IMG/VR virus record: IMGVR_UViG_3300044701_002789
Coordinates: 124,001-188,000 of that record
Length of the DNA stretch: 64,000 bases
Reading direction: 5' to 3' (one strand)
Part shown: piece after piece, positions 1-64,000 of the stretch
Position numbering within the stretch: position 1 is the stretch's first letter
Layout of the letters: each line of letters opens with the position of its first letter
The notes under the pieces: generated by a model
What the model saw: the letters and a program-made list of their open reading frames with translations, nothing else
The model's database searches: none
What the model was told of the DNA's origin: nothing
Position numbers and translations under genes: made by a program

Positions 1-679
1 CAGGACCCAAATTAGATCCTCTGTCAACGATTGTTACAATTTTTAATTGTCCACTTGTTTTCGCATTTAATTTTATGGGTGAACTGGAAGTATCTTCTCC
101 CCAATTTTTCGGGACAGGAATAAAATTAATACTATCAAATTTAATTATATCACTAGGAGGTATCGTGAATAAGTATTTCCATACATAACCATCACCACTA
201 TCACCCGCAGATCTTGGTTCTAAATCTGAAAATGTTGGTTCATCTAAAGATGGTCTTCCTTCCGGATTTTCCGGATCTGTTCCGTTATGTAAACATATAT
301 AAACCTTGTACTCACTATTAATTACATAAAAATTTGAATTATATAAATTTGTAGACTGTGAAGGTAAAGATAATTTTGTTCTACTGATATCATGACGATA
401 CATGTCATAAGTTATACCAGATTCCCACGTTATTTTTCTTACAACCAAACTAACATCACTAGGTTTTATTTTTTTCAATGCGATCATTGAATCCCAATAA
501 TCATTCTCTTGATCAAAATTGTCTTTTGGTGATGGTGGAGTTGCATCCCAATTTTCATCATAATCGGTAGCATTTGGAAGACCGATAAAAGTATAATATG
601 ATCTATCAGTAGATATTAAATTTGAAACAAAATTTTTCGCATTTAATATCCTTAATTGGTCAGTTATAATTGCAGACAT
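1..679 (-). CDS. gp8: Baseplate wedge subunit gp8 (runs off window start)
   Basis: Translated by hand from ATG at 679: MSAIITDQLRILNAKNFV...WESGITYDMYRHD...YKVYICLHNG...DGYVWKYLFTI, typical of T4-like gp8; follows gp6 and gp7-position gene. Confidence 0.85.
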   Translation of the reverse strand, partial: MSAIITDQLRILNAKNFVSNLISTDRSYYTFIGLPNATDYDENWDATPPSPKDNFDQENDYWDSMIALKKIKPSDVSLVVRKITWESGITYDMYRHDISRTKLSLPSQSTNLYNSNFYVINSEYKVYICLHNGTDPENPEGRPSLDEPTFSDLEPRSAGDSGDGYVWKYLFTIPPSDIIKFDSINFIPVPKNWGEDTSSSPIKLNAKTSGQLKIVTIVDRGSNLGP

Positions 680-698
680 TTTACGGTTTTTTATATAT

Positions 699-3600
699 TT
701 ATGTAGTTGAATACCCGATATATTTTAATCTATTAAATCTTTGGATCACTGGAGAAGTAGATATTCCATTATATCCATAAGATATGAATTCATTTTCGGT
801 TTTTTCAGTTGAAGAAGAAATTCTTCCCCAACTATATTCGCCATAAAAATCACTGAATCCTAATCCGGTCAAATTATTATATGAAGATACTCCAACAATT
901 ACTTTGGCAACATATGTTATTCCAATGCCCGGAACTGATGTTTGTGCGATGGAAACTGAAGCAACTTGATAAGTATTATCTATAAAACTATTTCCTATAG
1001 ATAATACATTTCCCGATAAATCTAAAGATTTTAAACCATTACCGAGATTGGAATTTTTAACTATAAAATAATAACCAGTTTGAATACCACTAATTCCCGT
1101 TGTTGCTATCCCCACTTTTACTATATCAGTATCTCTCAAAACCGAATCTTGAGGAATGAATAAATCAAACACAATACCTGTTAATGCGGCACCAACTGAT
1201 ATTGTTGAAATTCCAGTAATAACACCAAAATCTCCTTCATATGAAATATTATCTAAAATTTCGTATTTTGGAGATGGAGACTCAAAAAGAATTTCTGGTG
1301 GTTGCATTTGATCATAACCAAACCCTCCCGTTGATATTGAAACCGAAGATACAGATCCATTTGTAATAAAAGACTGTGCTTGTGCTCTACCGGTAGTTCC
1401 CAACCCAATTGGATTGCTTATAGAAATTGATGGATCAGTGCTATACCCTATACCACCATCATTAATAATAATAGATGAAATAGTTCCTGAAGATGAAACA
1501 ATTGCTGTTGCTGCGGCAGAAGTCACAGAGTCTTGAGATATTATAATAATTTTATTTTGTGGTTTTTCATTTACCCCGTTATGGAAATATTCTTTTTCAC
1601 TATCAAAGAAAGTCTTAACACTTTCCACAAAAATGATGTCAGTACCTAATCCGACATTTTGAATTATATTTGTTGTTGGATATATGTAAGGTTCATAATA
1701 TACCCTATCTTTTCCGACATAATTTCCATTAATAATCTTATCTTCAGTTTGTTTGCACCATAAAACTGGTCTAAAACGAGTAGACTCTCTATCTATTCCT
1801 TGATCATTATAGAAGTTGGTTTTAGTAGTATCTACGTTAGTTATAGATTCTATAATTCTAGTTTTTTCTTGATATAATGGATCATCACTATTAATTGTTA
1901 GTTCATCCCCAATTTTAACAGTTTCTAAAATATCAAAATTAAATGTATCTACATTACTAGTTCCGGTGTAAAAAATTATTGAACACTTATCTTCTGGTTT
2001 TGGAGATTCTGTAAATTCAATTATACTGCCCCCATTAAAAACATAACCTTCGCCAGGAACTTGTAAAATATCGTTCACAAATACTAATAGTGTTGATTGT
2101 ATATCAATATTAGATCCTTTTTTAGATACTATAGATACTAGATTTCCATCAATTGATATTGGAAATCTTTTTCTAGTGCCATCAAATAAATCTTCAAAAG
2201 AATCTAAAATTTGTAGACCCCCGACAGTCCAAGCAGAGAAACTATCACTAAAAATGGAATCAACAAAAATTTTAAATTCCACAAAATTTGAAGTGGTTGG
2301 TATTCCAGTTTGCCCACCAATATCTATAGTTAAAACATCACCCTTTTTATATCCATATCCAAGGTTCTTGAATTCAAAATCTACAACATTAGATGATTGT
2401 CCTACAATTATATTTACTGTGGCCTCTGTGCCAATACCAATGGATCCAGAATCATTACTATAAACTAAAGGTATATCTGTATATGAATATGGAGGATCAA
2501 AAACAACATCTGGTGGATTAGTGGATGTATAACCAGAACCAGGATTAGTTATAGTTACGCTAACAACTTCTCCGTTAATTATAGAAGCAATTCCAACTAC
2601 TTCAGATTCATAATCTGAAGAATCGGTTTTTAATACTGAAACATTCACTGATGTTTGTATTCCTGGTCTATATCCAGATCCAGTATTGTTTATTAGGATA
2701 GATTGTATAGTTCCACTTGAAGATACAACAGGTTTACCTCCAGCAGAAACTAATGGTTGATATCCAAATCCCTCAGAAGATCCAACAGATAATATAATTC
2801 CACCCTTAGGCAAACTAATTATTCTTGAATCATATGTAGTTGATTCTGGACTATTAACTTTTATGGTAGTTATGCCAGCATTTTCGGTTAAAACGTAAGA
2901 TAATTCTGGATATTGAACGGCACTGTTAACTAAGACTATAGCATTATCTGTTGATATTCCGGTAATATTTGAACTATCATACTTTAATTCAAAAGTAGAT
3001 TTTATGGTATTGAATTCACTAGAAATATCATCTATAATTTTATTATTAATATAAGTATCATCATTAGAATTAGAAATACCAGACCTCAAAAATACTCTAC
3101 CATTGAATCTGGAACTTATTTCTAGTCCAAAATAATCTATTTCATCAAATCTGGCATTGGGGTTTGAAACGGGAACTTTACCAAATGGTGCCTCTGAAAA
3201 ATAAATTTTATTATCAACTATATTATAGTTTCCCTTTACTTTGAATACAGTGGAATTTTTTGGGTGAGAAGAAATTCCTGTTCCCAATAGAGATCTATCT
3301 ACAAGTAAAACATTTTTAATTGGCGAATCTACGGCTCGGATTAACATTATTTCATTATTTACTTTAATTAAATCGCCACCAAATAAATCTTCAGAATCAT
3401 CAACACTAAGATATAAATTTATCCTACTCATAGAAGTTGTTAATCCAGCAGTTGTTGATGTAGAAACAATAGGAGATTGTATTACATTATCAATTGCAAT
3501 CAAAGATTTTTCATTTCTCTTTTTGGAAATGAATTTATGTTCAGTACCAATTCCCAAATTTGTAAAATTCAAAACATCTGGAATGCTTTGTAAAGATTGT

Positions 3601-6600
3601 GACGCAGAAGCAGAAACTCTAACTTTAATATCACTATCCTTTACAATATATAATGTTGTTGGTAATTTATCAGTTACACCTATTCCAGATATAAATGTTG
3701 GCGTAATCTCTATCGCATTTTCGGAGGAAGTATCTGAATTGTTGTATCTATATTCTATTTCTTCGCCAGTAGTGAAGAAATGGTACGACAATAATACAGA
3801 ACTGTCATTAATATTAACGACTTCAGAACTAGATGCATTAAATACCTTCTCAAATATTGTACTTCCTTTATATGTTAGGTTAAATTCTTTTCTAATATCT
3901 AAACTAGTTCCAAAATATTCTCCATATCCAGAACTTAAAGTATAATTATTTAAATCTAAAATATTAGGATTATTATACGCATCATCAAATCTACCAAGAG
4001 ACATTTGGAAGTATGTAACTTTTACGTCAATATTTGGATTTGGAGTAAAAAGTAAATTATATGAATCTGTACCATAAGTATTATCCGCACTATAAACGCC
4101 AATATTTGTATCCGTATTTAATATACCATACTCTGTCACTAAAAGTTCACCACTAATTTCATCTTTTAATGTTATAATTTCGGAAATACTATATTCATTA
4201 TTGGTAAGATCATGAACCAAAGATATGATATATGATGTCTCACAATTATTTGGCATACTTACTGCCACTGAGGGAAAAGGTAAAGAATTTGCTGCAATAA
4301 AAATAGATCCAGATGCTATTGTTCCTTCTCTGAAGTCTAGGTAGGATACAGTATTTGGGGAATCATTTCCTATAGAAATTGCTGATGTGTTAACAACAAA
4401 AGATACTCCAGAACCTACATTTGTTTTTATATCTAATATTAATTCATTATTAGAAATATATGCATTGTAAGTTGCGATACCAACCCCAGAATTTTCTAAT
4501 AACGAAGAAGTATTAAATTGTCCATATTCCAAAACAGAAACATCAACATCATTGTGTAATAGAGTTAGTTCATGAACTTCATAATAGGCATCATTGGGTA
4601 TAGTATCATCATAACTTCTAATATGTACTAATACCTTAGATCCTTTATATGAAGTTGGTATTCCAACAATCTTAGTGGTAACACCATCCGTTACATTTGT
4701 TTGTGTAGTTATTAATGTAGGATCATTTCCGAATGAAGTTTGTCCAATACCAGTGATAGTATTATATAAATCAAAACTTATATAACTTACATCATATGAT
4801 CCAAAATCAAACTTTTTGGGGAAAAATAACAAATTACCAAATGATCCAGACCTTCTAAACTCAAAATATCCAAGATCAGAGATATTTCCTACTACACCAT
4901 ATTGACTCAAATAACCAAATTCATTATTTTGAATTAATGAAACCATTGATGATTGTTTAAAATCTACAAATACCTTATCTCTAATAAAAATAAAATACTT
5001 TTTGTATATATTTTCCAAATCAAAAGAATCAACAACACTGTAAATATCTGATCTTGGATTACTATTGAAAGTGTCCGATAGATCATCTATTACTAGAACT
5101 CTATTTCCAATAGATTCAATATAATCTTGAATAAATTTGCTATTAAAAATTATTTGATCAGTTACTGATTCATTATTAATGGTAATATTATTTTCTTTAA
5201 CCAAATCAAAATCATGATAACAATTTAAATCTACAATTTGGTTAATATGAGAAATGCCCACAAAATCACTTTGGTTTTGTTCAGTTGAAATGCCAGTATA
5301 ATCTGATTTTGAGTCTATAACTAAACTACCAAATTTTTTAAATCCTGATGTGTGATTTAAATTACTTACATATGGATTCCATGTCTCATAATCAATATTT
5401 GATTTTAAGTCATAAGAAAAATATTGATAATAATTACTATCATGTATTCTTTGTGTAGTATTGTTCAAGAATCCAGTTTCCCTTTCCCATCCCTCTTCAC
5501 CCATAAAATTGGAATTTATATTATATACTGAATTAAATGTTGTAACTGATTTAATTTGCGCAACTGAGTTAGACGATGTTCCCTTTAAAATATCACCGGG
5601 GTTAAACTTATCTTTACTGGATATTTTCAATATATTATTGAAAAGATCTATACTCTGTATTTTCCCCTTTGAAGATCCACTTTCAATAGATTCATTAATA
5701 TAAAATTCTTTTTTCTTTGTATTTACTCTAAATGATGGTAAATATTTTTCTGGAATTATTTTACCCGAGGAATTAAATGAATCAAATTGTCCAGGATTAT
5801 CATTACCACTCAAATATTTTGAAATATTATATGTCACAGATCCGCCAGATCCACCAATATTTTTATCAACAGAAGTTATTTCAAATAATTGATAATCATA
5901 ATCAGAAGAATTATATCCTTTACCATCACTACTTATACCAACACTAATATTTTCTATAAAAACTTTATCGCCAATATCAAATGGGAAATCCTGCTCTCTA
6001 CTAAATCCAGGATTTAATATTACAGTTACATTTTTTGTAATGTTATTATAAGAAATGTTTCTTATATCAATACCATTACTATTATTTACTGGTATTATTT
6101 TTGGTATATAATCACTAATGCCTAGTGTATTTTTTATGATAGTTACTTTTCTATTTCTAATATCATAATCTAATTCAAGATCTTCTATAATTTTATTCGT
6201 ATATCCATCAATCAGGATTAATTTTGGAGGTATAGTATAATTTTTACCAGGCAATAAAACTTCCACATTATCTACTAATGAAATATTTTCAACTTCAAAA
6301 AGAAGTGGTTGTATTGAAGTTGGGCGAATTGTAAAATCAGAAGAATAATCAAATGAAACATCTAATTTTTTAGTTTTTAAAATAGAACCTATAGACTTAC
6401 TATTTAATTTTAAAACCGCACCATATCCATTATCGGAAGATATTGATTTTACAAATGGTACGGATTTATAATTAGATCCACCGGAAAATATTTTTATATC
6501 AGATATTTCGCCTGAACAATTTTTAGAATTTGTTGTATAGTAAAGTGATGAATTATTGGTATTATACTCCGATTTTTCTGGATTTCCAATTAAGTTAAAA

Positions 6601-9600
6601 TTAAACGATGTTGTAGATATTCCAACTATAGTGTGATTCCCATTCAATAGACTTTCATTGAATGAAATTTTGTTTGCTTCAATAACATCAGTATCGGAAA
6701 TAATCTCTATATTTTCTTTATCATTGATCTTTAAATTAATTGGTGTTAGATTATAAAAAAGATCACCATCAATATTTTCCGTAGAGTCAATAACTAATCT
6801 TGCATCAGTATCAATGCCAACTTTACCAAATCTTCTAACATTAAAGATTGTATTTTTTTCAGAGGTTTCAAATTCATTGGAAAAATTAGAATCAGTATAT
6901 AATGTAAATTTAAATGCTGAATAGTCAAATGAATTATTTTTAAAGGATAAAGAAGAATCTGATAGATCAAATATAACTTGATTATTTTTAGTTATGTTTA
7001 TTTTTGGATTTATCGGAGATATTGTTCCTGAAGATGAAGACTCTATATTAATGAATGATGGAAAATTTTTAGTTGAATCGTATAATGTAGATGAGAGACC
7101 AATATCATCACTACTTACATTAATTACATAATAAATTTCATTGTTCACCAATCCTAGTGATGGTGAAGATGATGTATAAATTATCTTTTGCCCACTTCTT
7201 AGTCCATGATTTGGCAATCTTATGGTATTATCATCAACATTTACAGCAGACGATAAGAAATTTATAGGATTAATCAATAATCTTCTATTATTTTTATTAT
7301 ATCTTACTTTAAATGTTTCAATGGTCTTTGATTGAATTTTTAAATTTATTTCATCATTTAACAATAAGTTATGACTACCATCTGTAGTAGATGTGACTAT
7401 AGTTTTAGAAACCCTACCTTTGAATATATTTTTATAATTAGTTTTAAAACTATGATTTATACCAGAACCGGAAGAAAGGAAATATAGTGTATTATTATTA
7501 TCAGTAGAAATTCCAATAAGATTTGAACTTATTCTTGAAACATATACCTTAGAATCATTTGGTAGAGAAAATCCATTTATTCCATCTAATGAGACTAATA
7601 TTGAAGATCCATTGTTAGTTGAATAAGTTAATTCATCGCCAGTTTCTAAATTATGCTCCGGCAAATACAATGATTTTGTTGGTATTGAAATAAAAGTTAT
7701 ACCAACACCAGGATTAGAGAAGTATATAGTGCTTGTTATCCCTACTCCAGAAGTAGTTCCAATTCCAATAGTTTCATTTGGATCAAAATATATTTCTTTA
7801 TTGACATCTAAAATGCTTTCTGTAGACAACCCAGATGAATTCAATCTAATTTCAAATTTTCTAGTCTTTTCTGTAAGTATAGATCCAGAAACCGCAGAAT
7901 TAACTCCAACACTATTATCAAATTCCCGAAGAACTTTAATTCTAGAAGAATTTTTATCAATTGCTAATATTTTTACCTTTTCTTGATCAATCTGATATAC
8001 ATCATTTTCTCTTACATTTGGATAGTTGAGATTACCAGATACATTCAAATAAGTTATAATTCCAGTAGTTAGTGTTGATCCAATACCGGTAGTTAATACC
8101 AAATTATTTTGAGTTAATTTTACTAATCCTCTTGCATTAAAGTCATATTTTGAATTAATTGTGACTATATCATTATTAAATAAGTTGTGTGGGGAAGTTG
8201 AAAATGATATAAGTTTTGAATTATTGAATAATATTTCAACATCATCAATAATTTCAGTGGCAGATTCTACCTTTAATAATTTTATACCCTTTATTGAGGA
8301 AACTGAAGCATTAAACCCAAATCCACTAGTATTTGTATCATCTACTATTAGTTTATCTCCAACTTTATAGTCGTAACCGCCAGTAATAATACCAACAGAA
8401 TCTATCTTTCCGCTATTAATTTGCTCAACAATAGAAATTTGTCTTCTATTTTTATCTGAATTTTGTATAAAATTATAATATGTATTTTTATTCAATAATG
8501 AATATGGTTTTGTATTTCTTAACCATTTTTCTTTATTTAAATCAAATTTATTTAAATTTGAATTTATTGAAATATTAAATTTAATAGGATTAGATTTATA
8601 TGTATTACCAATCAAATATGGAAATGCTGGTTTTTTATATTTGTTGAATAGTGATCCTTCTCTGGTCTCAACAAAAGTATTAAAAGTTGAAAAATACGCA
8701 TAAGTTCCATTTGGAAATTCGGGAGTTATGCAATATCTTCCATTATGCTTATCTAAATCACCAGTATTTAAGAATTCGTAATCTTCTATAAAAATTCCCA
8801 ATGGATATAAATCTAAATTCGGTCTATTATCTTTAATCACAAGTTCATATCCAGGTATCATCTGTTTTACAGAACCACCAGTTATAGAGGAATATCCATA
8901 TGGACCATAAATTGGATTTCCATCATATGCCCATCCGATTATAGGGGAATGTGATACAGAATCTGATTCTTTTCCATCAATTAGTTCTAGGTCTTGTGAA
9001 TATATTGTGGATCCATTTATTGTTCTTGTTCCAAATACGGATGATCTAAGTTTTCTTGGTGCATATAGATGTGTATATTCTAAACTAGAATTTTTACCTT
9101 TACCCTCATAAATTACTCCATCATCTGATGTAATAGTATTATTTCTGAATATTCTTTCTACTATATTAATTCTCCAACTTTGAATTGAAGCTTCAAATTT
9201 TGCTCCAATTCCTGGGGGAATTACATCAATTTTTGTTTGGTTATTGTATCCAGCTCCTGAAGATATAATCTTTACTTCAAATAAAACACCAAATTTCACT
9301 ACTGGAGTCAGGATACAACCGGATCCACTTCCAGTTATTTCCAATTTAGGTGTTGAATAATAATTTTTTCCTGGATTTTTTATAATTACATCTACAATTT
9401 TTCCGTCAGAAATTATAGGTTCAACTTGAGCATCAGTTCCAGTTAAAAGTTTAATCTCTGGTTGTTTGGTGTAATTTAAAATCTCATTAGATCCGTAAGA
9501 GTTTCCCCCATCTTCAATAAAAACAGATTCAATTTTTCCACTAAAAATTGGTTGAATTTTAGCCTGATATGTTTGAACTGTTGAATAAGTTCCAACTTTT

Positions 9601-12600
9601 CCAGAAATAGTAACTTCAATTTTTGGATAGTTAAAGATATGTTTTCCTGCTCCTTGAGAGCTTAATTTTACATATTGTCTAGTTTCATAATAGAATGAAG
9701 TTGAAATTCCTAGAGTACTGATACCAATTTGAGATAATTTAAATTCATTATCATTAATTTTAGTGACATAGTAACTTGTAGAACTAGTTAATCCAATTGG
9801 AGATCCTTGAGTTGAATTATATGTAATTATTTCGCCACTTGAATATCCATGATTATTAATTAGTATAGTATCGCTGTATGTATTGATTCCAGTTGGATAA
9901 CAAATTCTTTTTTTGTTTTGATAATTTTTTCCACCATTAACAACTCGTATAGATCCAAGTTTTCTTTTTAAATTTTCTGATGTTAATCTATGATATTTTC
10001 CACCAACATTAGATAGTGGTAATGTGTTTATTCCAGATACAGAATCTTCAAATGATTTGTGTAATTTTATATTTAAATTATCAATAACACTAATATAATA
10101 TATTGAATTAGTAGTTAAACCACTTACTGGAATATTATTCAAAGGTAAATATTTTACTACTTCTCCTGTCCTAAAATTATGATAAGTAGAAAATCCAATG
10201 GTATCTGTTATGACATTAACATTTGAAATGTCAAAATTAACCGAATAATTATAATTTACTAGTTCGGCAACTGCAGATGCTCCAGTTCCGTTTCCTCCGG
10301 CGATTTGTATTTTAGGAACTTCCAAATAATCAAATCCGGGATCAACAATATCAATACGATCCAATGATCCATTAACTGCACAATATGCTTGAGCGCCAAA
10401 TCCAATTGGATCACTAATGATTAAATCTGGTGGATTAATAACATCATAACCACTACCTTCGGATGAAGGAATTATTGATTTTATTTCACCATAAAATATT
10501 TGATCGTTAGATTTATAATTTAATAGTTCAACTCCATTTACTAAAATGCCAATAGTTCCAGGCAAAGTAGTTGAATCGGATTTATCAAAATCTGGAGTTA
10601 TTTTTCTCAGAATATTTTGAGGTTCTAATAGTTTAGTTTCTAAATTTGGAAAATTAAATTTAGTAAATTCTAATTTATTATTTACTACATCTCCACTTAG
10701 TCTCAAGAAGTTTATATTTGTGTAGATATTGTTTCTACTTCTTGATAACTTAATAGTTGTACTATTTACTCGCTTAACAAAATAAATTCCCTTTTCTATA
10801 TTTAATTTATTTGAACCTTCACCCGGTTTATAAATTACGGAATCGCCAGTATAAAAATTATGAGGTCCTATATTAAGTTCTTCAGTATTATTATATGAAC
10901 CAGAAAATACAATAGAATTATCATTTATAGTTAAAGGTTCATAAAGATAATTTGGTAAAGACTGTGAATTTACATATATTTCATTGTTAGCATCTGAATA
11001 TACATTTTGCACATTGGAAGAATATTGATTCAAACTTTTATAGTTTGATGAGTCTACCTTTGATATATTTTTATTTAATATGTATTTTAATGATGGATCT
11101 AATAAATCTTTTATTCTTACTGCTACTGTTTTTTCGTTTATAAAAGAAATAACCAATCCATCAGATTTTTGACCCAATGATGAAGATAATGTAATTGGAT
11201 CGCCTATTTTTAATATATGTTTATCAAATAAAATAACTTCATAATCTTTTTGATTTTCATTATTATCAAGTATTGATACTGAAGATACATCATAAGATAC
11301 TGGAATATTAAAGAACCAGTTTTCTGATCTAACATCATCTAATTCTATACCTAAGGTTTTAACCTCAATTTCATCCCCAATTTTATTGTAATAAGAATTA
11401 TCAATTAAATCTAAATCAGAAATTACACCTACAATTCGTACTGAAATTGTTTCCCCATCAACTATTGAGTATACAAAAGTATTCAATTTTACATCTGTTA
11501 GTAGTGGTATAGATTGTGTTATACCTTCACATTCTAAAAATTGAGTAGATGTTTTTGATTTATATGTGATAATATCACTTGTTTGATTTTCATATTCAAC
11601 TACTAGTTCACCAGATTCTGGGAATCCAATTGTGGAATCTACATCAATATAACTACTGCCTATTTGGGATTCAAAAGTAACTTTTGTTTTAGGGTGAATA
11701 CTAAAATTACCAAAAATTAAATCATAACTATTTTCCTTTGTATTATCTAAACTGATAATATAATAATCTTTACTATCCTTTTGTACTTTTTCTACTTTAG
11801 ATACAATACCTTTTGCAGGATTAATACCTGCAAACTGATCTTGATATAGTGTCCTATTTGCTAATTTTCTTGGATCACCATTGACAGATTCTACTATTAT
11901 ATTCCTAAAGACCCTATACTGTGCGTCTGATGGAATTATCAAATAATCTCTAGGTTTAATAATTTCCACATCAGAACCAAATAATGCTCTGAATAATAAT
12001 TCAAAAGAACAATCTGTTCCTTTTGATGTATAAAACTCCCTAATATTCTTAACAAAAGTAGATTCATTTAAATCCCCAAAAAACTCTATGTTTTGAAATC
12101 CAGGAGCGATTTGGTATTTTATTTTTCTAAAAAACTCTTTTAGGAAAAGTATACTTAGATTTTTAACAATGGAACCAAATATGTGATCATTAGATTCGGA
12201 TTCGCTGAAAGTAAGTTTATCTATTGCATTGATAGATGTATATGAAGTTACACCACTAAATCCCCTTTTGCATCCAATAAATCTACTTCCGACAATTTCA
12301 CATACATATTCAGATTCAAAAGTTTCATCAGAGATAAATGGAATATCAGATAGTATCAATGATAAACCACTTCCAATGGAATCTATTTTTATGATTTTAA
12401 TTATGTTATTGTCTTCATCTTTTATTCTCAACAAACAACCCGCATAGTCGGAAAGAGATCCAATAACATCAATCGGATATACAATATTTGAATTAGTTGG
12501 TATAATGATGTTTATATTTTCTACTTTTTGAAATTCTAATATTTTCTCATAAAAAATTACTTCAGAGTCAATCTGCAACAATCCATTTCTCTTAGGGAAT

Positions 12601-12860
12601 CCTTGAATAGATTCAACATATATTTCATCATCAAAAAAAGTAATATCCGTAACTAGATTTGTGCTATCTATCAGATTTGTAATATTATCAATTTGCACAT
12701 ATTTGTCTATATTTTGTAGAAGATCAAGTGTTTGTCCTTGATTTTCAATAGACTTATAATATTCTTTCAAAAATTCCAATACTAACGGAAATTCTTCTCT
12801 TACATATTCTGGAACTAGATTTTCTAGAATTAGATTGAATTTTACTCTGTTATTAATCAT
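699..12860 (-). CDS. Giant virion structural protein in gp7 position (baseplate wedge initiator-like), 4053 aa
   Basis: Between gp6 and gp8; N-terminus (VPEYVREEFP...FLKEYY, FYTSKGT...SFELLFRALF) resembles gp7-type starts; many beta-rich repeats; YHYH-like segment (SPIIGWAYDGNPIYGPYGY...DLDKHNGR). Confidence 0.8.
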   Translation of the reverse strand: MINNRVKFNLILENLVPEYVREEFPLVLEFLKEYYKSIENQGQTLDLLQNIDKYVQIDNITNLIDSTNLVTDITFFDDEIYVESIQGFPKRNGLLQIDSEVIFYEKILEFQKVENINIIIPTNSNIVYPIDVIGSLSDYAGCLLRIKDEDNNIIKIIKIDSIGSGLSLILSDIPFISDETFESEYVCEIVGSRFIGCKRGFSGVTSYTSINAIDKLTFSESESNDHIFGSIVKNLSILFLKEFFRKIKYQIAPGFQNIEFFGDLNESTFVKNIREFYTSKGTDCSFELLFRALFGSDVEIIKPRDYLIIPSDAQYRVFRNIIVESVNGDPRKLANRTLYQDQFAGINPAKGIVSKVEKVQKDSKDYYIISLDNTKENSYDLIFGNFSIHPKTKVTFESQIGSSYIDVDSTIGFPESGELVVEYENQTSDIITYKSKTSTQFLECEGITQSIPLLTDVKLNTFVYSIVDGETISVRIVGVISDLDLIDNSYYNKIGDEIEVKTLGIELDDVRSENWFFNIPVSYDVSSVSILDNNENQKDYEVILFDKHILKIGDPITLSSSLGQKSDGLVISFINEKTVAVRIKDLLDPSLKYILNKNISKVDSSNYKSLNQYSSNVQNVYSDANNEIYVNSQSLPNYLYEPLTINDNSIVFSGSYNNTEELNIGPHNFYTGDSVIYKPGEGSNKLNIEKGIYFVKRVNSTTIKLSRSRNNIYTNINFLRLSGDVVNNKLEFTKFNFPNLETKLLEPQNILRKITPDFDKSDSTTLPGTIGILVNGVELLNYKSNDQIFYGEIKSIIPSSEGSGYDVINPPDLIISDPIGFGAQAYCAVNGSLDRIDIVDPGFDYLEVPKIQIAGGNGTGASAVAELVNYNYSVNFDISNVNVITDTIGFSTYHNFRTGEVVKYLPLNNIPVSGLTTNSIYYISVIDNLNIKLHKSFEDSVSGINTLPLSNVGGKYHRLTSENLKRKLGSIRVVNGGKNYQNKKRICYPTGINTYSDTILINNHGYSSGEIITYNSTQGSPIGLTSSTSYYVTKINDNEFKLSQIGISTLGISTSFYYETRQYVKLSSQGAGKHIFNYPKIEVTISGKVGTYSTVQTYQAKIQPIFSGKIESVFIEDGGNSYGSNEILNYTKQPEIKLLTGTDAQVEPIISDGKIVDVIIKNPGKNYYSTPKLEITGSGSGCILTPVVKFGVLFEVKIISSGAGYNNQTKIDVIPPGIGAKFEASIQSWRINIVERIFRNNTITSDDGVIYEGKGKNSSLEYTHLYAPRKLRSSVFGTRTINGSTIYSQDLELIDGKESDSVSHSPIIGWAYDGNPIYGPYGYSSITGGSVKQMIPGYELVIKDNRPNLDLYPLGIFIEDYEFLNTGDLDKHNGRYCITPEFPNGTYAYFSTFNTFVETREGSLFNKYKKPAFPYLIGNTYKSNPIKFNISINSNLNKFDLNKEKWLRNTKPYSLLNKNTYYNFIQNSDKNRRQISIVEQINSGKIDSVGIITGGYDYKVGDKLIVDDTNTSGFGFNASVSSIKGIKLLKVESATEIIDDVEILFNNSKLISFSTSPHNLFNNDIVTINSKYDFNARGLVKLTQNNLVLTTGIGSTLTTGIITYLNVSGNLNYPNVRENDVYQIDQEKVKILAIDKNSSRIKVLREFDNSVGVNSAVSGSILTEKTRKFEIRLNSSGLSTESILDVNKEIYFDPNETIGIGTTSGVGITSTIYFSNPGVGITFISIPTKSLYLPEHNLETGDELTYSTNNGSSILVSLDGINGFSLPNDSKVYVSRISSNLIGISTDNNNTLYFLSSGSGINHSFKTNYKNIFKGRVSKTIVTSTTDGSHNLLLNDEINLKIQSKTIETFKVRYNKNNRRLLINPINFLSSAVNVDDNTIRLPNHGLRSGQKIIYTSSSPSLGLVNNEIYYVINVSSDDIGLSSTLYDSTKNFPSFINIESSSSGTISPINPKINITKNNQVIFDLSDSSLSFKNNSFDYSAFKFTLYTDSNFSNEFETSEKNTIFNVRRFGKVGIDTDARLVIDSTENIDGDLFYNLTPINLKINDKENIEIISDTDVIEANKISFNESLLNGNHTIVGISTTSFNFNLIGNPEKSEYNTNNSSLYYTTNSKNCSGEISDIKIFSGGSNYKSVPFVKSISSDNGYGAVLKLNSKSIGSILKTKKLDVSFDYSSDFTIRPTSIQPLLFEVENISLVDNVEVLLPGKNYTIPPKLILIDGYTNKIIEDLELDYDIRNRKVTIIKNTLGISDYIPKIIPVNNSNGIDIRNISYNNITKNVTVILNPGFSREQDFPFDIGDKVFIENISVGISSDGKGYNSSDYDYQLFEITSVDKNIGGSGGSVTYNISKYLSGNDNPGQFDSFNSSGKIIPEKYLPSFRVNTKKKEFYINESIESGSSKGKIQSIDLFNNILKISSKDKFNPGDILKGTSSNSVAQIKSVTTFNSVYNINSNFMGEEGWERETGFLNNTTQRIHDSNYYQYFSYDLKSNIDYETWNPYVSNLNHTSGFKKFGSLVIDSKSDYTGISTEQNQSDFVGISHINQIVDLNCYHDFDLVKENNITINNESVTDQIIFNSKFIQDYIESIGNRVLVIDDLSDTFNSNPRSDIYSVVDSFDLENIYKKYFIFIRDKVFVDFKQSSMVSLIQNNEFGYLSQYGVVGNISDLGYFEFRRSGSFGNLLFFPKKFDFGSYDVSYISFDLYNTITGIGQTSFGNDPTLITTQTNVTDGVTTKIVGIPTSYKGSKVLVHIRSYDDTIPNDAYYEVHELTLLHNDVDVSVLEYGQFNTSSLLENSGVGIATYNAYISNNELILDIKTNVGSGVSFVVNTSAISIGNDSPNTVSYLDFREGTIASGSIFIAANSLPFPSVAVSMPNNCETSYIISLVHDLTNNEYSISEIITLKDEISGELLVTEYGILNTDTNIGVYSADNTYGTDSYNLLFTPNPNIDVKVTYFQMSLGRFDDAYNNPNILDLNNYTLSSGYGEYFGTSLDIRKEFNLTYKGSTIFEKVFNASSSEVVNINDSSVLLSYHFFTTGEEIEYRYNNSDTSSENAIEITPTFISGIGVTDKLPTTLYIVKDSDIKVRVSASASQSLQSIPDVLNFTNLGIGTEHKFISKKRNEKSLIAIDNVIQSPIVSTSTTAGLTTSMSRINLYLSVDDSEDLFGGDLIKVNNEIMLIRAVDSPIKNVLLVDRSLLGTGISSHPKNSTVFKVKGNYNIVDNKIYFSEAPFGKVPVSNPNARFDEIDYFGLEISSRFNGRVFLRSGISNSNDDTYINNKIIDDISSEFNTIKSTFELKYDSSNITGISTDNAIVLVNSAVQYPELSYVLTENAGITTIKVNSPESTTYDSRIISLPKGGIILSVGSSEGFGYQPLVSAGGKPVVSSSGTIQSILINNTGSGYRPGIQTSVNVSVLKTDSSDYESEVVGIASIINGEVVSVTITNPGSGYTSTNPPDVVFDPPYSYTDIPLVYSNDSGSIGIGTEATVNIIVGQSSNVVDFEFKNLGYGYKKGDVLTIDIGGQTGIPTTSNFVEFKIFVDSIFSDSFSAWTVGGLQILDSFEDLFDGTRKRFPISIDGNLVSIVSKKGSNIDIQSTLLVFVNDILQVPGEGYVFNGGSIIEFTESPKPEDKCSIIFYTGTSNVDTFNFDILETVKIGDELTINSDDPLYQEKTRIIESITNVDTTKTNFYNDQGIDRESTRFRPVLWCKQTEDKIINGNYVGKDRVYYEPYIYPTTNIIQNVGLGTDIIFVESVKTFFDSEKEYFHNGVNEKPQNKIIIISQDSVTSAAATAIVSSSGTISSIIINDGGIGYSTDPSISISNPIGLGTTGRAQAQSFITNGSVSSVSISTGGFGYDQMQPPEILFESPSPKYEILDNISYEGDFGVITGISTISVGAALTGIVFDLFIPQDSVLRDTDIVKVGIATTGISGIQTGYYFIVKNSNLGNGLKSLDLSGNVLSIGNSFIDNTYQVASVSIAQTSVPGIGITYVAKVIVGVSSYNNLTGLGFSDFYGEYSWGRISSSTEKTENEFISYGYNGISTSPVIQRFNRLKYIGYSTT

Positions 12861-12861
12861 T

Positions 12862-14784
12862 TTACTTTCTTATAAAATTTCCGTTAGAATAACTTGATGT
12901 TGTTTTATAAATCGTTCCGGATATATCGGAACCGGAAGAAATTGGATCAGATATCATATTAATAATACTATTATTGATATCTAGTTGTAAATATAAATCT
13001 TGTAGTCCAATTATATCATTTGATTTTGGTATTGCAGATATTTCTATAATAGGATTGTTAAACTTTTCTTTTCCTGCTCTTATGATATTTACTGGATATA
13101 TAATCACCTCTCCCTTCTCATAATCAATTTTTCCTGCATTCGGATTGACAATATATGGCAAAGAATTTTCAATATTTATTTTGAAAAATATAATTCTTCC
13201 AGTTTTTTTATTTGAATCTGGTATGTCTGATAAGTATAAATCTTCTAAAATACCAGAAACCCCAAAAGATGAAGATTTTATATTATAACCACTTTCATTT
13301 TTAATGTGGAAACCATTACCAAAACAAATTTCATACTCCGCAAATTGATTTAACAAAACTTTCAAATCTCTTCTCATATTAATTTTAGTTATATTTGATG
13401 TTATTGCCTTATTTGTTTCATCAATTATTTTTAAAAATTTACTATATTTAAATCTAGCACCATATTTATTCAATTCTGTAGAATCTGAATATCTAATTAA
13501 ATTGTTTAAGATTTGAGTTTTTAAGTCTGAAGGTGATTGTGAAAAACTAGTATTATAATAAACAGAGGAGTCAAACTCAATATAAAGATACTTTAAGTCT
13601 AATATTTCAGTAACAATTCCAGCAACACTGTATTTTCTTAATAAATTTTTAAGATTGTCTTTAATTGTTTCCGGAAGAACCTCTCCTTCAAAAGGTTTAA
13701 TTGTAATAAAGACTTTTCCATATCTTGGAGGATCCAATTCTTCACCACCAAAAACAGAAACAGATTCTGCTTCTGGGTACAGCATAGTAACAATATTTTC
13801 ATAATCGGAAGAGGTTACGGCTCTTTTTTGTGAAGAATATAACCTAGGCGCATATTTTCTAATTGAATCTATTGATTCAATTTCTTTTCCACCTTGAGAT
13901 GGAGAAATGGTACTAATTAAAGATACTCCTGATGCAATTACCCGAGCATTATTATCTACTAGTCTTCCTATAAAGGAAAATGATTCAATACCATTAGAAC
14001 TTTCACCGTTTGATACAATATAGGTAACTTCTACTACATTTGAATTATCAAGTTTTTTTCCAAATATTCCATCACCAAATATAATTTCATATCTTTGATC
14101 TTCTATTTCTTGTAGAAAAAATACTCTACTTTTATCATTAACTACACATAAGTCTTCACATAAGTTAAATTTATTAATAATACTACTTTCTTGGGAATTT
14201 CTAATATTAACTGACAGAGTTGAAGTATCAATATTTGCATTATTTAATATAAATTTTTGTTCTGAATTATTTACATCCACAATGAAAGATTGATTTACAT
14301 AGGAACCTTCGTAAATCGTGATATTATCAAACAAGGCTATTCCATTTACTACTGGAACAGTGATATCTTCAATAATTGAAAATGTATAATTCTGACCATT
14401 AGATGCAACAGAACTTACACACACCAATCCTTTTTGAAGAGTAACCGTTAATGGCGCAGTTTCTGCTGTTGATATGCTTGTAGTATCTACGAAAAAAGAT
14501 ATATTTGCTCTTGAGGAGGTTCGGGATCTTGGTGTATACCCAATATGCTTTGCTAATGAAACAACATTCTCACGCAAAGTGGCACTATCAATAAAAACTT
14601 CATTGCTAATCATATTAGCATTATATGAAGAGATATAGGTATTATATGCTAATAGATCTATAATTGTAGAAAGATTTGATCCTTCAAAATCATAATCGGT
14701 AAAATTTGAATTTGATCTCAAATACTCGCGGATTGATGATTTAATTTGATCAAAATCTAAGTTTGTGAAATTAACTAATGCCAT
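12862..14784 (-). CDS. gp6: Baseplate wedge subunit gp6
   Basis: LDFDQIKSSIREYLRSNSNFTDYDFEGSNLS...LAYNTY, ESIDSIRKYAP...RAVTSSDY motifs. Confidence 0.95.
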   Translation of the reverse strand: MALVNFTNLDFDQIKSSIREYLRSNSNFTDYDFEGSNLSTIIDLLAYNTYISSYNANMISNEVFIDSATLRENVVSLAKHIGYTPRSRTSSRANISFFVDTTSISTAETAPLTVTLQKGLVCVSSVASNGQNYTFSIIEDITVPVVNGIALFDNITIYEGSYVNQSFIVDVNNSEQKFILNNANIDTSTLSVNIRNSQESSIINKFNLCEDLCVVNDKSRVFFLQEIEDQRYEIIFGDGIFGKKLDNSNVVEVTYIVSNGESSNGIESFSFIGRLVDNNARVIASGVSLISTISPSQGGKEIESIDSIRKYAPRLYSSQKRAVTSSDYENIVTMLYPEAESVSVFGGEELDPPRYGKVFITIKPFEGEVLPETIKDNLKNLLRKYSVAGIVTEILDLKYLYIEFDSSVYYNTSFSQSPSDLKTQILNNLIRYSDSTELNKYGARFKYSKFLKIIDETNKAITSNITKINMRRDLKVLLNQFAEYEICFGNGFHIKNESGYNIKSSSFGVSGILEDLYLSDIPDSNKKTGRIIFFKINIENSLPYIVNPNAGKIDYEKGEVIIYPVNIIRAGKEKFNNPIIEISAIPKSNDIIGLQDLYLQLDINNSIINMISDPISSGSDISGTIYKTTSSYSNGNFIRK

Positions 14785-15185
14785 TATCGGGTTGGCTGAA
14801 GTGCAAAGGATAACTGTTGCGGTAATACATCAATACCAACAATCAAATACTGTATTGTCACATTAAATTCGCCGTTATCATAATCTGGTGATACGATAAC
14901 ATCAATTAGATTGACTCTTGGTTCATAATTTTTAATAGTATTTTCAATCTCATCTTTGATTATAGATGCTGAAATTTCATCAAGATTTTCAAAAAGTGAT
15001 CTTGAAACTCTAGAACCTAAATTTTGATTGAAAAATTTTTCTCCAGGTTGGGTAAGTACAAGATTTCTCACTGATCTTGCGATTGCAGATTCATTCCTGA
15101 GCGCCACAAGATCATAATTCAGAGGATTAACCTGAAATGACATACTTATATCTTTGAACCCTTTACTTACCCTCTCTAGAGGCAT
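14784..15185 (-). CDS. gp25: Baseplate wedge subunit gp25
   Basis: FKDISMSF...NESAIARSVRNLVLTQPGEKFFNQNLGS...YEPRV motifs; adjacent to gp6. Confidence 0.95.
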   Translation of the reverse strand: MPLERVSKGFKDISMSFQVNPLNYDLVALRNESAIARSVRNLVLTQPGEKFFNQNLGSRVSRSLFENLDEISASIIKDEIENTIKNYEPRVNLIDVIVSPDYDNGEFNVTIQYLIVGIDVLPQQLSFALQPTR

Positions 15186-15214
15186 AAAACTGAATAATAA
15201 TTTATATTATTTAT

Positions 15215-15469
15215 TCAGTTTTTTTGGAATTCATAAAGAGGTTCCGTGCCGTATTCCCAATCATCATAATCATCATCATTGCGGATTTTTTCGTGAATCT
15301 CATTTTGAATCAAAAAATCATGCTTTTTGGGTGTAATGTCATCGTTTGAGATTTCACGAAGCATTTTTTGCTTATTAACTTTTGATTCCCAACCATATTC
15401 ACTTGACAAATATTGTGTACCCCACTGACTTCTCATAAAGTTTTCATCTTTATCTACTTTTTTAGTCAT
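15215..15469 (-). CDS. Hypothetical protein
   Basis: Co-directional ORF; resembles small cyanomyovirus ORFs upstream of gp25. Confidence 0.7.
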   Translation of the reverse strand: MTKKVDKDENFMRSQWGTQYLSSEYGWESKVNKQKMLREISNDDITPKKHDFLIQNEIHEKIRNDDDYDDWEYGTEPLYEFQKN

Positions 15470-15488
15470 TTTTTGTTCTCCTGATTTT

Positions 15489-15977
15489 TTATAAATCAGA
15501 ACTTTTTACGGGGTTACTATCCCGGTTAATAATATCATAATCCTCCTCAAGAATTTCTTTCAAATACTCATCATCCCACAGATCATAATACGAGGTTTTA
15601 GCTAGTTTTTTTCTAAATTCTCTGAGTTCTTTTCTGGATTGCCCTAAAATTAAATTATATTTGCCATTATTTGTTTTAACGCCATTAATATAAGTATCAT
15701 AAGATCCACAATCTTTAAAAAATTTCCAATCAGGGTTTTGGAGATTATGATAGTTTACCCAATATTGGACTTCCTCTAAGTTGAAATGATCTTCAATAAT
15801 AAAAATGATGACCTCATAATTATCTATTGGAATTATGTTTTCTGCATTACATTCAATAATTTTGTAGTTTGATCGAGAAGAAAAAGGACATATAGAAAAC
15901 CCCTTCAATTCTTCTCGTGTTTTTGAAACTTCATGAATCCAATTTAAGATATAAGATTCCTTTTCTACAAAAGACAT
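15489..15977 (-). CDS. Hypothetical protein
   Basis: Co-directional ORF; no family recognised. Confidence 0.7.
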   Translation of the reverse strand: MSFVEKESYILNWIHEVSKTREELKGFSICPFSSRSNYKIIECNAENIIPIDNYEVIIFIIEDHFNLEEVQYWVNYHNLQNPDWKFFKDCGSYDTYINGVKTNNGKYNLILGQSRKELREFRKKLAKTSYYDLWDDEYLKEILEEDYDIINRDSNPVKSSDL

Positions 15978-16018
15978 AAAAAAAAGAGTGCTTAATTATA
16001 TTTAAGCACTCTATGAAA

Positions 16019-16159
16019 TTATTTACCTTGACCTCGGTATTTTTTTCTTGCCTTGTTCTTTGAAGTCGCGGCATACTTTGTATTCTTCCCAAGACCCTGA
16101 CGGGTAGACTTGGGATGTGCTTCAATTTGTTCTCCGTTGAGATTAGGTCGCTTTGCCAT
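16019..16159 (-). CDS. Small basic protein, 46 aa (MAKRPNLNGEQIEAHPKSTRQG...RKKYRGQGK)
   Basis: Hand-translated; fills gap between flanking genes; below ORF-track cut-off. Confidence 0.7.
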   Translation of the reverse strand: MAKRPNLNGEQIEAHPKSTRQGLGKNTKYAATSKNKARKKYRGQGK

Positions 16160-16178
16160 AGTTTAATACTCCAAATAA

Positions 16179-16955
16179 TTAAATAACTCTTGTTTTTTCG
16201 TGACCGACTCTTACGCGAGGGTCACACCAGATTTCAAAACCTGCGTCTTTTGCGTCAAGGCAGAATGAAACATCTTCCCCACACATGTCCTGAACGGCGC
16301 CTGATTCAAAAACTTGCATCTTAGGAGCAAACCAAGGATACTCAAGATTTTCAAAAACACCTTTCTTAATAAGGACCCAACCAAATCCAGTATAATCAAC
16401 TGTAAATGGTTTACGACGCTTGCTGATGGTCTCAACAGTTTCGTGATTCATGACACCACCGTTACGACGAAAATCTTCTTCGTCTAACCAATGGGCAACA
16501 GAGGTTGTGACACCATCTTCTGTAGCATACCATCCGGCAACAATTGATTTTTCTTCGCCTTCTTCTGGTAGTGACATATCACATAACTGCCAAAACTTTT
16601 CTGTGTTGAAGACAATATCACTATCAATCCAAAGTTGATAATCATATTCCAGTCTTCCATCCCAAGGAACTTGTTTTGGTCCCCTTAGAACATTTGCTCC
16701 GAGACACTTGCATCTTGCAAAGTTTACCATTGAGGAATAATCCTGGGATATTTGAATGCTCATTCCGTTTTGTACTAGATCAAAACAGAGTTGAACAAAT
16801 GCCTTTAAGAAAATGAAAGAACATCCTCGTCCAGGTAGACAGAAGACAATAGATTTGCCTTTCATTCTTTCTTTAATTTTTTCGTAGTCCCACTCCTGTT
16901 TTGGTGCAGTTGTGGGAGGTTTCGCTTTTACTGTAAATCCACGAGCCATTTTCAA
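16179..16955 (-). CDS. Glycosyltransferase-like (GT-A fold) protein
   Basis: DxD motif (WIDSDIVF), YTGFGWVLIKKGVFE and GEDVSFC; likely start MARG at 16949. Confidence 0.7.
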   Translation of the reverse strand: MKMARGFTVKAKPPTTAPKQEWDYEKIKERMKGKSIVFCLPGRGCSFIFLKAFVQLCFDLVQNGMSIQISQDYSSMVNFARCKCLGANVLRGPKQVPWDGRLEYDYQLWIDSDIVFNTEKFWQLCDMSLPEEGEEKSIVAGWYATEDGVTTSVAHWLDEEDFRRNGGVMNHETVETISKRRKPFTVDYTGFGWVLIKKGVFENLEYPWFAPKMQVFESGAVQDMCGEDVSFCLDAKDAGFEIWCDPRVRVGHEKTRVI

Positions 16956-17431
16956 TCCTCTAATAAATGTTTAAAAGTTTTATTATTTACAACATAAGAA
17001 ATTGTAGAGCGATGCACATTATACATTTCCGCAAGTTTAATAGTTGTATAATTATCCGATTTATATAGTTGTCTAATTCTGATTACATCAGTATTTTTTA
17101 ATCTTGATGCCCCATTATTTTCGCCTTTTTGATTACCAGTATAACATCTTCCTTTATTGACTTTATCTTTGACATTATCAAGATTAGTTCCAGAAAACAA
17201 ATGTGAAGGATTAACACACTTTGGATTATCACATCTATGAAGACAGTGGAGATTTCCCAAAGGTTCTGCATAATGAATTTCATAAGAAATTCTATGCGCC
17301 TTTAAAGTTTTTTTGTTTCTGCAAATGTACCCATAACCATGAGCATCAATTTTTCCTTGCCATTCCCAACATTCATTATCATCAAGTATATCTGGAAGAT
17401 ACTTGGAAAATTTTTCCAATAAATTCATCAA
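16952..17431 (-). CDS. HNH homing endonuclease with C-terminal HTH
   Basis: CWEWQG...AHRISY...CLHRCDNPKCVNPSHLFSGTNLDN; C-terminal LAEMYNVHRSTIS. Confidence 0.9.
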   Translation of the reverse strand: MMNLLEKFSKYLPDILDDNECWEWQGKIDAHGYGYICRNKKTLKAHRISYEIHYAEPLGNLHCLHRCDNPKCVNPSHLFSGTNLDNVKDKVNKGRCYTGNQKGENNGASRLKNTDVIRIRQLYKSDNYTTIKLAEMYNVHRSTISYVVNNKTFKHLLED

Positions 17432-17481
17432 ATTTTTTTAACAAACCTCAAACTGATTATAACAGTCTATATAGGGACTTG

Positions 17482-17667
17482 TCAATGGGATGAGTTCAGC
17501 GCGATTTCCCGGTCTATGGTCACTTCCTCATAAGAGAGATCTGGACAGTCTGACAACAATTCTCCAAGGCGATTTAAGGCAATCCAAGTAGTATTGAACT
17601 CTTCCTCCTTCAGAGAATGATAAATGCAACTGTCTTTCACGTAGATGTGATAAAGTTTTTCAATCAT
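17482..17667 (-). CDS. Hypothetical protein
   Basis: Co-directional ORF. Confidence 0.65.
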   Translation of the reverse strand: MIEKLYHIYVKDSCIYHSLKEEEFNTTWIALNRLGELLSDCPDLSYEEVTIDREIALNSSH

Positions 17668-18051
17668 TTGATTTACTTCGTCAGTGCATTATATATCATT
17701 ACTAATAAGATTCCGAGAGGGATTCCAATGATCCTAAACATTTGCTTAGGATAGCGTATTAACCAACCGGCAAATACTACTTTCCAAAAATTCCAATATG
17801 GCGGATTTTTTCTGGGAGAATTTTTTTTATACATCGGATTTTACTTGGGGGGAATTTTTATACCTCGGAGGATTTTTTGTTTCTTGTGAGTCTTATAGAA
17901 CTAGCGTGGGTCAGAGTTGTTATAGATTAGGGTAGTTGAACGTTTTTCAATCGCTAGGCGCGACCCATAAGGCGCCCTTATCCATCGGCATACTGTCGAT
18001 AAGCACGGTTAATAGGTGTCATTTAGCACGTACACATAAAGTATAGAGAAA

Positions 18052-18073
18052 GGGGGAGAGACTGTCCCTCCCC
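18052..18073 (-). terminator. Hairpin after 18083 gene
   Basis: GGGGGAG...CTCCCCC inverted repeat with T-rich tail on minus strand. Confidence 0.6.
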
Positions 18074-18082
18074 CGGTATACC

Positions 18083-18832
18083 TCACCATCCGAACTTGTC
18101 GGCACAGATAGGACCAATCCCCCGCTCAATGCTCTCCGGATTCGTTAGTTCCCGCCCACAGCATGAGCACTCCCCGGATACCTTACCGTAGCGAATCGCT
18201 GCGGTGAGGGGATCGGACGCTGCCGCCATGATGATCGCTTTGACATCATCGGGCAGGCGCGAATCCAGCGCCTTTCGGGTAACTTTACCCAGGTACTTGG
18301 GTTGGATTCCGTAGTTCCCTTCCTCAGTCTCAGTCTGAGATGTAACCCACAGCGCAGACATGTCGCGGTTGGGTTTCACATTAACCCCGGCGAATCGCAG
18401 GGTCAAACGCTTAGCACCCTTGCTACGTGCTGCCTCGAAAGCATTAAACAGTGCCTCAAACATGGAGAGGTCAGCATCATTCACCTTAGCAACATTCTGC
18501 TGCTTTTTAACATTATCCACGGCAAGTTTATGTGCCCAGGCATACTGAGATGCGCTCAGACGATTAAACTTAGCGGCAAGATCTTGTGCAAATTGTGAAC
18601 GCTGACCGCGAAGGGATTGCAGCACCTCAGCATCACTCAGATCAGAGGTAAAGTTAATCAAACCGTCGCGGCGGGTTGTTACACTAAACTGCTGCACTTT
18701 ACGATCCTCACACTGCGCCAGATCGTGCTCAAGATTAGCTGCCGCCTGAGGATTAGTACCGTGCAGACCGCGCAGCACCCGCTCCAGCAGGGCGTCAGTT
18801 TCGTTATGGCGGGCGGTGGTGGCGGTAGTCAT
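18083..18832 (-). CDS. Protein with C-terminal DUF6011-like Zn finger
   Basis: CSCCGRELTNPESIERGIGPIC; start moved to MTTAT because a promoter lies at 18883-18936. Confidence 0.8.
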   Translation of the reverse strand: MTTATTARHNETDALLERVLRGLHGTNPQAAANLEHDLAQCEDRKVQQFSVTTRRDGLINFTSDLSDAEVLQSLRGQRSQFAQDLAAKFNRLSASQYAWAHKLAVDNVKKQQNVAKVNDADLSMFEALFNAFEAARSKGAKRLTLRFAGVNVKPNRDMSALWVTSQTETEEGNYGIQPKYLGKVTRKALDSRLPDDVKAIIMAAASDPLTAAIRYGKVSGECSCCGRELTNPESIERGIGPICADKFGW

Positions 18833-18882
18833 AACCCTGGAACCGGTGGGGGATTCGGCGCTCCCCCGTTGCGCTTGATGAC

Positions 18883-18936
18883 ATCCTAGACGATCGCGGG
18901 GCACCCCGGAGGGTGCCCGTTACAATCGTTCACACT
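18883..18936 (-). promoter_or_regulatory. Early promoter: direct-repeat box, GC hairpin, -10 TAGGAT
   Basis: GTTACAAT-CG-TTCACACT (+ strand), GGGCACCC-TCCG-GGGTGCCC, 30 nt to -10. Confidence 0.6.
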
Positions 18937-19229
18937 TCCTCAGGGATCGCCTGCAGGCGCCCATCCTGGCGAGCGCGGGCGATCATCCGCCCCAGCGACT
19001 CGCCTCGCAGGTCAGTGTACCCGAGAACGTCAAACAGATCCGCCGTAAAGGCGGGGTCGGCGTCGAACCCGTAGGCGCGGGTCGGGTTGCGGTGGAAGAT
19101 CACCTCAACGAACCCAGGGGCGCCCGTGAGCACGCTGCCGGGTTCGACGTGCAGGTTGCGGATCGCGCTGCTCTCCGCCTCGCTGAAGGTGCGATAGAAG
19201 GCGCCGGAGAGAACGGTGGCGGTAGTCAT
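18930..19229 (-). CDS. Hypothetical protein (MTTATVLSG...)
   Basis: Shares leader and first codons with 18083 gene. Confidence 0.7.
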   Translation of the reverse strand: MTTATVLSGAFYRTFSEAESSAIRNLHVEPGSVLTGAPGFVEVIFHRNPTRAYGFDADPAFTADLFDVLGYTDLRGESLGRMIARARQDGRLQAIPEEV

Positions 19230-19486
19230 AACCCTGGAACCGGTGGGGCATTCGTGCGCTGCCCCGTTGCGCTTGATAGAAGTGTACAGGATCGGGGGGA
19301 CCATCGGACGCCCGTAGGGTGAGGGTTAGGTGAAAGTTTCCTGAAAGTTCTAGGTGAAGATTTAACCATTAAAGGCAGGCAGGGGAAGTGGCGACCTTTT
19401 GCGTCATCGGGGCGACCCTGCCCCTCTCCCTGTTGTCCTCTCAGTCTACAGGATGGGGGGACCGTTGCCGATCCCCGATGGACACC

Positions 19487-19696
19487 TCACCGATTGGCAC
19501 GGCGGCGGCGCAGTTCGTCGCCGTAGGTACACGCCTCGTCGCTGTAGCGTCCCTCAGCGATCGGGTTCCACCCGCGCATAGCCGCCTCCGCCTGGCGGGC
19601 GTCACGGGCGCTGTAGAGCAGCTCTTCGTCGCTCATCGTCTTCGCTCGCGCCTCCCAGCGGGTAAAGTCGGCGGCGGTGGCGTGGTTGGCGATCAT
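19487..19696 (-). CDS. Hypothetical protein
   Basis: Own promoter at 19721-19775. Confidence 0.75.
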   Translation of the reverse strand: MIANHATAADFTRWEARAKTMSDEELLYSARDARQAEAAMRGWNPIAEGRYSDEACTYGDELRRRRANR

Positions 19697-19720
19697 GGTT
19701 CGCTTGCGGTTGACTCTGGA

Positions 19721-19775
19721 ATTGTAGCATGGCGGAGGGCACCCCGGAGGGTGCCCCGTAACCTTTGTTCACAAT
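19721..19775 (-). promoter_or_regulatory. Early promoter: direct-repeat box, GC hairpin, extended -10 TGCTACAAT
   Basis: Same GGGCACCCTCCGGGGTGCCC hairpin as at 18900-18918. Confidence 0.6.
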
Positions 19776-19960
19776 GCCTCGGAATCCGGCAGGATGCCCC
19801 AGACGATTTCAAACCCGCCGATGTCGGAATCGCTCAGGCGGTTGACGCCCAGGTAGGCGCTGCCGATGCTCACGGCGAGCACCTCATCCCGCAGGCGGGC
19901 GCGGGTGTTGATCGAAACGTAGAAAGCGCGGCGCAGGATGCTGGGCGTGCGGATGATCAT
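19769..19960 (-). CDS. Hypothetical protein
   Basis: Own promoter (TGCTACGAT) about 19985. Confidence 0.7.
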   Translation of the reverse strand: MIIRTPSILRRAFYVSINTRARLRDEVLAVSIGSAYLGVNRLSDSDIGGFEIVWGILPDSEAL

Positions 19961-20027
19961 GGCGGTGCGTTGATTGCTTGTGGATCGTAGCATGGCGGGG
20001 GACCCGCTGTGGGTCCCCTAGAGGATC

Positions 20028-20216
20028 TCAGGCGGTCATCTGATCATACCGGATCCACTGACCGTTGACGTAGCACTCTACAACCGGGAGATACCCCAGA
20101 ACAGGAGCGAGGGCGGTTGCTGCCGCCGCTGCCATCGTCGGGGTCTCAAACTTCGCCTCCATTGAGAACCCGTGCTGCAGGCGGGCGTAGAAGCGGGGGG
20201 TGATGTTGAGTGCCAT
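20028..20216 (-). CDS. Hypothetical protein
   Basis: Promoter TTGACG-N17-GATTCT upstream. Confidence 0.7.
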   Translation of the reverse strand: MALNITPRFYARLQHGFSMEAKFETPTMAAAAATALAPVLGYLPVVECYVNGQWIRYDQMTA

Positions 20217-20334
20217 AGCGGAGTGTCGCGTGTTGACCCCTATAGAATCCCACGGATCGGTGCCCGCGTCAACCCCCGAACGATCAGCAACGCTTATCAG
20301 TCACAATGAGTCACAATGCCACGGTGGCGCCCAT

Positions 20335-20460
20335 GATGCGCTAGACTATGGACACAACGGAAGAAGAGCGGGGGCGCCGCGATGATACAAAACAAGTAAC
20401 CTACCCTGCCTGCAAATAATGGTTCATAAAGTATAAAAAAAGGAGGCATTTCTGCCTCCG
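20335..20460 (+). ncRNA. Repeated non-coding element, copy A (putative ncRNA)
   Basis: -10 TAGACT, GGGGGCGCC, GATGATACAAAA, CCTACCCT, A-run plus hairpin. Confidence 0.55.
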
Positions 20461-20471
20461 GTTGATTATAC

Positions 20472-20693
20472 TCAGGGGGTGGGATCGTAACCGTCCACCG
20501 CTTCATTGACAGCGGCGCTAGGTGTCATCCCTTTGTTGTAGGAATCAACCAGACAATCAAGGCACCAACCATCATCGGGGCATCCCATGATGTGCTCGAT
20601 GTAACTATCGCCCATGATGTAGTCGTATGCTTCGTTCCACCAGGCGGGGAAGTTGGCATCATCAAAGCAGGTCTCAGTGGTGATCTGGGTCAT
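20472..20693 (-). CDS. Hypothetical protein
   Basis: Own promoter; GGAG before MTQ start. Confidence 0.7.
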   Translation of the reverse strand: MTQITTETCFDDANFPAWWNEAYDYIMGDSYIEHIMGCPDDGWCLDCLVDSYNKGMTPSAAVNEAVDGYDPTP

Positions 20694-20777
20694 CGGGGTT
20701 CTCCCTTTGGTTGACTTGTCCATTGTAGGGCATGGGGAGGCATCCTGTCGCCTCCCCTTGTGCAGGTTCACAAACCG

Positions 20778-21026
20778 TCACAGCATGGAAACTAGGCGCA
20801 TGAGACTGGATACCTGCACCGGAGTCTGCCATGGCATAATTTCATCCAGCATGTTGCCGCTTGGGCGTATAATTGCCACCTCAAAAGTATCCTGCCCGAT
20901 TGTACCCTTAAGACCGGAACCTTCGGGTCCAGAAACTACAGAAACTCCCCAACCATTGTCAAAGGTACGCTGAGCGATTGTAGCACCTTTGAGACTATGA
21001 TCGCGGAAGGTGAGAGTGGAGAACAT
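20778..21026 (-). CDS. Hypothetical protein
   Basis: Own promoter and GTTCACCAC leader. Confidence 0.75.
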   Translation of the reverse strand: MFSTLTFRDHSLKGATIAQRTFDNGWGVSVVSGPEGSGLKGTIGQDTFEVAIIRPSGNMLDEIMPWQTPVQVSSLMRLVSML

Positions 21027-21101
21027 GGTGCGGTTCGGGTGGTGAACTGAAAGAATTGTAGGGCATGGGAGGGGGGATCGGTGTCCCCCCTTGTGACAGT
21101 T

Positions 21102-21263
21102 TCAGCGTTGGAACTGTGCCATGCTGCTGGGGGCGATGTGGGCGGGCGATCCGCAGGAGCGATAAAATCCTACCATACGCTGCGCCTCCTGAACAGTGGG
21201 GAACCACTGGGAGCGCCACTGGCAGTCCCCGTAGGGGACTTGATAGCGAACCTCAATCCTCAT
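21102..21263 (-). CDS. Hypothetical protein (MRIEVRYQVPYG...)
   Basis: Own promoter TGCCCTACACT. Confidence 0.7.
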   Translation of the reverse strand: MRIEVRYQVPYGDCQWRSQWFPTVQEAQRMVGFYRSCGSPAHIAPSSMAQFQR

Positions 21264-21340
21264 CGGTGTCTGCATGGGTTGGTTGCGACTGGATACAGTG
21301 TAGGGCATGAGAGGGCAGGATCGCTGCCCCCAGTGGACAC

Positions 21341-21670
21341 CTAGGCGACTGTCACAAGGTCACGCCAGGCGCCATAAGTTTCTGACACATTCTCCAGAAA
21401 CTTAATCACTGCAGGATAAACCTCACAGCGCACCCAAGTATAAGAAACTGAAAGAAAGTTCCAAACTTTCTTGATAATCTGAAGGGTAGCATCTTTGCCA
21501 CCATTCTGATACCATTCTTGTGTTTTCTTGAAGATGACATAAACAATGGCGGCGATTGTGAGGCACACGGTTTCTACCGTGTCCATGTAGTTGTTGAAAT
21601 GTTTCTGATAGTTAATGCTCTTAAGATGAGCGATCAGAGCATCAGCGGGGGGGAAGGCGGGGGAGTTCAT
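21341..21670 (-). CDS. Hypothetical membrane protein
   Basis: Hydrophobic segment LTIAAIVYVIF; own promoter. Confidence 0.7.
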   Translation of the reverse strand: MNSPAFPPADALIAHLKSINYQKHFNNYMDTVETVCLTIAAIVYVIFKKTQEWYQNGGKDATLQIIKKVWNFLSVSYTWVRCEVYPAVIKFLENVSETYGAWRDLVTVA

Positions 21671-21804
21671 GATCTTAGGCGACGGGGGGGAATGTAGAGC
21701 GGTGCCCGTCGTTGAAACTACCATAACCGACAGGGAGGCATCCTGCCAAGGGGTCTTGTGCCACCGCTCAGACTGTCCACCTGATGCCACGCTGGGGTCT
21801 GATG

Positions 21805-21930
21805 GGGTGCTATGATTGTCTCACAAGCGAAGAAGAGCGGGGGCGCCGCGATGATACAAAACAAGACACTTACCCTGCTCGTAAATAATAGGATCTTAAG
21901 TATAAAAAAATGGAGGCATTTCTGCCCCCA
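21805..21930 (+). ncRNA. Repeated non-coding element, copy B
   Basis: -10 TATGAT, near-identical core to copy A. Confidence 0.55.
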
Positions 21931-21940
21931 TAAGTTATAA

Positions 21941-22261
21941 TCAGCGAAGAATCATTCCTGATACAAAATCCTCCACAATTCCATCATGTTTGATCTTCCA
22001 TTGAAAGTCTTTCTGATAGACTTTCTTATCACCGCAACCATTCTCAGAAAGAATAGCATTCAGGCGGGACTTTGTGGTGGTTGTCTGATGTCCGCCATCA
22101 TAAAGTTTCAGGAAACCTTCTCCAATCTCAGCGATCAGGTTTCCATAAAGAAACACTCGTGAGATCTCATTTCCTGCTTCATACTCTACACGAGTGTTTG
22201 CAGATTTCCAATCGTAACGATTGGAAATCGCTTTGTTCATTTTGCGTTCGATGACTCGCAT
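21941..22261 (-). CDS. Hypothetical protein
   Basis: Own promoter; TTTKSRLNA motif resembles a common phage family. Confidence 0.75.
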   Translation of the reverse strand: MRVIERKMNKAISNRYDWKSANTRVEYEAGNEISRVFLYGNLIAEIGEGFLKLYDGGHQTTTTKSRLNAILSENGCGDKKVYQKDFQWKIKHDGIVEDFVSGMILR

Positions 22262-22329
22262 GGGGTGAATCCCTCAGGAACAGATCTAAGATAGCAGGGG
22301 GAGGGGGGGTTTCGCAACCCCCCGGTGTG

Positions 22330-22635
22330 TCAGTTGTCGGATTGGTCGGATTGGTCGGATTGGTCGGATTGGTCAGACCGGACCAGGATAGCAGCGACCA
22401 GGCGGTCCCGCTTGCGGATCGCGGTGGGAACCATTTCCCACTTGTGACGCTTGCCATTGGCGCTACGGGTGGCGCTCAGGATGCCTGCATCCTCCATGTC
22501 CACCATCAGGGCATGGATGGTGCCCTTGTGACGCTTCGGGTCCAGTCCCAGATCCCGCACCAGTTCGGAGCAGGTCTTAGAACCGGTCTGAATCAGGTGG
22601 GAGCGGATGCTGGTGCGGATGATGCTGGAAAGCAT
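22330..22635 (-). CDS. Putative winged-helix DNA-binding protein
   Basis: TCSELVRDLGL...TIHALMVDMEDAGILSATR...HKWEM pattern fits wHTH. Confidence 0.55.
   Translation of the reverse strand: MLSSIIRTSIRSHLIQTGSKTCSELVRDLGLDPKRHKGTIHALMVDMEDAGILSATRSANGKRHKWEMVPTAIRKRDRLVAAILVRSDQSDQSDQSDQSDN
22333..22372 (+). repeat. 9-bp tandem repeat (GTCGGATTG) x about 4
   Basis: Directly visible; encodes SDQSDQSDQSD. Confidence 0.95.
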
Positions 22636-22743
22636 GGGGTGTTCGTGTGAACTGAAAGAATCATAGGGCATGGGATGCCACCAGGCAACCACTCCTGACC
22701 AGTTCCCAAACTGGCACACCAGACCCCACACCTGACCCCATCC

Positions 22744-22870
22744 ATGCCTTATACTATGGGGACAATGAAACGAACGGGGGCGCCGTGATGATACAAAACA
22801 AGACACTTACCCTGCACGCAAATAATAACAACAAAAGTATAAAAAAAGGGAGAGGATTTGCCTCTCCCAA
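22744..22870 (+). ncRNA. Repeated non-coding element, copy C
   Basis: -10 TATACT, GGGGGCGCC, CTTACCCT, A-run plus hairpin. Confidence 0.55.
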
Positions 22871-22874
22871 TTAT

Positions 22875-22994
22875 TCATGATTCCTCTTCGTCGTTTATCA
22901 TAACTTGGAAGAGTTCGGCAAGTTCATCATCGCTCATGTCGCTGATAATGATGTATCCTTGCTCTTCAATTTGCTGTTTCAGATCAAAGATCAT
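22875..22994 (-). CDS. Small acidic protein, 39 aa
   Basis: MIFDLKQQIEEQGY...; followed by terminator. Confidence 0.55.
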   Translation of the reverse strand: MIFDLKQQIEEQGYIIISDMSDDELAELFQVMINDEEES

Positions 22995-23034
22995 GAGAGG
23001 TTCGGTGGTGAACTGCAGATAGTGTAGCAGACGA

Positions 23035-23178
23035 TCAGCGGCAGTCGCGGGATGCTTCACAGATCGTAACAGCAACCCGGTCGGCATGTGCCTTGGCAAC
23101 CTGAAGGGCAGACAAACCCAGACCGCTGCCAATGTAGAGCAGGGAACCGATCAGGAGGATGTTAGGGAGGCGTCGCAT
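23035..23178 (-). CDS. Small membrane protein, 47 aa
   Basis: Hand-translated MRRLPNILLIGSLLYIGSGLGLSAL...; directly after leader hairpin. Confidence 0.6.
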   Translation of the reverse strand: MRRLPNILLIGSLLYIGSGLGLSALQVAKAHADRVAVTICEASRDCR

Positions 23179-23240
23179 GGTTCAGTGGTGAACTGAGAGG
23201 ATTCTAGGGCATGGGGACCGTTCCCGGTCCCCTTTGGTGG

Positions 23241-23429
23241 TCACTTTGCAAACAGTCTCCGAAACGCTCCAGCAATCTCCCAAGACTTTAGAATCTGAGG
23301 TTGACCATGAATCAAAACCATTTCCTGATGATTGTAAAGAACCCAGGAGATTTGATCCTTTGGATCTTTATCTTTGTCTTCCAACTTACAGCAAGTTGCG
23401 TAAGTTCTTACCAGTTGTGTGAGAGACAT
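23241..23429 (-). CDS. Hypothetical protein
   Basis: Own promoter and leader hairpin. Confidence 0.65.
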   Translation of the reverse strand: MSLTQLVRTYATCCKLEDKDKDPKDQISWVLYNHQEMVLIHGQPQILKSWEIAGAFRRLFAK

Positions 23430-23549
23430 TGTGGTTCAGGTGGTGAACTGAGATAATCTTATACGGTGTGGGATCTTATGTCAAGGGTTTTCTGATAAGG
23501 ATCTCTTATGATAGGAAAGGGGGCATAAGATTGCCCCCTATTCCTTATC

Positions 23550-24077
23550 TCAGTCCGCCCAACGGATGCCCTTGATCTCAAGATACTCCACCAAACGTGT
23601 AGCGTATTCGCCACAGTGAGGGCAACGGATTTCATGCCGAACGATAGCACGATCCTTGGACTTATCTGCAGGATTATTATAGTTCTTCATTTTGAGGCGA
23701 TAGATTGCGGCAAGAGTGCGCAACAGTTCTTCGATCTTAAGATCCTTTCCGCGATACTTGAAGTAAACGGGGATGAAGTGGCGGAAGTCATTCATCCGGC
23801 GGCACTTGTCAAGTTGAGAAACAATCCAACGCGACTCATCAATGTCGCCCAGGATCTCATTCAGGCAAACCTCAAACGCTGCGTTCGTTGTTTCAATCAC
23901 AGCAACATTTTGTCCGATTTCTTTCATGCGCTCATCATAACGCTGTTGCTGAACAGAAGAAACCTGATCATCAAAAGAAACCTTACGCTGCTCCATGTGT
24001 TGCTGCATGAGCACCATAAGGGCACGCATCTGATCGTCGTTGAAACCGTCAAAGTTGAGAGCAGTGGCGGCAGGCAT
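23550..24077 (-). CDS. Hypothetical protein with C-terminal CxxC
   Basis: Start moved to MPAAT after promoter about 24135; RCPHCG. Confidence 0.75.
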   Translation of the reverse strand: MPAATALNFDGFNDDQMRALMVLMQQHMEQRKVSFDDQVSSVQQQRYDERMKEIGQNVAVIETTNAAFEVCLNEILGDIDESRWIVSQLDKCRRMNDFRHFIPVYFKYRGKDLKIEELLRTLAAIYRLKMKNYNNPADKSKDRAIVRHEIRCPHCGEYATRLVEYLEIKGIRWAD

Positions 24078-24219
24078 GGTAGACTCTGGGATTGGGTTTG
24101 CTGGCGGTCGGGGTGTTTCCCTCCCGCCGATGCACATAGTATGCCACGGGGGAACCCACCCCAGCAACCAGGATTGTGCCACTGCCCAAACCGTCCTCAG
24201 GTGGCACAGCAGACCCCCA

Positions 24220-24350
24220 TCATGCCCTATACTATGGGGACAACGGAATGAGGAGCAGGGTCGCTCTGATGACATAAAAGGTCGCCACTTACCCTTCTTT
24301 ATTATAATTATTACAAAAGAATAAAAAAGAACCCCGAAGGGTTCTTTATA
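24220..24350 (+). ncRNA. Repeated non-coding element, copy D
   Basis: -10 TATACT, CTTACCCT, A-run plus hairpin at the same spacing. Confidence 0.5.
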
Positions 24351-24354
24351 AGAA

Positions 24355-24513
24355 TCAGACTTCATCGGTTGGGTCTAAGATCTCTACCCATGCGTTAGGA
24401 TAGCGTTCTGCCCAATAATCATACCGATCATCAGCATCATCATAGGTGCCGAAAGTTTCCAGAATCTTGAAGTTTTCGTTCTCAAACTTGGCGATCTTAA
24501 AGAGTTTTGCCAT
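24355..24513 (-). CDS. Hypothetical protein
   Basis: Own promoter and leader hairpin. Confidence 0.7.
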   Translation of the reverse strand: MAKLFKIAKFENENFKILETFGTYDDADDRYDYWAERYPNAWVEILDPTDEV

Positions 24514-24585
24514 GGGAGTTCTGTGGTGAACTGAGAGAATTGTAGGGCATGGGGGTGATCCTGTCACCCCCTAGTGTGCCAGTGG

Positions 24586-25341
24586 TCAGACCGTCACAGT
24601 TTTCTTACTGTAACCTCCGAACTGTTTGTTAGAACGACGGGCACGGATTGCGGCGCCCCATTCTGAACCTTTCGGTTGCGTGCCATGCACAAGCAAAGCG
24701 AACGGTTTATCACCGAAGCAGTGTGAATCATCGTGGTCAACTTCCAGACCCAGACGTTCAGCGTCCGCATCATTCATGCAGACTTTGCTATAACGTGGGA
24801 AGTAACCTTCGTCGATCAGGTAATCAAACCGACCACCATACGATGCGGTCATGTAGAAGTTACTGGGCAACTTGAAGTTAAGAAACAACCGCAGACTCTT
24901 AGAGTAGCAGTAGAACTTAAGATCAGGATTGCGATGGGCAACCTCAATCCATGCGTCAAGATACGCACCAGAGAAGAAGTCTCCAGACTCATGAATGCGC
25001 ACCAATTCTGTTTTCTTAGTGCGATGATGTTGGATGCTGTCGTGGATAAGATCCGCAGCACTGACAGAGTAACCTGGGACAGTTCCGTTCTGCAGAGCAT
25101 CAACAATCAACTCCAGATTGCGGGCGCGATTGTTGAAGACAGCATCATACTGCACCTCAGAAGATGCAGCGAAACACCGAAACTCAGTGTGTTCGCCATC
25201 AACAATCCTACGCTTTCCGTCGTCACCAACGACAGCAAAAGACTTGCAAAACATTGCACCGGGGCATGTCTTACCTGCAGGCAGGTTGAAGATCAGCGTG
25301 TGAGTGCCAAGTTTGGCGTTGCCTTTGGAGAAGTTCAGCAT
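24586..25341 (-). CDS. Gene product 88 (GP88)-like protein
   Basis: SKGNAKL...FNLPAGKTCPGA...C...CFA...VRIHESGDFFS...FYCYSKS. Confidence 0.75.
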   Translation of the reverse strand: MLNFSKGNAKLGTHTLIFNLPAGKTCPGAMFCKSFAVVGDDGKRRIVDGEHTEFRCFAASSEVQYDAVFNNRARNLELIVDALQNGTVPGYSVSAADLIHDSIQHHRTKKTELVRIHESGDFFSGAYLDAWIEVAHRNPDLKFYCYSKSLRLFLNFKLPSNFYMTASYGGRFDYLIDEGYFPRYSKVCMNDADAERLGLEVDHDDSHCFGDKPFALLVHGTQPKGSEWGAAIRARRSNKQFGGYSKKTVTV

Positions 25342-25413
25342 CGGAGGAATCCCGTTGACTTGATCAGTATAAGGGGTGAGAGGGCACCCTTGCGAGTGCC
25401 CTTGTGCCAGTGG

Positions 25414-25698
25414 TCAGACCGTCCAGTTCAGCACTTGACCACGGTAGGCAATCCGACGCACACGGTTAGCGTCAAAGGAACGCCATGCACCGATTCCGTC
25501 ACGTTTCGCAACATCAAAGTCGCGAACACGGAAGATGTCAGGATTATTGCTAGGGCGACCAGTGCCCACAATCTCCTGGCGATCTTTAGGATTAAAACGA
25601 ATCTTCCGAAGCGTACCATCACGCTTCACAAACTCTACAGAAACAATGGTAGAACCTAGAGTAGAAAAGAGTTCGCGGATCTGTTCGGAGCGAGTCAT
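25414..25698 (-). CDS. WYL-like/SH3-fold small protein
   Basis: VSVEFVKRDGTLRKI...VRDFD...AWRSF. Confidence 0.5.
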   Translation of the reverse strand: MTRSEQIRELFSTLGSTIVSVEFVKRDGTLRKIRFNPKDRQEIVGTGRPSNNPDIFRVRDFDVAKRDGIGAWRSFDANRVRRIAYRGQVLNWTV

Positions 25699-25777
25699 GA
25701 GAGTTCAGTGGTGAACGATGTAAATGTAACAGGGCACCTGACCGGAATCAAGTGCCCTTGTGCCACCTGTCAAAGTG

Positions 25778-26035
25778 TCAGACTGTCGCTTCCTTCAGTT
25801 CACCGGAACGGCGAGCATTAAAGACAAGCGAACCAACGCTAGCACCCTGCGCAAGAGTGTCGTTAAGTTTAGTTACGAAACTGCCAGAAGTGCTGACATA
25901 GGTGTAACTTTTGTCGGGATTGGTCTGATAGGCAAGTTCTACCCGATCAGACTGACTGGTAGCACTAATGCTAGCAATCGCCTCAGATTCTTCAGTTGTA
26001 AATGTGCGGTTAATAACAATCATATTCATACTCAA
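25778..26035 (-). CDS. Hypothetical protein, loosely KTSC-like
   Basis: SEAIASI...VELAY...SYTY...ASVGSLV spacing. Confidence 0.5.
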   Translation of the reverse strand: MSMNMIVINRTFTTEESEAIASISATSQSDRVELAYQTNPDKSYTYVSTSGSFVTKLNDTLAQGASVGSLVFNARRSGELKEATV

Positions 26036-26193
26036 AAGTCAATGTAATCAGTTTCAGTAGTTGTACCTGCAGCGACAAGTTCGCCGCCTTCAGTTTCCTC
26101 ATTCATATCTTCCGCGATGCTATCAAGCACAGAGAGAATGTCGTTACCAGTGTTACACTGGTTAAGCATGATCTCAGCAATGGTGAAGTTCAT
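26032..26193 (-). CDS. Small acidic protein, 53 aa
   Basis: Hand-translated MNFTIAEIMLNQCNTGNDILSVLDSIA... Confidence 0.65.
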   Translation of the reverse strand: MNFTIAEIMLNQCNTGNDILSVLDSIAEDMNEETEGGELVAAGTTTETDYIDF

Positions 26194-26306
26194 AATAAAA
26201 ACAAAGGGTTTTCTGATGTGTGCAGTTTATAGTCTTACTCAGGACTATCAAATCTTACAGCACATCAGGATCTTATGTCAAGTCTGATGTGCCAGTTTCT
26301 TATGTG

Positions 26307-26504
26307 TCACACCTTAAGATCCATGATCTCAAGAAACTGCATTCTGATAGGTTCACCATTGACAGTGAAGAAAACAGAACATCTGTCAATCTCAATGTCA
26401 CCATCAACAACACTAAGATCAACATAATGCCCACCATCATTATCAGAAATGTAAGGATTACCTTCAGTTTCATACCCAACATAGTAAAGGGTATCATTGA
26501 CCAC
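26307..26504 (-). CDS. Hypothetical protein
   Basis: Co-directional ORF. Confidence 0.6.
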   Translation of the reverse strand: MVNDTLYYVGYETEGNPYISDNDGGHYVDLSVVDGDIEIDRCSVFFTVNGEPIRMQFLEIMDLKV

Positions 26505-26550
26505 TACAGCATAAGAATCCCCAAGAAGATCATGGAACTTCTGAACAGAA

Positions 26551-26739
26551 TCAGGATACTTCAGATTCGGTGGTCACAGTCTCATCAGTGGACGGTTTCA
26601 CAGGTGGCACACGGAGATTATAAGGACTGTTAAAAAACCTCCTAAAAGAAGTGACCAGAATAATACCCGTTGAAAGAACACCAATAAACCCAAGGATGGT
26701 AACAGCATTACCAGTGAAATCAAGAGTGTCAGGCATCAT
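26551..26739 (-). CDS. Small membrane protein
   Basis: One hydrophobic helix. Confidence 0.7.
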   Translation of the reverse strand: MMPDTLDFTGNAVTILGFIGVLSTGIILVTSFRRFFNSPYNLRVPPVKPSTDETVTTESEVS

Positions 26740-26879
26740 CAGAATTCGTAAGAGGAATCAAGGGGAAGACCAGCGGCAAGATCATCATAATAATCTTCCA
26801 CTTCAAACTTAGTTTCTTCATCATCCCAATCATAAGGAATGACTTCTTCAATCTGCTGTTCAGCAACAAATGGGTCCAT
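26739..26879 (-). CDS. Small acidic protein (MDPFVAEQQIEE...)
   Basis: Start moved downstream of promoter about 26900. Confidence 0.6.
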   Translation of the reverse strand: MDPFVAEQQIEEVIPYDWDDEETKFEVEDYYDDLAAGLPLDSSYEF

Positions 26880-26984
26880 GTCGGTGATTTGCGGACGAAT
26901 CAAATATACCCCATCAGAACCCAACCACACAATACCCCTTGTGCCACTGAACAATCTGACCACTGATCACCCCATCAGACATCA

Positions 26985-27115
26985 GATCCCTTATGATATA
27001 CACATAATCTGATGAGGTCTGGGGTAGGACTTATGATGTAAACAGTCGTAACTTACCCTGCTTAATAATAATCATAAGAATATAAAAAAAGAGTTGGGTA
27101 TAATAACCCAACTCA
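26985..27115 (+). ncRNA. Repeated non-coding element, copy E
   Basis: -10 TATGAT, CTTACCCTG, A-run plus hairpin. Confidence 0.5.
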
Positions 27116-27121
27116 TTCATA

Positions 27122-27382
27122 TCAGGCAATCTGAACACATGCACCTTTTCTTAGTTGAGTGTATGTATTATACGGGTTCTTACCATCATATCCAGAATTG
27201 TAATGATGAATGCCATAATAATAACGGCGTGCATTGGTTTCAGTCATACCAAACTGCTCTCCCATTTCCCGGAAGGATGCTTTAGGATGTTCTTTCCTGT
27301 AATGATTCAGGACACTACACCACATCAAGGCATTTTCAGTGCAGCGAATGCTTTTCTCCGGGTGAAGTTTAATGGTTTTCAT
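27122..27382 (-). CDS. Putative HTH protein
   Basis: ASFREMGEQFGMTETNARRYY. Confidence 0.6.
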   Translation of the reverse strand: MKTIKLHPEKSIRCTENALMWCSVLNHYRKEHPKASFREMGEQFGMTETNARRYYYGIHHYNSGYDGKNPYNTYTQLRKGACVQIA

Positions 27383-27418
27383 GAGGTTCTGATGTGAACA
27401 GTAATAAGATAACAGAGA

Positions 27419-27805
27419 TCAGGATGCTTGTGGAGTCTTATGTGCCAGTTTGGAAACTGGTACAAGACCATAATCACGAATCATAACATCCCTCACTATT
27501 TCCCTATCGTAAGAATCACCACAGAAGTCAACATTCTCAGTCTTAAGATATTTTGCTGTTGCTTCCATGATCTGATCCATTGTTGCACCCATATCATAGA
27601 TGCCACTCTTACCATAGAAACTGAACACATAAGAATAGAAGAGATTCATTCTCTTAGTCTCTTCTGATTCCTTATGCTCATTCAGTTTCCTTTTGATGGA
27701 AATGGCAAGCTGTTCATTCTTACCATTGAACATAATACCCAGATTCTTATTGTCAAAGAGATCAATAAGACCAATCATCAGTTCAGACTCTTCAATGGAA
27801 AACAT
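27419..27805 (-). CDS. Hypothetical protein
   Basis: Promoter TTGACA-N17-TAGAAT upstream. Confidence 0.75.
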   Translation of the reverse strand: MFSIEESELMIGLIDLFDNKNLGIMFNGKNEQLAISIKRKLNEHKESEETKRMNLFYSYVFSFYGKSGIYDMGATMDQIMEATAKYLKTENVDFCGDSYDREIVRDVMIRDYGLVPVSKLAHKTPQAS

Positions 27806-28069
27806 AAGATTCCTTAAGTAATGGAGAAACGAATCCCTTCAAAGCGGACAAACCAATTCTACTGGGATTCTTATGAGGTGTCAAGTGATTGTTACGGAAT
27901 GTTAACAAACCATTTAATACCTCCGGTTGGTGTCTTTGGTTGTCTTAGACAGTATAAGGGTCTTCTAGGCGCTCCTGGGTGCCTCTCAGGACGCTTCTGA
28001 AACTGACCCACAGACATAAAAAAAACTCTGATTCCCGTAAGAACCAGAGTCTTATGATATGTTCACTGA

Positions 28070-28243
28070 TCACCAACGATCAGGATTACTCAAATCTTCC
28101 ACATAAGACTTGACCTTCTCAGCAGGTTCCAGTTGAAGAACCTTATTCCAGTCAATCTGATGAGGATTCATGTCACCAAATACTTCCAATTCCAATGTGA
28201 TTCTGTACTTTGTCTTTTGTGATTGTGCGTAGATAGATGCCAT
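28070..28243 (-). CDS. Hypothetical protein, 57 aa
   Basis: Hand-translated MASIYAQSQKTKYRITLELEV...; promoter TTGACC-N17-TACACT. Confidence 0.7.
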   Translation of the reverse strand: MASIYAQSQKTKYRITLELEVFGDMNPHQIDWNKVLQLEPAEKVKSYVEDLSNPDRW

Positions 28244-28369
28244 GAGACTCGGACTCCTTGTGAAACTGAAACCTCAGTGTACCTGATTTCTTATGTAGGG
28301 TCAAGTGGTCAGTTTCTGAAGTGTCTCTGAGGTTTTATGTCAGGGTTTCTGGATTTTTATGTGGGCGCC

Positions 28370-28398
28370 TTGCAAAAAATTAGCGAGTGTGCTATAAT
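28370..28398 (+). promoter_or_regulatory. Sigma70-type promoter
   Basis: TTGCAA-N17-TATAAT with TG extension. Confidence 0.7.
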
Positions 28399-28563
28399 GC
28401 GTCATTTAAGAACACAAGGATTCTGACCATAAGAAATAAGATCTAAACATTATAACATAATAATCGGATATAACACTAACATAATATCATAAACAAATAA
28501 AACAATTATATTATTTTACTATTTTCATATATTATTAAATCTTACACAAAAAAGACGACATAT

Positions 28564-28571
28564 TATAAATA
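28564..28571 (+). promoter_or_regulatory. T4-type late promoter
   Basis: TATAAATA 27 nt before endonuclease ATG. Confidence 0.7.
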
Positions 28572-28597
28572 CTCACTATAGTACACGTCATAGTATA

Positions 28598-29431
28598 ATG
28601 AAAACAGGAACGATTTACTGTATTACAAACATTTCCAATGGTAAACAGTACATTGGTCAAACCAAACATGAATTGAACAAAAGATGGAAAGAGCACTTAT
28701 ATGAATCTAAGAAGTATAATACCAGACCTCTTTACAGAGCATTAAACAAATACGGTACTGATTCTTTCAAGATAAGAATACTAGAAGAATGTCCTATAGA
28801 AAAATTAAATGAAAGAGAAACTTATTGGGTTAATAAGTTAGATACTTACCACAACGGATATAATGCTACTTCAGGTGGAGATCATTTTGAACATGCAGAA
28901 GAAAATAAGATAAAAATATCCAATGGAATGTCTAATGTGGAGAGAACTGATGAATGGACCAATAATGTATCTAAAGCATTGAAGAACAAAATTAAAAATG
29001 GAGAACTATGGGGCATTCTTACTGGAAAATATAGCAATACGGATAAATTAAAACGTAAAGTGAAAGCGATTAAATTAGAAACCGGAGAAGAGTTTATATT
29101 TGATAGTATGCGAGAAGGTGCAAGAGAACTTACTGGAAATGTGGCAAATAGTGGAAATATATGCAGATCAATAAAGGAAGGATTTACTGTATATGGATAT
29201 AAGTGGGAAAAACTGGATCAGACTCCAACAAAAAGACCAGTAATAGGTGTCCATAAACGAACAGAAGAAATTGTTAGATATGATAGCATGAGATCCGCTG
29301 CTTACGATTTAACTGGCGAATCAAGAAAAGCGGGTGGTGGTTTACGGAAAAGTGTGTTAAATCCAGGAAAGAATAGTTGGATGGGTTATTATTGGTATTA
29401 TGAAGAAGAATACAATCCAGAAGTTCAATAA
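28598..29431 (+). CDS. GIY-YIG homing endonuclease with two NUMOD1-like domains
   Basis: GTIYCITN...KQYIGQT...RWKEH...E..W...GYN; two FDSMR.AA modules; only long plus-strand gene. Confidence 0.9.
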   Translation: MKTGTIYCITNISNGKQYIGQTKHELNKRWKEHLYESKKYNTRPLYRALNKYGTDSFKIRILEECPIEKLNERETYWVNKLDTYHNGYNATSGGDHFEHAEENKIKISNGMSNVERTDEWTNNVSKALKNKIKNGELWGILTGKYSNTDKLKRKVKAIKLETGEEFIFDSMREGARELTGNVANSGNICRSIKEGFTVYGYKWEKLDQTPTKRPVIGVHKRTEEIVRYDSMRSAAYDLTGESRKAGGGLRKSVLNPGKNSWMGYYWYYEEEYNPEVQ

Positions 29432-30051
29432 GAAGACAATCTTATTCTATTGGATGTGTCTATACCTCTTGCTTTTTGATAATGCGAAAGAGAACCAGCA
29501 TTTGTAATAAATCCAGTTACAGTACATTGCCATTTTATTGAGGATGCTTTTCTTGCTACCTCACTTCGTTGTTCAGGAGTTCTACTGGCATTTGCTTTTC
29601 TTGCTACCTCACTTCGTTGTTCTGGTGTGCTTGTAGAAAGATATACTTCTCTTGCTTTTCTTGCTACCTCACTTCTTTGTTCAGGAGTTTTATTTGCTTG
29701 TCTTTTTCTTGCTGCCTCACTTCGTTGTTCAGGAGTTCTACTGGCATTTGCTTTTCTTGTAATTTCACTTCTTTGTTCAGGAGTTCCCCAATTAGAAATA
29801 CCATCACCACCATCAGTCATATTATGAAGAATACCAGTTCCCAAATCTTTTCTACCAAACACAGCAATCATATAGATTTCGTGCTTGAATGCTTCTTCTT
29901 CAGTTAAGTTTTGCTTGAGGAAGATGATTCGTGACTTATCTTTGGGTGGTTTTACTCTTTTACATGTAGAATAAATCCTATTTCTTTTACCTTTACCAAT
30001 ATAATAAGGCGTTTGATCTTCTCTCAAATAAGCATAAGTGTAATAGTTCAT
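29425..30051 (-). CDS. GIY-YIG-type endonuclease with TPEQRSE repeats
   Basis: YYTYAYLREDQTPYYIGKG...RI; five TPEQRSE.ARK repeats. Confidence 0.8.
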   Translation of the reverse strand: MNYYTYAYLREDQTPYYIGKGKRNRIYSTCKRVKPPKDKSRIIFLKQNLTEEEAFKHEIYMIAVFGRKDLGTGILHNMTDGGDGISNWGTPEQRSEITRKANASRTPEQRSEAARKRQANKTPEQRSEVARKAREVYLSTSTPEQRSEVARKANASRTPEQRSEVARKASSIKWQCTVTGFITNAGSLSHYQKARGIDTSNRIRLSSY

Positions 30052-30144
30052 ATCATATTGAAACAGGATAAGATACTTTAGTCCAAGGAAGAGTTTTTAG
30101 TTCTTCATCGGTAAACTGTTGTGCATTACCATAGATTTCCTCTT

Positions 30145-30282
30145 TCAAAAGACAGGTTCAACACAACCATTTACAGCACTGGCATACCGATATGCCCCAG
30201 CATAATCCTTGAAGGATTTGGTTTCCACTTCTCCACTATATTCATTGACACTGAAGACCAGATAATACTTGGCGGTTTTCAT
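30145..30282 (-). CDS. Hypothetical protein, 45 aa
   Basis: Hand-translated; own dyad promoter 30303-30362. Confidence 0.55.
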   Translation of the reverse strand: MKTAKYYLVFSVNEYSGEVETKSFKDYAGAYRYASAVNGCVEPVF

Positions 30283-30371
30283 GGGTGGTGCCTTGACTAC
30301 TTGTGTAGAATATCAGAGTCTGGGGTGCTGGTGGGGATCAGTGTGCCACTTTTGGTTGTGTCTACGTGATT

Positions 30372-30587
30372 TTATTTTCTACAATCCAGGAAATAATGTG
30401 ACTTTGCTTCTCCAGGTGGAATAAATCTCACCACATCACATCCTTTGTATGTGTCTACAACAGAAAACCTTGGAGGTTCCGATACTGCTTTGAGATATCC
30501 TGCTTGAAATCCCGCAAAAATTATACCACCCACAATAACGCAAATGGAACTACAAACAATAAGTAATGCCTTTTCGTCGTCTTTCAT
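30372..30587 (-). CDS. Small membrane protein
   Basis: N-terminal hydrophobic helix. Confidence 0.7.
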   Translation of the reverse strand: MKDDEKALLIVCSSICVIVGGIIFAGFQAGYLKAVSEPPRFSVVDTYKGCDVVRFIPPGEAKSHYFLDCRK

Positions 30588-30778
30588 TTGTAGTCCTCAA
30601 TATAAGTTTCATAATTAAAATCTCTTTTATTACCAAAGAGTTTTTTAAGTTCTTTATAGATAAAAGAAACTGTTTGTTCATCAAATCCAGCAGTTTTCTT
30701 TCTATCTAAAAACTCATAGAGTTCTTGTGCTTGAAACTCTGTAAGAGTAAGTTTAATTGTGCGTTCATATTCAATCAT
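30584..30778 (-). CDS. Hypothetical protein
   Basis: ATGA-coupled ORF. Confidence 0.65.
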   Translation of the reverse strand: MIEYERTIKLTLTEFQAQELYEFLDRKKTAGFDEQTVSFIYKELKKLFGNKRDFNYETYIEDYK

Positions 30779-31038
30779 TTGTTTTCTCCAAAGTTTTGAA
30801 CCATCCATTGCATAGTTTCATCAGGAACAATAGGTGTTGTAAATTGTTCTTCTGTTTCTTTAAATCTAAAGGGGTATCGTTTCTTTATACCATCACTTCC
30901 ATACTTGATTGCACATTCAAGTTGTAGAATGTAGGTATAAACAGGTTCTGGGACTTCATAATAAGTTAGTTGATTTTTATTAAAGACAGAAACAAAACAC
31001 TTTGGTCCATCTTTTGTGAAATGTGATTGGTCAGTCAT
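30775..31038 (-). CDS. Hypothetical protein
   Basis: Co-directional ORF. Confidence 0.65.
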   Translation of the reverse strand: MTDQSHFTKDGPKCFVSVFNKNQLTYYEVPEPVYTYILQLECAIKYGSDGIKKRYPFRFKETEEQFTTPIVPDETMQWMVQNFGENK

Positions 31039-31039
31039 T

Positions 31040-31255
31040 TCAATAAACATCCAACTTTAAACATTCTTCAATTTCAGTCTCAACATATTCCATATCATAA
31101 GAATACTTATGATGAAATCGTGCCCAGATTTCCCATTTATCATTTCCCAAGTTGTTGATAGAAATAACGTCACAATCATCAATACCTTCAATCGCATTTG
31201 CAACTGCGTAAGTATTCACAAAACCACTTGTAGTTCTACGAAAAACTTCAGTCAT
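31040..31255 (-). CDS. Hypothetical protein
   Basis: ATGA-coupled ORF. Confidence 0.65.
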   Translation of the reverse strand: MTEVFRRTTSGFVNTYAVANAIEGIDDCDVISINNLGNDKWEIWARFHHKYSYDMEYVETEIEECLKLDVY

Positions 31256-31464
31256 TTTTCTTTCATGCAAGGGTATTCAAATTCCACTCCAATACTTTCT
31301 AAAAGAGTTCGTGAAAGGTGGATTTCTCCATAGTCGGCACCATCCTCAAAGACATCATCGTTAAACACTGGGTTATATTCTGGGTTTTCATCATAGCAGT
31401 GTTTTTGTTCTGCAATTCTTTTGAGACCCTTAATAAGATATTCAAGTTTTTCAGTGTCAGTCAT
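31252..31464 (-). CDS. Hypothetical protein (paralog of 50448)
   Basis: DG.DYG.I.L.R.LL motif shared. Confidence 0.7.
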   Translation of the reverse strand: MTDTEKLEYLIKGLKRIAEQKHCYDENPEYNPVFNDDVFEDGADYGEIHLSRTLLESIGVEFEYPCMKEK

Positions 31465-31922
31465 TCACTCGTCTCCATATATTGATTAAACCTTTGAGTA
31501 TCAACACCCTCTTTCAGTTCATAATAAATGCTTTCAATATCATCATCCCAAAACTCACACTCACAATTACTCACAAGAAATTGAAGAAGTTTACATGCTT
31601 GAATATCAGTGAGAGTGAGTTTGTAAGTGGTCTGTTTTTCTAACATTGGAGTTTCTCCTTTGAGTTTAGGATGAATTCTAATCAGTTCTTTTACTTTCTC
31701 AAGATATGGTTTGTATATTTCTTCTTTATACTGTTGATAAGCATCTTCTGTTTCATATGCAACATAAGTTTCTGGATTACCGTACACTACTTTCATATAA
31801 GTAGTTTTTCCACAAGCAGTACATACCATAGCAGAAAATCCAGGTTTAACTGCATCATAGTTGTACTTATGGTTTGTTTTGCAGTGAGGACAGAACCACT
31901 TTAGAGTATAGGTCTTATTCAT
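31461..31922 (-). CDS. Zn-ribbon protein
   Basis: CPHC...CTACG. Confidence 0.7.
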   Translation of the reverse strand: MNKTYTLKWFCPHCKTNHKYNYDAVKPGFSAMVCTACGKTTYMKVVYGNPETYVAYETEDAYQQYKEEIYKPYLEKVKELIRIHPKLKGETPMLEKQTTYKLTLTDIQACKLLQFLVSNCECEFWDDDIESIYYELKEGVDTQRFNQYMETSE

Positions 31923-32269
31923 TAGATTTGTTCAAGTTCGGTAATAATAGAAAGCATCAAAGCACGAGTTTGTTGTCTTTGCTCCCAACGAATATCCAGT
32001 TTGTCTTGCTCAAACTGCCTCCTCATATAAGCTGAATGCTCATATCCCCATTTTTCTTCCTTTTTTCCAAAGTTATACAATTTACGAGGGGGACAATCAA
32101 ACTGTGCCTTCGGTGCTTCTGCTTCTTCAGGGACTACACTATCAATAGCAGCACGAAGAACGGCAGCAAGAGCAGCATACTTATCAGTAGTTTGCTCATA
32201 AGCATCTACAACTGCTTGTGTTTCAGGAGTAAGTTCAGTCATCAGTGTACCGATTTCAATAGGGTTCAT
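31922..32269 (-). CDS. Hypothetical helical protein
   Basis: Co-directional ORF. Confidence 0.7.
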   Translation of the reverse strand: MNPIEIGTLMTELTPETQAVVDAYEQTTDKYAALAAVLRAAIDSVVPEEAEAPKAQFDCPPRKLYNFGKKEEKWGYEHSAYMRRQFEQDKLDIRWEQRQQTRALMLSIITELEQI

Positions 32270-32409
32270 AATGTTGCTGCAATAATTGCTGGTAGAATGT
32301 TTGAAGTATCGTCTTGAGGTTTGACTATTGGTTCTTGTGATTTTTTCTCTTTATGTTCTTTGAGTGCTTTGAGAAAGATTTGTTCTTCTTCGTGAAGGTC
32401 GTCAGGCAT
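32266..32409 (-). CDS. Hypothetical protein
   Basis: Start moved to MPDD. Confidence 0.5.
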   Translation of the reverse strand: MPDDLHEEEQIFLKALKEHKEKKSQEPIVKPQDDTSNILPAIIAATL

Positions 32410-32629
32410 TTGAGTTCTTAAAGAGTTTGTAAATCGCATCTGCAAGAGCAATTGCAGTTTCCTCATTCATACAGATATGTTGAACTCGTTTATCACCTGT
32501 ATCTTTACCATATTCCCAATAAGAAACAGTGAACCCAGAACATCCAACATCAAGGTGAGTGTCCTCGGCAGTGTACCAATAGTCTTCGTATTGTTGAATG
32601 CGAACTTGATTGGTGATTTCAATAGTCAT
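32402..32629 (-). CDS. Hypothetical protein
   Basis: Co-directional ORF. Confidence 0.7.
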   Translation of the reverse strand: MTIEITNQVRIQQYEDYWYTAEDTHLDVGCSGFTVSYWEYGKDTGDKRVQHICMNEETAIALADAIYKLFKNSNA

Positions 32630-32787
32630 TGGGGTTCCTCATTTCATATTTTTAATGATAGTAGACAGATTATTAACTACATCTCTTACATCCTGACCAT
32701 GCCTAATATTTCCACTTTCAAATAGAAGTTGGGAAATATGCCGAAGTTGGGAAAGTTGTTCTTGAATTTTTTCTTTTTCAGTGAGTT

Positions 32788-33015
32788 TCATTGCAGTTCA
32801 TCCCACTGCTTAAAAACACTGGGTTTCTCAAACCAGTCTTTAGGATTACAATCAGTGCCCATAGCAAAATCAATTTCAAGTGTTTGGTTTGATTTATTTA
32901 CTCGGGGAACACCATATTGATGTTCTGCACCTTTGCAGGGAGTATAGTTTTCATGGACCCATTCCCAGAAATCTGCAATGTCAATTTCAATAGTTCCTTC
33001 AGCAGTAAAAGACAT
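32788..33015 (-). CDS. Hypothetical protein
   Basis: Own dyad promoter. Confidence 0.75.
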   Translation of the reverse strand: MSFTAEGTIEIDIADFWEWVHENYTPCKGAEHQYGVPRVNKSNQTLEIDFAMGTDCNPKDWFEKPSVFKQWDELQ

Positions 33016-33038
33016 AGGTGTTTCTCAAGTACAATGAT

Positions 33039-33085
33039 AGTATAACACCTCCCAGGTGCTCCGGGAGGTGTGAGTGTGACGGTTT
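33039..33085 (-). promoter_or_regulatory. Dyad/hairpin early promoter (repeat copy 1)
   Basis: AAACCGTCACA-30 nt-TATACT; 9-bp inverted repeat. Confidence 0.8.
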
Positions 33086-33086
33086 C

Positions 33087-33389
33087 TCAAGTGTCGGTAG
33101 AGAAAGGTTCAATCTCATCATCATCCATTGGTTCTACATAATCCAAAATCACATTTTCAGGTCTTTTAAAGTCAAAAGATTTGATAATAGCATCAGGGAC
33201 TACATCCAACAACCAATCGCCAAATGCATCTTCACAAGAAATGTCTTGTTCTTCACGACCTTTGGGATTATAAAGAACAATAAATTGAACTTTGTATCCA
33301 CGAAGTCCTTTTTGGGAATTATCGTATTCCTCAATTTGTCTTTTCAAATTTTGAACTTCCTCATAAGAAAGTTTTGAAACGTCAATCAT
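33087..33389 (-). CDS. Hypothetical protein
   Basis: Flanked by two near-identical promoters. Confidence 0.75.
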   Translation of the reverse strand: MIDVSKLSYEEVQNLKRQIEEYDNSQKGLRGYKVQFIVLYNPKGREEQDISCEDAFGDWLLDVVPDAIIKSFDFKRPENVILDYVEPMDDDEIEPFSTDT

Positions 33390-33412
33390 AAGGTTTTTGC
33401 GTTGATGGTACT

Positions 33413-33458
33413 ATCATAACACCTCCCGGAGCACCTGGGAGGTGTGAGTGTGACGGTT
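33413..33458 (-). promoter_or_regulatory. Dyad/hairpin early promoter (repeat copy 2, loop inverted)
   Basis: AACCGTCACA-30 nt-TATGAT. Confidence 0.8.
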
Positions 33459-33729
33459 AGTCATCTGTCCAGGGGGAAGGTCGTTGCATCAACCTTGCAA
33501 GATTTTCATTATATTTTGGAGTTTCATTTAGTCGTTCCACAAGTGCATCAAAGTCCTCAACCGAAAGAACAATTTTCTCCACCTCAAAGTTTTTACCCCA
33601 AAACCACTCCTGGTTCATTTTATACCATCCCTCATTGAGAGTATAAAAAAACTGATAATGAGAAAACCAAGTGTATGGGGAACTCATCAGTCCTTTCCAC
33701 CAGTATATGGAGTTTAGGAGGTTATTCAT
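33457..33729 (-). CDS. Hypothetical protein
   Basis: ATGA-coupled ORF. Confidence 0.7.
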   Translation of the reverse strand: MNNLLNSIYWWKGLMSSPYTWFSHYQFFYTLNEGWYKMNQEWFWGKNFEVEKIVLSVEDFDALVERLNETPKYNENLARLMQRPSPWTDD

Positions 33730-34043
33730 TTTTGATTTTTGTATTCTTTGTATGCTTCATTTAGTTCGTCAATGCATCTTTCACTCACTACTTGATAGAG
33801 TTTTCCACTCTCAAGAATATACCAATTATTCCAAAACAAAGCATATTGTTGTTTATCATAATTTACCAGTTCTATATCATATACTCCACCACCATATGAC
33901 TTATCTCGGGTCATTTTAGGTTTGTGAAGGTCCTCATATTTCTCCAAAACATTTGTTTGGTTTGATGAAAGAGTACCTCTAAAATTCTTTAGAGATTTAT
34001 AGAATTCCTCACAAAGTTCTTTGTAGTTAATTTCTTCAGTCAT
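33726..34043 (-). CDS. Hypothetical protein (paralog of 63123 C-terminal half)
   Basis: NY.E...EFY...L.KYE..HKPK.T shared. Confidence 0.7.
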   Translation of the reverse strand: MTEEINYKELCEEFYKSLKNFRGTLSSNQTNVLEKYEDLHKPKMTRDKSYGGGVYDIELVNYDKQQYALFWNNWYILESGKLYQVVSERCIDELNEAYKEYKNQK

Positions 34044-34276
34044 TGATTTGTTTGGGTTGTTGAGGGTATTATAGGACAAAGGACACCTGAAATCAAGTGT
34101 CCGTGTTCCAGTTCGTCAAGTGTCCTCCAATCAGATGCCTTGCGCTCAATTTCTTCAATGTTCATAGCAATGAACTTCTCGCGTTCGTCACGAATCCATT
34201 CATTCATTTCACTCAAAAGGTCATTGAGTTTGTTGTCAATTTCCTCGGAAGTCATGTAGTAATCTTCAGGGGGCAT
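34040..34276 (-). CDS. Hypothetical protein
   Basis: Own promoter; 3' end reads through next promoter. Confidence 0.6.
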   Translation of the reverse strand: MPPEDYYMTSEEIDNKLNDLLSEMNEWIRDEREKFIAMNIEEIERKASDWRTLDELEHGHLISGVLCPIIPSTTQTNQ

Positions 34277-34343
34277 AGGAGTTCCTTGACGACTTGAATA
34301 GAATAACCGGGACAGTGGTGATTATGGGAGGTTGATGTGCCAG

Positions 34344-34889
34344 TTAGGGAAGTGCCATATGCGTTGAATAAGTGTTCAAAAGATACTTAACATAATCATC
34401 AGGTGCATCACCTAGATCCTTTCCATCTGGAACAACCTCAACATAATCGCCAAACTTAGCAAGTTTTAGTCCTGCCGGATCATTGTCACAAACTGCAACA
34501 ATTGGACGAGTCAGCATTTGTAACCAGTTTTTATAATCCTTCGGTGGATTATTTGTCATTGCTGCAATTGCAGACTCGCCAATGTATGTCATTCTGGCGG
34601 CGTCAAAAATTCCTTCAGTCAAATAAATCACTCCATCTGATTGATAAAGACTTTCAACGCCCCAGACTACAACTGTTGGTGTATGTTTATTCCGGTAGGT
34701 ATAATACTTACCTTCCAACTTGGAATTAAAAATTTGTTTATTTCCAGTTGGATTGTATTGTTGATAACCCACCAGTTGACCAGACAAATTCCAACAATAG
34801 AATGTTGCAATGTTGAGTTCTTCATCCAGAAATGGTTTATGAAGTTTTATGTCAAGGTGTCGCTCCTTCAAGTGTTGTTCAATTGCCAT
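34344..34889 (-). CDS. Toprim-domain (primase-like) protein
   Basis: IYLTEGIFDA and VAVCDNDPAG Toprim motifs. Confidence 0.85.
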   Translation of the reverse strand: MAIEQHLKERHLDIKLHKPFLDEELNIATFYCWNLSGQLVGYQQYNPTGNKQIFNSKLEGKYYTYRNKHTPTVVVWGVESLYQSDGVIYLTEGIFDAARMTYIGESAIAAMTNNPPKDYKNWLQMLTRPIVAVCDNDPAGLKLAKFGDYVEVVPDGKDLGDAPDDYVKYLLNTYSTHMALP

Positions 34890-34895
34890 AATGAA

Positions 34896-35627
34896 TCACT
34901 TCTTTAGAGTTGGCATCAGACGCAGACCATCACGGAAGATGGCATCTTGAACTCTAATGTTGATATTATTCAACATTTGTAGAGTCCATCGAGTATCTGC
35001 AAGAAACATTTTTTCAAGTTCCTCACGAATACGCTCAACAGAGACTTTCATCAACATATCTGCTGCAAAGTCACTATTGATTGCTTCCCAAGTATCTGCA
35101 TCAATATCAAAGTTTTTGGTAACAGCAAACCGAAGTGCTCGCATGACTCTCAAACCATCTTCTTCGATTCGGTCAATAGGATTGCCCACAAACCGAAGAA
35201 TAGCGTCCTGAATATCAGCAAACCCATTGAAAGGATCAATCAGTTTCCCATCCAGAATTGCCATAGCATTGACAGTGAAATCCCGACGTTGAAGATCATC
35301 CATCAGAGTACCAGGAAGTACAAAATCAGGATGCCGACCATCACTACTCGGACCATCTTTCCGAGCAAGTACAAAATCAGCAACATTGGTACGTTGCTTC
35401 AGAGGATGACCGTCAGGAACTTGTGCCCGAACAGTGAAGAACTCAGGAGTTTCCAGGAATACTTTGAACCCCTTTAGTTTCAGATGAATGCAAAGAGTAG
35501 TAAATGCAGCATTTGCATCTACAAAAACACTGGTATCTTCGGGAATCGCAACAAAATCTACATCTTTGGATTCCAGACCAAGAAACTTGTCTCGGACTGC
35601 ACCACCGACTTCTGCGAATTGAAACAT
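34896..35627 (-). CDS. tRNA nucleotidyltransferase / poly(A) polymerase family (class II) enzyme
   Basis: VGGAVRD...KDVDF, DDLQRRDFTVNAMA, DPFNG, EDGLRVMRALRF. Confidence 0.93.
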   Translation of the reverse strand: MFQFAEVGGAVRDKFLGLESKDVDFVAIPEDTSVFVDANAAFTTLCIHLKLKGFKVFLETPEFFTVRAQVPDGHPLKQRTNVADFVLARKDGPSSDGRHPDFVLPGTLMDDLQRRDFTVNAMAILDGKLIDPFNGFADIQDAILRFVGNPIDRIEEDGLRVMRALRFAVTKNFDIDADTWEAINSDFAADMLMKVSVERIREELEKMFLADTRWTLQMLNNINIRVQDAIFRDGLRLMPTLKK

Positions 35628-35699
35628 GAGTTGCCTCGTTGATCTGTGATTATTGTAAGGGATCAGGTGCCAGGTGAAGAGGAAGAGTGTGCCAGTTTC

Positions 35700-35894
35700 T
35701 CAACCGTCATTCTTCAACAACCACTTGTTAGAGATTGCCTTAAAAGTAAAGTCACTATCCAGAGACTTGAATACAATACCTTCACGTTGACTTGCATTGA
35801 GTGATGGTCCTTCTGAATACTTTAGAAGATCGTCCATTGTTTTTATATTAAGTTTATCAAGAGAAGTTAGAACTGTAATGATAGGAACATGCAG
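35700..35894 (-). pseudogene. C-terminal remnant of a DRB0094/Rnl-type RNA ligase
   Basis: Hand translation LHVPII...MDDLLKYSEGPSLNASQREGIVFKSLDSDFTFKAISNKWLLK; no N-terminal KxDG motif. Confidence 0.65.
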
Positions 35895-35930
35895 ACCCCT
35901 GAAGGTCCCCCTGTGACAGTTTAGAAAGTG

Positions 35931-36158
35931 TCAATCAAAAGTCTTGACGACTTCTTGTTGAACAGGAGAATTTCCTTTGATTCTATTTTGAATCCACTCT
36001 TCAACTTCTTTAACATCTGCGTCTGAAGCATTCCAGGTATCTACAAAAGGATCATAGTTACAATCAATCCAGATACCAAGCACATTCATTTGGGCATAAT
36101 ACCATTCCCTACGACTTCCGTTAGGTGCTTGATCACGACGAACGATACGATACTTCAT
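35931..36158 (-). CDS. Hypothetical protein
   Basis: Own dyad promoter. Confidence 0.75.
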   Translation of the reverse strand: MKYRIVRRDQAPNGSRREWYYAQMNVLGIWIDCNYDPFVDTWNASDADVKEVEEWIQNRIKGNSPVQQEVVKTFD

Positions 36159-36240
36159 AGGTTCAATTTGTTTACTAACCTATCATAGAGCATTTGGGGA
36201 GACATGTAAAGTGGGGGTTGTGACAGTTTTGAAGGTGTCC

Positions 36241-36906
36241 TTATGCTATTCTTTCTCTTTTGGAAGTATCTATACCTTTTGCTCTCTGATACATTGTAAG
36301 TGCTCCTGCATTTGTAATGTAACCAGTTTCTAGACATTTCCATTTTTGGGAATTTGTTTTAATGGATCCGAGTTTACCTGCTTTTGATCCATATTTTTTG
36401 CCATTTTCTATTCTTTGTTCTTTAGTGAGACCGCATATTCCAATTTTTCTATCTTTACACATTTGTCCTACTTTTTCCCCCACCATTTTTCCTCCAATTT
36501 TACCACCTATTTTACCACCTTTTCTACCATTTTCACTTAATTGTTCTTTGGTCAAAGAATGAACTCCTATTTTAAGTTCTGCTGCCCTTTTTCCATGCTT
36601 CAATCCACTTCTTCTACAAACATCCAAAGAAAATTTTCCACCACATCTTTGGTTTAAGCACAAAGGATCATTTAGAAATGGTCTAATTAACCGTTCCTCA
36701 ACTTCCCTACATTCAATATACCCTTTATCACTATACTCAAAAAATTGAAGTATCTGTTTCTTTGGAGTATAGAATTTCCAACACCACTTATGAGTTGTGG
36801 GAGATCCCCAATATTCTTGATTATAATACTTTTCTTTCTTACTACCATAATAGTAATAAGGAACCTCTTCAAAGGTAATCTTGTATGTATAAATGCGTGG
36901 TTGCAT
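36241..36906 (-). CDS. Seg-like GIY-YIG endonuclease
   Basis: RIYTYKI...YYYGSK...YWGSP...REVE..LI...LN; late promoter TATAAATA at 36942-36935. Confidence 0.75.
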   Translation of the reverse strand: MQPRIYTYKITFEEVPYYYYGSKKEKYYNQEYWGSPTTHKWCWKFYTPKKQILQFFEYSDKGYIECREVEERLIRPFLNDPLCLNQRCGGKFSLDVCRRSGLKHGKRAAELKIGVHSLTKEQLSENGRKGGKIGGKIGGKMVGEKVGQMCKDRKIGICGLTKEQRIENGKKYGSKAGKLGSIKTNSQKWKCLETGYITNAGALTMYQRAKGIDTSKRERIA

Positions 36907-36944
36907 AACTCTGCTCTTTAGTTGACGGCATTATTATTTATAAA

Positions 36945-37010
36945 TGAAAAGGTGCCCACAAGGAGCACCCAATCGTTTTACCTGTAGAGATTGCCGTCAA
37001 CTTCAGGCAT
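36945..37010 (-). ncRNA. Putative about 65-nt late small RNA or leader
   Basis: TATAAATA at 37021-37014, terminator GGTGCTC-CTTGT-GGGCACC-TTTT; contains 11 nt complementary to endonuclease leader. Confidence 0.4.
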
Positions 37011-37025
37011 GACTATTTATAGTGA

Positions 37026-37838
37026 TTATTTATCAGTGGGGAAAAACTGAAGAGGAGTACCGTTCACGATTAGGATTTTCTGAATACTTCCATTATTGAA
37101 AGCCGCCTTCAAAATCTCATTTCTCTGGTACTCAAGAGATTGTGCCGATACAGTAGATGCAAGTGCTTTATTTTCCTCTGCCTTGAGTTGAGCAGTCTGA
37201 GTTTTAACTTGCTGTTCTTTATTTGCACTCTGAGCAGCAACCACACGATTTACGGCAGCAACCAAGTCTTCGGGTAGGTCTGCTTTCACAACAACCACAG
37301 ATTCAATTTGAATTTTACCTGCAAGATTGTTCTTTTCTAAAGACAGATTCAGGTTATTCTTGATTGTGTCTTGGATCTTATCAAGACTGGAATTTACTTC
37401 CAGTGCAGGATATTCATCGACTGATTGATTCACCGCAGAAGTAATCAAACGCTTAATGAAACTAGACATTAGTTCAATTTGACCATTTTGACTGACTCCA
37501 TGGTTACTCATGTCGTAACCAGTATAAAAGTCATAGAGACTCGTGGGTGACAGACTATAAGTAACAACAACATCCATATCTTTCATAATGGTGTTGTCTT
37601 TGGTTTTAGGGGTCAGGTCATTTGATTGAACTGTAATTTTACGAGTGTTGAAGACCTTAATTGAACCAAATCCATCATATCGGATTCCTGGCTGAATAAT
37701 CTCATTCTTTACCTGGCCATCGAATCCGATGTATAATCCATTCTCCCCAGTATTGACCGTAGTAAATTGACCAGCAGTGAGAATAAGGGCAAGGGCAGCA
37801 GCACCAACACCCAGAGCAATTTTAGGACCAGCAGACAT
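37026..37838 (-). CDS. SPFH/Band 7 (prohibitin) family membrane protein
   Basis: N-terminal TM, TTVNTGENG, TKDN...MDVVVTY, C-terminal coiled coil. Confidence 0.85.
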   Translation of the reverse strand: MSAGPKIALGVGAAALALILTAGQFTTVNTGENGLYIGFDGQVKNEIIQPGIRYDGFGSIKVFNTRKITVQSNDLTPKTKDNTIMKDMDVVVTYSLSPTSLYDFYTGYDMSNHGVSQNGQIELMSSFIKRLITSAVNQSVDEYPALEVNSSLDKIQDTIKNNLNLSLEKNNLAGKIQIESVVVVKADLPEDLVAAVNRVVAAQSANKEQQVKTQTAQLKAEENKALASTVSAQSLEYQRNEILKAAFNNGSIQKILIVNGTPLQFFPTDK

Positions 37839-37865
37839 AGTTAATAATTAAATAAAGGACAAAAA

Positions 37866-38027
37866 TTAATCAGAAGTTAAACCTGCGTAGATAAACGCAA
37901 TGGCAACGAAAAGAAGAAAGACGAGAGGCAGCATCTTCAGGAAGAAGAGTACGGGAAGTCCTCTCAGAAGGAGGATAAAGAGTAGGAGTGCGATTCCTAC
38001 TCCTACTCCGATGATGCGGACGATCAT
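37866..38027 (-). CDS. Small two-helix membrane protein
   Basis: Hand-translated MIVRIIGVGVGIALLLFILLL... Confidence 0.6.
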   Translation of the reverse strand: MIVRIIGVGVGIALLLFILLLRGLPVLFFLKMLPLVFLLFVAIAFIYAGLTSD

Positions 38028-38032
38028 ATCAT

Positions 38033-38227
38033 TCAATTATAGGTACAAAGTTGTGTCCAGCGACCATACTGAATTCCTTCAGACCATTTACCACCTTGAG
38101 AGATACATGATTCTTTGGATGGAAGAAGAGATTCCCCTTTAATTGCCAGTCCTAGAAGACTAAATGCAATACCAGCAAGAGCAAGTGCAATCATCAACTC
38201 TACGAGTGTAAATCCTTTGGATTTCAT
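38033..38227 (-). CDS. Prepilin-type N-terminal cleavage/methylation motif protein
   Basis: MKSKG|FTLVELMIALALAGIAFSLL. Confidence 0.8.
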   Translation of the reverse strand: MKSKGFTLVELMIALALAGIAFSLLGLAIKGESLLPSKESCISQGGKWSEGIQYGRWTQLCTYN

Positions 38228-38424
38228 TTGTTCAGTTCGCTGATGAAGTAAATTCCCAGGAGAACCGCGAGAATGGCAAGAATAATCAGAGCACTAATCC
38301 AAATGGGAGATAGAACCCAGATCCAAGGCCAATTGATATAACCAGTCAGTTTCAGACCAATAAACAGAATGGTGAGAAGACCAGTAAATCCAATACCACT
38401 AGAAGATGAAGAATTGTTAGACAT
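38224..38424 (-). CDS. Small phage membrane protein
   Basis: GIGFTGLLTILFIGLKLTGYINWPWIWVLSPIW, a common phage TM family. Confidence 0.8.
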   Translation of the reverse strand: MSNNSSSSSGIGFTGLLTILFIGLKLTGYINWPWIWVLSPIWISALIILAILAVLLGIYFISELNK

Positions 38425-38494
38425 TCGTTTCTTTGTTGATTACTTCGTAAGTTTAACCGATAAAGGGGCACCTGTAAAGTACCCCTGTGACAGT

Positions 38495-38890
38495 TCAGTT
38501 ACTGGCGCGGTTGCTCAGGGCAAGTTCAACACGCTCGTCAATCTTGGAGAGGATGTAGTTCTCAAGATGACTGTCAATATCGTTCTTGATCTCGTCCATG
38601 ACTTCACGCTTGATGGTAGGAATTTGGTAACGCTTGTGATAATTCAGGATGCGTGTGTAAAAACCACGATCGGAAAGAAATTCTTTTACCATGCGCTCAA
38701 CTTCAGATGCGCCAAGCATTTCAATTTGACGCGAACGAACTTCTTCATGCAGATAACTGATTGCAGTGAGAAGATTGTCAAGTTGAACCAGTTGCTCATT
38801 GACGTTCACTTGGGCAACTTCGTTAGCAACAGGAGTCTCAGTAGCGGTCATTTGGGTGGTTTCTTTGATGGTGGAAGTAACAGTGCTCAT
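38495..38890 (-). CDS. Helical/coiled-coil protein, last gene of Ubl operon
   Basis: Starts 2 nt after E1 stop. Confidence 0.75.
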   Translation of the reverse strand: MSTVTSTIKETTQMTATETPVANEVAQVNVNEQLVQLDNLLTAISYLHEEVRSRQIEMLGASEVERMVKEFLSDRGFYTRILNYHKRYQIPTIKREVMDEIKNDIDSHLENYILSKIDERVELALSNRASN

Positions 38891-38892
38891 GA

Positions 38893-39606
38893 TCAGGAAA
38901 CGGAGGTGGTAAGAGTACGAAGGTTGAAGAACATGCCGCTTTGCTGCGGATTGATCATTTCATCCAGGACGTTCTGGATGACCGACAGAGTGATTGCTGC
39001 CGCCATGAAGTTGGCAGAGATCAGTTGAGGGCGGGAGGGCGCCTGAGTGGCGCATGACCCCTTGTGAGGGACCGAATCTTCTGGGTTCTCAATGTTGGGA
39101 TACACCAGAGAAGGATTCAGACCGATGCTTTGACCACCGACACGTCCGAACCAAAGAGTTTGACCCTTGACAGTTTCAGTACCATCGGAATTGCCTGGAG
39201 TGATGAAGAAGAAGTCTTTATCTTCACAAGCAGAAGAAATAGCAGCGATAATGTCCTTGCGAGTCGCGTCATTGTCAACGGAACACACAATCATAGGGCA
39301 ATTGGACCTACGCAGAAGAGGAATGAAGGATGTCATAGAAATATAATCATCCTTGTAATCAACGTTAGACAGACCCTGGTAACTACAGAAGTCCATCATT
39401 GCTCGCGCTTTGTTGAGTCCAAGTTGCGCTTCGCCAACGATCTGGCGAGTCATGTTGCTTTCCTCAAACTCATCACCATCAATGAACACAACTTTGGCGT
39501 CCTTGGTGGAAGGATGATAGGCAACAAGACGGGCGAGAGGGGAGGAAATGTAACCTCCAGTACCTCCAACACCAATCACGAAAACATAATCAGGAGAAAA
39601 GGTCAT
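38893..39606 (-). CDS. E1-like (ThiF family) activating enzyme
   Basis: GVGGTGG, IDGDEFEESNMTRQ, NKA, VDNDATR, candidate catalytic Cys in GSCA. Confidence 0.92.
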   Translation of the reverse strand: MTFSPDYVFVIGVGGTGGYISSPLARLVAYHPSTKDAKVVFIDGDEFEESNMTRQIVGEAQLGLNKARAMMDFCSYQGLSNVDYKDDYISMTSFIPLLRRSNCPMIVCSVDNDATRKDIIAAISSACEDKDFFFITPGNSDGTETVKGQTLWFGRVGGQSIGLNPSLVYPNIENPEDSVPHKGSCATQAPSRPQLISANFMAAAITLSVIQNVLDEMINPQQSGMFFNLRTLTTSVS

Positions 39607-39675
39607 AGGTGGAATTGACTACAGATCAATAATAAGGGATGAGAGGGTGGTTTGGAAAGGATGTGTGTCAGTATC

Positions 39676-40764
39676 TCAACTGGCACACACGAAGGACTCG
39701 TCGAGTTGACCAATCAGATACCCTTCTGTAGAAACATACCACTGACGACCGACAGAATCTTCCATGGTCACGAAACCAAGATAAAGATCATCACCTCGTT
39801 GAATGCTGGAAGTGCGGGCAGGGACGATCATAACGTGCGGAAGTTGGGGGAGAGGTTTAAATCCTGCCATAAGCATGGTGAAGAATGCCTGAACATCCGT
39901 ATCTGCGGAGATCATGATTAGAGTATCATAACCGGCGCAAAGAAAGGTGTCATTCTCCAGTTTTTTAAACGATGTTTTCCTAGAACTGTGTTTACGCATA
40001 TCTTCACAATTGCTTGCAAAAGATTGCAGATTGAGAAGATCGTTATTTGTTTGGGAAGAAAAATAAGAAGTTGAGATCTCACGAAGATTCCTTGGTCGCG
40101 TATAATCATACTGATTATCGCTGGTGGTTACGCTTCCCCAACAAATAGGACCACCAAGATAACTTCCCCATTCACCACCGTAGACATTAGAAACCGAAAG
40201 TTTTTTAGTTGCAACTACTTGATTGTTGTCGTCAACTTTACCGGCACAAAGATATGCTGTGTCGTTAATTTTCTCAAAGAGAAGATCTTTATTATTATGA
40301 GAAATATGACATTCAAAAACCATATTGGAGACGCTCACATAATCGGCATCATTATCACTTTCATCATATACATTGCCCTCTGGACAAGTACCAACCCAGT
40401 GACGAAAGGGCCGCTGCCAACCAGCATAAAAAACGCTACATTCATTGATGTTTGGATCCCTGGCGATTTTTTCATAGGCATTCCAGTTAATATCAATGCC
40501 GTAAGGACCGTCTTCTACAATATCTGGATAAGTATCCATAATATATTGACGACTATTTCTACGACACCCGATACAATTGGATTCATAGAAACAATTGATT
40601 CGCTGAGTCTCACTATTGGCAACTTTGAACCTAGCAAAACCATTAGGCATCCATGCTTTCAGGCGAATCATATCAGGTTGAACCTGATAACTAATAAACT
40701 CAGACTGAGTAGGCAGAGAGTGAATATGAACTTTGGCGGGTTCGGTAGGAAAAATAGCAGACAT
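39676..40764 (-). CDS. Prokaryotic E2-like conjugating enzyme (Prok-E2_D / PRTRC-B-like)
   Basis: SNVY...GPICWGS and YFSSQTNNDL match the E2 family D pattern; operon context. Confidence 0.7.
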   Translation of the reverse strand: MSAIFPTEPAKVHIHSLPTQSEFISYQVQPDMIRLKAWMPNGFARFKVANSETQRINCFYESNCIGCRRNSRQYIMDTYPDIVEDGPYGIDINWNAYEKIARDPNINECSVFYAGWQRPFRHWVGTCPEGNVYDESDNDADYVSVSNMVFECHISHNNKDLLFEKINDTAYLCAGKVDDNNQVVATKKLSVSNVYGGEWGSYLGGPICWGSVTTSDNQYDYTRPRNLREISTSYFSSQTNNDLLNLQSFASNCEDMRKHSSRKTSFKKLENDTFLCAGYDTLIMISADTDVQAFFTMLMAGFKPLPQLPHVMIVPARTSSIQRGDDLYLGFVTMEDSVGRQWYVSTEGYLIGQLDESFVCAS

Positions 40765-41801
40765 CAGTTCACCTCCATGAGATCAAGTTCAAGTTCCGCT
40801 TCAATGTCGGAACAAATTTGGGTCAGAAGAGTCATCAGATTAGATTTCTCTTCAATGTCGCCACGATTTTGCTTCAGGAAATCAGTGATAGAATCTTCAA
40901 TGTTCCAGAGTTTGACTGTTTTTTTCTGGGCAGATTCAACAGCGTTCCAGTAATCATCAATTGATTCAAACTCAGTCCAATCAACAGAATCCTGATAATG
41001 GAAAGGATCCTTGTAGTTACTTTGAGTGTTCCTGGAAGTGGGAGGATTAAAACGACTGGGCGCCAGGAAATTGTTGGTGCGCTGTTTTTGACCCTGCCAG
41101 GTGTTGATAATTGTAGTAATCTTGGGTTTCTCAACAGTAACGTAACTCAGAACATCTTCATGATACGAAACATCATCAACAGGAGTAGCGTCAATCAGAT
41201 GGTTGTAATTAACTTTGAACCGACGACCACCAGCAACAACAGACGAAGCAATGGCATAAGACCGTTTGGAAATGTTGATAGAACCAACAACAAGGTGAAT
41301 GCCTGGATCGCCAAGTTCGTACTTGTCATCTGTTCCTGAGAAGAATGCTCCCATAGTGTTATGACTATGAGAAGAACCAACAGGAATCCAACCTACAGGA
41401 GGATATTGAGTAATAGGTTCACCCGTTTCAATATCAATTGCTTCATCAAAACTATCTACACGGACAGAAGCACCACTGACTTCTTGACGAGGAACCAGAA
41501 TACGATATTTGGAAGGATCTTCTTCATTGCGAAGAATACGAACCGAAACCTCAAGAGAAGCGGCAACCTTGTCCACATAGTAGAAGCAAAGTTGAACCCA
41601 TCGCTGCCAAAGATCCGCAGGAATCCTATGAATGTTTTCTTTCAGTTCAAAAGTTTTGAGATCATCATTATTGATGATCACATTTGCTTCAGGATCATCA
41701 ATAGGGCGAAGGTATTTGCCCCAACCACCAGTGTAGTATTCAAAACATCCGTCCCGAGGGGTACGAAGAATAGTCGGTTGCTCTTGGATTTCGGTCGTCA
41801 T
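40764..41801 (-). CDS. JAB/MPN metallopeptidase (deubiquitinase-like)
   Basis: E(VSV)...VPRQEVSGASV...SHSHNTMGAFFSGTDDKYE. Confidence 0.88.
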   Translation of the reverse strand: MTTEIQEQPTILRTPRDGCFEYYTGGWGKYLRPIDDPEANVIINNDDLKTFELKENIHRIPADLWQRWVQLCFYYVDKVAASLEVSVRILRNEEDPSKYRILVPRQEVSGASVRVDSFDEAIDIETGEPITQYPPVGWIPVGSSHSHNTMGAFFSGTDDKYELGDPGIHLVVGSINISKRSYAIASSVVAGGRRFKVNYNHLIDATPVDDVSYHEDVLSYVTVEKPKITTIINTWQGQKQRTNNFLAPSRFNPPTSRNTQSNYKDPFHYQDSVDWTEFESIDDYWNAVESAQKKTVKLWNIEDSITDFLKQNRGDIEEKSNLMTLLTQICSDIEAELELDLMEVN

Positions 41802-41829
41802 GATATTGTAAAGGTCAAGTAGTGGAGTA

Positions 41830-41851
41830 AACCTCCCCCGAAAGGGAGGTT
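41830..41851 (-). terminator. UUCG hairpin between Ubl and JAB (weak terminator or stabiliser)
   Basis: AACCTCCCT-TTCG-GGGGAGGTT then TACT. Confidence 0.5.
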
Positions 41852-41864
41852 GGGAAAATAGGGA

Positions 41865-42131
41865 TCAGAAACCCTTGTTTTCGGAAGTCACAGCACCACG
41901 AACAGTTTCGCCAGGACGCACGGTGGTTTCGCCAGGAACGATCTCGTTGTTGATCACATAGCGGTTGATGCGAGCAGGATCCACGCCAAGGTTCTCACCG
42001 TACTGGGAGAACAGTTGAGCAACGGTCTTGCCACGGTAGTTGTCGGGAGACACGCTGTAGGTTTCCTCGTTGACCACCAGGGTAACAGGAGCGGAAGCGT
42101 CTTGGGTACGAACGTTGTTGAGGAATTGCAT
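41865..42131 (-). CDS. Ubiquitin-like (beta-grasp) protein
   Basis: 88 aa; VTLVV...GKTVAQLF...INRYVIN...VRPGETV pattern; ends ENKG-F; first gene of E1/E2/JAB cluster. Confidence 0.75.
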   Translation of the reverse strand: MQFLNNVRTQDASAPVTLVVNEETYSVSPDNYRGKTVAQLFSQYGENLGVDPARINRYVINNEIVPGETTVRPGETVRGAVTSENKGF

Positions 42132-42199
42132 AATAAAAAAGGAAATGAAATGTAAAGGACAGGTGTTTGTCGGTTTGGTGTTTCCCTCACCGACCCCTT

Positions 42200-42258
42200 A
42201 AGAATACCACGGAATCCGCTGGGATGTCGTGGAGTGTGCCAGTCTTGTGATTGGCACT
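42200..42258 (-). promoter_or_regulatory. Dyad/hairpin early promoter of Ubl operon
   Basis: GTGCCAATCACAAGACTGGCACA-28 nt-TATTCT. Confidence 0.7.
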
Positions 42259-42345
42259 TGGGGCGGCGGTGGGGGTGCGTCCCTTGCCGATGAGATAAAT
42301 GTACCCCATGCTGCTGGGGTCATGCCTGTTCAGTAGACAGTCAGA

Positions 42346-42558
42346 TCATTGTCCCAGTGCTCTGGGTATTCCAAACACAATAAAGAAAGATAGCAACGCC
42401 ACAATGTCCCAGCAGCGATTCTTTATCATGTAGGGCATCGCCAATGAGTTTCCTATCAAGTATAATCTTGCTCCTACTACTCCATCATAATAAAGTGTGA
42501 TGATGTACGCTACGCAAATTACTAGACTTGAGATCATTCGGAGTAGATTAGTGTTCAT
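42346..42558 (-). CDS. Small membrane protein
   Basis: Hydrophobic throughout. Confidence 0.7.
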   Translation of the reverse strand: MNTNLLRMISSLVICVAYIITLYYDGVVGARLYLIGNSLAMPYMIKNRCWDIVALLSFFIVFGIPRALGQ

Positions 42559-42583
42559 ATAACATACTATTAATTACTTGTCG

Positions 42584-44539
42584 TTAATCGCCCACAATAA
42601 TAAATGGCGCGATAACAAATTTTGATATTGCATTTTTTGTGAATTTTTGTTTCTTAATTTTATCATATAAATCTGGATCAAATAATTTTCCACCTTTTTT
42701 GGACACTAATCCATATATTGTTAAAACTATTTGTTTTTTTAATATTTCATTTAAAAGATTTGGTCCACCCTTAACAAACATATAAAATGCTTGAAGTTTT
42801 GAATACTTTTCCTCTAAGTATTTAATGGTTTTGTTTTCACTTCCTTTAATTTTACTCAAATCTTTAGCGGAAAGTATGTTAGTTACATATGGATCTAATA
42901 TGAATAATTTTATTTTATCTTTTGATCCTTTTTCTATGGGTTGTGTTAATGTTATTGTTTTGTTTTTGGTATCTATTGATTCAATTTTTGTACCAGTTTT
43001 AAGTTTAGCAGCGCCAGAAATAGCAAATACATAGTGCCCTTTTTTTATCTTTTTATCTATTTGACTTCCTGAAGTGAGAACATAGGGAAGAATCTTATCT
43101 CCTTTTTTTGTTGCAATTTCTACTCTAAGAGGAACTGCAATTTGATTCCTTTTTAAATTGGTAGTTATTGCTTTCACTTTTTCCCATACAAGACCTTCGG
43201 CATCATCCCATTTCATAATATATCGGTCAAGTTCAACTTTTGTTGTCAGTTTCAATGTTTCTTGTGAAGTTATTCCATATAGTTCTTTTATTCCTCTAAA
43301 GTCCTTAGATAATATTTGTATAGATTTTACCAAAAAATGTATATATTGATTGGTTGTTAATAAAGATTCGCGGATTGCACTAAGATCTTTGGTTTTATAA
43401 ATTAATTCATTTTTTGATAAAATATTGTTTACTTCATTAGGAATATCTGAAGATATATTTTTATATGCATCTATTCTCTTATCTATTACTTCTTTAAATA
43501 TTGGTTTATATTGTTGATAATTTTCTAAAATTTGATGCACGCCATTCGTATTGAGACCCCCAGACCATGCAGTTCCTCCGATCTTTTGCATATTAAATGT
43601 ATCACCTGGAGTGTCTAATTTCCATTTTTCAATTCCACCACCTTCAATATCCACTCCTTCATAATTTAAGTGGAATATTAGATTTGGTTGCAAAACTTCA
43701 TCTTTGTAATTCAGTTTTTTAATATCAACTAGGTCTTCAATAAATTTCATTATTTTTGCTCTATTTCCTTCCTGCAAAACATTATCAAAAGCAAACACAA
43801 ATTTGGTATATGGATCAATGTCCATTTTATTGGATTCATAATTCATCATTGTACCCACAATTTTATATCCTATACCGATTGGTGAAGCTTTTGATATATT
43901 TTTATATTGTTCGTCTATTTTTAGACTAGCAGTACCAGATTTTTTTAGTGAAATTTGAAATAATTTTTTTCTAATAAAAAATCTGTTTATAATAGATTTA
44001 TATGTATTTTTGTTAGTAGTGTAGTTAGCAACTATATTCGCCTTTTTACTAATTATATGTGTCCCTAATTCTTTTCTGATATTGTTTTCTTGATTTTTAT
44101 CTACTATCCATATATCAGATGGGTTATATACATCAGGTTTATCTGAAATATTTTTTGTTTCTAGTGCAGTTACGATTTTCTTAATACAATCGTCTTTTAT
44201 AAGTTTACCAAATTTAGACTTTTGATGATGTATTTCAAAGTTTTTGTTTAATTTTAATTTTTGTATTAAAAATCTTGCAATATCTATTGAAGATCTAACC
44301 CAACTAACACCAGAAGGTTTTGATGTGTGAAATACGCCCAAATTTGTTTTAATATCATATTCCCCATGAACAGATTTCAAAATACTGTCCGGATCCTCTC
44401 CGTCAGCGAAGTTTTCTATATATGCAAAAAAATCTTTATTTTTAGCATTACTTTTATGAATAAAAAAACTAAGAGCAGCACATTGTAGTATTTCTTGATT
44501 AAAAGTATTTGTTGTGTAATTTTCTTTCAGTTTTGCCAT
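42584..44539 (-). CDS. Large AT-rich protein, possible PD-(D/E)xK nuclease
   Basis: YNPSDIW...QISLK motif; late-like AATAAATA upstream. Confidence 0.6.
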   Translation of the reverse strand: MAKLKENYTTNTFNQEILQCAALSFFIHKSNAKNKDFFAYIENFADGEDPDSILKSVHGEYDIKTNLGVFHTSKPSGVSWVRSSIDIARFLIQKLKLNKNFEIHHQKSKFGKLIKDDCIKKIVTALETKNISDKPDVYNPSDIWIVDKNQENNIRKELGTHIISKKANIVANYTTNKNTYKSIINRFFIRKKLFQISLKKSGTASLKIDEQYKNISKASPIGIGYKIVGTMMNYESNKMDIDPYTKFVFAFDNVLQEGNRAKIMKFIEDLVDIKKLNYKDEVLQPNLIFHLNYEGVDIEGGGIEKWKLDTPGDTFNMQKIGGTAWSGGLNTNGVHQILENYQQYKPIFKEVIDKRIDAYKNISSDIPNEVNNILSKNELIYKTKDLSAIRESLLTTNQYIHFLVKSIQILSKDFRGIKELYGITSQETLKLTTKVELDRYIMKWDDAEGLVWEKVKAITTNLKRNQIAVPLRVEIATKKGDKILPYVLTSGSQIDKKIKKGHYVFAISGAAKLKTGTKIESIDTKNKTITLTQPIEKGSKDKIKLFILDPYVTNILSAKDLSKIKGSENKTIKYLEEKYSKLQAFYMFVKGGPNLLNEILKKQIVLTIYGLVSKKGGKLFDPDLYDKIKKQKFTKNAISKFVIAPFIIVGD

Positions 44540-44557
44540 TTCTTATGCCCGTATTTA

Positions 44558-45091
44558 TTATCTACCACTATATAAAAGTTTTCTGTAAACTAACGTTCTG
44601 AAATATGAAATCTCATTTTGTCTTATGTGACAAACATTAGATCCTACTTCTGGATAAGTGTAGTTTCTATTCATATTTAAGTGAAAATTTAATCCATAAA
44701 ACCCATTCTCAGTCGTACCAAGACATGCAATTAATGGATGTTGATCATAAAGTAAATCTGGTGTCTTAGCATTGTATATGTAAGTATAATAATTTCCTGG
44801 AGCAATTGCTGATCCATTTACACCAAAAATGCTTAAAATTGCATCCATAATTTGATCTGGATCAGTTATATTAACAATTGCTCTCCTCAATCTCTCCACT
44901 CTACTTAAGGTTCCTGTTGCCTTCTGATAATCCTTATCATTAAGAATTACATCAATTAATTGCGACTTAGATAAAGAATTATAATTGGATGTAGAACCTT
45001 CTCCAGATTTGGTAATATAATATACTGTAAATTTTTTAGCAATCTGAACCAATTCATTTTTGGTCTTAGATTCTAAATCTGCAAAATCCAT
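44558..45091 (-). CDS. gp2-like DNA end protector homolog
   Basis: PGNYYTYIYNAK...YDQHPLI...GFYGLNFH. Confidence 0.65.
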   Translation of the reverse strand: MDFADLESKTKNELVQIAKKFTVYYITKSGEGSTSNYNSLSKSQLIDVILNDKDYQKATGTLSRVERLRRAIVNITDPDQIMDAILSIFGVNGSAIAPGNYYTYIYNAKTPDLLYDQHPLIACLGTTENGFYGLNFHLNMNRNYTYPEVGSNVCHIRQNEISYFRTLVYRKLLYSGR

Positions 45092-45148
45092 AGATTTTTG
45101 ATATTATTTATTGCCAATAAAAAGGAGACCATGAGATCCCCAAATCTT

Positions 45149-45301
45149 TTAGTCGTAATGCTTCACACCATCGCGAATATAACCTCTTCCGTGCTTATCA
45201 GAAAACCTAATCCCCTTTTCTTCAAACTCTTTCCTGAGTTCTAGGCGGCGGGTTTCGTACTCAATTTCCTTAGCAATCTTTCGGAGTTCGCTTTTGTTCA
45301 T
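45149..45301 (-). CDS. Hypothetical protein, 50 aa
   Basis: Hand-translated; own dyad promoter 45324-45380. Confidence 0.6.
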   Translation of the reverse strand: MNKSELRKIAKEIEYETRRLELRKEFEEKGIRFSDKHGRGYIRDGVKHYD

Positions 45302-45369
45302 GGTTTTGTTGTGTCTTTGGTTATTATACCAAGTTTAGTGGACTGTTGGGTGTAATGTGTGACAGTTTA

Positions 45370-45621
45370 TCAACTGTCCTCGTCTGGTGTAAACTTACCA
45401 TCCTTAATCCAACCTTTTCTTCCTCCGCTAGTTGCACGAATGCCACGACCACGAGTTCTTTCGTGATAAAGTTCATCACTTCTTTGTCGCATTTTCGCTA
45501 TTTTTTCCTTTTCGCGCTTTGCTATTTCTTTCTCCATTCTTGCCTGCTCTTTTGAACTGCTCAAATCTATAAAAGTTGCTCTTTCAAGAATATCCATAAA
45601 GTCCTTAAAAGTCTTTTGCAT
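45370..45621 (-). CDS. Hypothetical protein
   Basis: Co-directional ORF. Confidence 0.7.
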   Translation of the reverse strand: MQKTFKDFMDILERATFIDLSSSKEQARMEKEIAKREKEKIAKMRQRSDELYHERTRGRGIRATSGGRKGWIKDGKFTPDEDS

Positions 45622-45642
45622 TGATCTACTTTATATTTTTTA

Positions 45643-45858
45643 TTATTTATCTTTTTGATAGGATTTTAAAGAGAACATATACTCCAATCTTGTCTTATCC
45701 TCATTTAATTTAATCTGTTTAACATATTTTTCCACATGCTCACAGAGTTCCAATTCTTCATCATTAAATGGTATATTGTTTAATCTCTTATGCTTTATAA
45801 CTTGAACAAATTTTGTTACAGAATCTACAGGTAAATTTAAAAATTCCTCGTAAGACAT
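45643..45858 (-). CDS. Hypothetical protein
   Basis: Co-directional ORF. Confidence 0.65.
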   Translation of the reverse strand: MSYEEFLNLPVDSVTKFVQVIKHKRLNNIPFNDEELELCEHVEKYVKQIKLNEDKTRLEYMFSLKSYQKDK

Positions 45859-45875
45859 GTAGATAAAATAGACAT

Positions 45876-46025
45876 CTAATCTAATTTATCTAGTCTCTTA
45901 AGTCCTTCTGAAATTGTATTAAGAAAATCCTCTTCGGTCCATGTATTTAATTTTGATTCTATGGGATCATTTTCATCCCAACTAATTTCATATTCATTAT
46001 CCTTAATATGCTTTACATTGATCAT
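45876..46025 (-). CDS. Hypothetical protein
   Basis: Own dyad promoter. Confidence 0.6.
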   Translation of the reverse strand: MINVKHIKDNEYEISWDENDPIESKLNTWTEEDFLNTISEGLKRLDKLD

Positions 46026-46106
46026 TGCTATCCTCCAATGTTTTAATGAGAATAGCACTCCCAGAAAAATCTAGGAGTGCCTCTTGTGTCAGTTCCTCAA
46101 GTGTCC

Positions 46107-46361
46107 TCACAAGGACCTTGTGATAGCATCACTTAATCCTTCCCAAAAAGACTTACGAGGTGTCCAAAATTTACCTTCGGGTCCACAATAATCTTTAAAA
46201 TTATGAGACCGTTCATTCTCACAAAAAAGATATGCAGATTTAATTTCTACTTCACCTGTAACCAAATTTGTTTTAGAAGTAACAGGTCTGCGACAGTGAT
46301 GATAACCGTGTTCATAATAATGATAATTACAATCTTTACAGAGTTTTTCAGTATCAGTCAT
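46107..46361 (-). CDS. Cys-rich protein
   Basis: CKDC...C...C...C. Confidence 0.7.
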   Translation of the reverse strand: MTDTEKLCKDCNYHYYEHGYHHCRRPVTSKTNLVTGEVEIKSAYLFCENERSHNFKDYCGPEGKFWTPRKSFWEGLSDAITRSL

Positions 46362-46641
46362 TGATGAACTCCAGTTTGGGTATACCATTTACATCAAAAG
46401 TTACTAGTGCTTCAACTCTATGAGTAGCATCTGAATTCCAAACAGCATTCTTGAACTCTACAGTTTCCTTCTCTGGATACTTTGCTACAAAGTTCCCATT
46501 CTCGTCAAGTTCATTAGCATCTACATCTCCAAGATAATGAAGATTTAGATACTTACGAAGTTGAAGTTGTTGGTCTGCTTGAAGTTCCACAGTAATAGGA
46601 ACAATAAATTCATTTTTAGGAGGGTAGAGGTCTTCAGTCAT
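46354..46641 (-). CDS. Hypothetical protein
   Basis: Coupled ORF. Confidence 0.7.
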   Translation of the reverse strand: MTEDLYPPKNEFIVPITVELQADQQLQLRKYLNLHYLGDVDANELDENGNFVAKYPEKETVEFKNAVWNSDATHRVEALVTFDVNGIPKLEFIND

Positions 46642-46859
46642 TTTACTTCACGAATATAGATACTATCAAAAATCATAAGAGATAGTTCAAATTTAAGGTT
46701 TTCATCCACTTCTCCCAGTGCATTTGAAATTGCTTCTGGAATGAGTTGATTTTGCATTACATCCACATAGTTATCATTGGTCTCAAGATACCGAATGACT
46801 TCAGGAACCAGTGCATCTGCGAGTTTAGTTTTGGTTTCGTTTGATAAGGTCATAGTCAT
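46638..46859 (-). CDS. Hypothetical protein
   Basis: Coupled ORF. Confidence 0.7.
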   Translation of the reverse strand: MTMTLSNETKTKLADALVPEVIRYLETNDNYVDVMQNQLIPEAISNALGEVDENLKFELSLMIFDSIYIREVK

Positions 46860-47344
46860 TCTCCAATTACTTTGAAACTTTCAGTATAATCACCACTATC
46901 CATAAACCATGCAGAACTTGAATAATACTTTACATATCCTGTTGCCGTTGGTTTTTCTTTATACTCTTTACAATACTCATAATACTCTTCAGGAGTAATC
47001 TTAACGGTGCGAGCAATTTCGACAGGTTTCAAATTAAGATTATTCTTTTCCTCCTCCCTTTTGAGACGGTCAATCTCTTTCTGCATTTCTGCGACCTGTT
47101 TTTCCAGTTCTTCGTATTTGTTCATTGGTTTGATTTCCTCAATTTGGATGATGTCTCCTGCGGTAGGTTCATTAAAATCTTCAAGAAAACCATCATAAGT
47201 ATAATCACACTCATAATCACCTTCATCACATTTAAAACAATAAGGAAGACCTGTAGTATTCCTTGTTATTTTACCTTCAAAAATACCGATATTCCTAAAA
47301 GTCACTCGGACTTTCTTATCAACAAACTGTGAAAGGTCAATCAT
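46856..47344 (-). CDS. Hypothetical protein
   Basis: Own dyad promoter 47367-47425. Confidence 0.75.
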   Translation of the reverse strand: MIDLSQFVDKKVRVTFRNIGIFEGKITRNTTGLPYCFKCDEGDYECDYTYDGFLEDFNEPTAGDIIQIEEIKPMNKYEELEKQVAEMQKEIDRLKREEEKNNLNLKPVEIARTVKITPEEYYEYCKEYKEKPTATGYVKYYSSSAWFMDSGDYTESFKVIGE

Positions 47345-47379
47345 TGGAGTTGTGTGTTGTATGAGAGTATTATAACCCA

Positions 47380-47625
47380 TCAAGACCCAGAGTGGGAAGG
47401 GTCTTGTGACGGTTCTTGAAGTGTCTCCAAATCATTTGAAAGAATACGAAGGTCCATAGAACTCACCACCATTCTCCCATAACCATCATCACCCATAAAC
47501 TCCTCATACTCGTCTATGATTTTAAGAATTGCAGTTGCGAGTGCTTCCCTCATATCATCTGTGGGTTCTTGTGTAAGTTCTCCACAAAATGCTTCCCATA
47601 CTACAGATGCTCTTGATTTAGTCAT
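47380..47625 (-). CDS. Hypothetical helical protein
   Basis: Coupled ORF. Confidence 0.65.
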   Translation of the reverse strand: MTKSRASVVWEAFCGELTQEPTDDMREALATAILKIIDEYEEFMGDDGYGRMVVSSMDLRILSNDLETLQEPSQDPSHSGS

Positions 47626-47825
47626 TTTTTCCTTTTTGCAAGTTCCACAAAAAAATCCAAATCTTTTTTTCCTTGTTCACTACGGAAAACTTCTGAAGGG
47701 TCAACTGAAGTTCCACCCCAACTATCAATTTTAACCTTAATTTTAGAATGCTGCTTGTTATTGACTAATGAATTCCAAAATTTTTTAATTATTTTAACCC
47801 ATATTTTTTTCACTATTTTAATCAT
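47622..47825 (-). CDS. Hypothetical protein
   Basis: Start moved to MIKIV. Confidence 0.55.
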   Translation of the reverse strand: MIKIVKKIWVKIIKKFWNSLVNNKQHSKIKVKIDSWGGTSVDPSEVFRSEQGKKDLDFFVELAKRKK

Positions 47826-48093
47826 AAGTTTCCCACCTACCACCCTTGTAGTCCCAATGTCTGTTATCATAAAACCTATAATCAATATTCCAACCAAAAA
47901 GTTCAAAATCAAAACCAAATCCTGCGTGGTCTTGTCTCATTGTAAAATCAATGGAAAATCCAATGATAGCACTATTTTTAGAAATAGTCAAATCCCAGAA
48001 CTTATGAGGGTTCCAGGTTTTTCCCGATTTTTCATAGACAACAGAGAACCTGTTTGAGAATGGATTTGAAAGTGAGAAAGAAAGGTAAATCAT
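47818..48093 (-). CDS. Hypothetical protein
   Basis: Co-directional ORF. Confidence 0.65.
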   Translation of the reverse strand: MIYLSFSLSNPFSNRFSVVYEKSGKTWNPHKFWDLTISKNSAIIGFSIDFTMRQDHAGFGFDFELFGWNIDYRFYDNRHWDYKGGRWETYD

Positions 48094-48096
48094 TTT

Positions 48097-48324
48097 TTAA
48101 AGTTTTTCAAGTTCTTCGCATAGTTCTAAAATATCGGGACACATAATTACAACACCCACAGTGGTTCCTCTTTGCAGTTGATTTATGGTTTCACGAAGAA
48201 CAGAAGCAATAATTTTCCTACAATCTTTATCCATATAAGTATCAAATTGATCTACAGGGATCATTAGTGCTTCTGCATATCCTTCAACATAAGTATTCCA
48301 GATTTTTTGTGCTTGTTCTTTCAT
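48097..48324 (-). CDS. Hypothetical helical protein
   Basis: Coupled ORF. Confidence 0.7.
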   Translation of the reverse strand: MKEQAQKIWNTYVEGYAEALMIPVDQFDTYMDKDCRKIIASVLRETINQLQRGTTVGVVIMCPDILELCEELEKL

Positions 48325-48503
48325 AGTTCCTCCAAATCATCGGCAAGTTTCTTGAAGTCATCAGCAGTAAACCAAGCAAGTCCATTATCATCATACACAA
48401 AACTATCCGCCATAGCACGAATAGCAGCAGCAACACCTGTAGTTGGAAATATTGTAGCATTTGCTTCATATGCTTTCATAATCTTTTGTGCTCTTTCAGT
48501 CAT
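48321..48503 (-). CDS. Hypothetical helical protein
   Basis: Coupled ORF. Confidence 0.7.
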   Translation of the reverse strand: MTERAQKIMKAYEANATIFPTTGVAAAIRAMADSFVYDDNGLAWFTADDFKKLADDLEEL

Positions 48504-48667
48504 TTAGTTTTTTCCTCAAGTTGTTCAATTCTATTATAAAGTTCCTGTAAATGCATTACAACCTTAAATGGGTTCATCTTGAGATTATCTCCTACCTCAA
48601 CTTTGGTGATATCATCATATAAGGTTCCAACACTTTCGTAGTATTCCTGTAAATTTTGTTTATTCAT
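48500..48667 (-). CDS. Hypothetical protein, 55 aa
   Basis: Hand-translated; ATGA-coupled. Confidence 0.6.
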   Translation of the reverse strand: MNKQNLQEYYESVGTLYDDITKVEVGDNLKMNPFKVVMHLQELYNRIEQLEEKTK

Positions 48668-48897
48668 AGTAACTCCAACTCATCAACAATAGCAGAAATT
48701 TCTTTGATGCATTCATCCCGTCCAGCATCATAGCACATACCTTTTTCATCCTCCCAAACACTAACACCTCTTGGAAGTGTAAGTTGTTCCCGAAGTTTAA
48801 CAAGAACTTCTTGAAGTGCCAAAGCAGGATTGTGGTGTTTACTGTTCATAAGAACTTCCAAAAGTTCTTGTGCTTGTTCTTTTGAGTTTTCATTCAT
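48664..48897 (-). CDS. Hypothetical helical protein
   Basis: Coupled ORF. Confidence 0.7.
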   Translation of the reverse strand: MNENSKEQAQELLEVLMNSKHHNPALALQEVLVKLREQLTLPRGVSVWEDEKGMCYDAGRDECIKEISAIVDELELL

Positions 48898-49057
48898 ACC
48901 GTTCTGCCTCTTGACGAAGTTGAGATGGAGTTAGGTAATACCAGTTTGAATGGTTTTCAATCCAATCGGCAATCTCACGAAGAACATCTCGGGCATAAAC
49001 CCTATCATATCCCACAACTGGTGTAATTGTTTCAACCAATGTTTTTTGTTTAGTCAT
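48890..49057 (-). CDS. Hypothetical protein, 55 aa
   Basis: Hand-translated; coupled. Confidence 0.55.
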   Translation of the reverse strand: MTKQKTLVETITPVVGYDRVYARDVLREIADWIENHSNWYYLTPSQLRQEAERYE

Positions 49058-49289
49058 AACTTCTACTCAATAAACCATAAAACTCATCAAACCAGGTCAA
49101 TCCAAATGTTCTTTTACTTGAAATCTTATAGTCCGTAGTCATTATAGCACTCCACACTTGAAATGCATAATGAAATCTATAAAAACCAAGGTAAAACTCA
49201 TATATCTTATCTGCAACTGGTTCTGGTGTATGTTCCAAAATCCATACTAAAACTTTTTGATTTGGTGTGAGTAAGTCGTAGTCACTCAT
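49050..49289 (-). CDS. Hypothetical protein
   Basis: Coupled ORF. Confidence 0.65.
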   Translation of the reverse strand: MSDYDLLTPNQKVLVWILEHTPEPVADKIYEFYLGFYRFHYAFQVWSAIMTTDYKISSKRTFGLTWFDEFYGLLSRSYD

Positions 49290-49483
49290 TCCTGCAACTC
49301 CATTTCTTCAACACGTATTAGGTCTATTGCTTCTAACCAATAGGGACTTTCTTCAGCAATTTCCTCACTTACTTTCTTTTGCAGTTTCTCTGCATTTTCT
49401 TTTGATTTAAATACTCCGTGAATAATACTTGGAATAAACCCAGGTCCAACATCAACACTTTCAATAACCAGATAGATTTTCAT
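49286..49483 (-). CDS. Hypothetical protein (paralog of 59362)
   Basis: MKIY.V...VD.G...K..A...IEVEE. Confidence 0.7.
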   Translation of the reverse strand: MKIYLVIESVDVGPGFIPSIIHGVFKSKENAEKLQKKVSEEIAEESPYWLEAIDLIRVEEMELQE

Positions 49484-49525
49484 AGTTTAAAATAAAAAAG
49501 TTCTTGTGCTTGTTCTTTTGAGTTT

Positions 49526-49717
49526 TTAGACATCACATACCTTATTATAAAAAGTAATAAATCCACAACCTTCTTCACCACAACCACACACCACATAATC
49601 AGTTCTTATGATGTTTGTAGTATCAATCTCTCCTCGTTTTACCCGAGAATTGTAAATATTCTGTGCTCTTACAGCAGCAGACAAATCTTTAGGGGTCATC
49701 CAACGGTAACTGCTCAT
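49526..49717 (-). CDS. Hypothetical protein
   Basis: Coupled ORF. Confidence 0.65.
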   Translation of the reverse strand: MSSYRWMTPKDLSAAVRAQNIYNSRVKRGEIDTTNIIRTDYVVCGCGEEGCGFITFYNKVCDV

Positions 49718-49953
49718 AAAACCTCACATAAGGGAAACACACGAATATCTACGATAAATCCAGGTTTTGTATATTTGTCTCGGTATTCTGCTGCGAATAC
49801 TCTTGCATCTTTGTTAGTATCAAAAGGACCAAAATAACGATGAAGACCTTTAACTTCTTTATATTTGTTATAGACACCTACTATAAACTTATGAGAATGT
49901 TCGGGGTATTCGTCGTTCTCGGCAATCCAGGAATAGTATGCGTCCTTATTCAT
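49714..49953 (-). CDS. Hypothetical protein
   Basis: Coupled ORF. Confidence 0.65.
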   Translation of the reverse strand: MNKDAYYSWIAENDEYPEHSHKFIVGVYNKYKEVKGLHRYFGPFDTNKDARVFAAEYRDKYTKPGFIVDIRVFPLCEVL

Positions 49954-50188
49954 ACTTGACCTTACTTACCGTAATCACATTAGAAGCACGAGGAGCAACT
50001 TGAAGTTGTTCAGCATAAAGAACTCCTTGGTCTTTTACCATACATCCTCCCCGAACTTCAATGGAATGACCATTCAAAATCTTAATGGTAAATGCGGTTC
50101 GTTTGTCGTCACCGGTCAAGATTGTGATTTCATCAAAATCATTATCAATCTTGAGTTCATAAAAACTTTGCACTTTAATCACAATCAA
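49946..50188 (-). CDS. Hypothetical protein
   Basis: Coupled ORF. Confidence 0.65.
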   Translation of the reverse strand: MIVIKVQSFYELKIDNDFDEITILTGDDKRTAFTIKILNGHSIEVRGGCMVKDQGVLYAEQLQVAPRASNVITVSKVKYE

Positions 50189-50424
50189 ATCACCTTTTCA
50201 AGAATGGATTTAATTTTAGATGCATCGGCACAACCATAAGTACTTTCTTCATCAATTAATTTTTTAATTTCCGCAATTGCTTCTTCGTGAGTAATTGAAA
50301 GTCGTTCAAGATTTGAAATGTGTATATTTGCTCCTAAGTACAATTTGTCTCTAAGATAATGTTCGGCAAGTGAAATGTCGTTTGATGCTCTATTAAATTC
50401 AATGGTTGCTTTAAAACGAGGCAT
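50185..50424 (-). CDS. Hypothetical protein
   Basis: Own dyad promoter. Confidence 0.7.
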   Translation of the reverse strand: MPRFKATIEFNRASNDISLAEHYLRDKLYLGANIHISNLERLSITHEEAIAEIKKLIDEESTYGCADASKIKSILEKVI

Positions 50425-50447
50425 AATGTGGTTCTCCGTTAGTGTTA

Positions 50448-50708
50448 TTATCCTATCACATCCAGGTCTTTCCTGCGATGTCCTTGTGACGGTTCTACCT
50501 TTGTCTCCAACAGGTTCAAAAGTTCTCTACAAAGATTGATTTTCCCATAGTCAATTCCATCAGTAAAAATTCTGGTTGTTGGTTGAGGAATTCCATCATA
50601 AAACTCACCATACATTTCATAACAAGTTTTTTCACTTGCAATTTCTTTGAGTTTGTTAATAATAAGTTCTTGTTGTTCTTCAGTCATTTGCATTCCCAAA
50701 TCCATCAT
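50448..50708 (-). CDS. Hypothetical protein (paralog of 31252)
   Basis: Shared motif. Confidence 0.65.
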   Translation of the reverse strand: MMDLGMQMTEEQQELIINKLKEIASEKTCYEMYGEFYDGIPQPTTRIFTDGIDYGKINLCRELLNLLETKVEPSQGHRRKDLDVIG

Positions 50709-50865
50709 TAGTACCGAAAAGTTGATTGTAGTTATTCAAATATAACCAAAAGAAATGTCTATCACATTCAAAACTCTCATAAAATTCTGGTGAATTTTTC
50801 ATAAGTTTAACCCAACTATCAAAACACCAAGACCACATTATCCGTCTATACCAAAAGTTTTTCAT
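50680..50865 (-). CDS. Hypothetical protein
   Basis: Coupled ORF. Confidence 0.6.
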   Translation of the reverse strand: MKNFWYRRIMWSWCFDSWVKLMKNSPEFYESFECDRHFFWLYLNNYNQLFGTNDGFGNAND

Positions 50866-51404
50866 TGTCCTTTATGCTCCTTATCAAAAGGTGCTTTGAA
50901 GTAATGATTAGCAGAACTATGATACACCATTACACCTTCTGCATTCATAAATCCCGGAGAAGCAACAGAACCATAATTCCACAGTTTATCCATCACATCG
51001 TCAAGTGCATTTGTACTAAATTCACCTTGATAAAGAACCGGAACTACAGAACAACACTCGGGTGGTGGATTATCTTCGTTCCAGATGTTGGTATTGAAAA
51101 GAGAAAACCTTTTCTCACCTTTGGTAAGATTATAACCTCGTTGAATACCACTGCCCCACCACTCACCATGATGACGACCAGGACCAAGTTTCATAAGTTG
51201 GTCTTTGTTCTCCATTGACCAACGATGAAAACCAAAGTTATCACTCTCCACACTCAACCAACGATTACGAGAACCAACAAACATCTCACCATCATCGGTG
51301 ATGTAAATTACTCCATTGGTTCCGTCAATCTTTTCAGTAATGACGCATTCTTTATAGAGACGAGGAATTTTAGGAAAGGGAACGAATTCAGGGAGATTAG
51401 TCAT
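50862..51404 (-). CDS. RNA ligase (Rnl2-like nucleotidyltransferase domain)
   Basis: VITEKIDGTNG (motif I), SRNRW, DNFGF, GEWWGSGIQ, FSLFN, EGVM. Confidence 0.88.
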   Translation of the reverse strand: MTNLPEFVPFPKIPRLYKECVITEKIDGTNGVIYITDDGEMFVGSRNRWLSVESDNFGFHRWSMENKDQLMKLGPGRHHGEWWGSGIQRGYNLTKGEKRFSLFNTNIWNEDNPPPECCSVVPVLYQGEFSTNALDDVMDKLWNYGSVASPGFMNAEGVMVYHSSANHYFKAPFDKEHKGQ

Positions 51405-51484
51405 AAGGTTTTTTGCGTGTACGATACTACTATAACACAAAACCCCGAGTTACTCAAAGGGTCTTGTGACGGTTTCTTAAGTGT

Positions 51485-51721
51485 CTACTCCGGCACTCTA
51501 ATAAAATCCTTCACATTAGGAACAGAACCGCAAACTTTATTTGCATTTTCCTTTGCGACAATTCTACATGCAAGTATAGTTGTTAATGCTCTTTGGTAGT
51601 TCTCATAATTTCTTCGTGAATTTATGTGGTCAGAGACCTGAAAACCACCGGTTATGATACCAATGGTAACAAAAGAAAGAAAAATAAAAAATGTTTCGGG
51701 TTGATTAAAAAAATCCTTCAT
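51485..51721 (-). CDS. Small membrane protein (paralog of 56359)
   Basis: TM then YQ.AL.TI..CR...CG.VP. Confidence 0.7.
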   Translation of the reverse strand: MKDFFNQPETFFIFLSFVTIGIITGGFQVSDHINSRRNYENYQRALTTILACRIVAKENANKVCGSVPNVKDFIRVPE

Positions 51722-51726
51722 AACAA

Positions 51727-51978
51727 TTAAGAGTGTTTTAAAATAGCAGCAATAACAATAGAAATTGAGGCAATTACAAATACAATTGCAAACCTATGGT
51801 CCATTAGATATTGGATGGGAGTTCTGGGTTCCCAACCACTGAAATTAACATCACAAGGTTTTTCTGGATTAATTCTTTGAGTTTGGCAATAATTCCCAGT
51901 GAGAAAACAATAATCTAATGATGGAACATCTGTGATGTTGCAATGAGCACAGGTGCGACAGTTTTTAATTTGAGGCAT
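51727..51978 (-). CDS. Cys-rich membrane-anchored protein (paralog of 56698)
   Basis: IKNCRTCAHC...CD.NFSGW.PRT. Confidence 0.75.
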   Translation of the reverse strand: MPQIKNCRTCAHCNITDVPSLDYCFLTGNYCQTQRINPEKPCDVNFSGWEPRTPIQYLMDHRFAIVFVIASISIVIAAILKHS

Positions 51979-52116
51979 TTTTGTTACACTCTTTTAGGAC
52001 ATCACAAGAATATTTAACCCACAACAAATAAGAATGTTCTGGGTATTTTTCTCTTACGAACTCGCAAACAAATTTAATTGCTTTCACTTCAATGAAAAAT
52101 TCTTCATCTCGTTCCA

Positions 52117-52560
52117 TTATGAAAAATTGTAACTAACTTCAGTATAAAACTCAAGAGAACAAGGTTTATTGGAAAGTTCTTTTACACTTTCTGGAATAAA
52201 GTTTGAGAACTTATCAAAAAACTCTTCCCGAGTTGTAAAATCCATAAAGTTTGTGTAGTACTCCCCAAATCTATTCTCAAATCGTTTCTTCGCAATTTCT
52301 TCATCATATGTTGCAGTCATATAGAGACAATAAGTGGTCCATTCACCAGTACCGCATTTCCATCCAACCATAAACTTCCAAGGGTCATCCTCTTGAATTT
52401 CTTTGAGATGTTCTTGTTGTAGTTTCTCGTGATGTTCCTTGAGTTCTTCTTTAGTCATTACGGGTTTGGGGAGAGAGTTCAAGAACTCATCAATGATTTC
52501 TTGTTCTCTTTGAGTTGCAATGTCTCTCATTTCATCAAGAGTAAGTTGGGGTTCAGTCAC
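52117..52560 (-). CDS. Hypothetical protein (C-terminal half resembles 63661)
   Basis: GTGE..T motif. Confidence 0.7.
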   Translation of the reverse strand: MTEPQLTLDEMRDIATQREQEIIDEFLNSLPKPVMTKEELKEHHEKLQQEHLKEIQEDDPWKFMVGWKCGTGEWTTYCLYMTATYDEEIAKKRFENRFGEYYTNFMDFTTREEFFDKFSNFIPESVKELSNKPCSLEFYTEVSYNFS

Positions 52561-52784
52561 TGTTCTCTACTCCAATAATAAGTTAGTTTATTGTCTTTTG
52601 CAAAGATGTTTAAATGGTAAATCTCATTGTCTTTTGTTGAAACAGACAACCATAAGTGCTCGTCGGGAACCATATTTTCCAGATGAAAGAGTTTCACATC
52701 ATCCAATACAATCTCATCGGGATTTTCAACTCTTTCTGGAAGAAAGAATGCGTCTGGAATGTGCCCGTAGGTTTCTTCAGTCAT
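52557..52784 (-). CDS. Hypothetical protein
   Basis: Own dyad promoter 52807-52864. Confidence 0.7.
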   Translation of the reverse strand: MTEETYGHIPDAFFLPERVENPDEIVLDDVKLFHLENMVPDEHLWLSVSTKDNEIYHLNIFAKDNKLTYYWSREQ

Positions 52785-52854
52785 AAGTTCTCCATTGATA
52801 AAGTCATCATACCACAAAATTCACCACCCCACAAGAGGTAGTGTGACGGTTTCG

Positions 52855-53235
52855 TTAGTGGTCCAAGATAACCTCAAAGATTACCTTATGCTCATCATTT
52901 TTATAATAAGTATTGAAATTAAATTCTGTAGTCATATTCACAACTCTTGCCGTTCCAGTTTTTAACATTTCTGCAACCTGAAAATAACTATCGTTGCAAC
53001 TACTCACATCATAAGTTGTAACAGGTTTTGGTTTATAATTTATTGTTGAGTTTGTTGCGGTATAATAATTAGATGCAGTAATTCCAGTACCAGTATTTCC
53101 AGTAATACTTAAGGTTGATAGAGTATTAACATCCTTAAGTTTTTCTACAAATTCTGGGTCAAGTTCATGTTGAATTTTATTCTCAATCGGTGCAGGTTTT
53201 TTTAATTCTTCCCATTTTGCGATTAGTGGGTTCAT
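52855..53235 (-). CDS. Hypothetical protein
   Basis: Coupled ORF. Confidence 0.7.
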   Translation of the reverse strand: MNPLIAKWEELKKPAPIENKIQHELDPEFVEKLKDVNTLSTLSITGNTGTGITASNYYTATNSTINYKPKPVTTYDVSSCNDSYFQVAEMLKTGTARVVNMTTEFNFNTYYKNDEHKVIFEVILDH

Positions 53236-53456
53236 TTAACTTCCTCATAAGTTGTTTCACCAAGTTGAGTTGCACCTCTCCATCTTCCATTACATACTGT
53301 ACATTCAACAGTAAAAGTTGTTGTATTTCTATCTGGATTGATATTTACTCCATTTTTATCATATGTTGGAATATAATATACAAGAGTAGATGTACCTCCA
53401 CCACATATAAATTGACAGTTATCCCGTTCACAATCAGGATTTGGATTTTTAAACAT
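53232..53456 (-). CDS. Zn-ribbon-like protein
   Basis: C...C...CTVCNG. Confidence 0.65.
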   Translation of the reverse strand: MFKNPNPDCERDNCQFICGGGTSTLVYYIPTYDKNGVNINPDRNTTTFTVECTVCNGRWRGATQLGETTYEEVK

Positions 53457-53688
53457 TGTTTTCTTTCTCCTTCAACCAATCTTTTTCTACTTCCCATGCC
53501 CAGTTTACCACAACCCAGTCCATAATGCAATCGTCCTTTGTGTAGTTTTTATCTACATAATCTTTTCCAAATTTCCTATACATCTCTTCAAACCAGAAAG
53601 ACGCATACTCTACTAAAATCTGTTCTTCACTTAAGGTTCTTGTGATGCTTCCTATTGGGGAAGGGTAAGTATAGGCATAGTATTTCAT
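53449..53688 (-). CDS. Hypothetical protein
   Basis: Coupled ORF. Confidence 0.7.
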   Translation of the reverse strand: MKYYAYTYPSPIGSITRTLSEEQILVEYASFWFEEMYRKFGKDYVDKNYTKDDCIMDWVVVNWAWEVEKDWLKEKENNV

Positions 53689-53829
53689 TTTTCTATCCTT
53701 TGATAATCATTAAAACCATCAGGATTTAGATGCCCTAATGTTAGTTTGAGAATGGTTCCAGTAAGTTCGTGCTTCAGGACAACTCTATGAGAATACTGTT
53801 CCACAACAACATAAACATCATTAGAGTTC

Positions 53830-54231
53830 TTATGTTTCCATTGCTTTATATTCAATGGGGGCAATTCTCAAATTATGAAGAATGCCCTTAGACCCTTCGT
53901 TTTTATACCATAAATTCCAAGCAGAATAACCATTAGGAGGTTCTCCTTCAATTCTACAGTTAAACATACTTGGTGAAATTTCTGTATCTTCTTGAATTTC
54001 AACATCTTTTGATTGTGCTGCTTCATAACCTGCTTTGAAACCTACCCACCTTGTCTCATCATAATTGCACCAAGGTTCAGTTCCAGGATATTTACCCCAC
54101 CACTGTTTATATTCCTCCTCTATTGGAGTTTTATGAGTTTCAATTTCTTCCAGTAAAGATAGTTTTGCTTCCAGAACTTTGATTTGCTGCTTTACTTGTT
54201 CAATTTCTTTAGTCATTTGAGTACAGGTCAT
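53830..54231 (-). CDS. Hypothetical protein
   Basis: Coiled-coil N-terminus. Confidence 0.7.
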   Translation of the reverse strand: MTCTQMTKEIEQVKQQIKVLEAKLSLLEEIETHKTPIEEEYKQWWGKYPGTEPWCNYDETRWVGFKAGYEAAQSKDVEIQEDTEISPSMFNCRIEGEPPNGYSAWNLWYKNEGSKGILHNLRIAPIEYKAMET

Positions 54232-54620
54232 TCTTCTTCTTCGTTATAACATTTTACCAATTTTTCTTCTATCCATCTAAAAATATCATTATCCATATTT
54301 TTATCAATTTTTTCAATCGTAAAGTAAGAAGGAGAATTATCAATATGATACTGTCTCCAAAGAACTTTGTGGTCTTTAACTGCTTCTTGATTTACAGAAA
54401 TCACATATTCTACTCGGGGAATCAAAATATCATCAATAAATTTTCGTTTAGAAACTTTAATATTATCTGGATTATCCAGAATATGTTTTTCTGGTGGTAC
54501 TGCTTTTAGTTGATATTCCCTCTTATCAAGTAGTCTTTGAAGATTATTTACTTCTTCAAGAGTGAGTTGTGAGATAATATCTTGATTTTTTAAGATTTGT
54601 TCGTAGTTAGGTTCATTCAT
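54228..54620 (-). CDS. Hypothetical protein
   Basis: Coupled ORF. Confidence 0.7.
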   Translation of the reverse strand: MNEPNYEQILKNQDIISQLTLEEVNNLQRLLDKREYQLKAVPPEKHILDNPDNIKVSKRKFIDDILIPRVEYVISVNQEAVKDHKVLWRQYHIDNSPSYFTIEKIDKNMDNDIFRWIEEKLVKCYNEEEE

Positions 54621-55128
54621 TTGGAATTACCATTTGTGTTTTAGAGATACTTACAATCATTTTATCATCATCTTCTTCAATCACATCACAATATTCATAA
54701 AGATAATTTACAAAGTTTTCTGCGTTAGTTTCAATTTGAATTTGAATTTCTGTATCCACCAAATCTGGATTCCATTCACCATACGCACACTGAATAAGAA
54801 ATTCATAGATCGTGGGTGTTTTTTCTTTCAATACCTTCTTATATTCTACTCCCTCAATCTTCACAGTATTTTCGTCAATCACCTCCAACATTGGATAATC
54901 TGCATTCTGCATTAGAACCTTCCAGTTATTAATTTGGAGTTTATTGACTTCTTCTTTCATTTTGTTCTCCACTGCTTCATTTGTGTTTCTCTGTGCGTCT
55001 TTCATTTCTTTGAGTTGATATTCTCTCTGATTAAGATAATCTTTAAGTTTGCCTATGACTTTTGCTTTTTCTTCTATTTCAAGTTGTAGTTCCTTGATTT
55101 CACATTCAAAGTCTCTTTTAGTAATCAT
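54613..55128 (-). CDS. Coiled-coil protein
   Basis: Coupled ORF. Confidence 0.7.
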   Translation of the reverse strand: MITKRDFECEIKELQLEIEEKAKVIGKLKDYLNQREYQLKEMKDAQRNTNEAVENKMKEEVNKLQINNWKVLMQNADYPMLEVIDENTVKIEGVEYKKVLKEKTPTIYEFLIQCAYGEWNPDLVDTEIQIQIETNAENFVNYLYEYCDVIEEDDDKMIVSISKTQMVIPNE

Positions 55129-55445
55129 TCCCTTAACCTCGTCTTTAGTTCTACAACACAATCATTCCATCCCTCGATATATGAAGAATAGGATTGAAAC
55201 TGTTTAGGGAACATTTCAACCTCAACTCTATCCAAAATATTTTCAAGAATTTCTAATCGCACCTCACCATTATGCGCAATCATACACTCTATGATAATTC
55301 GTTCAAGTGTGATGGGAATTTCATTGAGTTGTTGTTCTTTTCGTTCAAGAGCAGTTTTGAGTTGATTGATTTTTCTTGTATGTTCATCAATTTCATTTTG
55401 TAGGTCTTGGATTTCACATACCAAGTCGTCTTTTTGGTTAGTCAT
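55125..55445 (-). CDS. Coiled-coil protein
   Basis: Coupled ORF. Confidence 0.7.
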   Translation of the reverse strand: MTNQKDDLVCEIQDLQNEIDEHTRKINQLKTALERKEQQLNEIPITLERIIIECMIAHNGEVRLEILENILDRVEVEMFPKQFQSYSSYIEGWNDCVVELKTRLRE

Positions 55446-55705
55446 TCTGCCTTCATAGTATTATTAATTTGTGGTGTTCCGGGCATAAGAGTAATACCAG
55501 TATCAAGTCCAGGTTTACAAGGAAAAGCACCTAAATGAGTATAATGAGGAGGTGAATAAACCAAAGGACTTCTACTCAAATACTCTTCAATAATATCACA
55601 CTCCCACCCATCGTAATGTTGCTTTCCATACTGAATGCAATCTTCTCTTGTGAGAAATGAACAAACATAGGTTTTTCCTTCGTAATAAAGTGAATAAACT
55701 TTCAT
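55442..55705 (-). CDS. Hypothetical protein
   Basis: Coupled ORF. Confidence 0.65.
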   Translation of the reverse strand: MKVYSLYYEGKTYVCSFLTREDCIQYGKQHYDGWECDIIEEYLSRSPLVYSPPHYTHLGAFPCKPGLDTGITLMPGTPQINNTMKAE

Positions 55706-55869
55706 CGTACTCCTCCATCAAAAAGATTTCTAAGTTCGTTATAGATAAGCACCAGTTCTTTATCTGGTGTTAGACATCCACTGTCTTTTTCAGTTCGTAG
55801 AAGTTGATAGAGTTCTTTTGTTTGTTGCTCTGTGAATTCAATTGTGTAGTTGATTTGTTTTTTAATCAT
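55702..55869 (-). CDS. Hypothetical protein, 55 aa (resembles 30584)
   Basis: Hand-translated. Confidence 0.6.
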   Translation of the reverse strand: MIKKQINYTIEFTEQQTKELYQLLRTEKDSGCLTPDKELVLIYNELRNLFDGGVR

Positions 55870-56189
55870 TATGGTTCCAGTAGTGGTGGGTTGGGGTCTC
55901 TTGGGGGAAGTTCTAAATCTTTCTCTGTAAGTTCAATATATTCTACTGTTGGTTTTCTTTTTGTAATAATATCTTGTTTAATAAAATAAATTGCCCACTC
56001 TAATGATTTGAATTCTCTATGTGCGTCTATACATACCCAGAATAAACCAAGAAACTTATGTTGAGGATAGTAGATAATCTCACCATTCTCATATTGATAT
56101 TTTAGAACACGATAGTTTTTTAATACATCATCTTCTGGTAAGAAATCTTCACGGATAATCCTGGGTTTTGGTGGTTCAGGTTTCTTCAT
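55869..56189 (-). CDS. Hypothetical protein
   Basis: Coupled ORF. Confidence 0.7.
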   Translation of the reverse strand: MKKPEPPKPRIIREDFLPEDDVLKNYRVLKYQYENGEIIYYPQHKFLGLFWVCIDAHREFKSLEWAIYFIKQDIITKRKPTVEYIELTEKDLELPPRDPNPPLLEP

Positions 56190-56362
56190 CGGTCTCTTTC
56201 CATAATCTTTTCACCAATATCATAAGATAAAACAATTACAGTAGCAATTGGAACACACCACCAAACTGAAAGTCCTGTGAGTGCTGCAAGTCCATTAACA
56301 ACCACATAATAAATCGGGTATTTAAGTATAAAAGAAATAAAGTAGTTCATAAAATTACTCAT
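56186..56362 (-). CDS. Small membrane protein
   Basis: Two hydrophobic segments. Confidence 0.65.
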   Translation of the reverse strand: MSNFMNYFISFILKYPIYYVVVNGLAALTGLSVWWCVPIATVIVLSYDIGEKIMERDR

Positions 56363-56613
56363 TGTCCAGGGATACCAAAGTCTGCAGGAGATGGAACCTT
56401 TCCACAAAGATTGTCAATAAAGATTGCATCCATATCTCCAGTCTTAGAACTTCTACATTTTGCAATAGTTTCAAGTGCCTTTTGATATGCTGCAAACCTT
56501 TGTGCGTCTGTAATATGACCTGCTACAAACATTCCTCCTCCAAGAAATAACCCTAAACTCAAAATCATAATAGGAACATCAAAGTACTTAATAAGGTCTT
56601 TCATTGGTTTCAA
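56359..56613 (-). CDS. Small membrane protein (paralog of 51485)
   Basis: Shared motif. Confidence 0.7.
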   Translation of the reverse strand: MKPMKDLIKYFDVPIMILSLGLFLGGGMFVAGHITDAQRFAAYQKALETIAKCRSSKTGDMDAIFIDNLCGKVPSPADFGIPGQ

Positions 56614-56697
56614 GAAGGTAAAAGGTCAAGAAGAATTGCAAACTCCCAGCACAGGAGAATTGTTGTAAAGGCAGTAAAGAGATTAGTACGGGTCATT

Positions 56698-56946
56698 TCA
56701 GTTATTAAGAAAAGACGCAAAGGTAATAGAAAACACAATAACAATCATCGTAATTAGAAATCTATGGTCAAGAAGGAACATTGTGAAAGTTCTGGGAACC
56801 CATCCACTGAAGTTCTCATCACACAGATGATTTGGATACTTTCTTACCATCCAACATTTCTCCCCAGAAAGAATGCAGTAGTCAAAACTTGCTCCATCGT
56901 GAATTTCACAGTGAGCACAAGTCCTGCAGTTTTTAATTTCAATCAT
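56698..56946 (-). CDS. Cys-rich membrane-anchored protein (paralog of 51727)
   Basis: Shared motif. Confidence 0.75.
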   Translation of the reverse strand: MIEIKNCRTCAHCEIHDGASFDYCILSGEKCWMVRKYPNHLCDENFSGWVPRTFTMFLLDHRFLITMIVIVFSITFASFLNN

Positions 56947-57205
56947 TTTTAATAAGAGTTCGTAGGTCTTGTCCGTATCGGGTTCCTTTAGGGTCTGGAA
57001 GTAGTGAATTGTTTGCAAGAATATCACAAACAATAGTTCTTTCTGGGTCTCTCATATAAATTTGAACTTTCTGAAGAAGTTCCCACCTTGACTTGTTAAA
57101 TCTCAAACTATTTTCAAGTCTTTTTATTTGTTTATCTTGTATTTGTTGAATTTCCTTATCAAGTTCAATTATTTTATTGAGGTGTTCAAGAAGTTCTTTA
57201 CTCAT
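56939..57205 (-). CDS. Hypothetical protein
   Basis: Coupled ORF. Confidence 0.7.
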   Translation of the reverse strand: MSKELLEHLNKIIELDKEIQQIQDKQIKRLENSLRFNKSRWELLQKVQIYMRDPERTIVCDILANNSLLPDPKGTRYGQDLRTLIKND

Positions 57206-57435
57206 TTCTCAAGTTCCCAGATAATTTGTTTAATGTCTCTCACATCAATCACGAAATCAACCCCATACTCATCATCTTCATCCTCATCAATCTCATAAAC
57301 CTCTTTGAATTGAATAATCAGTTCTTTGAGAACATTCGCAACCGCATCTCTATCTACACCTCCTAATCTTACTTCATCAATGTCTATGTAGTATGCTTGC
57401 ATTAAATCTTGTGCAATATCTTTCCATCCTTTCAT
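57202..57435 (-). CDS. Hypothetical helical protein
   Basis: Coupled ORF. Confidence 0.7.
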   Translation of the reverse strand: MKGWKDIAQDLMQAYYIDIDEVRLGGVDRDAVANVLKELIIQFKEVYEIDEDEDDEYGVDFVIDVRDIKQIIWELEK

Positions 57436-57689
57436 TGTTTCAACTCCCGATACTTAAGTGCAAAGTGTTTGTAAATACCCATAGCAATATGTTCCATATA
57501 ATCTGTATGAAGATACATAGGAATTTTAAGATTTGCACAGAATGTTTGTGCGTTTGACCTCAACAGACAATTTCCAATATCTCCTTCTTGTTTCCATTCT
57601 TTATAGTCATCAATCATATCCCATAAAGTTTCTTCGTTTCCATTGTCTGCGAAGTGTTTTACAAATCCGTCAATGGTGTAGTATTTCAT
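57432..57689 (-). CDS. Hypothetical protein
   Basis: Coupled ORF. Confidence 0.7.
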   Translation of the reverse strand: MKYYTIDGFVKHFADNGNEETLWDMIDDYKEWKQEGDIGNCLLRSNAQTFCANLKIPMYLHTDYMEHIAMGIYKHFALKYRELKQ

Positions 57690-57916
57690 TGAGGTTCTCC
57701 AACAAGTCCAGTAGGATAAGAACTATTCAGGTATTCAACATTAACACGACTTTCCCAACCATCTTCGTATCCTTCATTATAGATTTCATTAGCAAACCTC
57801 AAAAGTTGTTCTCTGGTTGCTGCGAAATCAGTGGGAGAATTCAGTTCATCGTCATCAGCAATCAATACTTCAAGATGTTCTCGGGCAAGTTCAAGAATTC
57901 GTTCGTTGGTAATCAT
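57686..57916 (-). CDS. Hypothetical protein
   Basis: Own dyad promoter 57942-58000. Confidence 0.7.
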   Translation of the reverse strand: MITNERILELAREHLEVLIADDDELNSPTDFAATREQLLRFANEIYNEGYEDGWESRVNVEYLNSSYPTGLVGEPQ

Positions 57917-58000
57917 CGTGAGGTTTTTGTGTCTGTTTCCTTATGATACCACAAAATCCACCACCTCTCAAGAGGCAGTGTGCCAGTTAGTCAGGTGTCT

Positions 58001-58222
58001 TCAGTCATTTTTCTTTCCATGTCGTTCATTAAACTCTTTTTGTTTTTTGACTAACTCTTGTTTTCTAAATTCTAATACTGCTGCTTTAAATCCGATAGAA
58101 AAGTATGCAAAATCACTTGGTTTATTGCTATATTCTGTTTTTATTTCTTTCCAACTTTTCTCAATAATTATATCCATTTCTTCGTCCCAAATATAAGGGA
58201 ATACTGAATTATCACTTGTCAT
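58001..58222 (-). CDS. Hypothetical protein
   Basis: Co-directional ORF. Confidence 0.6.
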   Translation of the reverse strand: MTSDNSVFPYIWDEEMDIIIEKSWKEIKTEYSNKPSDFAYFSIGFKAAVLEFRKQELVKKQKEFNERHGKKND

Positions 58223-58435
58223 TTTCCTAAAACTCCTGCAATAATCGCAACTAATAACCAAGTGACACCCACACTACCTAAAAAACTTCTATCATCTTTA
58301 TTACAAAGTGCAATGAACATAGAAGAAAGTAATAAGCAAAATTGAAAATAAGTCATATAATAACGTTGGTGATGTTTTCATAAAGTTTGTCTTCTTTATA
58401 ATAATAATCTAATTGTTTTAGAAAATTTGGGTCAG

Positions 58436-58624
58436 TCATTCTTGTAAGTTCATTTCGTTTCCAGTCATACCATAGTTCAAATAGTAAAAGAATTGTATTC
58501 TCAATCTATCTGGATTTTTGAAACCATCTAAATGAGGATACATAGTTCCTCTCCAAGTGTATAAACAATACTCAAAAACACTAATAGATGTTTGAATAGT
58601 CCATTTATGTTTTATCGGTTTCAT
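58436..58624 (-). CDS. Hypothetical protein
   Basis: Co-directional ORF. Confidence 0.6.
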   Translation of the reverse strand: MKPIKHKWTIQTSISVFEYCLYTWRGTMYPHLDGFKNPDRLRIQFFYYLNYGMTGNEMNLQE

Positions 58625-58961
58625 CTTTTACCTCCGGTAGTTTGATTGCCCAATGAGGCAACCAGTGTGTGTAATGGTGTGGATAATCATTCCTCTTATT
58701 AACTTCACGAATACTATGAATTCCTCCCATATCTCCACATAAACTCTCATAACATTCCTTCATTTCATCCCACCACCAACAAGAACCACATTCATCCAAA
58801 TCAGTATGGTGTGGTTCTCTATCTTCTAAGGCAATTGGTTCTGGGTTTCCCCAACGATTAAGTGCTTCACGAATAGTATTTCTAACTTCAGGATAAAGAT
58901 TGTAATAACCTCCAATCTCATCCCAAAGTTCATCAAGTTGTTCGTCAGTTGAGTTAGTCAT
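58605..58961 (-). CDS. Hypothetical protein
   Basis: C-terminal YTHWLP motif as in DUF551-like phage proteins. Confidence 0.7.
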   Translation of the reverse strand: MTNSTDEQLDELWDEIGGYYNLYPEVRNTIREALNRWGNPEPIALEDREPHHTDLDECGSCWWWDEMKECYESLCGDMGGIHSIREVNKRNDYPHHYTHWLPHWAIKLPEVKDETDKT

Positions 58962-59157
58962 TTACTCCCTCCCTTGCTTTGCGTGCAGCATCAAAAAGTT
59001 CCCGAAGTCGTTGCGACCTTTCATCTCGTTTCTTGACTTGTTCTGGGTCATTATACCACGCACTATCCTTTCCGTGCAAGGGGCAATCTGGATTGAGGTT
59101 TTGAGTGTTGGAGGTTTTGGTTCCTATTTGAATGTAGGAACAGGTACATTTAGTCAT
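58954..59157 (-). CDS. Hypothetical protein
   Basis: CTC...CPLHG. Confidence 0.7.
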   Translation of the reverse strand: MTKCTCSYIQIGTKTSNTQNLNPDCPLHGKDSAWYNDPEQVKKRDERSQRLRELFDAARKAREGVND

Positions 59158-59158
59158 T

Positions 59159-59365
59159 TCATCTATACCTCAAATAAGTGTTCCAAGCATTTGCAGTAAT
59201 ACGATTTTGAATTTCTTTAGATAACTTATGTCCCATCTTATCTAATGTTTCTTGAGTTATGATGTCGTTTTCCAACTCATAAGCAGATGCAAACTTTAGA
59301 TACGACTGATACTCTTCTTCATTAAAAACTTGAGATGGAATTAGACCACCATAATATACAGTCAT
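59159..59365 (-). CDS. Hypothetical protein
   Basis: Coupled ORF. Confidence 0.7.
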   Translation of the reverse strand: MTVYYGGLIPSQVFNEEEYQSYLKFASAYELENDIITQETLDKMGHKLSKEIQNRITANAWNTYLRYR

Positions 59366-59592
59366 TCTTCCACTTCAATCTCAATAATTTCATAACTTCT
59401 CCTACAGCATTTATCTACATATTCCTTTGCTTCTTCGTAAGTCTCACCCTGTAGCATTCTTTGTTCAATCAAATAAGCATCCTTTTGTTTGTTTTTTATA
59501 TCTAATGCTTCTTGTGCTTTATCCTTATGAAGAGTAGCAAATTCAATATGATAACCTAAATCAACATTATCAACCACGGCATAGATTTTCAT
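59362..59592 (-). CDS. Hypothetical protein (paralog of 49286)
   Basis: Shared motif. Confidence 0.7.
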   Translation of the reverse strand: MKIYAVVDNVDLGYHIEFATLHKDKAQEALDIKNKQKDAYLIEQRMLQGETYEEAKEYVDKCCRRSYEIIEIEVEE

Positions 59593-59846
59593 TCTTCCAC
59601 CTTTACATAAACAACATCATTATAATCATCATTACCCTCATCATCAGGACCTTCAAAATACCAATCACAAAATTTTGGATTTTTTCTATTGATAGAGGGA
59701 AAACGACTTTCCATTTCCCAAATCTTATCTTTGATTTGCTGATAAGTTCCTTCTAAAATATAGAGTTTATTTTTAGCAAAAGTTGAACTATCTTGCGGTC
59801 CAGCACCAGAAGCACCATCGTCTTTGTAAATAATGTAGAGTTTCAT
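59589..59846 (-). CDS. Hypothetical protein
   Basis: Coupled ORF. Confidence 0.7.
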   Translation of the reverse strand: MKLYIIYKDDGASGAGPQDSSTFAKNKLYILEGTYQQIKDKIWEMESRFPSINRKNPKFCDWYFEGPDDEGNDDYNDVVYVKVEE

Positions 59847-59855
59847 TTTAGTTCC

Positions 59856-60080
59856 TCAAATAATAAAAACATCTCTTTTAGGTCCAAGGTTCTTATGATA
59901 CTGAACAAATGCTTCTTTGAGTTCTTTACTATCATAGACACTCTCCCAACTTTCACACATCAAAACCTCCCAGTTCTCAAAGTGTTCGTCAGTCCTATAC
60001 CACAGAAACTCTGGGTCATCTACATCCTCATCCAGTTCCACATAATAAGTGATTTCTTTAGATACATTTTTGATTTTCAT
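59856..60080 (-). CDS. Hypothetical protein
   Basis: Coupled ORF. Confidence 0.7.
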   Translation of the reverse strand: MKIKNVSKEITYYVELDEDVDDPEFLWYRTDEHFENWEVLMCESWESVYDSKELKEAFVQYHKNLGPKRDVFII

Positions 60081-60373
60081 TCGTAAGCACTCCACTCACC
60101 GTTCAAGATTTCCCAGAAGTCCCATTCTTCACCTCTCATATGTCCTTTCCAGTTTCTAAAGTTATCTATACAATCCTTGAAACCCCATTTGATATTCCAT
60201 AGAACCCGTTGAAGTGCATTTTGGTTCTTGTAGTCAGTAAGTACCTTGTATGCATCCGGGTGCATTAGAATAGAAGTAAGTTGTTCATCAACTGACTGTT
60301 TAATATTTTTAATCAGTTCATCTTTTATGAGTTGTTCCAAGTCAATGTTTTTTAGTTCTTCTGGGTCAGTCAT
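60077..60373 (-). CDS. Hypothetical protein
   Basis: Coupled ORF. Confidence 0.7.
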   Translation of the reverse strand: MTDPEELKNIDLEQLIKDELIKNIKQSVDEQLTSILMHPDAYKVLTDYKNQNALQRVLWNIKWGFKDCIDNFRNWKGHMRGEEWDFWEILNGEWSAYE

Positions 60374-60652
60374 TCAATACCTCTCATAACAAACAAACTC
60401 ATTGGGTTTAGTTGAATGATACCACCACTTATGTTTTGGGTGGTGATTTCTATAACACCAAGTTTTTTCAATAATTACTTCCGGAATATCCATCATTGTA
60501 GATTCGTGAATAGCATTTACATACTTTCGCATTCTCTTTGCCGACTGAAACCATTTTGTTCCTCTTTTACCATCATACCAAAAAGAAACCTCATAGGACA
60601 ATCTCCTTTTGATTTTCCGTTTCATAATGCTTTGTAGTTCTTCTGGGTTCAT
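60374..60652 (-). CDS. Hypothetical protein
   Basis: Coupled ORF. Confidence 0.65.
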   Translation of the reverse strand: MNPEELQSIMKRKIKRRLSYEVSFWYDGKRGTKWFQSAKRMRKYVNAIHESTMMDIPEVIIEKTWCYRNHHPKHKWWYHSTKPNEFVCYERY

Positions 60653-60855
60653 TTACTAAGAACTCCAATAATTTGATTAAACATCCAAGAAATTAAGAGT
60701 GCTTGTCCCCAAGAAAGAGAGAAGAATGCAACCAACCCCCAGGCAATCAAACCAACAATAATCAAAAATCCAATAAACTCTCCAATGAGTTCAGGAGTAG
60801 ATTTGATAAATCCTGTTTCTTGTAGTGCTCTAATGTATTTGTCTTTTAAGTTCAT
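60649..60855 (-). CDS. Small membrane protein
   Basis: Hydrophobic C-terminal half. Confidence 0.7.
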   Translation of the reverse strand: MNLKDKYIRALQETGFIKSTPELIGEFIGFLIIVGLIAWGLVAFFSLSWGQALLISWMFNQIIGVLSK

Positions 60856-60860
60856 TTCAT

Positions 60861-61058
60861 TTATTCTCCAAGTTTTTCACGAAGTTTCAGGAATTCATAC
60901 CTCTCTTTGCATTGTTCTGGTTTTTCAACACAAAGAACTACTGTTTTGTCCCGACCATCATAACCTCCAATGTGCCTACCGAAATTATACCAGGCACCAG
61001 AAAGAAGAACAAGTATCAAAATGGAAGGAAAAATCATCCAAGTATCATCGTTCATCAT
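60861..61058 (-). CDS. Small membrane protein
   Basis: N-terminal TM. Confidence 0.7.
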   Translation of the reverse strand: MMNDDTWMIFPSILILVLLSGAWYNFGRHIGGYDGRDKTVVLCVEKPEQCKERYEFLKLREKLGE

Positions 61059-61414
61059 TCAATCTCCAACAATTCTCGTTGCTCTAAAGTAAGAGACGCA
61101 ATCAGTGCCTTTCGTTTTTCTTCTTTGAGTTCTTTTTGTTCTTTTTGTTTTAGTTTTTCATCCAGCATACTAATCCAGGAGAGAACATCCCATCCACCAT
61201 ATCCATCACTTACATTATCTTTACTAACGAACACTTTTTCATAAGACCATCCACCAATCTCGTCAGCATACCAAGTTACTACAAATTCAATAAAATAACA
61301 ATTACACTCTGGGTCTTCATAAACTTCGTAATTAAGTCCAAGTCGTCGTGCTTTCTCAAGCATCTCAAGAATTTGTGTTGCGGTGATAGTCATAGGGGTT
61401 TCTGTGTTTCTCAT
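61055..61414 (-). CDS. Hypothetical protein
   Basis: Own promoter 61416-61472. Confidence 0.7.
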   Translation of the reverse strand: MRNTETPMTITATQILEMLEKARRLGLNYEVYEDPECNCYFIEFVVTWYADEIGGWSYEKVFVSKDNVSDGYGGWDVLSWISMLDEKLKQKEQKELKEEKRKALIASLTLEQRELLEIE

Positions 61415-61464
61415 AGTATTATAACACCCCACAGGAACCTGTGAGGTGCGGAGTGGACGGTTTC

Positions 61465-61929
61465 TTAAGTGGTTGGACTATATCTTTTAGACCAATCATA
61501 AGTTGGGTCATATTTCCAATTCTCTTGATATTGTTGAATTAATCTTGCAGTTTCAGTGATGAGTTCTTGAGTAATATGAGAATACTCACATTCTACAGGA
61601 ACCCAAGCATTAAATTCTTCTCCGTGAGGCAACCACCCTCTCCAGAGATTTTTTTCAATAAACTTTACACATTTCTCTCCATTTTCATTAAATGGTTGTT
61701 GTGAAAGATAATGAATTGCATCGTGTTCATACCAGGCAGTCATTCCTTCATCAGTTGTGATTTTAGATGAGACATTTTTGAAAACATCTCGGTTTGGTTT
61801 ATTTGTAATGTGATGAATTGAAAAGAAATACAAATCACCGAACAAACTGTTCTTATAAGTATTCTCTTTTATTGATTGAACTGAAATCACTTCAATCTCT
61901 TGTGCATATGTCTCACACATTTCGTCCAT
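61465..61929 (-). CDS. Hypothetical protein with HDxxH motif
   Basis: EHDAIHYL...GE. Confidence 0.65.
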   Translation of the reverse strand: MDEMCETYAQEIEVISVQSIKENTYKNSLFGDLYFFSIHHITNKPNRDVFKNVSSKITTDEGMTAWYEHDAIHYLSQQPFNENGEKCVKFIEKNLWRGWLPHGEEFNAWVPVECEYSHITQELITETARLIQQYQENWKYDPTYDWSKRYSPTT

Positions 61930-62150
61930 CCATCATAAGGTGGAGATTTGGGGTCTTCTTTAGGCATCCAGTCCCTTACAATTTTTACAATCTCACTCAC
62001 AATATCATGAGAAGATTGTATCGCATTATGAGTTTGATACCAGGTCATCAATTCTTCATAAAGTGTTGGAGGTTTGTTTTCTTCAAAGTATTCATCCATT
62101 ACACGGAGAATATCTTTCAATCTCTTGTCGTTTTCTTCTTCAGAAATCAT
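61887..62150 (-). CDS. Hypothetical protein
   Basis: Coupled ORF. Confidence 0.65.
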   Translation of the reverse strand: MISEEENDKRLKDILRVMDEYFEENKPPTLYEELMTWYQTHNAIQSSHDIVSEIVKIVRDWMPKEDPKSPPYDGWTKCVRHMHKRLK

Positions 62151-62334
62151 TATTTACTTTCCCCTGTAACATCTCATTAACTTTGGTGCATTCTTCTGGA
62201 GACAAATTGTATTTTCCATTTTCACTCCAAAACTCATTACTTCCATCATAAGAGTACATACCGTAAATGCAATGAACAAGATAAGAAATTTGATTTTTAT
62301 TTAGTGTAAGAGTAAAAGTTTCTTCTTCAGTCAT
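62140..62334 (-). CDS. Hypothetical protein
   Basis: Coupled ORF. Confidence 0.65.
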   Translation of the reverse strand: MTEEETFTLTLNKNQISYLVHCIYGMYSYDGSNEFWSENGKYNLSPEECTKVNEMLQGKVNNDF

Positions 62335-62478
62335 TTTTGTTCCTCCAGTTTTTCAATACGAGTTAGAATTTCTTTGAGTAATCCAATAAGACAATCATAG
62401 TCAATACTTTCAATATTATTCCCATCTTCCATATCAATATAATTAGAATAACAAAGTTCCTGCTTCAGATTTCGGTCG

Positions 62479-62688
62479 TCACTCATTTTTCAAAATCTCC
62501 ATAATAACATTTACACAATCAGGACAAGGAACCAATCGTCCTCCATTCATCACACTATAAGTTGCGTGGTCAATATCTTGGAATGGAATATCAAAATTAT
62601 GTAGTTTTTCTCCACACCAAGATGTTTTAAGTTTATCTGCGTGAGTGTGTTGAATGCACTTGATGTATTCTGGTCGGTTTTTACTCAT
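62479..62688 (-). CDS. Cys/His-rich small protein
   Basis: C..H...WCG...CPDC. Confidence 0.65.
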   Translation of the reverse strand: MSKNRPEYIKCIQHTHADKLKTSWCGEKLHNFDIPFQDIDHATYSVMNGGRLVPCPDCVNVIMEILKNE

Positions 62689-62866
62689 TTTTACCACCAT
62701 CAAAGTAATTAGTTGCGTTTAGTGTTTCCATTCTTACAATTTCCTCAAATGCTTCTCCAAGAGTATCAGCATATCCAGAGAATAGGTCAATGTGTTCAGG
62801 ACCAGTTTGTAAGTTCCACTGAAACCTACCAGTTCCAGTGCAATCTTGTTCTATTTGGATTTTCAT
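62681..62866 (-). CDS. Hypothetical protein
   Basis: Coupled ORF. Confidence 0.65.
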   Translation of the reverse strand: MKIQIEQDCTGTGRFQWNLQTGPEHIDLFSGYADTLGEAFEEIVRMETLNATNYFDGGKNE

Positions 62867-63126
62867 CTATCGCACCACTCTCGTAAATCTATAATGTCCC
62901 ACCAATCACAATTCCTATCACCATAAGTCCCACCCTTTACAACATAAGTTTCGTGAGTGGATTTGATTTCTCCTTTGTTTTTACCTTTGGTGTAATAGGT
63001 GTGATGTTGTTTGAATTCTATTTGTTCCTTTGCTTCTTCATAAGTTTCAAAACAGTCAATCCAATCACCAGTGCCTGATGAGGGATAGTAAGCATCTCCC
63101 GCAATAAGCAAAAATGGTTTTCTCAT
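62863..63126 (-). CDS. Hypothetical protein
   Basis: FLLIAGDAYYPSSGTGDW, common phage family. Confidence 0.7.
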   Translation of the reverse strand: MRKPFLLIAGDAYYPSSGTGDWIDCFETYEEAKEQIEFKQHHTYYTKGKNKGEIKSTHETYVVKGGTYGDRNCDWWDIIDLREWCDR

Positions 63127-63650
63127 CGTGATTTCTCCCATTCACTATATGCAGCAATTAGTTCTTCTGCAAGTTTATCATCTTCAACAAAAGTCAATAC
63201 AGTCCTTTGAATTCTATACCAAAACCTACCAATCAGTGCATAATCTTTACCATCATAAACAAATTTATCCCCCGCAATACAACTAACATAAGTCAGTTTG
63301 GGTTTATGGAATTTTTCGTATTTCTTTAAAATTGCAATTTGTCGTTCGGTTTTATTGCCGAAAGTTTGATTGAATGCATCGTAAAATTCCGCAGCAATTT
63401 CCTCATAGTTTGGTTCAGTCATTTTGGGTTCTTCTGTGGTTTGAATGGACACAACTGTAGGTTGAATGGATACAATATCATATTTGCTTAATTTATCAAT
63501 TAAAATCTCACCACGTCTGGTATAAAAATTATTTTCAAAAATGTAGGGGTAATCTTTAGCATAAGGAGAACGAAATAGTGTTCCAGTTGCAGTAAAACCA
63601 TTTCTAAATCTTACTGTAACTTTACGATTTACAAATTGGTCAAGGTTCAT
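63123..63650 (-). CDS. Two-module hypothetical protein
   Basis: N-terminal half like 46856, C-terminal half like 33726. Confidence 0.7.
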   Translation of the reverse strand: MNLDQFVNRKVTVRFRNGFTATGTLFRSPYAKDYPYIFENNFYTRRGEILIDKLSKYDIVSIQPTVVSIQTTEEPKMTEPNYEEIAAEFYDAFNQTFGNKTERQIAILKKYEKFHKPKLTYVSCIAGDKFVYDGKDYALIGRFWYRIQRTVLTFVEDDKLAEELIAAYSEWEKSR

Positions 63651-63660
63651 TTTAGTGTCC

Positions 63661-63948
63661 TCAACAATAACTAAAGTGGAATTTTTGTTGAAATGTGAAG
63701 AATGAGGTTTCTTTTTCTTTCATCATTTTCCTAATCTTATAAGGAACATAATCACCATATTTTTCAAGAAATACTTTTTCAGGGAACTCATCAATACCAC
63801 CATAGTAATGTGGAGTTCCTAAAAAGGACTTAAAGTTCTCAAGAATTTCACCTTTGTCCCAATGAGAACTGACCATTATAAAAATGGTTCTACCTTCTCC
63901 AGTCCCAAAATAATCAACAACATAACAAGTGAAATGGTCTTCAGTCAT
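63661..63948 (-). CDS. Hypothetical protein
   Basis: Resembles C-terminal half of 52117. Confidence 0.7.
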   Translation of the reverse strand: MTEDHFTCYVVDYFGTGEGRTIFIMVSSHWDKGEILENFKSFLGTPHYYGGIDEFPEKVFLEKYGDYVPYKIRKMMKEKETSFFTFQQKFHFSYC

Positions 63949-64000
63949 TCACTCTCTCCATTGTTGCTAATTTTTCGGTCCCCCATCGCATAGGTGCATC

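What the first reader, a model, noticed from the sequence alone, without database searches (positions are those of the whole stretch)
20335..27115. Five dispersed copies of an about 120-nt non-coding antisense element with fixed internal spacing
Seen: copies at about 20335-20460, 21805-21930, 22744-22870, 24220-24350 and 26985-27115, all on the plus strand, opposite to every neighbouring gene. Each has a -10 box, a short hairpin, GATGA, AAAA, C(T/C)TACCCT, an AT-rich stretch, then TAAAAAA abutting the terminator of the convergent gene. The -10 to CTTACCCT distance is 53, 53, 51, 55, 55 nt and CTTACCCT to A-run is 35, 35, 35, 35, 32 nt, even though D and E have diverged. The hairpin covaries (GCGG/CCGC, ACGG/CCGT, GAGC/GCTC, AGGTC/GACTT) and its G-rich loop (AGGGT in D, GGGGTA in E) is complementary to the conserved ACCCT, which suggests a pseudoknot. 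I recognise no named RNA family. Inference: a new structured ncRNA, or T4-style R-loop replication origins (promoter plus downstream AT-rich unwinding element), or antisense control of the adjacent genes.
Basis: partly seen in the sequence, partly recalled or inferred. Interest (0 to 1): 0.8.

Follow-up and report, generated by a model that had tools for sequence, protein, structure and literature searches.

The report
Antisense promoter-bearing RNA cassettes in cyanophage
The five repeats are real copies of a large, undescribed family of short non-coding units, each with its own promoter, that sit at the ends of early-gene units in uncultured T4-like cyanophages and mostly point against the neighbouring genes; what they do is not yet known.

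Summary
The window holds five plus-strand copies and a sixth, degenerate minus-strand copy at 19339-19448, with none elsewhere in the 64 kb.

The window is part of a T4-like cyanomyovirus from a freshwater metagenome. Pattern scans and a covariance model found about 200 further copies (about 110 distinct) in other uncultured phage contigs. No convincing copy turned up in cellular genomes, cultured phages or Rfam. In some contigs there is one copy per small gene (9-11 copies in 6-10 kb).

Every copy has a sigma-70-type -10 box, often TGn-extended, 6-7 nt before a conserved ACAA. A 4-bp hairpin follows, with strong covariation (99.8% paired, 102 double changes). Next comes a roughly 45-nt conserved block that shows no further covariation.

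The A-run and hairpin at the 3' end form the terminator of the convergent gene. They are a canonical terminator only on that gene's strand.

About 85% of callable copies are antisense to the flanking genes. Between related phages, homology in this region is largely confined to these modules.

Best reading: the antisense arm of a PeSL-like promoter/terminator cassette, producing a short convergent RNA or antisense leader. A trans-acting multicopy sRNA remains a serious rival. The pseudoknot is only weakly supported. R-loop origins and a micro-peptide are unlikely. No RNA data exist.

The parts
20342..20459 (+). Copy A, whole unit
   Evidence: CM hit of 94 bits. Sub-features: -10 TAGACT 20342-20347; ACAA 20354; hairpin 20368-20380; conserved block 20381-20420 (CYTACCCTKC at 20400-20409); A-run 20435-20441; hairpin 20442-20459.
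21811..21931 (+). Copy B, whole unit
   Evidence: CM hit of 93 bits. Sub-features: -10 TATGAT 21811-21816; ACAA 21823; hairpin 21837-21849; block 21850-21889; A-run 21904-21910; hairpin 21910-21931.
22750..22868 (+). Copy C, whole unit
   Evidence: CM hit of 97 bits. Sub-features are listed as separate entries below.
24228..24347 (+). Copy D, whole unit (diverged, with a 1-nt insertion in the block)
   Evidence: CM hit of 68 bits. Sub-features: -10 TATACT 24228-24233; ACAA 24240; hairpin 24252-24267; block 24268-24308; A-run 24323-24328; hairpin 24326-24347.
26992..27114 (+). Copy E, whole unit (diverged, AT-richer)
   Evidence: CM hit of 62 bits. Sub-features: -10 TATGAT 26992-26997; ATAA 27004; hairpin 27015-27032; block 27033-27069; A-run 27084-27090; hairpin 27091-27114, with a GTATAAT loop.
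19339..19448 (-). Copy F, a sixth and degenerate copy in the SAME orientation as the genes. It has no A-run or terminator.
   Evidence: CM hit of 52 bits, E about 8e-9. Sub-features: -10 TAGACT 19443-19448; hairpin 19409-19424; CTTCCCCTGC 19379-19388. It lies upstream of the minus-strand ORFs 18930-19304 and 18083-18904 (DUF6011). The sense copy in L021 sits in the same kind of place.
22750..22755 (+). Copy C: -10 box TATACT of the unit's own promoter
   Evidence: Of 110 distinct copies, 70 have TAnnnT 6-7 nt before ACAA. Of those, 40 are TGn-extended and 9 have a good -35.
22762..22765 (+). Copy C: conserved ACAA, the likely transcription start
   Evidence: A, A and A are nearly invariant in alignment A5 columns 9, 12 and 13. 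The distance to the -10 box is fixed. The start site is inferred, not mapped.
22774..22786 (+). Copy C: 4-bp hairpin ACGG/CCGT with a purine-rich loop
   Evidence: 99.8% of 432 cells are paired and 102 cells changed on both sides. No shuffle out of 500 reaches this. These pairs have the top mutual information.
22787..22826 (+). Copy C: conserved block with no covariation beyond the hairpin (RAUGAYAYAAAHC..G..CACYUACCCUGC..AUAAU)
   Evidence: Columns are invariant or nearly so in 108 distinct copies. The A-rich part is predicted unpaired (0.8-0.9). CCCUGC is predicted mostly paired (unpaired probability 0.2-0.4) with the hairpin's 5' strand and loop.
22841..22868 (.). Copy C: A-run plus GC hairpin. 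This is the intrinsic terminator of the convergent minus-strand gene (hairpin followed by a run of seven T, then ATA, on the minus strand).
   Evidence: Terminator scan. In the family, the A-run upstream is at least 6 of 9 in 53 of 73 copies, but a T-run on the element's own side is at least 5 of 9 in only 12 of 73.

Best explanation
The repeats belong to a new family of short non-coding transcription units. The units are about 75 nt, or about 110 nt counted to the end of the neighbouring terminator hairpin. They are specific to a lineage of uncultured T4-like cyanophages.

Anatomy:
- Each unit has its own host-type (sigma-70) promoter placed 6-7 nt before a conserved ACAA start.
- A purine-rich tract and a small covarying hairpin follow.
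- Then comes a roughly 45-nt conserved block that shows no covariation beyond the hairpin.

I read the unit as the antisense arm of a composite promoter/terminator cassette that marks the ends of early-gene transcription units in the hyperplastic region. It is a relative in kind of the PeSL cassettes of T4-type phages.

Proposed working:
- RNA polymerase starting at the unit makes a short RNA that runs head-on into the terminator of the convergent gene.
- That RNA is complementary to the 3' end of the gene's mRNA. Because the hairpin has no U-tract on this side, the RNA probably continues as antisense RNA.
- The conserved 5' block would then be a generic cis-acting leader. It is most likely a binding site for a protein or for the polymerase, not a folded catalytic or ligand-binding RNA.
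- The same conserved modules also act as the shared sequence between otherwise unrelated gene cassettes.

Shown: existence, family size, promoter conservation, hairpin covariation, orientation bias, terminator asymmetry and cassette-boundary position.

Inferred: that the unit is transcribed, where its RNA ends, and everything about its effect.
For: - Six copies score in the window, with E from about 1e-8 to about 1e-19.
- The model gives 202 hits in 92 sources, about 110 of them distinct. Some contigs hold one copy every 500-700 bp (L005: 9 copies in 6.3 kb; L015: 11 in 10 kb).
- Promoter: 70 of 110 copies have TAnnnT 6-7 nt before ACAA, 40 of those are TGn-extended, and some have a perfect TTGACA-N17. 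A further 35 use a gene-type promoter with a leader.
- Hairpin covariation.
- No other covarying pairs. The A-rich part of the block is predicted unpaired.
- Where the flanking ORFs can be called, 46-48 are antisense and 8-9 are sense.
- The 3' hairpin is a canonical terminator only for the convergent gene.
- All five strong minus-strand terminators between 20 and 27.2 kb carry a copy.
- Between L005 and L015, homology in this region is limited to E-containing modules of 215-250 bp plus one gene-plus-module stretch and a helicase block. A 310-bp gene indel is bounded by copies.
- Between the window and the other loci, the widely shared segments are the copies, a DUF6011 gene and a GP88 gene. 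A few other segments are shared with one to three loci.
- Host lineage markers are present: gp6 baseplate, GP88, Kyano_Gp96 and UvrD-like helicase.
- The neighbouring genes are mostly small ORFs of unknown function.
- Background on PeSL cassettes comes from PMC4122927 and PMC2839356.
Against: - There is no transcript evidence. No RNA run was listed.
- A purely cis or antisense role does not explain why a roughly 45-nt block is conserved independently of the neighbouring gene.
- About 15% of copies are in sense orientation and lack the terminator (copy F; L021 type; L005:12832).
- Only one subfamily has an own-strand terminator placed where a gene-spanning antisense RNA would end (9 of 110).
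- In the window there are only five copies for about 25 small genes, so 'one per gene' does not hold everywhere.
Confidence: 0.42

Rival explanations
1. A multicopy trans-acting small RNA, or an RNA decoy. Each unit would make a discrete early RNA of about 100 nt. Its conserved block (ACYUACCCUGC and the A-rich stretches) would pair with a conserved host or phage RNA, or soak up a protein such as an RNase, S1, or a RegA- or gp32-like RNA binder. Many copies would simply raise the dose.
For: - The layout is the classic sRNA one: own promoter, 5' hairpin, conserved block, A-rich stretch, 3' hairpin.
- The block is conserved regardless of the neighbouring gene and across phages of different GC content.
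- Sense-oriented copies exist, so antisense placement is not obligatory.
Against: - The 3' hairpin lacks a U-tail on the unit's own strand. T is at least 5 of 9 in 12 of 73 copies, close to a rough binomial estimate for this base composition.
- The strong bias towards convergent placement is unexplained.
- A duplex scan of the 64-kb window found no target apart from the units' own antisense strand and copy F.
- The CCCUGC part of the proposed seed is predicted mostly paired within the unit.
- The scan of 185,579 species genomes gave five hits, none in cyanobacteria, about the number I estimated for chance. That bears on host homologues, not on host targets. Host genomes could not be searched for targets.
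Confidence: 0.25
2. A mainly DNA-level element. It would be a conserved recombination or mobility module (PeSL-like or selfish) that spreads gene cassettes by homologous or site-specific exchange. The promoter would be part of the cassette and the RNA incidental.
For: - Homology between related contigs is largely confined to these modules, and an indel is bounded by copies.
- Near-identical cores occur in phages of different GC content.
- The window's copies A-C and F lie in a 50-60% GC island inside a 26-38% GC genome.
- Precedent: PeSL-mediated shuffling (PMC4122927).
Against: - Plain homology for recombination does not need invariant single positions interleaved with free ones.
- It does not need strict Watson-Crick covariation in a 4-bp stem whose sequence differs between copies of one genome.
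- It does not need a fixed distance from the promoter to the hairpin.
- No recombinase was seen. Contigs from the source samples gave no reliable recombinant joints.
Confidence: 0.13
3. A small RNA switch or pseudoknot. The G-rich loop, or the 5' stem strand plus the loop, would pair with the invariant CCCUGC. This would give either an H-type pseudoknot or two exclusive folds that respond to a ligand, a protein or the ribosome.
For: - Loop columns 30-32 can pair with CCCU in 90% of cells. R30 always faces U70. There is one compensatory A:U change.
- Complementarity between the stem/loop and CCCUGC is somewhat above composition-matched shuffles. Duplex energy is -9.0 against -7.3 kcal/mol, and 16 of 108 copies fall in the best 5% of their own shuffles.
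- Minimum-energy folds of copies B-E use this long-range helix. Whole-unit z-scores range from -1.1 (B) to -5.0 (E).
Against: - CCCUGC never varies, so there is almost no covariation.
- There are 25 A.C mismatches at pair 32-68. The AGAGA and AGAA loop subfamilies cannot form the helix.
- RNAalifold keeps only the hairpin.
- No Rfam riboswitch or ribozyme model matches even at lenient thresholds.
Confidence: 0.08
4. T4-style R-loop replication origins: a promoter followed by a downstream AT-rich unwinding element, whose transcript primes DNA synthesis.
For: A promoter is followed by a purine- and A-rich transcribed strand and an AT-rich stretch.
Against: - Up to 9-11 copies lie in 6-10 kb, one per small gene.
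- The best-conserved block (CACYUACCCUGC) and the covarying GC hairpin are not features of an unwinding element.
- The AT-rich 3' part belongs to the convergent terminator and is missing from sense copies.
Confidence: 0.03
5. A micro-gene for a peptide of about 20-25 residues ending in ...ERGRRDDTKQDTYPAxK.
For: - One frame is open in 77% of copies and ends at a conserved TAA.
- Variable columns fall mostly on third codon positions.
- One subfamily (the L013 type) has a ribosome-binding site and GTG, TTG or ATG in frame.
Against: - More than half of the copies have no start codon downstream of the promoter.
- 23% have internal stops.
- Copies D and E carry a frameshifting 1-nt insertion yet keep all conserved bases on both sides.
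- The share of synonymous changes (0.27) is no higher than in column-shuffled controls (mean 0.27).
Confidence: 0.04

Closest known systems
PeSL (promoter-early stem-loop) cassettes of T4-type phages (Arbiol et al. 2010, PMC2839356; Comeau et al. 2014, PMC4122927)
   Same: Both are small composite promoter-plus-terminator modules repeated between small ORFs of unknown function in hyperplastic regions of T4-like genomes. Both are conserved while the genes between them differ, and both mark indel and replacement boundaries between related phages.
   Different: Here the promoter points against the flanking genes in about 85% of callable cases. The module also carries a conserved transcribed sequence of about 75 nt with a covarying hairpin. 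PeSLs are described only as a promoter and a stem-loop. The window additionally has ordinary gene-sense PeSL-like cassettes (hairpin followed by CATGCCCTACAAT).
Multicopy bacterial sRNA families (for example Qrr, or the cyanobacterial Yfr2 family; named from my own knowledge)
   Same: Both have an own promoter, a 5' stem-loop, a conserved block, a 3' hairpin and several paralogous copies per genome.
   Different: There is no U-tail on the unit's own strand and no target was found. Copy density is far higher. Placement is convergent with genes. There is no Rfam match.
Cis-antisense RNAs of cyanophages (S-PM2 antisense RNA linking psbA and F-CphI, cited in PMC10690425; genome-wide antisense RNAs of P-SSP7, from my own knowledge)
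   Same: Both are phage-encoded transcripts opposite to phage genes in cyanophages.
   Different: Those are unique loci with no shared conserved leader. Here a common leader with its own promoter is repeated at many gene ends.
Promoter-proximal antitermination leaders (lambda nut boxA/boxB, HK022 put, rrn boxB-boxA; from my own knowledge)
   Same: Both have a small hairpin next to a conserved linear box in the first roughly 70 nt of a transcript, one copy per transcription unit, acting in cis.
   Different: There is no sequence similarity, no N-like protein was identified and nothing was tested. This is a resemblance in layout only.
T4 oriF/oriG R-loop origins (from my own knowledge)
   Same: Both have a promoter followed by an AT-rich region.
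   Different: Copy number and density are far too high. The conserved GC hairpin and the CCCUGC box are not needed by an unwinding element. The AT-rich part belongs to the neighbouring terminator.

Membership tests
PeSL regulatory cassette | Strong sigma-70-like early promoter | tested here: met
   TAnnnT lies 6-7 nt before ACAA in 70 of 110 copies. Of these, 40 are TGn-extended and 9 have a -35 matching at least 5 of 6. A further 35 have a promoter plus a leader.
PeSL regulatory cassette | Adjacent stem-loop that terminates transcription | tested here: met
   A GC hairpin with a run of about seven T on the gene strand abuts each of the five plus-strand copies. The same holds in most family members.
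PeSL regulatory cassette | Repeated between small non-essential ORFs of a hyperplastic region of a T4-like genome | tested here: met
   T4-like markers are present. The neighbours are mostly ORFs of unknown function.
PeSL regulatory cassette | Promoter oriented to drive the next gene on the same strand as the flanking genes (my own reading of the PeSL layout; the text read does not state orientation) | tested here: not met
   Flanking ORFs are antisense in 46-48 callable cases and sense in 8-9. All five window copies oppose their neighbours.
PeSL regulatory cassette | Homology between related genomes confined to the cassettes, with indels bounded by them | tested here: met
   L005 against L015. 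Window island against the other loci. This rests on one pair of contigs and one island, so it is not a population study.
Any Rfam 15 family | Match at the family's gathering score | tested here: not met
   There are no hits at gathering score in the window. No relevant hit appears at E up to 5 in 17800-27400, or at E up to 0.1 in five other loci.
T4-type R-loop origin | Few, dispersed sites per genome | tested here: not met
   Six copies lie in 8 kb here, and 9-11 in 6-10 kb elsewhere.
T4-type R-loop origin | Origin activity, meaning a persistent RNA-DNA hybrid that primes synthesis | not testable with these tools
   This needs 2D gels or DRIP-seq.
Trans-acting sRNA | Intrinsic terminator (hairpin plus U-tail) on its own strand | tested here: not met
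   T is at least 5 of 9 after the hairpin in only 12 of 73 copies, close to a rough binomial estimate for this composition.
Trans-acting sRNA | Conserved accessible seed with a complementary target | tested here: inconclusive
   The block is conserved and its A-rich part is predicted unpaired, but CCCUGC is predicted mostly paired within the unit. No target was found in the 64-kb window. Host genomes could not be searched.
H-type pseudoknot or small riboswitch | Second helix supported by covariation | tested here: inconclusive
   90.4% of cells are compatible, with 1 double change and 25 mismatches at pair 32-68.
Protein-coding micro-gene | Start codon, intact frame and an excess of synonymous change | tested here: not met
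   More than half of the copies lack a start, 23% have internal stops, copies D and E are frameshifted, and the synonymous fraction is no higher than in column-shuffled controls.

The most novel reading that the evidence does not exclude
A new class of phage regulatory RNA: a promoter-equipped early leader repeated up to about ten times within a 6-10-kb stretch of a cyanophage genome. In one version it modifies the transcribing polymerase or the fate of the transcript, so that gene-spanning antisense RNAs or head-on collisions enforce the boundaries of early-gene units in a host that lacks Rho. In the other version the copies together flood the infected cell with a decoy for a host or phage RNA-binding factor.
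Probability: 0.3. Interest if true: 0.8.

Novelty: new variant of a known kind. Interest (0 to 1): 0.6.

Why it matters
Hyperplastic regions of T4-like phages are where new genes are tried out. How their many tiny transcription units are started, stopped and shuffled is known only in outline, through PeSLs in coliphages and vibriophages.

This family shows that a lineage of environmental cyanophages uses a more elaborate cassette. It has a conserved, apparently transcribed element that mostly faces backwards into the preceding gene.

If the RNA is made, it offers a concrete handle on antisense or convergent transcription control in cyanophage infection. It also bears on how termination is secured in Rho-less cyanobacteria.

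It is a ready-made marker (covariance model R1) for finding cassette boundaries in metagenomic phage genomes. If it acts in trans, it would be one of the most highly reiterated phage sRNAs known.

Tried and rejected
- Rfam at gathering and lenient thresholds, on the window and on five other loci: nothing relevant.
- BLAST of two element types against 50,697 phage records: no cyanophage hit. The pattern scans of 2.9 million viral contigs returned only contigs named as uncultivated viral genomes.
- Scan of one genome for each of 185,579 species: five hits in unrelated bacteria, about the number I estimated for chance. I did not inspect these individually.
- RNA-seq: no RNA run was listed. Laying contigs from the four DNA runs only showed unitig breaks at copies A and B and short-sided joints that I do not trust.
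- Peptide coding: rejected.
- Extra helices: mutual information over all column pairs found only the hairpin. A UGAY/GWCA mini-hairpin forms in under half of the copies.
- K-turn, C/D-box, hammerhead and preQ1-I resemblances recalled from memory: their flanking requirements are not met in the sequences, and the Rfam models do not match.
- ATG after the hairpin as a start codon: present in only about 85% of copies and out of the conserved frame.
- Trans targets in the window: none.
- TATAAATA late-promoter idea for the TATAAAGAAT motif: TATAAATA occurs only three times in the window, fewer than the shuffles give, so this was uninformative.
- Own-strand terminators upstream of the next copy, which would delimit an antisense unit: found in one subfamily only.
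- tRNA or tmRNA: none.
- DUF6011 protein as a possible partner: no solved relative and no informative structural neighbour.

Full report
**What the window is**

The 64-kb window carries a gp6-type baseplate wedge gene (12862-14784), a 4053-residue ORF, an HNH endonuclease, and GP88 and Kyano_Gp96 genes. Its gp6 is 55-59% identical to those of Synechococcus and Prochlorococcus myoviruses. It is therefore a T4-like cyanomyovirus.

The DNA is held by freshwater metagenome runs. Four IMG/VR contigs of 224-258 kb carry this region 100% identical to the window. Those samples may be the window's own source, so this is not independent confirmation.

The finding lies in a 50-60% GC island (about 17.9-26 kb) inside a 26-38% GC genome. 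All ORFs there are on the minus strand, and most are small and of unknown function.

**The observation**

The five copies align over about 120 nt. A covariance model built from 22 family members (A4, R1) and run without filters finds exactly six hits in the window. These are the five plus-strand copies and a sixth, degenerate copy on the minus strand at 19339-19444 (first seen).

**The family**

Degenerate-pattern scans found the element in many other metagenome-derived viral contigs and metagenome contigs.

The scan of one genome for each of 185,579 bacterial and archaeal species gave only five hits, all in unrelated bacteria. That is about the number I estimated for chance.

BLAST against 50,697 deposited phage records found no cyanophage match. 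Rfam has no model for the element.

Model R1 gives 202 hits in the 92 sources held, about 110 of them distinct. In several contigs a copy recurs every 500-700 bp. L005 has 9 in 6.3 kb, L015 has 11 in 10 kb and L058 has 8.

Loci carrying the element also carry gp6, GP88, a UvrD-like helicase and a DUF6011 gene. The family therefore belongs to one lineage of T4-like cyanophages. In at least three contigs it sits next to the baseplate module.

**Anatomy: what is shown**

1. Promoter.
   - Of 110 distinct copies, 70 have TAnnnT (mostly TAGACT or TATACT) ending 6-7 nt before a conserved ACAA.
   - Of these, 40 carry the TGn extension (1 in 16 expected by chance), and several have a perfect TTGACA 17 bp upstream.
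   - A further 35 copies use a promoter about 45 nt further upstream. It is followed by a gene-type leader, a ribosome-binding site and a conserved three-codon mini-ORF.
   - The remaining five have the box at a slightly shifted offset.

2. Hairpin.
   - A 4-bp stem pairs in 99.8% of 432 cells. There are 102 cells changed on both sides, against 30 in shuffles and 8 or fewer when the partner is slid.
   - Two G.U pairs occur on the plus strand. On the minus strand they would be A.C mismatches. This weakly favours the plus-strand RNA.

3. Everything else is conserved as linear sequence.
   - Ten positions are invariant and about fifteen nearly so in 108 distinct copies.
   - No further Watson-Crick covariation appears in RNAalifold or in mutual information.
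   - The A-rich part is predicted unpaired.

4. The 3' A-run and hairpin.
   - A is at least 6 of 9 before the hairpin in 53 of 73 copies. T is at least 5 of 9 after it in only 12 of 73, close to a rough binomial estimate for this base composition.
   - On the opposite strand the hairpin is a textbook terminator for the convergent gene.
   - Sense-oriented copies (F in the window; the L021 type; L005:12832) lack this part entirely.
- The element proper therefore ends at the AAUAAU box.

**Context**

Where flanking ORFs can be called, they are antisense to the element in 46-48 cases and sense in 8-9 (first seen).

In the window, each of the five strong minus-strand terminators between 20 and 27.2 kb carries a copy. 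The other intergenic regions carry a gene-sense cassette instead: a hairpin directly followed by CATGCCCTACAAT and a conserved leader.

Between L005 and L015, homology in this region is confined to modules of 215-250 bp that contain the element, one gene-plus-module stretch and one helicase block. A 310-bp gene indel is bounded by copies.

Between the window's island and the other loci, the widely shared segments are the element copies, the DUF6011 gene (21 loci) and the GP88 gene (7 loci). A few other segments are shared with one to three loci.

This is the pattern described for PeSL cassettes in T4-type phages (PMC4122927; PMC2839356). There is one decisive difference: here the promoter faces backwards.

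**Interpretation**

The fixed promoter-to-hairpin geometry, one unit per terminator, and the lack of an own-strand U-tail point to a cis-acting unit. It would fire head-on into the end of the preceding early-gene unit.

Its RNA must be complementary to the 3' end of that gene's mRNA. It probably continues as antisense RNA. Head-on collision could also reinforce termination. That cyanobacteria lack Rho is my own background knowledge.

The gene-independent conservation of the 5' block implies a generic partner, such as the polymerase or an RNA-binding protein. It could equally mean a trans role, which I keep as the main rival.

I cannot separate these without transcript data, and none was listed.

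**Ideas tested and set aside**

- Pseudoknot. The loop can pair with CCCU in 90% of cells. CCCUGC never varies, there is one compensatory change, and the AGAGA and AGAA loop subfamilies cannot pair. Complementarity between the 5' stem strand plus loop and CCCUGC is only modestly above shuffles. Even so, minimum-energy folds of copies B-E use it. It remains possible but unproven.
- Peptide. One frame (...ERGRRDDTKQDTYPAxK, then a stop) is open in 77% of copies, with third-position-like variation. However, most copies lack a start, 23% have internal stops, and copies D and E are frameshifted yet conserved. Synonymous change is not enriched.
- R-loop origins. Copy density and the nature of the conserved block argue against them.
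- Trans targets in the window. None was found.

**Limits**

- All inference is comparative.
- The alignment used for pair counts was fitted to the model's hairpin.
- Orientation calls use longest-ORF heuristics.
- The cassette-boundary evidence rests on a few contig pairs.
- The element may be among unnamed candidates in large viral RNA-motif surveys (PMC10690425). I could not check that.

Noticed in passing
window 17900-26000: A 50-60% GC island sits inside a 26-38% GC phage genome. Four IMG/VR contigs carry this region 100% identical to the window, though the samples may be the window's own source. It looks like a block acquired from a higher-GC cyanophage. An HNH endonuclease ORF (16952-17431) and a GIY-YIG seg-like ORF (28598-29431) lie near its two ends.
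   Followed up: partly
window 20722-20734, 21055-21067, 21297-21309, 22660-22672, 23201-23213, 24539-24551 (minus strand): This is a second repeated cassette, in gene sense. A variable GC hairpin is followed directly by CATGCCCTACAAT (a -10 box), a conserved leader (TCTCAGTTCACCAC) and the start codon. It is an ordinary PeSL-like promoter cassette. Two of the antisense units (C and D) use the same CATGCC(C/T)TATACT box.
   Followed up: partly
L013:7780-7830 (minus strand), L005:10985-11023, L053, L058:7740-7780 and about 30 other copies: About a third of family members are preceded by a gene-type promoter, a ribosome-binding site and a conserved three-codon mini-ORF (WTG ANN GYY TRA). The mini-ORF ends 4-5 nt before the element. 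Its purpose is unexplained.
   Followed up: partly
window 27091-27114; L005:8762-8788; many loci: Many of the convergent terminator hairpins have variable, complementary stems but a conserved loop, GTATAAT or GTATAAC, which resembles a -10 box. This may be a second conserved motif. The TATAAAGAAT stretch before the A-run is also conserved and sometimes forms inverted repeats (L019, L070).
   Followed up: no
window 18083-18904 (minus strand) and 21 other loci: A gene for a protein with a C-terminal DUF6011 domain is linked to the element-rich region in 21 loci. In L021-type loci a sense-oriented copy directly precedes it. In the window, copy F precedes its two-gene unit. The protein has no solved relative and no informative structural neighbour. 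It could be a partner of the element.
   Followed up: partly
window 18040-18074: A strong minus-strand terminator lies at the island's left edge. It has the same tail as the element-associated terminators (CATAAAGTATAGAGAAA followed by a hairpin) but no element next to it. It may be a remnant.
   Followed up: no
window 18812-18850 and 19216-19254: Two adjacent minus-strand ORFs (18083-18904 and 18930-19304) share a nearly identical stretch of about 40 nt around an internal ATG. This suggests duplication or exchange of gene 5' ends.
   Followed up: no
window 22336-22374: A perfect 9-nt tandem repeat (GTCGGATTG, 4.3 copies) lies at the 3' end of the minus-strand ORF 22330-22635.
   Followed up: no
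L013:10420-10450 (minus strand); L019, L059, L066, L084: In one subfamily a canonical terminator on the element's own strand (GCCAGTTAGCGAACTGG followed by a run of seven or eight T) lies about 45 nt upstream of the element's promoter. It could end an antisense RNA coming from the previous unit, or a separate tiny RNA.
   Followed up: partly
L065:1-70 (minus-strand view downstream of the copy at 73-171): The contig ends in what looks like Illumina adapter sequence (GATCGGAAGAGCACACGTCTGAACTCCAGTCAC...). This is an assembly artefact in that public record.
   Followed up: no
L015:11120-11415: A tRNA gene (69 bits) lies next to a group I intron-like match at 47.9 bits, just under the gathering score of 50.
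   Followed up: no
window 699-12860 (minus strand): A 4053-residue ORF with a YHYH domain lies next to the baseplate genes. It is presumably a giant structural or fibre protein.
   Followed up: no

What the first reader, a model, noticed from the sequence alone, without database searches (positions are those of the whole stretch)
20722..61472. Window-wide promoter cassette: dyad - 28 to 31 nt (usually a hairpin) - -10, with no canonical -35
Seen: more than 25 minus-strand promoters share the half-site AACYGKCACA 28-31 nt upstream of a -10 hexamer, usually preceded by an inverted half-site (for example GACAGTT-GATA-AACTGTC at about 45360 and GTGTGCCAGT-TGAGAT-ACTGACACAC at about 39670). Examples: 21100, 22330, 24580, 25400, 30350, 33080, 33455, 34110, 34345, 35695, 35920, 36225, 38495, 42245, 46095, 47412, 50492, 51470, 52850, 57985, 61460. 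Copies at 52807-52850 and 57942-57990 are near-identical. Established: T4-type phages carry mobile promoter/stem-loop cassettes (PeSLs), and transcriptome work on cyanophage Syn9 reported a non-T4 early regulatory element. Inference: a dimeric activator binds about 55 nt upstream of the TSS, and the repeats also serve as recombination joints for gene cassettes.
Basis: partly seen in the sequence, partly recalled or inferred. Interest (0 to 1): 0.65.

Follow-up and report, generated by a model that had tools for sequence, protein, structure and literature searches.

The report
Cyanophage early-promoter cassettes with upstream dyad
The window comes from a T4-like cyanophage whose block of small early-type genes is punctuated by about 35 copies of one promoter design: a 20-24 bp palindrome, a fixed gap that often holds a terminator hairpin, then a -10 box. 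I found the same design in Syn9, P-TIM40 and other cyanomyoviruses, so it is real but almost certainly the early-gene element already reported for that phage family.

Summary
**Observation: confirmed.**
- The window is bases 124001-188000 of a complete 258-kb T4-like cyanophage (Kyanoviridae-type).
I count 37 minus-strand cassettes in the window and 54 in the genome.
- Consensus is GACAsTT-N4-AACyGkCACA. The dyad centre lies 41-43 nt before a TAnnnT -10 box, and the ATG follows 21-26 nt after it.
- Markov controls give about 1 such composite per genome.

**Spacer and core promoter.**
- The spacer holds a strong hairpin in 35 of 54 cassettes, against 5% of random 34-mers.
- A good -35 is present in only 17%. 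An extended -10 (TGn) occurs in 44%, against 8% of controls.

**DNA site, not RNA stem.** Mirrored dyad positions show no covariation.

**Distribution of the same dyad and spacing.**
- Present in B23 (64), P-SSM2 (30), S-PM2 (27), P-TIM40 (21) and Syn9 (13).
- Absent from T4 (0) and P-SSP7, and not enriched in candidate host genomes.

**Interpretation.** This is most likely the published cyanomyovirus early-promoter element, here fused with the upstream gene's terminator in a PeSL-like way. A dimeric factor bound near -54 is the best mechanistic reading, but it is untested and the factor is unknown. The recombination-joint idea has only circumstantial support. New member of a known kind.

The parts
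19443..19501 (-). cassette 1: dyad centre 19489.5, -10 TAGACT, spacer hairpin -15.6; may drive copy E of the small repeated unit
20722..20782 (-). cassette 2: dyad centre 20770.5, -10 TACAAT, hairpin -19.1, ATG 20693
21055..21115 (-). cassette 3: dyad centre 21103.5, -10 TACAAT, hairpin -15.9, ATG 21026
21297..21356 (-). cassette 4: dyad centre 21344.5, -10 TACACT, hairpin -14.0
21720..21780 (-). cassette 5: dyad centre 21768.5, -10 TATGGT; the same dyad also has a plus-strand -10 (TATGAT, 42 nt) before small unit A
22288..22349 (-). cassette 6: dyad centre 22337.5, -10 TATCTT, hairpin -16.6, ATG 22261 (Kyano_Gp96 family protein)
22660..22718 (-). cassette 7: dyad centre 22706.5, -10 TATGAT; plus-strand -10 TATACT at 43 nt before small unit B
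23201..23260 (-). cassette 8: dyad centre 23248.5, -10 TAGAAT, hairpin -18.6
24136..24198 (-). cassette 9: dyad centre 24186.5, -10 TACTAT at 45 nt; plus-strand -10 TATACT at 41 nt before small unit C
24539..24598 (-). cassette 10: dyad centre 24586.5, -10 TACAAT, hairpin -15.8
25366..25426 (-). cassette 11: dyad centre 25414.5, -10 TATACT, hairpin -16.9, ATG 25341 (GP88-family protein)
25723..25782 (-). cassette 12: dyad centre 25770.5, -10 TACATT with TGn, hairpin -20.2
26252..26311 (-). cassette 13: dyad centre 26299.5, -10 TAAGAT, TTGACA -35 at 18 nt
26553..26611 (-). cassette 14: dyad centre 26599.5, -10 TATCCT, no hairpin
26903..26963 (-). cassette 15: dyad centre 26951.5, -10 TATATT
27406..27464 (-). 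cassette 16: dyad centre 27452.5, -10 TATCTT with TGn, no hairpin
27951..28010 (-). cassette 17: dyad centre 27998.5, -10 TATACT; downstream gene unclear
30307..30365 (-). cassette 18: dyad centre 30353.5, -10 TATTCT with TGn
33039..33098 (-). cassette 19: dyad centre 33086.5, -10 TATACT with TGn, hairpin -20.0
33413..33472 (-). cassette 20: dyad centre 33460.5, -10 TATGAT with TGn, hairpin -18.6; the inner hairpin is the reverse complement of that in cassette 19
34068..34127 (-). cassette 21: dyad centre 34115.5, -10 TATAAT, hairpin plus T tract also scored as terminator-like
34300..34359 (-). cassette 22: dyad centre 34347.5, -10 TATTCT, no hairpin
35652..35711 (-). cassette 23: dyad centre 35699.5, -10 TACAAT, no hairpin, ATG 35627 (CCA-adding-enzyme-like). 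Dyad and -10 are kept in orthologous promoters of relatives
35878..35935 (-). cassette 24: dyad centre 35923.5, -10 TATCAT
36182..36242 (-). cassette 25: dyad centre 36230.5, -10 TATGAT, TTTACA -35-like
38450..38509 (-). cassette 26: dyad centre 38497.5, -10 TAAACT, hairpin -14.6
39629..39687 (-). cassette 27: dyad centre 39675.5 (near-perfect 24-nt palindrome), -10 TATTAT, ATG 39606 (ThiF/E1-like)
42201..42258 (-). cassette 28: dyad centre 42246.5, -10 TATTCT with TGn, before the ThiS-like/JAB/ThiF cluster
45323..45381 (-). cassette 29: dyad centre 45369.5 (GACAGTT-GATA-AACTGTC), -10 TATAAT with TGn, no hairpin
46049..46108 (-). cassette 30: dyad centre 46096.5, -10 TATTCT, 12-bp hairpin scored as terminator-like
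47369..47428 (-). cassette 31: dyad centre 47416.5, -10 TATAAT, hairpin -13.7
50447..50508 (-). cassette 32: dyad centre 50496.5 (weak left half), -10 GATAAT at 44 nt
51429..51488 (-). cassette 33: dyad centre 51476.5, -10 TATAGT with TGn, terminator-like hairpin, ATG 51404 (RNA-ligase-like)
52806..52865 (-). cassette 34: dyad centre 52853.5, -10 TATGAT with TGn, terminator-like hairpin. Its core is 46/48 identical to a copy at genome 189.2 kb
57943..58002 (-). cassette 35: dyad centre 57990.5, -10 TATCAT with TGn; core 33/37 identical to cassette 34
59895..59957 (-). cassette 36, doubtful: weak dyad at 59945.5, -10 at 45 nt, AT-rich spacer
61418..61476 (-). cassette 37: dyad centre 61464.5, -10 TATAAT with TGn, hairpin -17.9

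Best explanation
These are the early-class promoters of a T4-like cyanophage (Kyanoviridae type).

**Anatomy of a unit.**
- An 18-24 bp dyad-symmetric operator with consensus GACAsTT-N4-AACyGkCACA. The promoter-proximal half is the better conserved and is extended by ACA.
- A rigid gap, so that the dyad centre lies 41-43 nt before a -10 hexamer. That puts the centre at about -54 relative to the inferred start.
- A -10 box that carries an extended TGn in about 44% of cases and mostly lacks a usable -35.
- A short leader of about 15-19 nt before the ATG.

**Proposed mechanism (inferred).**
- Host sigma-70-type RNA polymerase reads the -10 or extended -10.
- A dimeric sequence-specific protein bound on one face of the helix at the dyad recruits or stabilises the polymerase, as a class-I-type activator would.
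- The factor must be present at injection, so it is either a host protein or a protein delivered with the virion.

**Role of the hairpin.**
- In about two thirds of units the spacer also encodes a GC hairpin, often followed by a T tract.
- This acts in RNA as the terminator or 3' stabiliser of the upstream gene. The upstream stop codon often lies inside the dyad.
- Each small gene is therefore a compact, self-contained terminator-plus-promoter module.

**Shown:** anatomy, non-randomness, fixed spacing, cross-phage and orthologous conservation, absence of RNA-type covariation.
**Inferred:** start site, early timing, activation rather than repression, and the identity of the binder.
For: **The phage.** Kyanoviridae-type identity: gp6 best hits are cyanomyoviruses, with Pfam hits to Gp6 and Kyano_Gp96 and a phage psbA.

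**Abundance and spacing.**
- 54 cassettes, with dyad-to-(-10) spacing of 41-43 nt in 45 of them. The ATG lies 21-26 nt after the -10, and upstream stop codons fall within the dyad.
- The dyad pattern occurs 17 times against 0 expected and only with an N4 spacer. The composite occurs 64 times against 0.7.

**Core promoter.** TGn before the -10 in 24 of 54, against 8% of controls. A -35 with at least 5 of 6 matches in 17%. A generic sigma-70 scan picks up only a few of the cassettes.

**DNA site rather than RNA stem.** The Watson-Crick fraction at mirrored positions equals the expectation from independent columns at every position.

**Hairpins.** Present in 35 of 54, against 5% of controls. Four of the best terminator-like sites in a 20-kb scan lie inside cassettes.

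**Conservation.**
- Same dyad, spacing and -10 in B23, P-SSM2, S-PM2, P-TIM40 and Syn9; T4 has 0.
- In Syn9 the sites precede small genes gp61-gp90, just upstream of the baseplate wedge gene. That is the same layout as this window.
- In relatives, the orthologous promoter of the CCA-enzyme-like gene keeps the dyad and the -10 while the spacer hairpin comes and goes.
Against: - No transcription start, timing or expression data exist for this genome (no RNA run was listed).
- The paper that defined the Syn9 early element is not in the library. Identity with the published logo therefore rests on my own scan of Syn9 and P-TIM40 and on my recollection of the abstract.
- No binding protein is identified.
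- Five candidate host genomes show no enrichment of the dyad. Their only exact match lies inside a gene.
- The T7-like cyanophage P-SSP7 has none and Syn5 has one doubtful site. A general host regulator is therefore not supported.
- P-TIM68, a fairly close relative by gp6, has only about 3-6 sites.
- A minority of cassettes carry a good -35 and might not need any factor.
Confidence: 0.7

Rival explanations
1. The dyad is an operator for a repressor or shut-off factor, for example an early gene product that switches off the early class at the early-to-middle transition. Promoter strength would come from the -10/extended -10 alone.
For: - Host promoters of marine picocyanobacteria often work with a -10 only (background knowledge).
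- 44% of cassettes have TGn, and 17-44% have a partial -35.
- Early transcription in this phage family is transient (abstract of Doron 2016, recalled from memory).
- The dyad is not enriched in candidate host genomes, which fits a phage-encoded binder.
Against: - A site centred near -54 does not overlap the core promoter.
- A spacing kept within about 1 bp across six distant phages suggests a stereospecific contact with RNA polymerase. That is more typical of activators.
- No helix-turn-helix protein was found among the 40 window proteins scanned.
Confidence: 0.17
2. The palindrome acts in RNA, as a stem-loop at the 3' end of the upstream transcript (terminator, processing site or stabiliser), and is tied to the -10 box only by tight gene packing.
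For: - The dyad can form an 8-bp stem with a 4-nt loop.
- It overlaps the upstream stop codon.
- It is followed by a second hairpin.
Against: - Mirrored positions do not covary. The commonest site type keeps two internal mismatches, and each half is conserved in sequence.
- The promoter-proximal half is longer and better conserved.
- The distance to the -10 is fixed whether or not a hairpin is present.
- The psbA-type sites combine the dyad with a full -35/-10 promoter.
Confidence: 0.04
3. The cassettes are primarily mobile or recombinogenic modules, analogous to PeSLs. Their conservation would reflect copying and gene conversion rather than selection on a protein-binding site.
For: - Cores 90-96% identical are shared by cassettes with unrelated flanking genes.
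- The early region is extensively reshuffled among relatives that all carry the cassettes at about 0.5 per kb.
- PeSLs are documented recombination points in other T4-type phages (PMC2839356, PMC4122927).
Against: - Most spacers and leaders are not similar to each other. Only the dyad and the -10 are conserved.
- The same consensus persists in phages whose genomes are otherwise only about 50-60% identical at the protein level. That needs functional selection.
- The two roles are not exclusive.
Confidence: 0.08
4. Chance or compositional artefact.
For: None.
Against: Observed against expected is 17 to 0, 64 to 0.7 and 91 to 0.25. There is also a strong strand bias that matches gene orientation.
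Confidence: 0.01

Closest known systems
Early-gene regulatory element of T4-like cyanophages (Syn9 and P-TIM40; Doron et al. 2016, ISME J 10:1437, PMC5029184, not held here)
   Same: - Same phage family.
- Same genomic setting: a block of small genes next to the baseplate genes.
- My scans find the same dyad, the same 40-44 nt distance to a -10 box and the same lack of a -35 in Syn9 (13 sites) and P-TIM40 (21 sites).
   Different: - I could not read the paper, so I cannot say whether its logo covers the full palindrome or the spacing.
- This genome and B23 carry far more copies (64 composite hits each).
- This genome embeds a hairpin in 65% of spacers, against about 20% in Syn9 and P-TIM40.
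PeSLs (promoter-early stem-loops) of T4-type phages (Arbiol 2010, PMC2839356; Comeau 2014, PMC4122927)
   Same: - Small composite terminator-plus-early-promoter units.
- They sit between small genes of hyperplastic regions.
- Some copies are near-identical although their flanks are unrelated.
   Different: - PeSL promoters are sigma-70 type with -35, N17 and -10. Here the -35 is mostly missing, an upstream dyad is added and the stem-loop sits inside the promoter.
- The recombination role is not demonstrated here.
- PeSLs at high density were reported as not evident in S-PM2 (PMC4503421). My scan nevertheless finds 27 dyad promoters there, 12 of them with hairpins.
Activator-dependent promoters with an upstream dimer site (class I CRP-type; cyanobacterial NtcA-type promoters lacking a -35)
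   Same: A palindromic site at a fixed helical phase upstream of a -10-only promoter.
   Different: - From background knowledge, the sequence matches neither the CRP site (TGTGA-N6-TCACA) nor the NtcA site (GTA-N8-TAC).
- The centre near -54 is neither the classic -41.5 nor -61.5.
- No binder is known.
T4 early promoters (UP-element assisted) and MotA-dependent middle promoters
   Same: Phage promoters that add an extra upstream element to a host-type -10 box.
   Different: - T4 itself has no copy of the composite.
- Cyanomyoviruses lack motA and asiA (PMC2984593).
- The MotA box sits at -30, not -54 (background knowledge).

Membership tests
Cyanomyovirus early-promoter element (Doron 2016) | Occurs in a T4-like cyanophage genome, upstream of small genes of the early-type region | tested here: met
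   gp6 best hits are cyanomyoviruses. Kyano_Gp96 and Gp6 Pfam hits. Sites precede small ORFs next to the baseplate genes, as in Syn9 gp61-gp90.
Cyanomyovirus early-promoter element (Doron 2016) | Same motif present in the reference phages Syn9 and P-TIM40 | tested here: met
   Weight-matrix hit plus -10 at 40-44 nt: Syn9 13 and P-TIM40 21, against 0.7-1.7 in Markov controls. The consensus is alike.
Cyanomyovirus early-promoter element (Doron 2016) | Agreement with the published logo and its position relative to mapped start sites | not testable with these tools
   The paper is not held. No citing paper in the library reproduces the motif.
Cyanomyovirus early-promoter element (Doron 2016) | Drives transcription early in infection | not testable with these tools
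   No RNA run was listed for this genome.
PeSL (promoter-early stem-loop) | Stem-loop terminator joined to an early promoter in one short unit | tested here: met
   Hairpin of -8 kcal/mol or lower in 35 of 54 spacers, against 5% of random sequence. Four of the top terminator-like sites lie in cassettes. About a third of cassettes have no hairpin.
PeSL (promoter-early stem-loop) | Sigma-70 promoter with -35, N17 and -10 | tested here: not met
   Only 17% have at least 5 of 6 matches to TTGACA at 16-18 nt. The stem-loop occupies the -35 position.
PeSL (promoter-early stem-loop) | Marks insertion, deletion or replacement junctions between closely related genomes | tested here: inconclusive
   The available relatives are either identical over 20.7 kb or only about 75% identical in protein and reshuffled.
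Activator-dependent (class I-like) promoter | Dimer site at a fixed distance and helical phase upstream of a promoter with a weak or absent -35 | tested here: met
   Spacing of 41-43 nt in 45 of 54, and 40-42 nt in five other phages. No covariation, so a DNA site.
Activator-dependent (class I-like) promoter | A protein binds the site and raises transcription | not testable with these tools
   Needs binding and transcription assays.

The most novel reading that the evidence does not exclude
The dyad is the operator of a still-unidentified master switch of early transcription, common to most Kyanoviridae. The switch is a dimeric protein delivered with the virion or borrowed from the host, acting from about -54 on -10-only promoters. 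The same units, with the upstream gene's terminator built into the promoter spacer, are the cyanophage counterpart of PeSLs and drive the modular shuffling of the early region.
Probability: 0.35. Interest if true: 0.6.

Novelty: new member of a known kind. Interest (0 to 1): 0.38.

Why it matters
**The open question.** T4-like cyanophages are among the most abundant viruses in the sea, and how they launch early transcription without T4's Alt, MotA or AsiA tools is unresolved.

**What this genome and B23 contribute.**
- They give the largest sets of the element, about 50-60 sites each.
- From them come a sharp consensus, the strict N4 core, the one-turn half-site geometry and the fixed 41-43 nt distance to the -10 box.
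- There is also clean evidence that the palindrome works as DNA rather than as RNA.

**What that makes possible.**
- It is a ready specification for a DNA pull-down probe and for reporter mutants.
- It gives a simple annotation rule for early genes in uncultured cyanomyovirus genomes.

**The terminator-inside-promoter layout.** It shows how tightly these phages pack autonomous one-gene modules. It also suggests that earlier searches for sigma-70-type PeSLs missed the equivalent cassettes in cyanophages.

Tried and rejected
**Searches that gave nothing**
- Near-identity search of the phage collection with 8 kb of the window: no match.
- RNA evidence: none was listed for a 6-kb stretch with eight cassettes.
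- Literature: Doron 2016 and Mann 2005 are not held. Papers citing them do not reproduce the motif.
- Rfam and tRNA scans of the window: nothing.

**Methods that were too blunt**
- The strict inner pattern CRSTT-N4-AASYG is not enriched in Syn9 (4 hits, control 4). This was misleading, because Syn9's inner positions are looser and the weight matrix does find the sites.
- Exact 5-mer dyad counting was too insensitive.

**Host-factor tests**
- The dyad has one exact hit in five Cyanobium/Synechococcus genomes, chosen by psbA similarity, and that hit lies inside a gene.
- With two mismatches the dyad is no commoner than the reversed control. A small host regulon cannot be excluded.
- T7-like cyanophages: P-SSP7 has none and Syn5 has one doubtful site.

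**Other ideas tested**
- RNA-hairpin reading of the dyad: rejected for lack of covariation.
- General bidirectional use of the dyad: 11 plus-strand composites, with roughly 9 expected by chance by my own rough estimate. Not supported, except at three sites that precede a conserved small unit.
- Indel-junction test: the three near relatives are identical over 20.7 kb and the others are too distant.
- Search for a DNA-binding protein among 40 window proteins: none seen.

Full report
**What the window is.** The window is bases 124001-188000 of a 258,284-bp virus record with direct terminal repeats, rated complete. It has 36% G+C. It encodes a T4-type baseplate wedge protein gp6. The best tblastn matches of that protein are all cyanomyoviruses: Synechococcus phages B23 and B3 at 59%, then P-TIM68, Bellamy and S-SM2. 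It also encodes a Kyano_Gp96-family protein. The genome carries psbA, which is 95% identical in protein to Cyanobium/Synechococcaceae genomes. It is therefore an uncultured member of the T4-like cyanophages (Kyanoviridae type). Three IMG/VR contigs are identical to it over a 20.7-kb stretch.

**Checking the observation.**
- The exact 10-mer AACYGKCACA occurs 16 times on the minus strand and 3 times on the plus strand of the window. In the genome the counts are 23 against 3, with reversed-pattern controls of 2 and 1.
- Printing the sites showed a conserved GACAcTT seven to eleven bases upstream, a TAnnnT box about 30 nt downstream, and an ATG about 25 nt further.
- Iterating a weight matrix over both strands made it symmetrical, so the element is a true palindrome, with 63 centres in the genome.
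- 54 centres have a minus-strand -10 box, 37 of them in the window.
I add 14 more, mostly between 19.4 and 28 kb.
- Of the 37 window cassettes, 16 match the 10-mer exactly, 8 have one mismatch and 4 have two. The mirrored left half has at most one mismatch in 29.

**Is it more than chance?**
- The 18-nt pattern GNCRSTT-N4-AASYGNC occurs 17 times against 0 in Markov shuffles. It does not occur at all with an N3 or N5 spacer.
- Weight-matrix hits followed by TAnnnT at 40-44 nt number 64 against 0.7 expected.
- The strand bias follows gene orientation.

**Anatomy.**
- The oriented consensus is G-A-C-A-s-T-T, four free bases, then A-A-C-y-G-k-C-A-C-A. C at -7, G at +7 and C at +9 are invariant or nearly so. 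The promoter-proximal half is extended by ACA, while the distal half has no matching extension.
- The dyad centre lies 41-43 nt before the first base of the -10 hexamer in 45 of 54 cassettes. If transcription starts 6-7 nt after the hexamer, the centre lies near -54 and the half-sites are about one helical turn apart.
- The ATG follows the -10 by 21-26 nt in most units.
- The stop codon of the upstream ORF frequently lies within the dyad, from -13 to +5 of the centre.
- TG precedes the -10 box at the extended -10 position in 24 of 54, against 8% of control TAnnnT sites.
- A -35 with at least 5 of 6 matches to TTGACA at 16-18 nt is present in 17%, against 2% of controls. At least 4 of 6 matches occur in 44%, against 16%.
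- So 'no canonical -35' is true of most cassettes but not all. Sites outside the window, including the one before psbA, combine the dyad with a perfect TTGACA.
- A generic sigma-70 scan of 20 kb recovers only a handful of the cassettes.

**The hairpin.**
- The 30-odd bases between dyad and -10 fold with -8 kcal/mol or lower in 35 of 54 cassettes, against 5% of random genomic 34-mers. Thirty have z below -2 against their own shuffles.
- About a third have no structure at all, yet keep the same spacing. The hairpin is therefore not part of the promoter geometry.
- Several hairpins are followed by T tracts. Four of the best terminator-like sites in an independent scan fall inside cassettes.
- In the orthologous promoter of the CCA-adding-enzyme-like gene, relatives have a GC hairpin plus T tract where this genome has none. 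The dyad and the -10 are kept in all of them.
- The simplest reading is that the hairpin is the terminator or 3' stabiliser of the upstream gene, housed in the promoter's spacer.

**DNA site or RNA stem?**
- At every mirrored pair of dyad positions, the fraction of complementary pairs equals what independent columns predict.
- For example, the commonest combination at the fifth mirrored position is C opposite C.
- Each half is thus conserved as sequence, not as a pairing partner. This argues for a sequence-specific dimeric DNA-binding protein and against an RNA hairpin.

**Relatives.**
- Scanning whole genomes with the oriented matrix plus the -10 rule gave B23 64, P-SSM2 30, S-PM2 27, P-TIM40 21 and Syn9 13. 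Markov expectations were 0.7-2.0.
- The modal spacing was 41 nt in all five relatives (42 nt here), within a 40-44 nt range throughout, and the consensus was the same.
- T4 has none, and P-TIM68 has only about 3-6.
- In Syn9 the sites lie at 44.8-53.0 kb, before small hypothetical genes gp61-gp90. These sit directly upstream of the baseplate wedge gene. That is the layout of this window read in reverse.
- Ten IMG/VR loci that share the CCA-enzyme-like gene at 70-78% identity carry the cassettes at 0.5 per kb on the gene strand.

**Relation to what is known.**
- As I recall its abstract, Doron et al. 2016 reported that a novel regulatory element controls early genes of Syn9. The abstract added that the same holds for P-TIM40 and that the elements are abundant and conserved among T4-like cyanophages.
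- The paper is not in the library, so I could not compare logos.
- Finding the same composite in exactly those two phages makes identity very likely.
- Earlier reviews assumed sigma-70-like early promoters in S-PM2 and Syn9 and noted the absence of motA and asiA.
- PeSLs of other T4-type phages are terminator stem-loops joined to sigma-70 early promoters, and they mark recombination junctions. The units here resemble them in being terminator-plus-promoter modules between small genes of a hyperplastic region. They fail the -35 criterion and place the stem-loop inside the promoter.
- A study of S-PM2 found few PeSLs. My scan finds 27 dyad promoters there, 12 of them with hairpins.

**Mechanism.**
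- The best-supported model has host RNA polymerase using the -10/extended -10 box. It would be helped by a dimeric factor bound one face of the helix upstream, at a fixed distance. The factor would have to be present at the moment of injection.
- I looked for the factor's origin. The dyad is not enriched in five picocyanobacterial genomes chosen by psbA similarity. Their only exact match lies inside a gene.
- The T7-like cyanophages P-SSP7 and Syn5, which also depend on host polymerase early, lack the element apart from one doubtful Syn5 site.
- This leans, weakly, towards a lineage-specific factor such as a virion-borne one, or towards lineage-specific use of a host protein with few chromosomal sites.
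- A repressor for early shut-off remains a live alternative.
- No DNA-binding domain was seen among the 40 window proteins scanned.

**Recombination joints.**
- Cassette-to-cassette similarity never extends into the flanking genes. A few cassettes share nearly identical cores: 46/48 between the 52.85-kb copy and one at genome 189.2 kb, and 33/37 with the 57.99-kb copy. Several share a -10/leader segment within the GC-rich block.
- Gene order around the shared genes is thoroughly reshuffled among the 75%-identical relatives.
- This is what a PeSL-like role would produce. It is also what one expects of any promoter that travels with its gene.
- The only near relatives are identical, so the junction test could not be done.

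**Verdict.** The promoter reading is well supported by anatomy and conservation. The activator and recombination readings are plausible inferences. The element is most probably the known cyanomyovirus early-promoter element, seen here in an uncultured phage with an unusually large and clean set of copies and a terminator built into the spacer.

Noticed in passing
window 18000-26000: An island of 48-64% G+C in a 35% G+C genome. It holds 12 of the dyad promoters. These have their own flavour: CATGCCC just before the -10 box and a shared leader containing TCAGTTCACCAC. An HNH endonuclease ORF (16952-17431) lies beside the island. It looks like a block acquired from a phage of a high-GC host that uses the same dyad.
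   Followed up: partly
window 20352-20466, 21822-21932, 22761-22872, 24239-24352 (+) and 19330-19437 (-): Five copies of a roughly 110-nt unit with a conserved core (…GGGGCGCC..GATGATACAAAA…ACTTACCCTG…AATAAT…). Three copies start about 7 nt after a plus-strand -10 box that shares the dyad of a minus-strand promoter, and end in a hairpin plus T run. The unit is either a small RNA or a roughly 30-codon ORF. There is no Rfam match, and the one predicted stem has weak covariation.
   Followed up: partly
window 38893-42131 (-): A ubiquitin-like conjugation gene set in the early region: a ThiS-like 88-aa protein, a JAB-domain protein, a 362-aa protein without a Pfam hit, and a ThiF/E1-like protein. 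Dyad promoters sit at 42246 and 39675.
   Followed up: no
window 34896-35627 and 50862-51404 (-): A CCA-adding/poly(A)-polymerase-family protein and an RNA-ligase-family protein, each behind a dyad promoter. They may be tRNA-repair functions expressed early.
   Followed up: no
window 36942 and 37021 (-): Two T4-type late-promoter motifs (TATAAATA) before the 221-aa ORF 36241-36906, which has no dyad. This is a late-class gene embedded among early-class units. Genome-wide the motif occurs 24 times on the minus strand and 3 times on the plus strand.
   Followed up: no
window 33039-33098 and 33413-33472: Two neighbouring cassettes share the outer stem of the spacer hairpin. The inner stem and loop are reverse complements of each other, as if the hairpin tip had been flipped.
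   Followed up: no
window 29548-29628 and 29704-29784: An 81-nt direct repeat, 90% identical, inside the 208-aa ORF 29425-30051.
   Followed up: no
genome 40460-41332 (outside the window; L030): The phage psbA is 95% identical in protein to Cyanobium/Synechococcaceae MAGs and close to Synechococcus WH 5701. This hints at a freshwater or estuarine picocyanobacterial host. Its promoter combines the dyad with a perfect TTGACA -35.
   Followed up: partly
L187 (Syn5) about 1530: The T7-like cyanophage Syn5 has one dyad-like site (score 13.4) in its early region, followed by TTGACC and a -10-like box at 41 nt. P-SSP7 has none.
   Followed up: no
window 699-12860 (-): A single 4053-aa ORF next to the baseplate genes, presumably a giant structural or fibre protein.
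   Followed up: no

Follow-up and report, generated by a model that had tools for sequence, protein, structure and literature searches.

The locus analysed here raises the question of whether a lytic T4-like phage encodes a ubiquitin-like conjugation pathway of its own. It lies in a window of 64,000 nucleotides (positions 124,001 to 188,000 of IMG/VR virus record IMGVR_UViG_3300044701_002789), in which an earlier note, made from the sequence alone, had read four contiguous genes as an operon for a ubiquitin-like protein (Ubl), a JAB protease, an E2 and an E1. Inspection of the ORF coordinates and their neighbours revealed five tightly packed genes on the minus strand in the order Ubl-JAB-X-ThiF/E1-G5:

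41865–42131, minus strand: Ubl, 88 aa, predicted from an AF2 beta-grasp model, Foldseek and a conserved KG terminus
40764–41801, minus strand: JAB/JAMM metalloprotease, 345 aa, from Pfam, NCBIfam and the JAMM residues
39676–40764, minus strand: protein X, E2-like candidate, 362 aa, from a profile link to Prok-E2_D and invariant N193 and C208
38893–39606, minus strand: E1-like ThiF-family adenylating enzyme, 237 aa, from Pfam ThiF, PRTRC_ThiF and a UBA5 alignment
38495–38890, minus strand: G5, 131 aa in the ORF list, conserved but without known function, found after ThiF in relatives

The four ORFs of the earlier note were confirmed at these coordinates, and its four protein assignments were each supported by an independent test. 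Every motif it had quoted was found, namely the TSENKGF end of Ubl, HSH...FFSGTDD in JAB, SNVY...PICWGS...YFSSQTNNDL in X, and GVGGTGG, DEFEESNMTRQ, VDNDATR and GSCA in ThiF. The count of four genes was incomplete, however, as it missed a fifth conserved member of the cassette, G5 (38890–38495). The JAB stop and the X start overlap in TGATG, and a gap of 2 nt separates the ThiF stop from the next ATG. The claim that ThiS/MoaD sulfur-transfer partners are lacking also held, with rhodanese, ThiG and MoaE absent from the scanned neighbours. The reported GC count of 32/60 at 41941–42000 was correct, but the wider claim of a GC-rich block held only in part: GC content is 44.8% in the cassette, compared with 28% in core structural genes and 36.4% in the whole window, yet it is uneven within the cassette (41–54%) and is matched or exceeded by 14% of equal-sized segments. 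Judged from its sequence, the cassette would comprise every part needed for attaching a small ubiquitin-like protein to other proteins, conjugation itself being an inference. The locus is likely best explained as a ubiquitin-like conjugation cassette of the phage itself, with the PRTRC operons as distant relatives.

The synteny survey of phage genomes that had been proposed was carried out, and the results showed that the five-gene order recurs in 15 independent phage-like contigs, with protein identities of 34–75% and invariant catalytic residues. That 15 loci share this gene set and its arrangement is far beyond chance. One related cassette, L033, encodes Ubl(...KKG-C)-JAB-Prok-E2_D-ThiF in the identical order. 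The carrier is indeed T4-like, as shown by a gp6 59% identical to that of Synechococcus phage B23 and by matches to baseplate PHROGs. About 24 kb separate the cassette from the baseplate genes; its surroundings are accessory genes in a variable region rich in homing endonucleases, and its neighbours in relatives resemble counter-defence or repair genes (ArdA, RNA ligase 1 and CCA-adding enzyme). Among 50,697 phage records, tblastn gave no match to X; the cassette was absent from the closest isolated relatives, and a ThiF search returned only 4 matches, all distant. No report of a phage version of the cassette was found in the literature searched.

The first component had been proposed to be a beta-grasp protein, and this fold is what modelling predicts: the AF2 model of Ubl (pLDDT 78) has the element order beta-beta-alpha-beta-beta-beta, and its Foldseek matches were NEDD8, SUMO, ubiquitin and ISG15 (prob 1.0, TM about 0.6, range 0.55–0.62). 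Ubl is the best conserved small component (48–72% identity). In 13 homologues its C-terminus consists of an invariant KG (K86, G87) followed by 0–2 variable residues, so that it ends in a single Gly and not in Gly-Gly. Because the residues after the invariant KG number 0–2 and vary, the comparison backs the earlier prediction that the extra Phe is trimmed; Ubl is predicted to mature via removal of F88, which would expose G87, the processing itself being inferred. Weak Pfam matches were obtained to ThiS and Ub-Mut7C, with ThiS weakly matched by 4 of 12 Ubl homologues. Neither Pfam nor NCBIfam gave a match of Ubl to Prok_Ub (PF14454) or PRTRC_C, and hhalign of the Ubl profile with the Prok_Ub/PRTRC_C profile was insignificant, the C-terminal KG being the only shared feature.

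JAB matched Pfam Prok-JAB (E 3.3e-5) with 24.2 bits, just under the cut-off of 25, and NCBIfam PRTRC_A (E 3.3e-5) with 23.5 bits against a cut-off of 101.8, the latter match spanning the JAMM motif only. An hhalign comparison with Azospira PRTRC_A gave E 9e-5 and a probability of 59%. The zinc site E...HxHx7Sx2D (E84, H145, H147, S155, D158) is invariant in 12 homologues, and the JAB assignment was upheld with its JAMM motif intact. The N-terminal domain of the protein is conserved and its C-terminal tail varies.

The E1 assignment held as well. The 237-aa protein passed the Pfam ThiF model (PF00899; 33.3 bits, cut-off 28.1), and its best NCBIfam match was TIGR03736 (PRTRC_ThiF; 47.3 bits, E 1.6e-12), which missed the cut-off of 144.75. 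Ten residues are invariant in 16 sequences (G12, G14, G15, G17, D45, N51, Q55, K66, D111 and R116), and R54 is nearly so (at least 90%). In profile searches the best PDB match was UBA5 (3.3e-12); like UBA5, UBA3 of the NEDD8-E1 (2e-11) is a conjugating E1, whereas ThiF (2e-7) and MoeB (7e-6) matched more weakly; the match to BubCD was also weak (2e-7). C185 is invariant, conservation of the E1 site residues extends to PRTRC ThiFs, and C185 aligns with the Cys of UBA5 'GVCAAS', the catalytic Cys250 of that enzyme. On the basis of this conservation and alignment, Cys185 is the candidate catalytic cysteine, its thioester chemistry being inferred. Directly 3′ of ThiF in nearly all related loci lies the fast-evolving G5 (21–45% identity), whose homologues suggest a true start at M14 (38851) and for which no match was found in Pfam, NCBIfam, PHROGs or PADLOC.

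In protein X, an E2-like core (about residues 142–260) is flanked by a four-Cys domain on the N-terminal side and a beta-rich one on the C-terminal side. None of its about 60 close homologues carries a Pfam domain, X itself did not match the Pfam Prok-E2_D model, and the close-family profile alone gave an insignificant hhalign result against PRTRC_B. The profile search gathered 162 clusters; Prok-E2_D (PF14460) was matched by 14 of 60 remote homologues, two of which (P0184 and P0193) exceed the gathering score. The superfamily profile aligned with that of PRTRC_B over 90 columns (hhalign, 86.6% probability, E 4.5e-6), and the X HMM cross-matched PRTRC_B, a Brasilonema plasmid protein and L033. 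Only two columns, N193 and C208, stay invariant across 60 diverse superfamily members; they correspond to N161 and C169 of PRTRC_B, both invariant within each family, and X keeps the Prok-E2_D pattern of an N-V-aromatic motif ahead of the invariant cysteine. According to Iyer 2006 (PMC1779556), a His that follows the Cys is conserved without exception in Prok-E2_D proteins; the aligned position of PRTRC_B H198 is N241 in X, where a conserved N240-N241-D242 replaces the His. The AF2 model of X was confident (pLDDT 87.7), but with E values of only 0.15 (PDB) and 0.12 (BFVD) at best, Foldseek matched it to no structure of any kind, and the listed entries included no UBC/E2. The UBC fold expected around the CWG cysteine was therefore not detected by Foldseek in PDB or BFVD, while the E2 assignment is supported by remote homology to Prok-E2_D/PRTRC_B, resting on remote profiles and bridging sequences only. 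The inferred secondary structure would be compatible with an E2 (a 4–5-strand meander at 141–185, an active-site loop, and helices 227–236 and 246–261).

The noncoding sequences around the genes carry the following elements:

42235–42257, minus strand: variant copy of a repeated, promoter-like module with an inverted repeat, GTGCCAATCACAAGACTGGCACA; the Ubl start is about 105 nt further 3′
42201–42209, minus strand: extended −10-like element, TGGTATTCT, from positional alignment in related loci
42180–42195, minus strand: conserved leader motif, GGTCGGTGAGGGAAAC, nearly invariant in 11 loci
42152–42162, minus strand: second conserved leader motif, CTGTCCTTTAC, kept across loci
41832–41849, minus strand: GC-rich stem-loop CCTCCC-TTTCGG-GGGAGG, directly 3′ of the Ubl stop, −14.3 kcal/mol
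39664–39686, minus strand: second module copy, GTGCCAGTTGAGATACTGACACA, sharing bases with the X stop codon; a TATTAT −10-like box comes next
38486–38506, minus strand: module copy of family D1, where the cassette ends on its 3′ side, before the following gene

The minus strand has 17 occurrences of the module core, compared with 0.66 expected, and related loci have counterparts 5′ of their Ubl gene. That the cassette shares this module with neighbouring genes, as had been claimed, was confirmed; the module is promoter-like, its function as a promoter is inferred and not shown, and its 'early' timing is likewise an inference. A TAnnnT element, often preceded by TG, aligned at the position of TGGTATTCT in 12 related loci, and the extended −10 reading is inferred only. 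Within the window GGTCGGTGAGGGAAAC is unique and CTGTCCTTTAC has one exact copy; no support was found for a conserved RNA structure at GGTCGGTGAGGGAAAC. In 10 of 12 related loci (11 of 13 loci) a strong hairpin stands at this point 3′ of Ubl, usually followed by a T-run and with differing stem sequences; it is likely an attenuator or terminator. In 12/12 related loci the X-ThiF spacer also carries the module with a −10-like box, and GTGCCAGTTGAGATACTGACACA could possibly serve as an internal promoter for ThiF-G5.

Comparison with known systems placed the cassette near the PRTRC operons, which are found on plasmids and ICEs and are uncharacterised; it is a divergent relative of these, specific to phages. 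Iyer, Burroughs and Aravind 2006 (PMC1779556) classed the PRTRC operons as type '6d' and described the same component set, the fast-evolving extra protein included. The reference models were NCBIfam TIGR03735-03742 and Pfam Prok_Ub, Prok-JAB, Prok-E2_D and ThiF. In both systems the Ubl is a small free-standing protein whose terminal KG may be followed by a tail, the JAB has an additional N-terminal domain, a Prok-E2_D-type protein bears a cysteine, ThiF is minimal (about 240 aa) and shares the invariant 'SC' cysteine, and one further protein evolves fast; both are carried on mobile elements and lack experimental characterisation. They differ in gene order (E-C-...-B-A-ThiF in PRTRC, Ubl-JAB-E2-E1-G5 here), in NCBIfam scores far under the cut-offs (47 vs 145; 23.5 vs 102), in a Ubl that is not Prok_Ub by sequence, and in the carrier, here a lytic T4-like phage. 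X is 110 aa longer than PRTRC_B, with its N- and C-terminal domains, and has Asn at the invariant-His position. ParB, PRTRC_E and PRTRC_F were not found among the cassette proteins or scanned neighbours, and ParB and PRTRC_E were also absent from the called genes of the related loci. The PRTRC reference mechanism is itself a prediction, because no PRTRC-type system has been characterised biochemically.

A second phage-borne cluster was recognised in Bacillus jumbo phages (vB_BceM_WH1 gp214-gp216; Edson, KLEB27-3), where E2-like, JAB and ThiF genes are unannotated as a set, their GenBank labels being a ThiF-family enzyme and hypothetical proteins only. In vB_BceM_WH1, gp214 matched the X-superfamily HMM (5.5e-9), gp215 the JAB HMM and gp216 the ThiF HMM (1e-23). 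The cluster differs in its order (E2-like, JAB, ThiF), in a ThiF identity of only 25–29% and in Gram-positive hosts, and no Ubl homologue was detected in it with the phage Ubl HMM. As a side observation, an SPFH gene lies near the cassette in the window, as one also does near the Bacillus jumbo phage cluster.

The eukaryotic UBA5-UFC1-UFM1 pathway, with its minimal non-canonical E1, is similar in having a single adenylation domain that holds the catalytic cysteine and a modifier whose single terminal Gly is exposed via trimming. It differs in that no relation between X and UFC1 is detectable and that the cassette deconjugase is a JAB and not a cysteine protease, in a prokaryotic-viral setting.

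Bil, Bub and type II CBASS Cap2/Cap3 are bacterial E1/E2/Ubl/peptidase sets with real protein conjugation (PMC11601603, PMC11601596, PMC10557695). PADLOC models for Cap2 and BilD were weakly matched by the ThiF N-terminus (BilD E 9e-4, Rossmann part only), while Ubl, JAB and X had no PADLOC match and no homologues of BilA, BilB or BilC were found. The Bil E1 comprises IAD, AAD and a mobile CYS domain, in contrast to a single 237-aa domain here; Bub (6E/DUF6527) uses oxyester (Ser) E1/E2 chemistry and the Ser-His BubE protease, in contrast to invariant cysteines and a JAB; and Cap2 of CBASS is an E2-E1 fusion acting on a CD-NTase, neither of which is present. Identity with Bil, Bub or CBASS was rejected, since architecture, chemistry residues and protease differ and the PADLOC matches indicate a generic E1 only. 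Of the kinship with 'PRTRC-type and Bil/Bub' systems that the earlier note had claimed, the PRTRC part held and the Bil/Bub part failed.

Our proposed mechanism is inferred in every chemical step, in the transfer order and in its targets. With its gene in first position and the hairpin directly after it, Ubl would probably be made in excess over the enzymes. JAB would trim the one-residue tail F88 to expose Gly87, which the minimal UBA5-like E1 would adenylate before loading Ubl on Cys185 as a thioester. Ubl would then move to Cys208 of the E2-like X, whose active site may consist of Asn193 and the N240-N241-D242 motif, and whose N-terminal four-Cys and C-terminal domains would probably bind E1 and/or targets. 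Ubl would end up on lysines of host or phage proteins, identity unknown; JAB may also undo this attachment, and G5 would be an accessory factor of unknown role. As to biological purpose, host takeover or counter-defence is inferred to be the most likely because of the accessory-gene neighbourhood. The tagging or counter-defence role proposed earlier is still speculation, without target, E3 or expression data.

Several rival readings were considered. In E2-independent conjugation, E1 would ligate Ubl directly or via its own cysteine, as in archaeal SAMP/UbaA, and X would be a target, an adaptor or an unrelated Cys enzyme. In its favour, the modelled structure of X matched no E2 in the Foldseek searches, X is far larger than PRTRC_B with two extra domains, and the X-E2 link consists of remote sequence profiles only. 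Against it, N193 and C208, the sole invariant columns in 60 members, align with PRTRC_B N161 and C169, the remote X homologues are bona fide Prok-E2_D proteins, and X is strictly co-inherited with JAB and translationally coupled to it. We consider this reading unlikely.

Also improbable is inter-phage competition, in which the same chemistry would serve a phage-carried defence that tags proteins of co-infecting phages, not those of the host, as Bil tags tail proteins. Bil, the only experimentally understood stand-alone bacterial Ubl systems, do act in this way (PMC11601603; 10.1101/2023.09.04.556158), defence systems are often carried by phages and plasmids, and homing endonucleases abound in the variable accessory region around the cassette. 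However, PADLOC yielded generic E1 matches only, the architecture is unlike Bil (a minimal 237-aa E1, with BilA, BilB and BilC not matched), and in relatives the cassette neighbours what look like genes for counter-defence or repair (ArdA, RNA ligase 1, CCA-adding enzyme).

A sulfur-carrier pathway, in which the ThiF-like enzyme would thiocarboxylate Ubl like ThiS, MoaD, CysO or TtuB for cofactor or nucleic-acid thiolation, with JAB releasing the carrier as Mec+ does for CysO, is very unlikely. It could draw on the weak Pfam ThiS matches (4/12 Ubl homologues), on the ThiF family membership of E1 and on the known arrangement of a JAB with a sulfur-carrier operon (PMC1779556). ThiS/MoaD carriers, however, need a Gly-Gly end and an adjacent sulfurtransferase or synthase, whereas the C-terminus of Ubl is a single KG plus a variable tail and no partner genes were found, rhodanese, ThiG, MoaE, TtuA and cysteine synthase being absent from the cassette and scanned neighbours; moreover, the E1 profile is closer to UBA5/UBA3 than to ThiF/MoeB, and the conserved Cys-bearing E2-like protein would be left without a role. 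An aid to virion assembly like lambda tail-assembly proteins I and K (Ubl domain and JAB/NlpC peptidase), with Ubl as a cleavable chaperone and not a tag, has known Ubl plus JAB pairs in phage tail modules in its favour (PMC1779556) but can be all but dismissed, as the baseplate genes are about 24 kb away and the genes around the cassette are accessory ones, the closest isolated relatives do without it by the X and ThiF searches, and an E1 and an E2-like enzyme would be superfluous for assembly.

Returning to the conjugation cassette, a bolder reading, which we offer with slightly more doubt than belief, is that a lytic phage runs its own complete Ubl conjugation pathway during infection, covalently tagging host proteins or its own. 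Its aims may be to disarm host defence, to redirect host proteolysis or to shield virion lysines from host Bil-type tagging. Such systems have until now been predicted mainly on plasmids, with demonstrated function only in bacterial anti-phage defence. If true, the Ubl defence systems of bacteria would have a viral counterpart in this cassette, which would be the first Ubl cascade to be demonstrated in a virus of prokaryotes.

The observation made in the earlier note was confirmed, and the results supported a complete Ubl/JAB/E2-like/E1 cascade on a T4-like phage, with the reservation that the E2 part is supported by remote sequence homology and not by fold. All the motifs quoted in that note were found in the ORFs. 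Its four-gene Ubl-JAB-E2-E1 operon has a fifth member, the small protein G5, which had been missed. The cassette comprises the following ORFs:

42131-41865, minus strand, Ubl (ubiquitin-like protein), 88 aa
41801-40764, minus strand, JAB (JAB/JAMM metalloprotease), 345 aa
40764-39676, minus strand, X (E2-like candidate), 362 aa
39606-38893, minus strand, ThiF/E1 (E1-like enzyme), 237 aa
38890-38495, minus strand, G5, 131 aa

The JAB stop codon overlaps the X start codon in the sequence TGATG, and 2 nt separate the ThiF stop from the G5 start. The window comes from a T4-like myovirus, whose gp6 baseplate wedge protein (12862-14784) is 59% identical to that of Synechococcus phage B23; neighbouring ORFs matched baseplate, homing-endonuclease and RNA-ligase PHROGs, and IMG/VR viral genomes of 224-258 kb contain sequence identical to the window. 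A single 4053-aa ORF (699-12860) adjoining the baseplate wedge genes is presumed to encode a giant structural or fibre protein.

To describe the distribution of the cassette, its proteins were searched against several collections. About 60 homologues of X (34-47% identity) were found in a 5.8-billion-protein database, all of them unnamed and none with a Pfam domain, and their contigs (up to 247 kb, with phage-like content) carry neighbours matching those in the window. An IMG/VR scan revealed 10 more distinct viral contigs with cassette homologues, and the sole match in 185,579 species genomes was one 4-kb MAG fragment. The survey of phage genomes for synteny proposed in the earlier note showed by phmmer that the order Ubl-JAB-X-ThiF-G5 is kept in 15 loci wherever the contig extends far enough. 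Because the five-gene order is conserved and nearly all carriers are viral, the close cassette family is phage-specific and inherited as a unit. Identity to the window protein in the related loci was 58-75% for ThiF, 48-72% for Ubl, 51-61% for JAB, 34-49% for X and 21-45% for G5. Since E1 and Ubl stayed very highly conserved while the other genes of these phages diverged, it can be argued that both are under strong selection. Among 50,697 phage records, neither the cassette (megablast) nor X (tblastn) had any match. Ubl, JAB, X and G5 have no PHROGs family, and a PADLOC search of the cassette proteins returned generic E1 matches and nothing else.

Sequence matches of Ubl were weak (ThiS, E 0.006; Ub-Mut7C, E 0.004), and its profile gave nothing significant against PDB sequences or PRTRC protein C (Prok_Ub). 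The AlphaFold2 model, with 12 homologues in the input (pLDDT 78), showed the order beta-beta-alpha-beta-beta-beta that defines a beta-grasp, its C-terminal tail being disordered, and Foldseek matched it to NEDD8, SUMO, ubiquitin, ubiquilin and ISG15 (probability 1.0, TM 0.55-0.62, E down to 2e-4), so that the beta-grasp assignment held at the level of a predicted structure. A Lys-Gly pair near the C-terminus is invariant in 13/13 homologues; five end exactly there, and the other eight add one or two residues, represented by seven sequences (F, S, SY, LF, VY, LG and AA). The Ubl of a more distant cassette, L033, ends in ...KKG-C. PRTRC protein C likewise has a KG terminus with an optional tail. 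Such variable tails are typical of a modifier precursor whose Gly becomes exposed by trimming; the removal of Phe88 predicted in the earlier note is therefore supported by homologue comparison, and there is no experimental evidence for it. Because Ubl ends in Lys-Gly, it can be inferred that trypsin would cut it down to a single Gly (+57 Da) on each modified lysine, which would offer an immediate proteomic read-out.

The zinc site of JAB was recognised by Pfam Prok-JAB (E 3.3e-5, 24.2 bits, cut-off 25) and by NCBIfam PRTRC_A (E 3.3e-5), and hhalign against a PRTRC_A protein gave E 9e-5; the JAB profile had no match among PDB sequences. JAB has a perfect E...HxHx7Sx2D motif, made up of E84, H145, H147, S155 and D158, all invariant in 12 homologues. 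The N-terminal 110 residues are highly conserved too, with R13, W27, W65 and W68 invariant, and resemble the JAB-N domain of operon type 6d, which has a conserved Arg and Trp (Iyer et al., 2006; PMC1779556), yet homology could not be shown. ThiF scored above the Pfam threshold, with PRTRC_ThiF as the top NCBIfam match. The Gly-rich loop, D45, N51, Q55, K66, D111, R116 and C185 were invariant, and R54 nearly so, in an alignment that also took in three PRTRC ThiFs and one ThiF each from a Clostridium plasmid and a Bacillus phage. Against solved structures, the ThiF profile matched UBA5 (E 3.3e-12), the NEDD8 E1 UBA3 (E 2e-11), the SUMO E1 (E 3e-9), ThiF (E 2e-7) and MoeB (E 7e-6). The UBA5 alignment covers 'kkgsCaae' / 'REGVCAAS' and places C185 on the catalytic cysteine of UBA5, Cys250; for this reason we read ThiF, from sequence alone, as a minimal single-domain E1 with C185 as candidate thioester cysteine, the chemistry being inferred. 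Among plasmid proteins, the phage E1 was best matched by a lone ThiF on Clostridium argentinense plasmid pRSJ17_1 (34% identity, E 1e-24), which has DNA polymerase III subunit genes as neighbours and, within 6 kb, no homologue of JAB, Ubl or the E2-like protein.

The assignment of X is the critical one. X belongs to no family in Pfam, NCBIfam, PHROGs or PADLOC and had no phmmer match in PDB. Its structural model was confident (pLDDT 87.7, pTM 0.82), and Foldseek of the model gave nothing significant (best E 0.15 in PDB and 0.12 in BFVD) with no E2 among the matches; hence the canonical UBC fold expected in the earlier note could not be confirmed structurally with these two databases. A profile built from 41 homologues retrieved 162 clusters from 1.84 billion representatives. 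In a 60-member alignment with identity down to 15%, N193 and C208 were the sole invariant columns, and W209, G210, N240 and D242 were at least 90% conserved. Pfam Prok-E2_D matched 14 of these 60 superfamily members (best E 3.5e-9), and two remote homologues, P0193 (37 bits) and P0184 (27.9 bits), exceeded its 25-bit gathering score in the region that the X profile had matched. Aligned by hhalign with the PRTRC_B (Prok-E2_D) profile, the superfamily profile gave 86.6% probability and E 4.5e-6 over 90 columns, equating X 142-260 with PRTRC_B 122-218 and pairing N193/N161, C208/C169, G210/G171 and P224/P176. This link was obtained with the widened superfamily profile only; the close-family profile A1 was insignificant against both a single PRTRC_B and the PRTRC_B profile, and phmmer of PRTRC_B against the collected X homologues was marginal. 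HMM cross-searches further tied X to gp214 of Bacillus phage vB_BceM_WH1, the Prok-E2_D protein of L033 and a Brasilonema plasmid protein, the last of which the PRTRC_B HMM matched as well. The contigs of two remote homologues, P0094 and P0146, were too short for gene context. At the position of the invariant His of PRTRC_B (H198), considered part of the active site (Iyer et al., 2006; PMC1779556), X has Asn241 inside a conserved N-N-D. Unlike PRTRC_B, X also carries an extra N-terminal domain with four invariant cysteines (C64, C67, C109 and C127) and an added C-terminal beta-rich domain. The model places a beta-meander (141-185) before a long loop with N193 and C208 and then two helices, a predicted order compatible with an E2 core. 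X is thus best described as a divergent Prok-E2_D superfamily member by remote sequence homology, without structural confirmation of an E2 fold.

The component set of the cassette agrees with that of operon type 6d (Iyer et al., 2006; PMC1779556), in which a Gly-ended Ubl is joined by a JAB that has an N-terminal domain, by E1-like and Cys-bearing E2-like proteins and by an additional fast-evolving protein. This operon type was later named PRTRC. In an Azospira plasmid, the PRTRC genes run in the order E, C (Prok_Ub), two hypothetical genes, B (Prok-E2_D), A (DUF2016 and JAB) and ThiF. Because the phage cassette fell below every curated PRTRC threshold, lacks ParB, E and F, and differs in gene order and Ubl family, it is a sister family to PRTRC and not a member. 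Bil (multidomain E1), Bub (oxyester chemistry and a Ser-His protease) and CBASS Cap2/Cap3 (an E2-E1 fusion with CD-NTase) were excluded. In Bacillus jumbo phage WH1 (LC597490.1, 181723-184817), gp214-gp216 form an E2-like/JAB/ThiF trio adjoined by NADAR and SPFH genes; gp216, labelled a ThiF-family enzyme, is the only one of the three that GenBank names. The cyanophage-type Ubl HMM detected no Ubl there. The trio is a distant, unrecognised analogue of the cassette. No description of a phage-encoded version was found in the literature searched, in which bacterial operon families other than the characterised ones are still called uncharacterised.

The cassette is accompanied by a recurrent module, GACACTT-N5-AACTGTCACA, a 21-nt imperfect inverted repeat located in intergenic regions, of which the coding (minus) strand of the window has 17 copies where 0.66 would be expected. 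The copies at the cassette, and some of those beyond it, are:

42257-42235, minus strand, variant copy about 105 nt upstream of Ubl
39686-39664, minus strand, copy spanning the X stop codon
38506-38486, minus strand, copy just past G5
33075-33095, minus strand, copy beyond the cassette
35912-35932, minus strand, copy beyond the cassette
36219-36239, minus strand, copy beyond the cassette
45358-45378, minus strand, copy beyond the cassette
47405-47425, minus strand, copy beyond the cassette
51465-51485, minus strand, copy beyond the cassette
57979-57999, minus strand, copy beyond the cassette

A -10-like box follows the copies at Ubl and at the X stop, and across the window copies such a box usually stands 25-35 nt after the module; the X-ThiF copy is kept in 12/12 related loci. 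The module is likely a promoter or operator element of this phage lineage, its factor and timing being unknown; the shared promoter module claimed in the earlier note thus exists, and its 'early' class is not established. The region upstream of Ubl (42132-42345; 213 nt) is untranslated, with 52% GC. Two motifs in the stretch from the first module to the Ubl ATG, GGTCGGTGAGGGAAAC and CTGTCCTTTAC, are each unique in the window and nearly invariant in divergent related phages. A structured RNA in this leader was rejected (Rfam empty, RNAalifold -0.96 kcal/mol, zero covariation). Directly 3′ of the Ubl stop lies a hairpin of about -14 kcal/mol; 10/12 relatives have a strong hairpin at the same place, mostly followed by a T-run, with differing stem sequences. 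The hairpin is consistent with an attenuator, by which, it is inferred, the phage would produce more of the modifier than of the enzymes.

The GC content of the cassette is 44.8% overall (Ubl 54%, ThiF 48.5%, JAB and X 41-42%), compared with 28% in the core genes (gp6 and the giant ORF), 27% in the AT-rich gene upstream and 36.4% in the whole window. The elevated GC noted earlier holds in part: other accessory islands reach 57%, and 14% of windows of the same size equal or exceed the cassette in GC. A foreign origin of the block is plausible and unproven by GC alone. Directly upstream of the cassette region lies a 651-aa ORF (42584-44539, 27% GC) with no Pfam or NCBIfam match, and an island of about 57% GC (17800-22700) contains ORFs with unknown-function PHROGs or none. 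Homing-endonuclease genes interrupt relatives' cassettes in the Ubl/JAB or ThiF/G5 gap. Members of the phrog_314 homing-endonuclease-like family occur in the window (36241-36906, 28598-29431 and 29425-30051) and in L005, L008, L019, L022 and L024. Those inside relatives' cassettes suggest that an endonuclease drove the spread of the cassette. In three loci, a group I intron (RF00028, 55-63 bits, gathering score 50; L019:3152-3392, L020:3157-3397 and L028:2942-3178) interrupts the JAB gene precisely at the junction of His147 and Asn148 in the JAMM motif; the window JAB gene has no intron.

Just downstream of the cassette (37026-38424) are an SPFH/Band-7 protein (E 2.6e-19) and three tiny membrane-type ORFs; a prepilin-type N-terminal methylation motif (PF07963, E 3e-8) is present in one of the three. 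An SPFH gene lies near the cassette or ThiF in the window, L026, phage WH1 and a Ralstonia PRTRC plasmid; being absent or placed differently in most relatives, it was treated as neighbourhood and dropped as a component. The accessory genes around relatives' cassettes encode ArdA, a CCA-adding enzyme and RNA ligase 1, the last accompanied by a kinase and a phosphatase. The window itself has a CCA-adding/poly(A)-polymerase-family enzyme and an RNA ligase (34896-35627 and 50862-51440), and in L008 a T4 Rnl1 with kinase and phosphatase adjoins the cassette. This gene content suggests that a tRNA-repair (anti-anticodon-nuclease) toolkit shares the accessory region with the cassette.

The mechanism of the cassette is inferred from homology, and its targets and biological purpose are unknown. 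Inter-phage competition is the main alternative for that purpose; host takeover or counter-defence remains the leading guess, on account of the accessory genes of the relatives. Bacterial Ubl conjugation has recently been proven real in CBASS Cap2, Bil and Bub, always for defence, and PRTRC-type operons, predicted in 2006, are still untested. With the cassette, the four components are all found with the attacker, a family of large T4-like phages. Since it is compact (Ubl of 88 aa, E1 of 237 aa and a single E2-like protein), the cassette presents a tractable model for PRTRC-type chemistry and for the question whether bacterial viruses use protein tagging in takeover or counter-defence.
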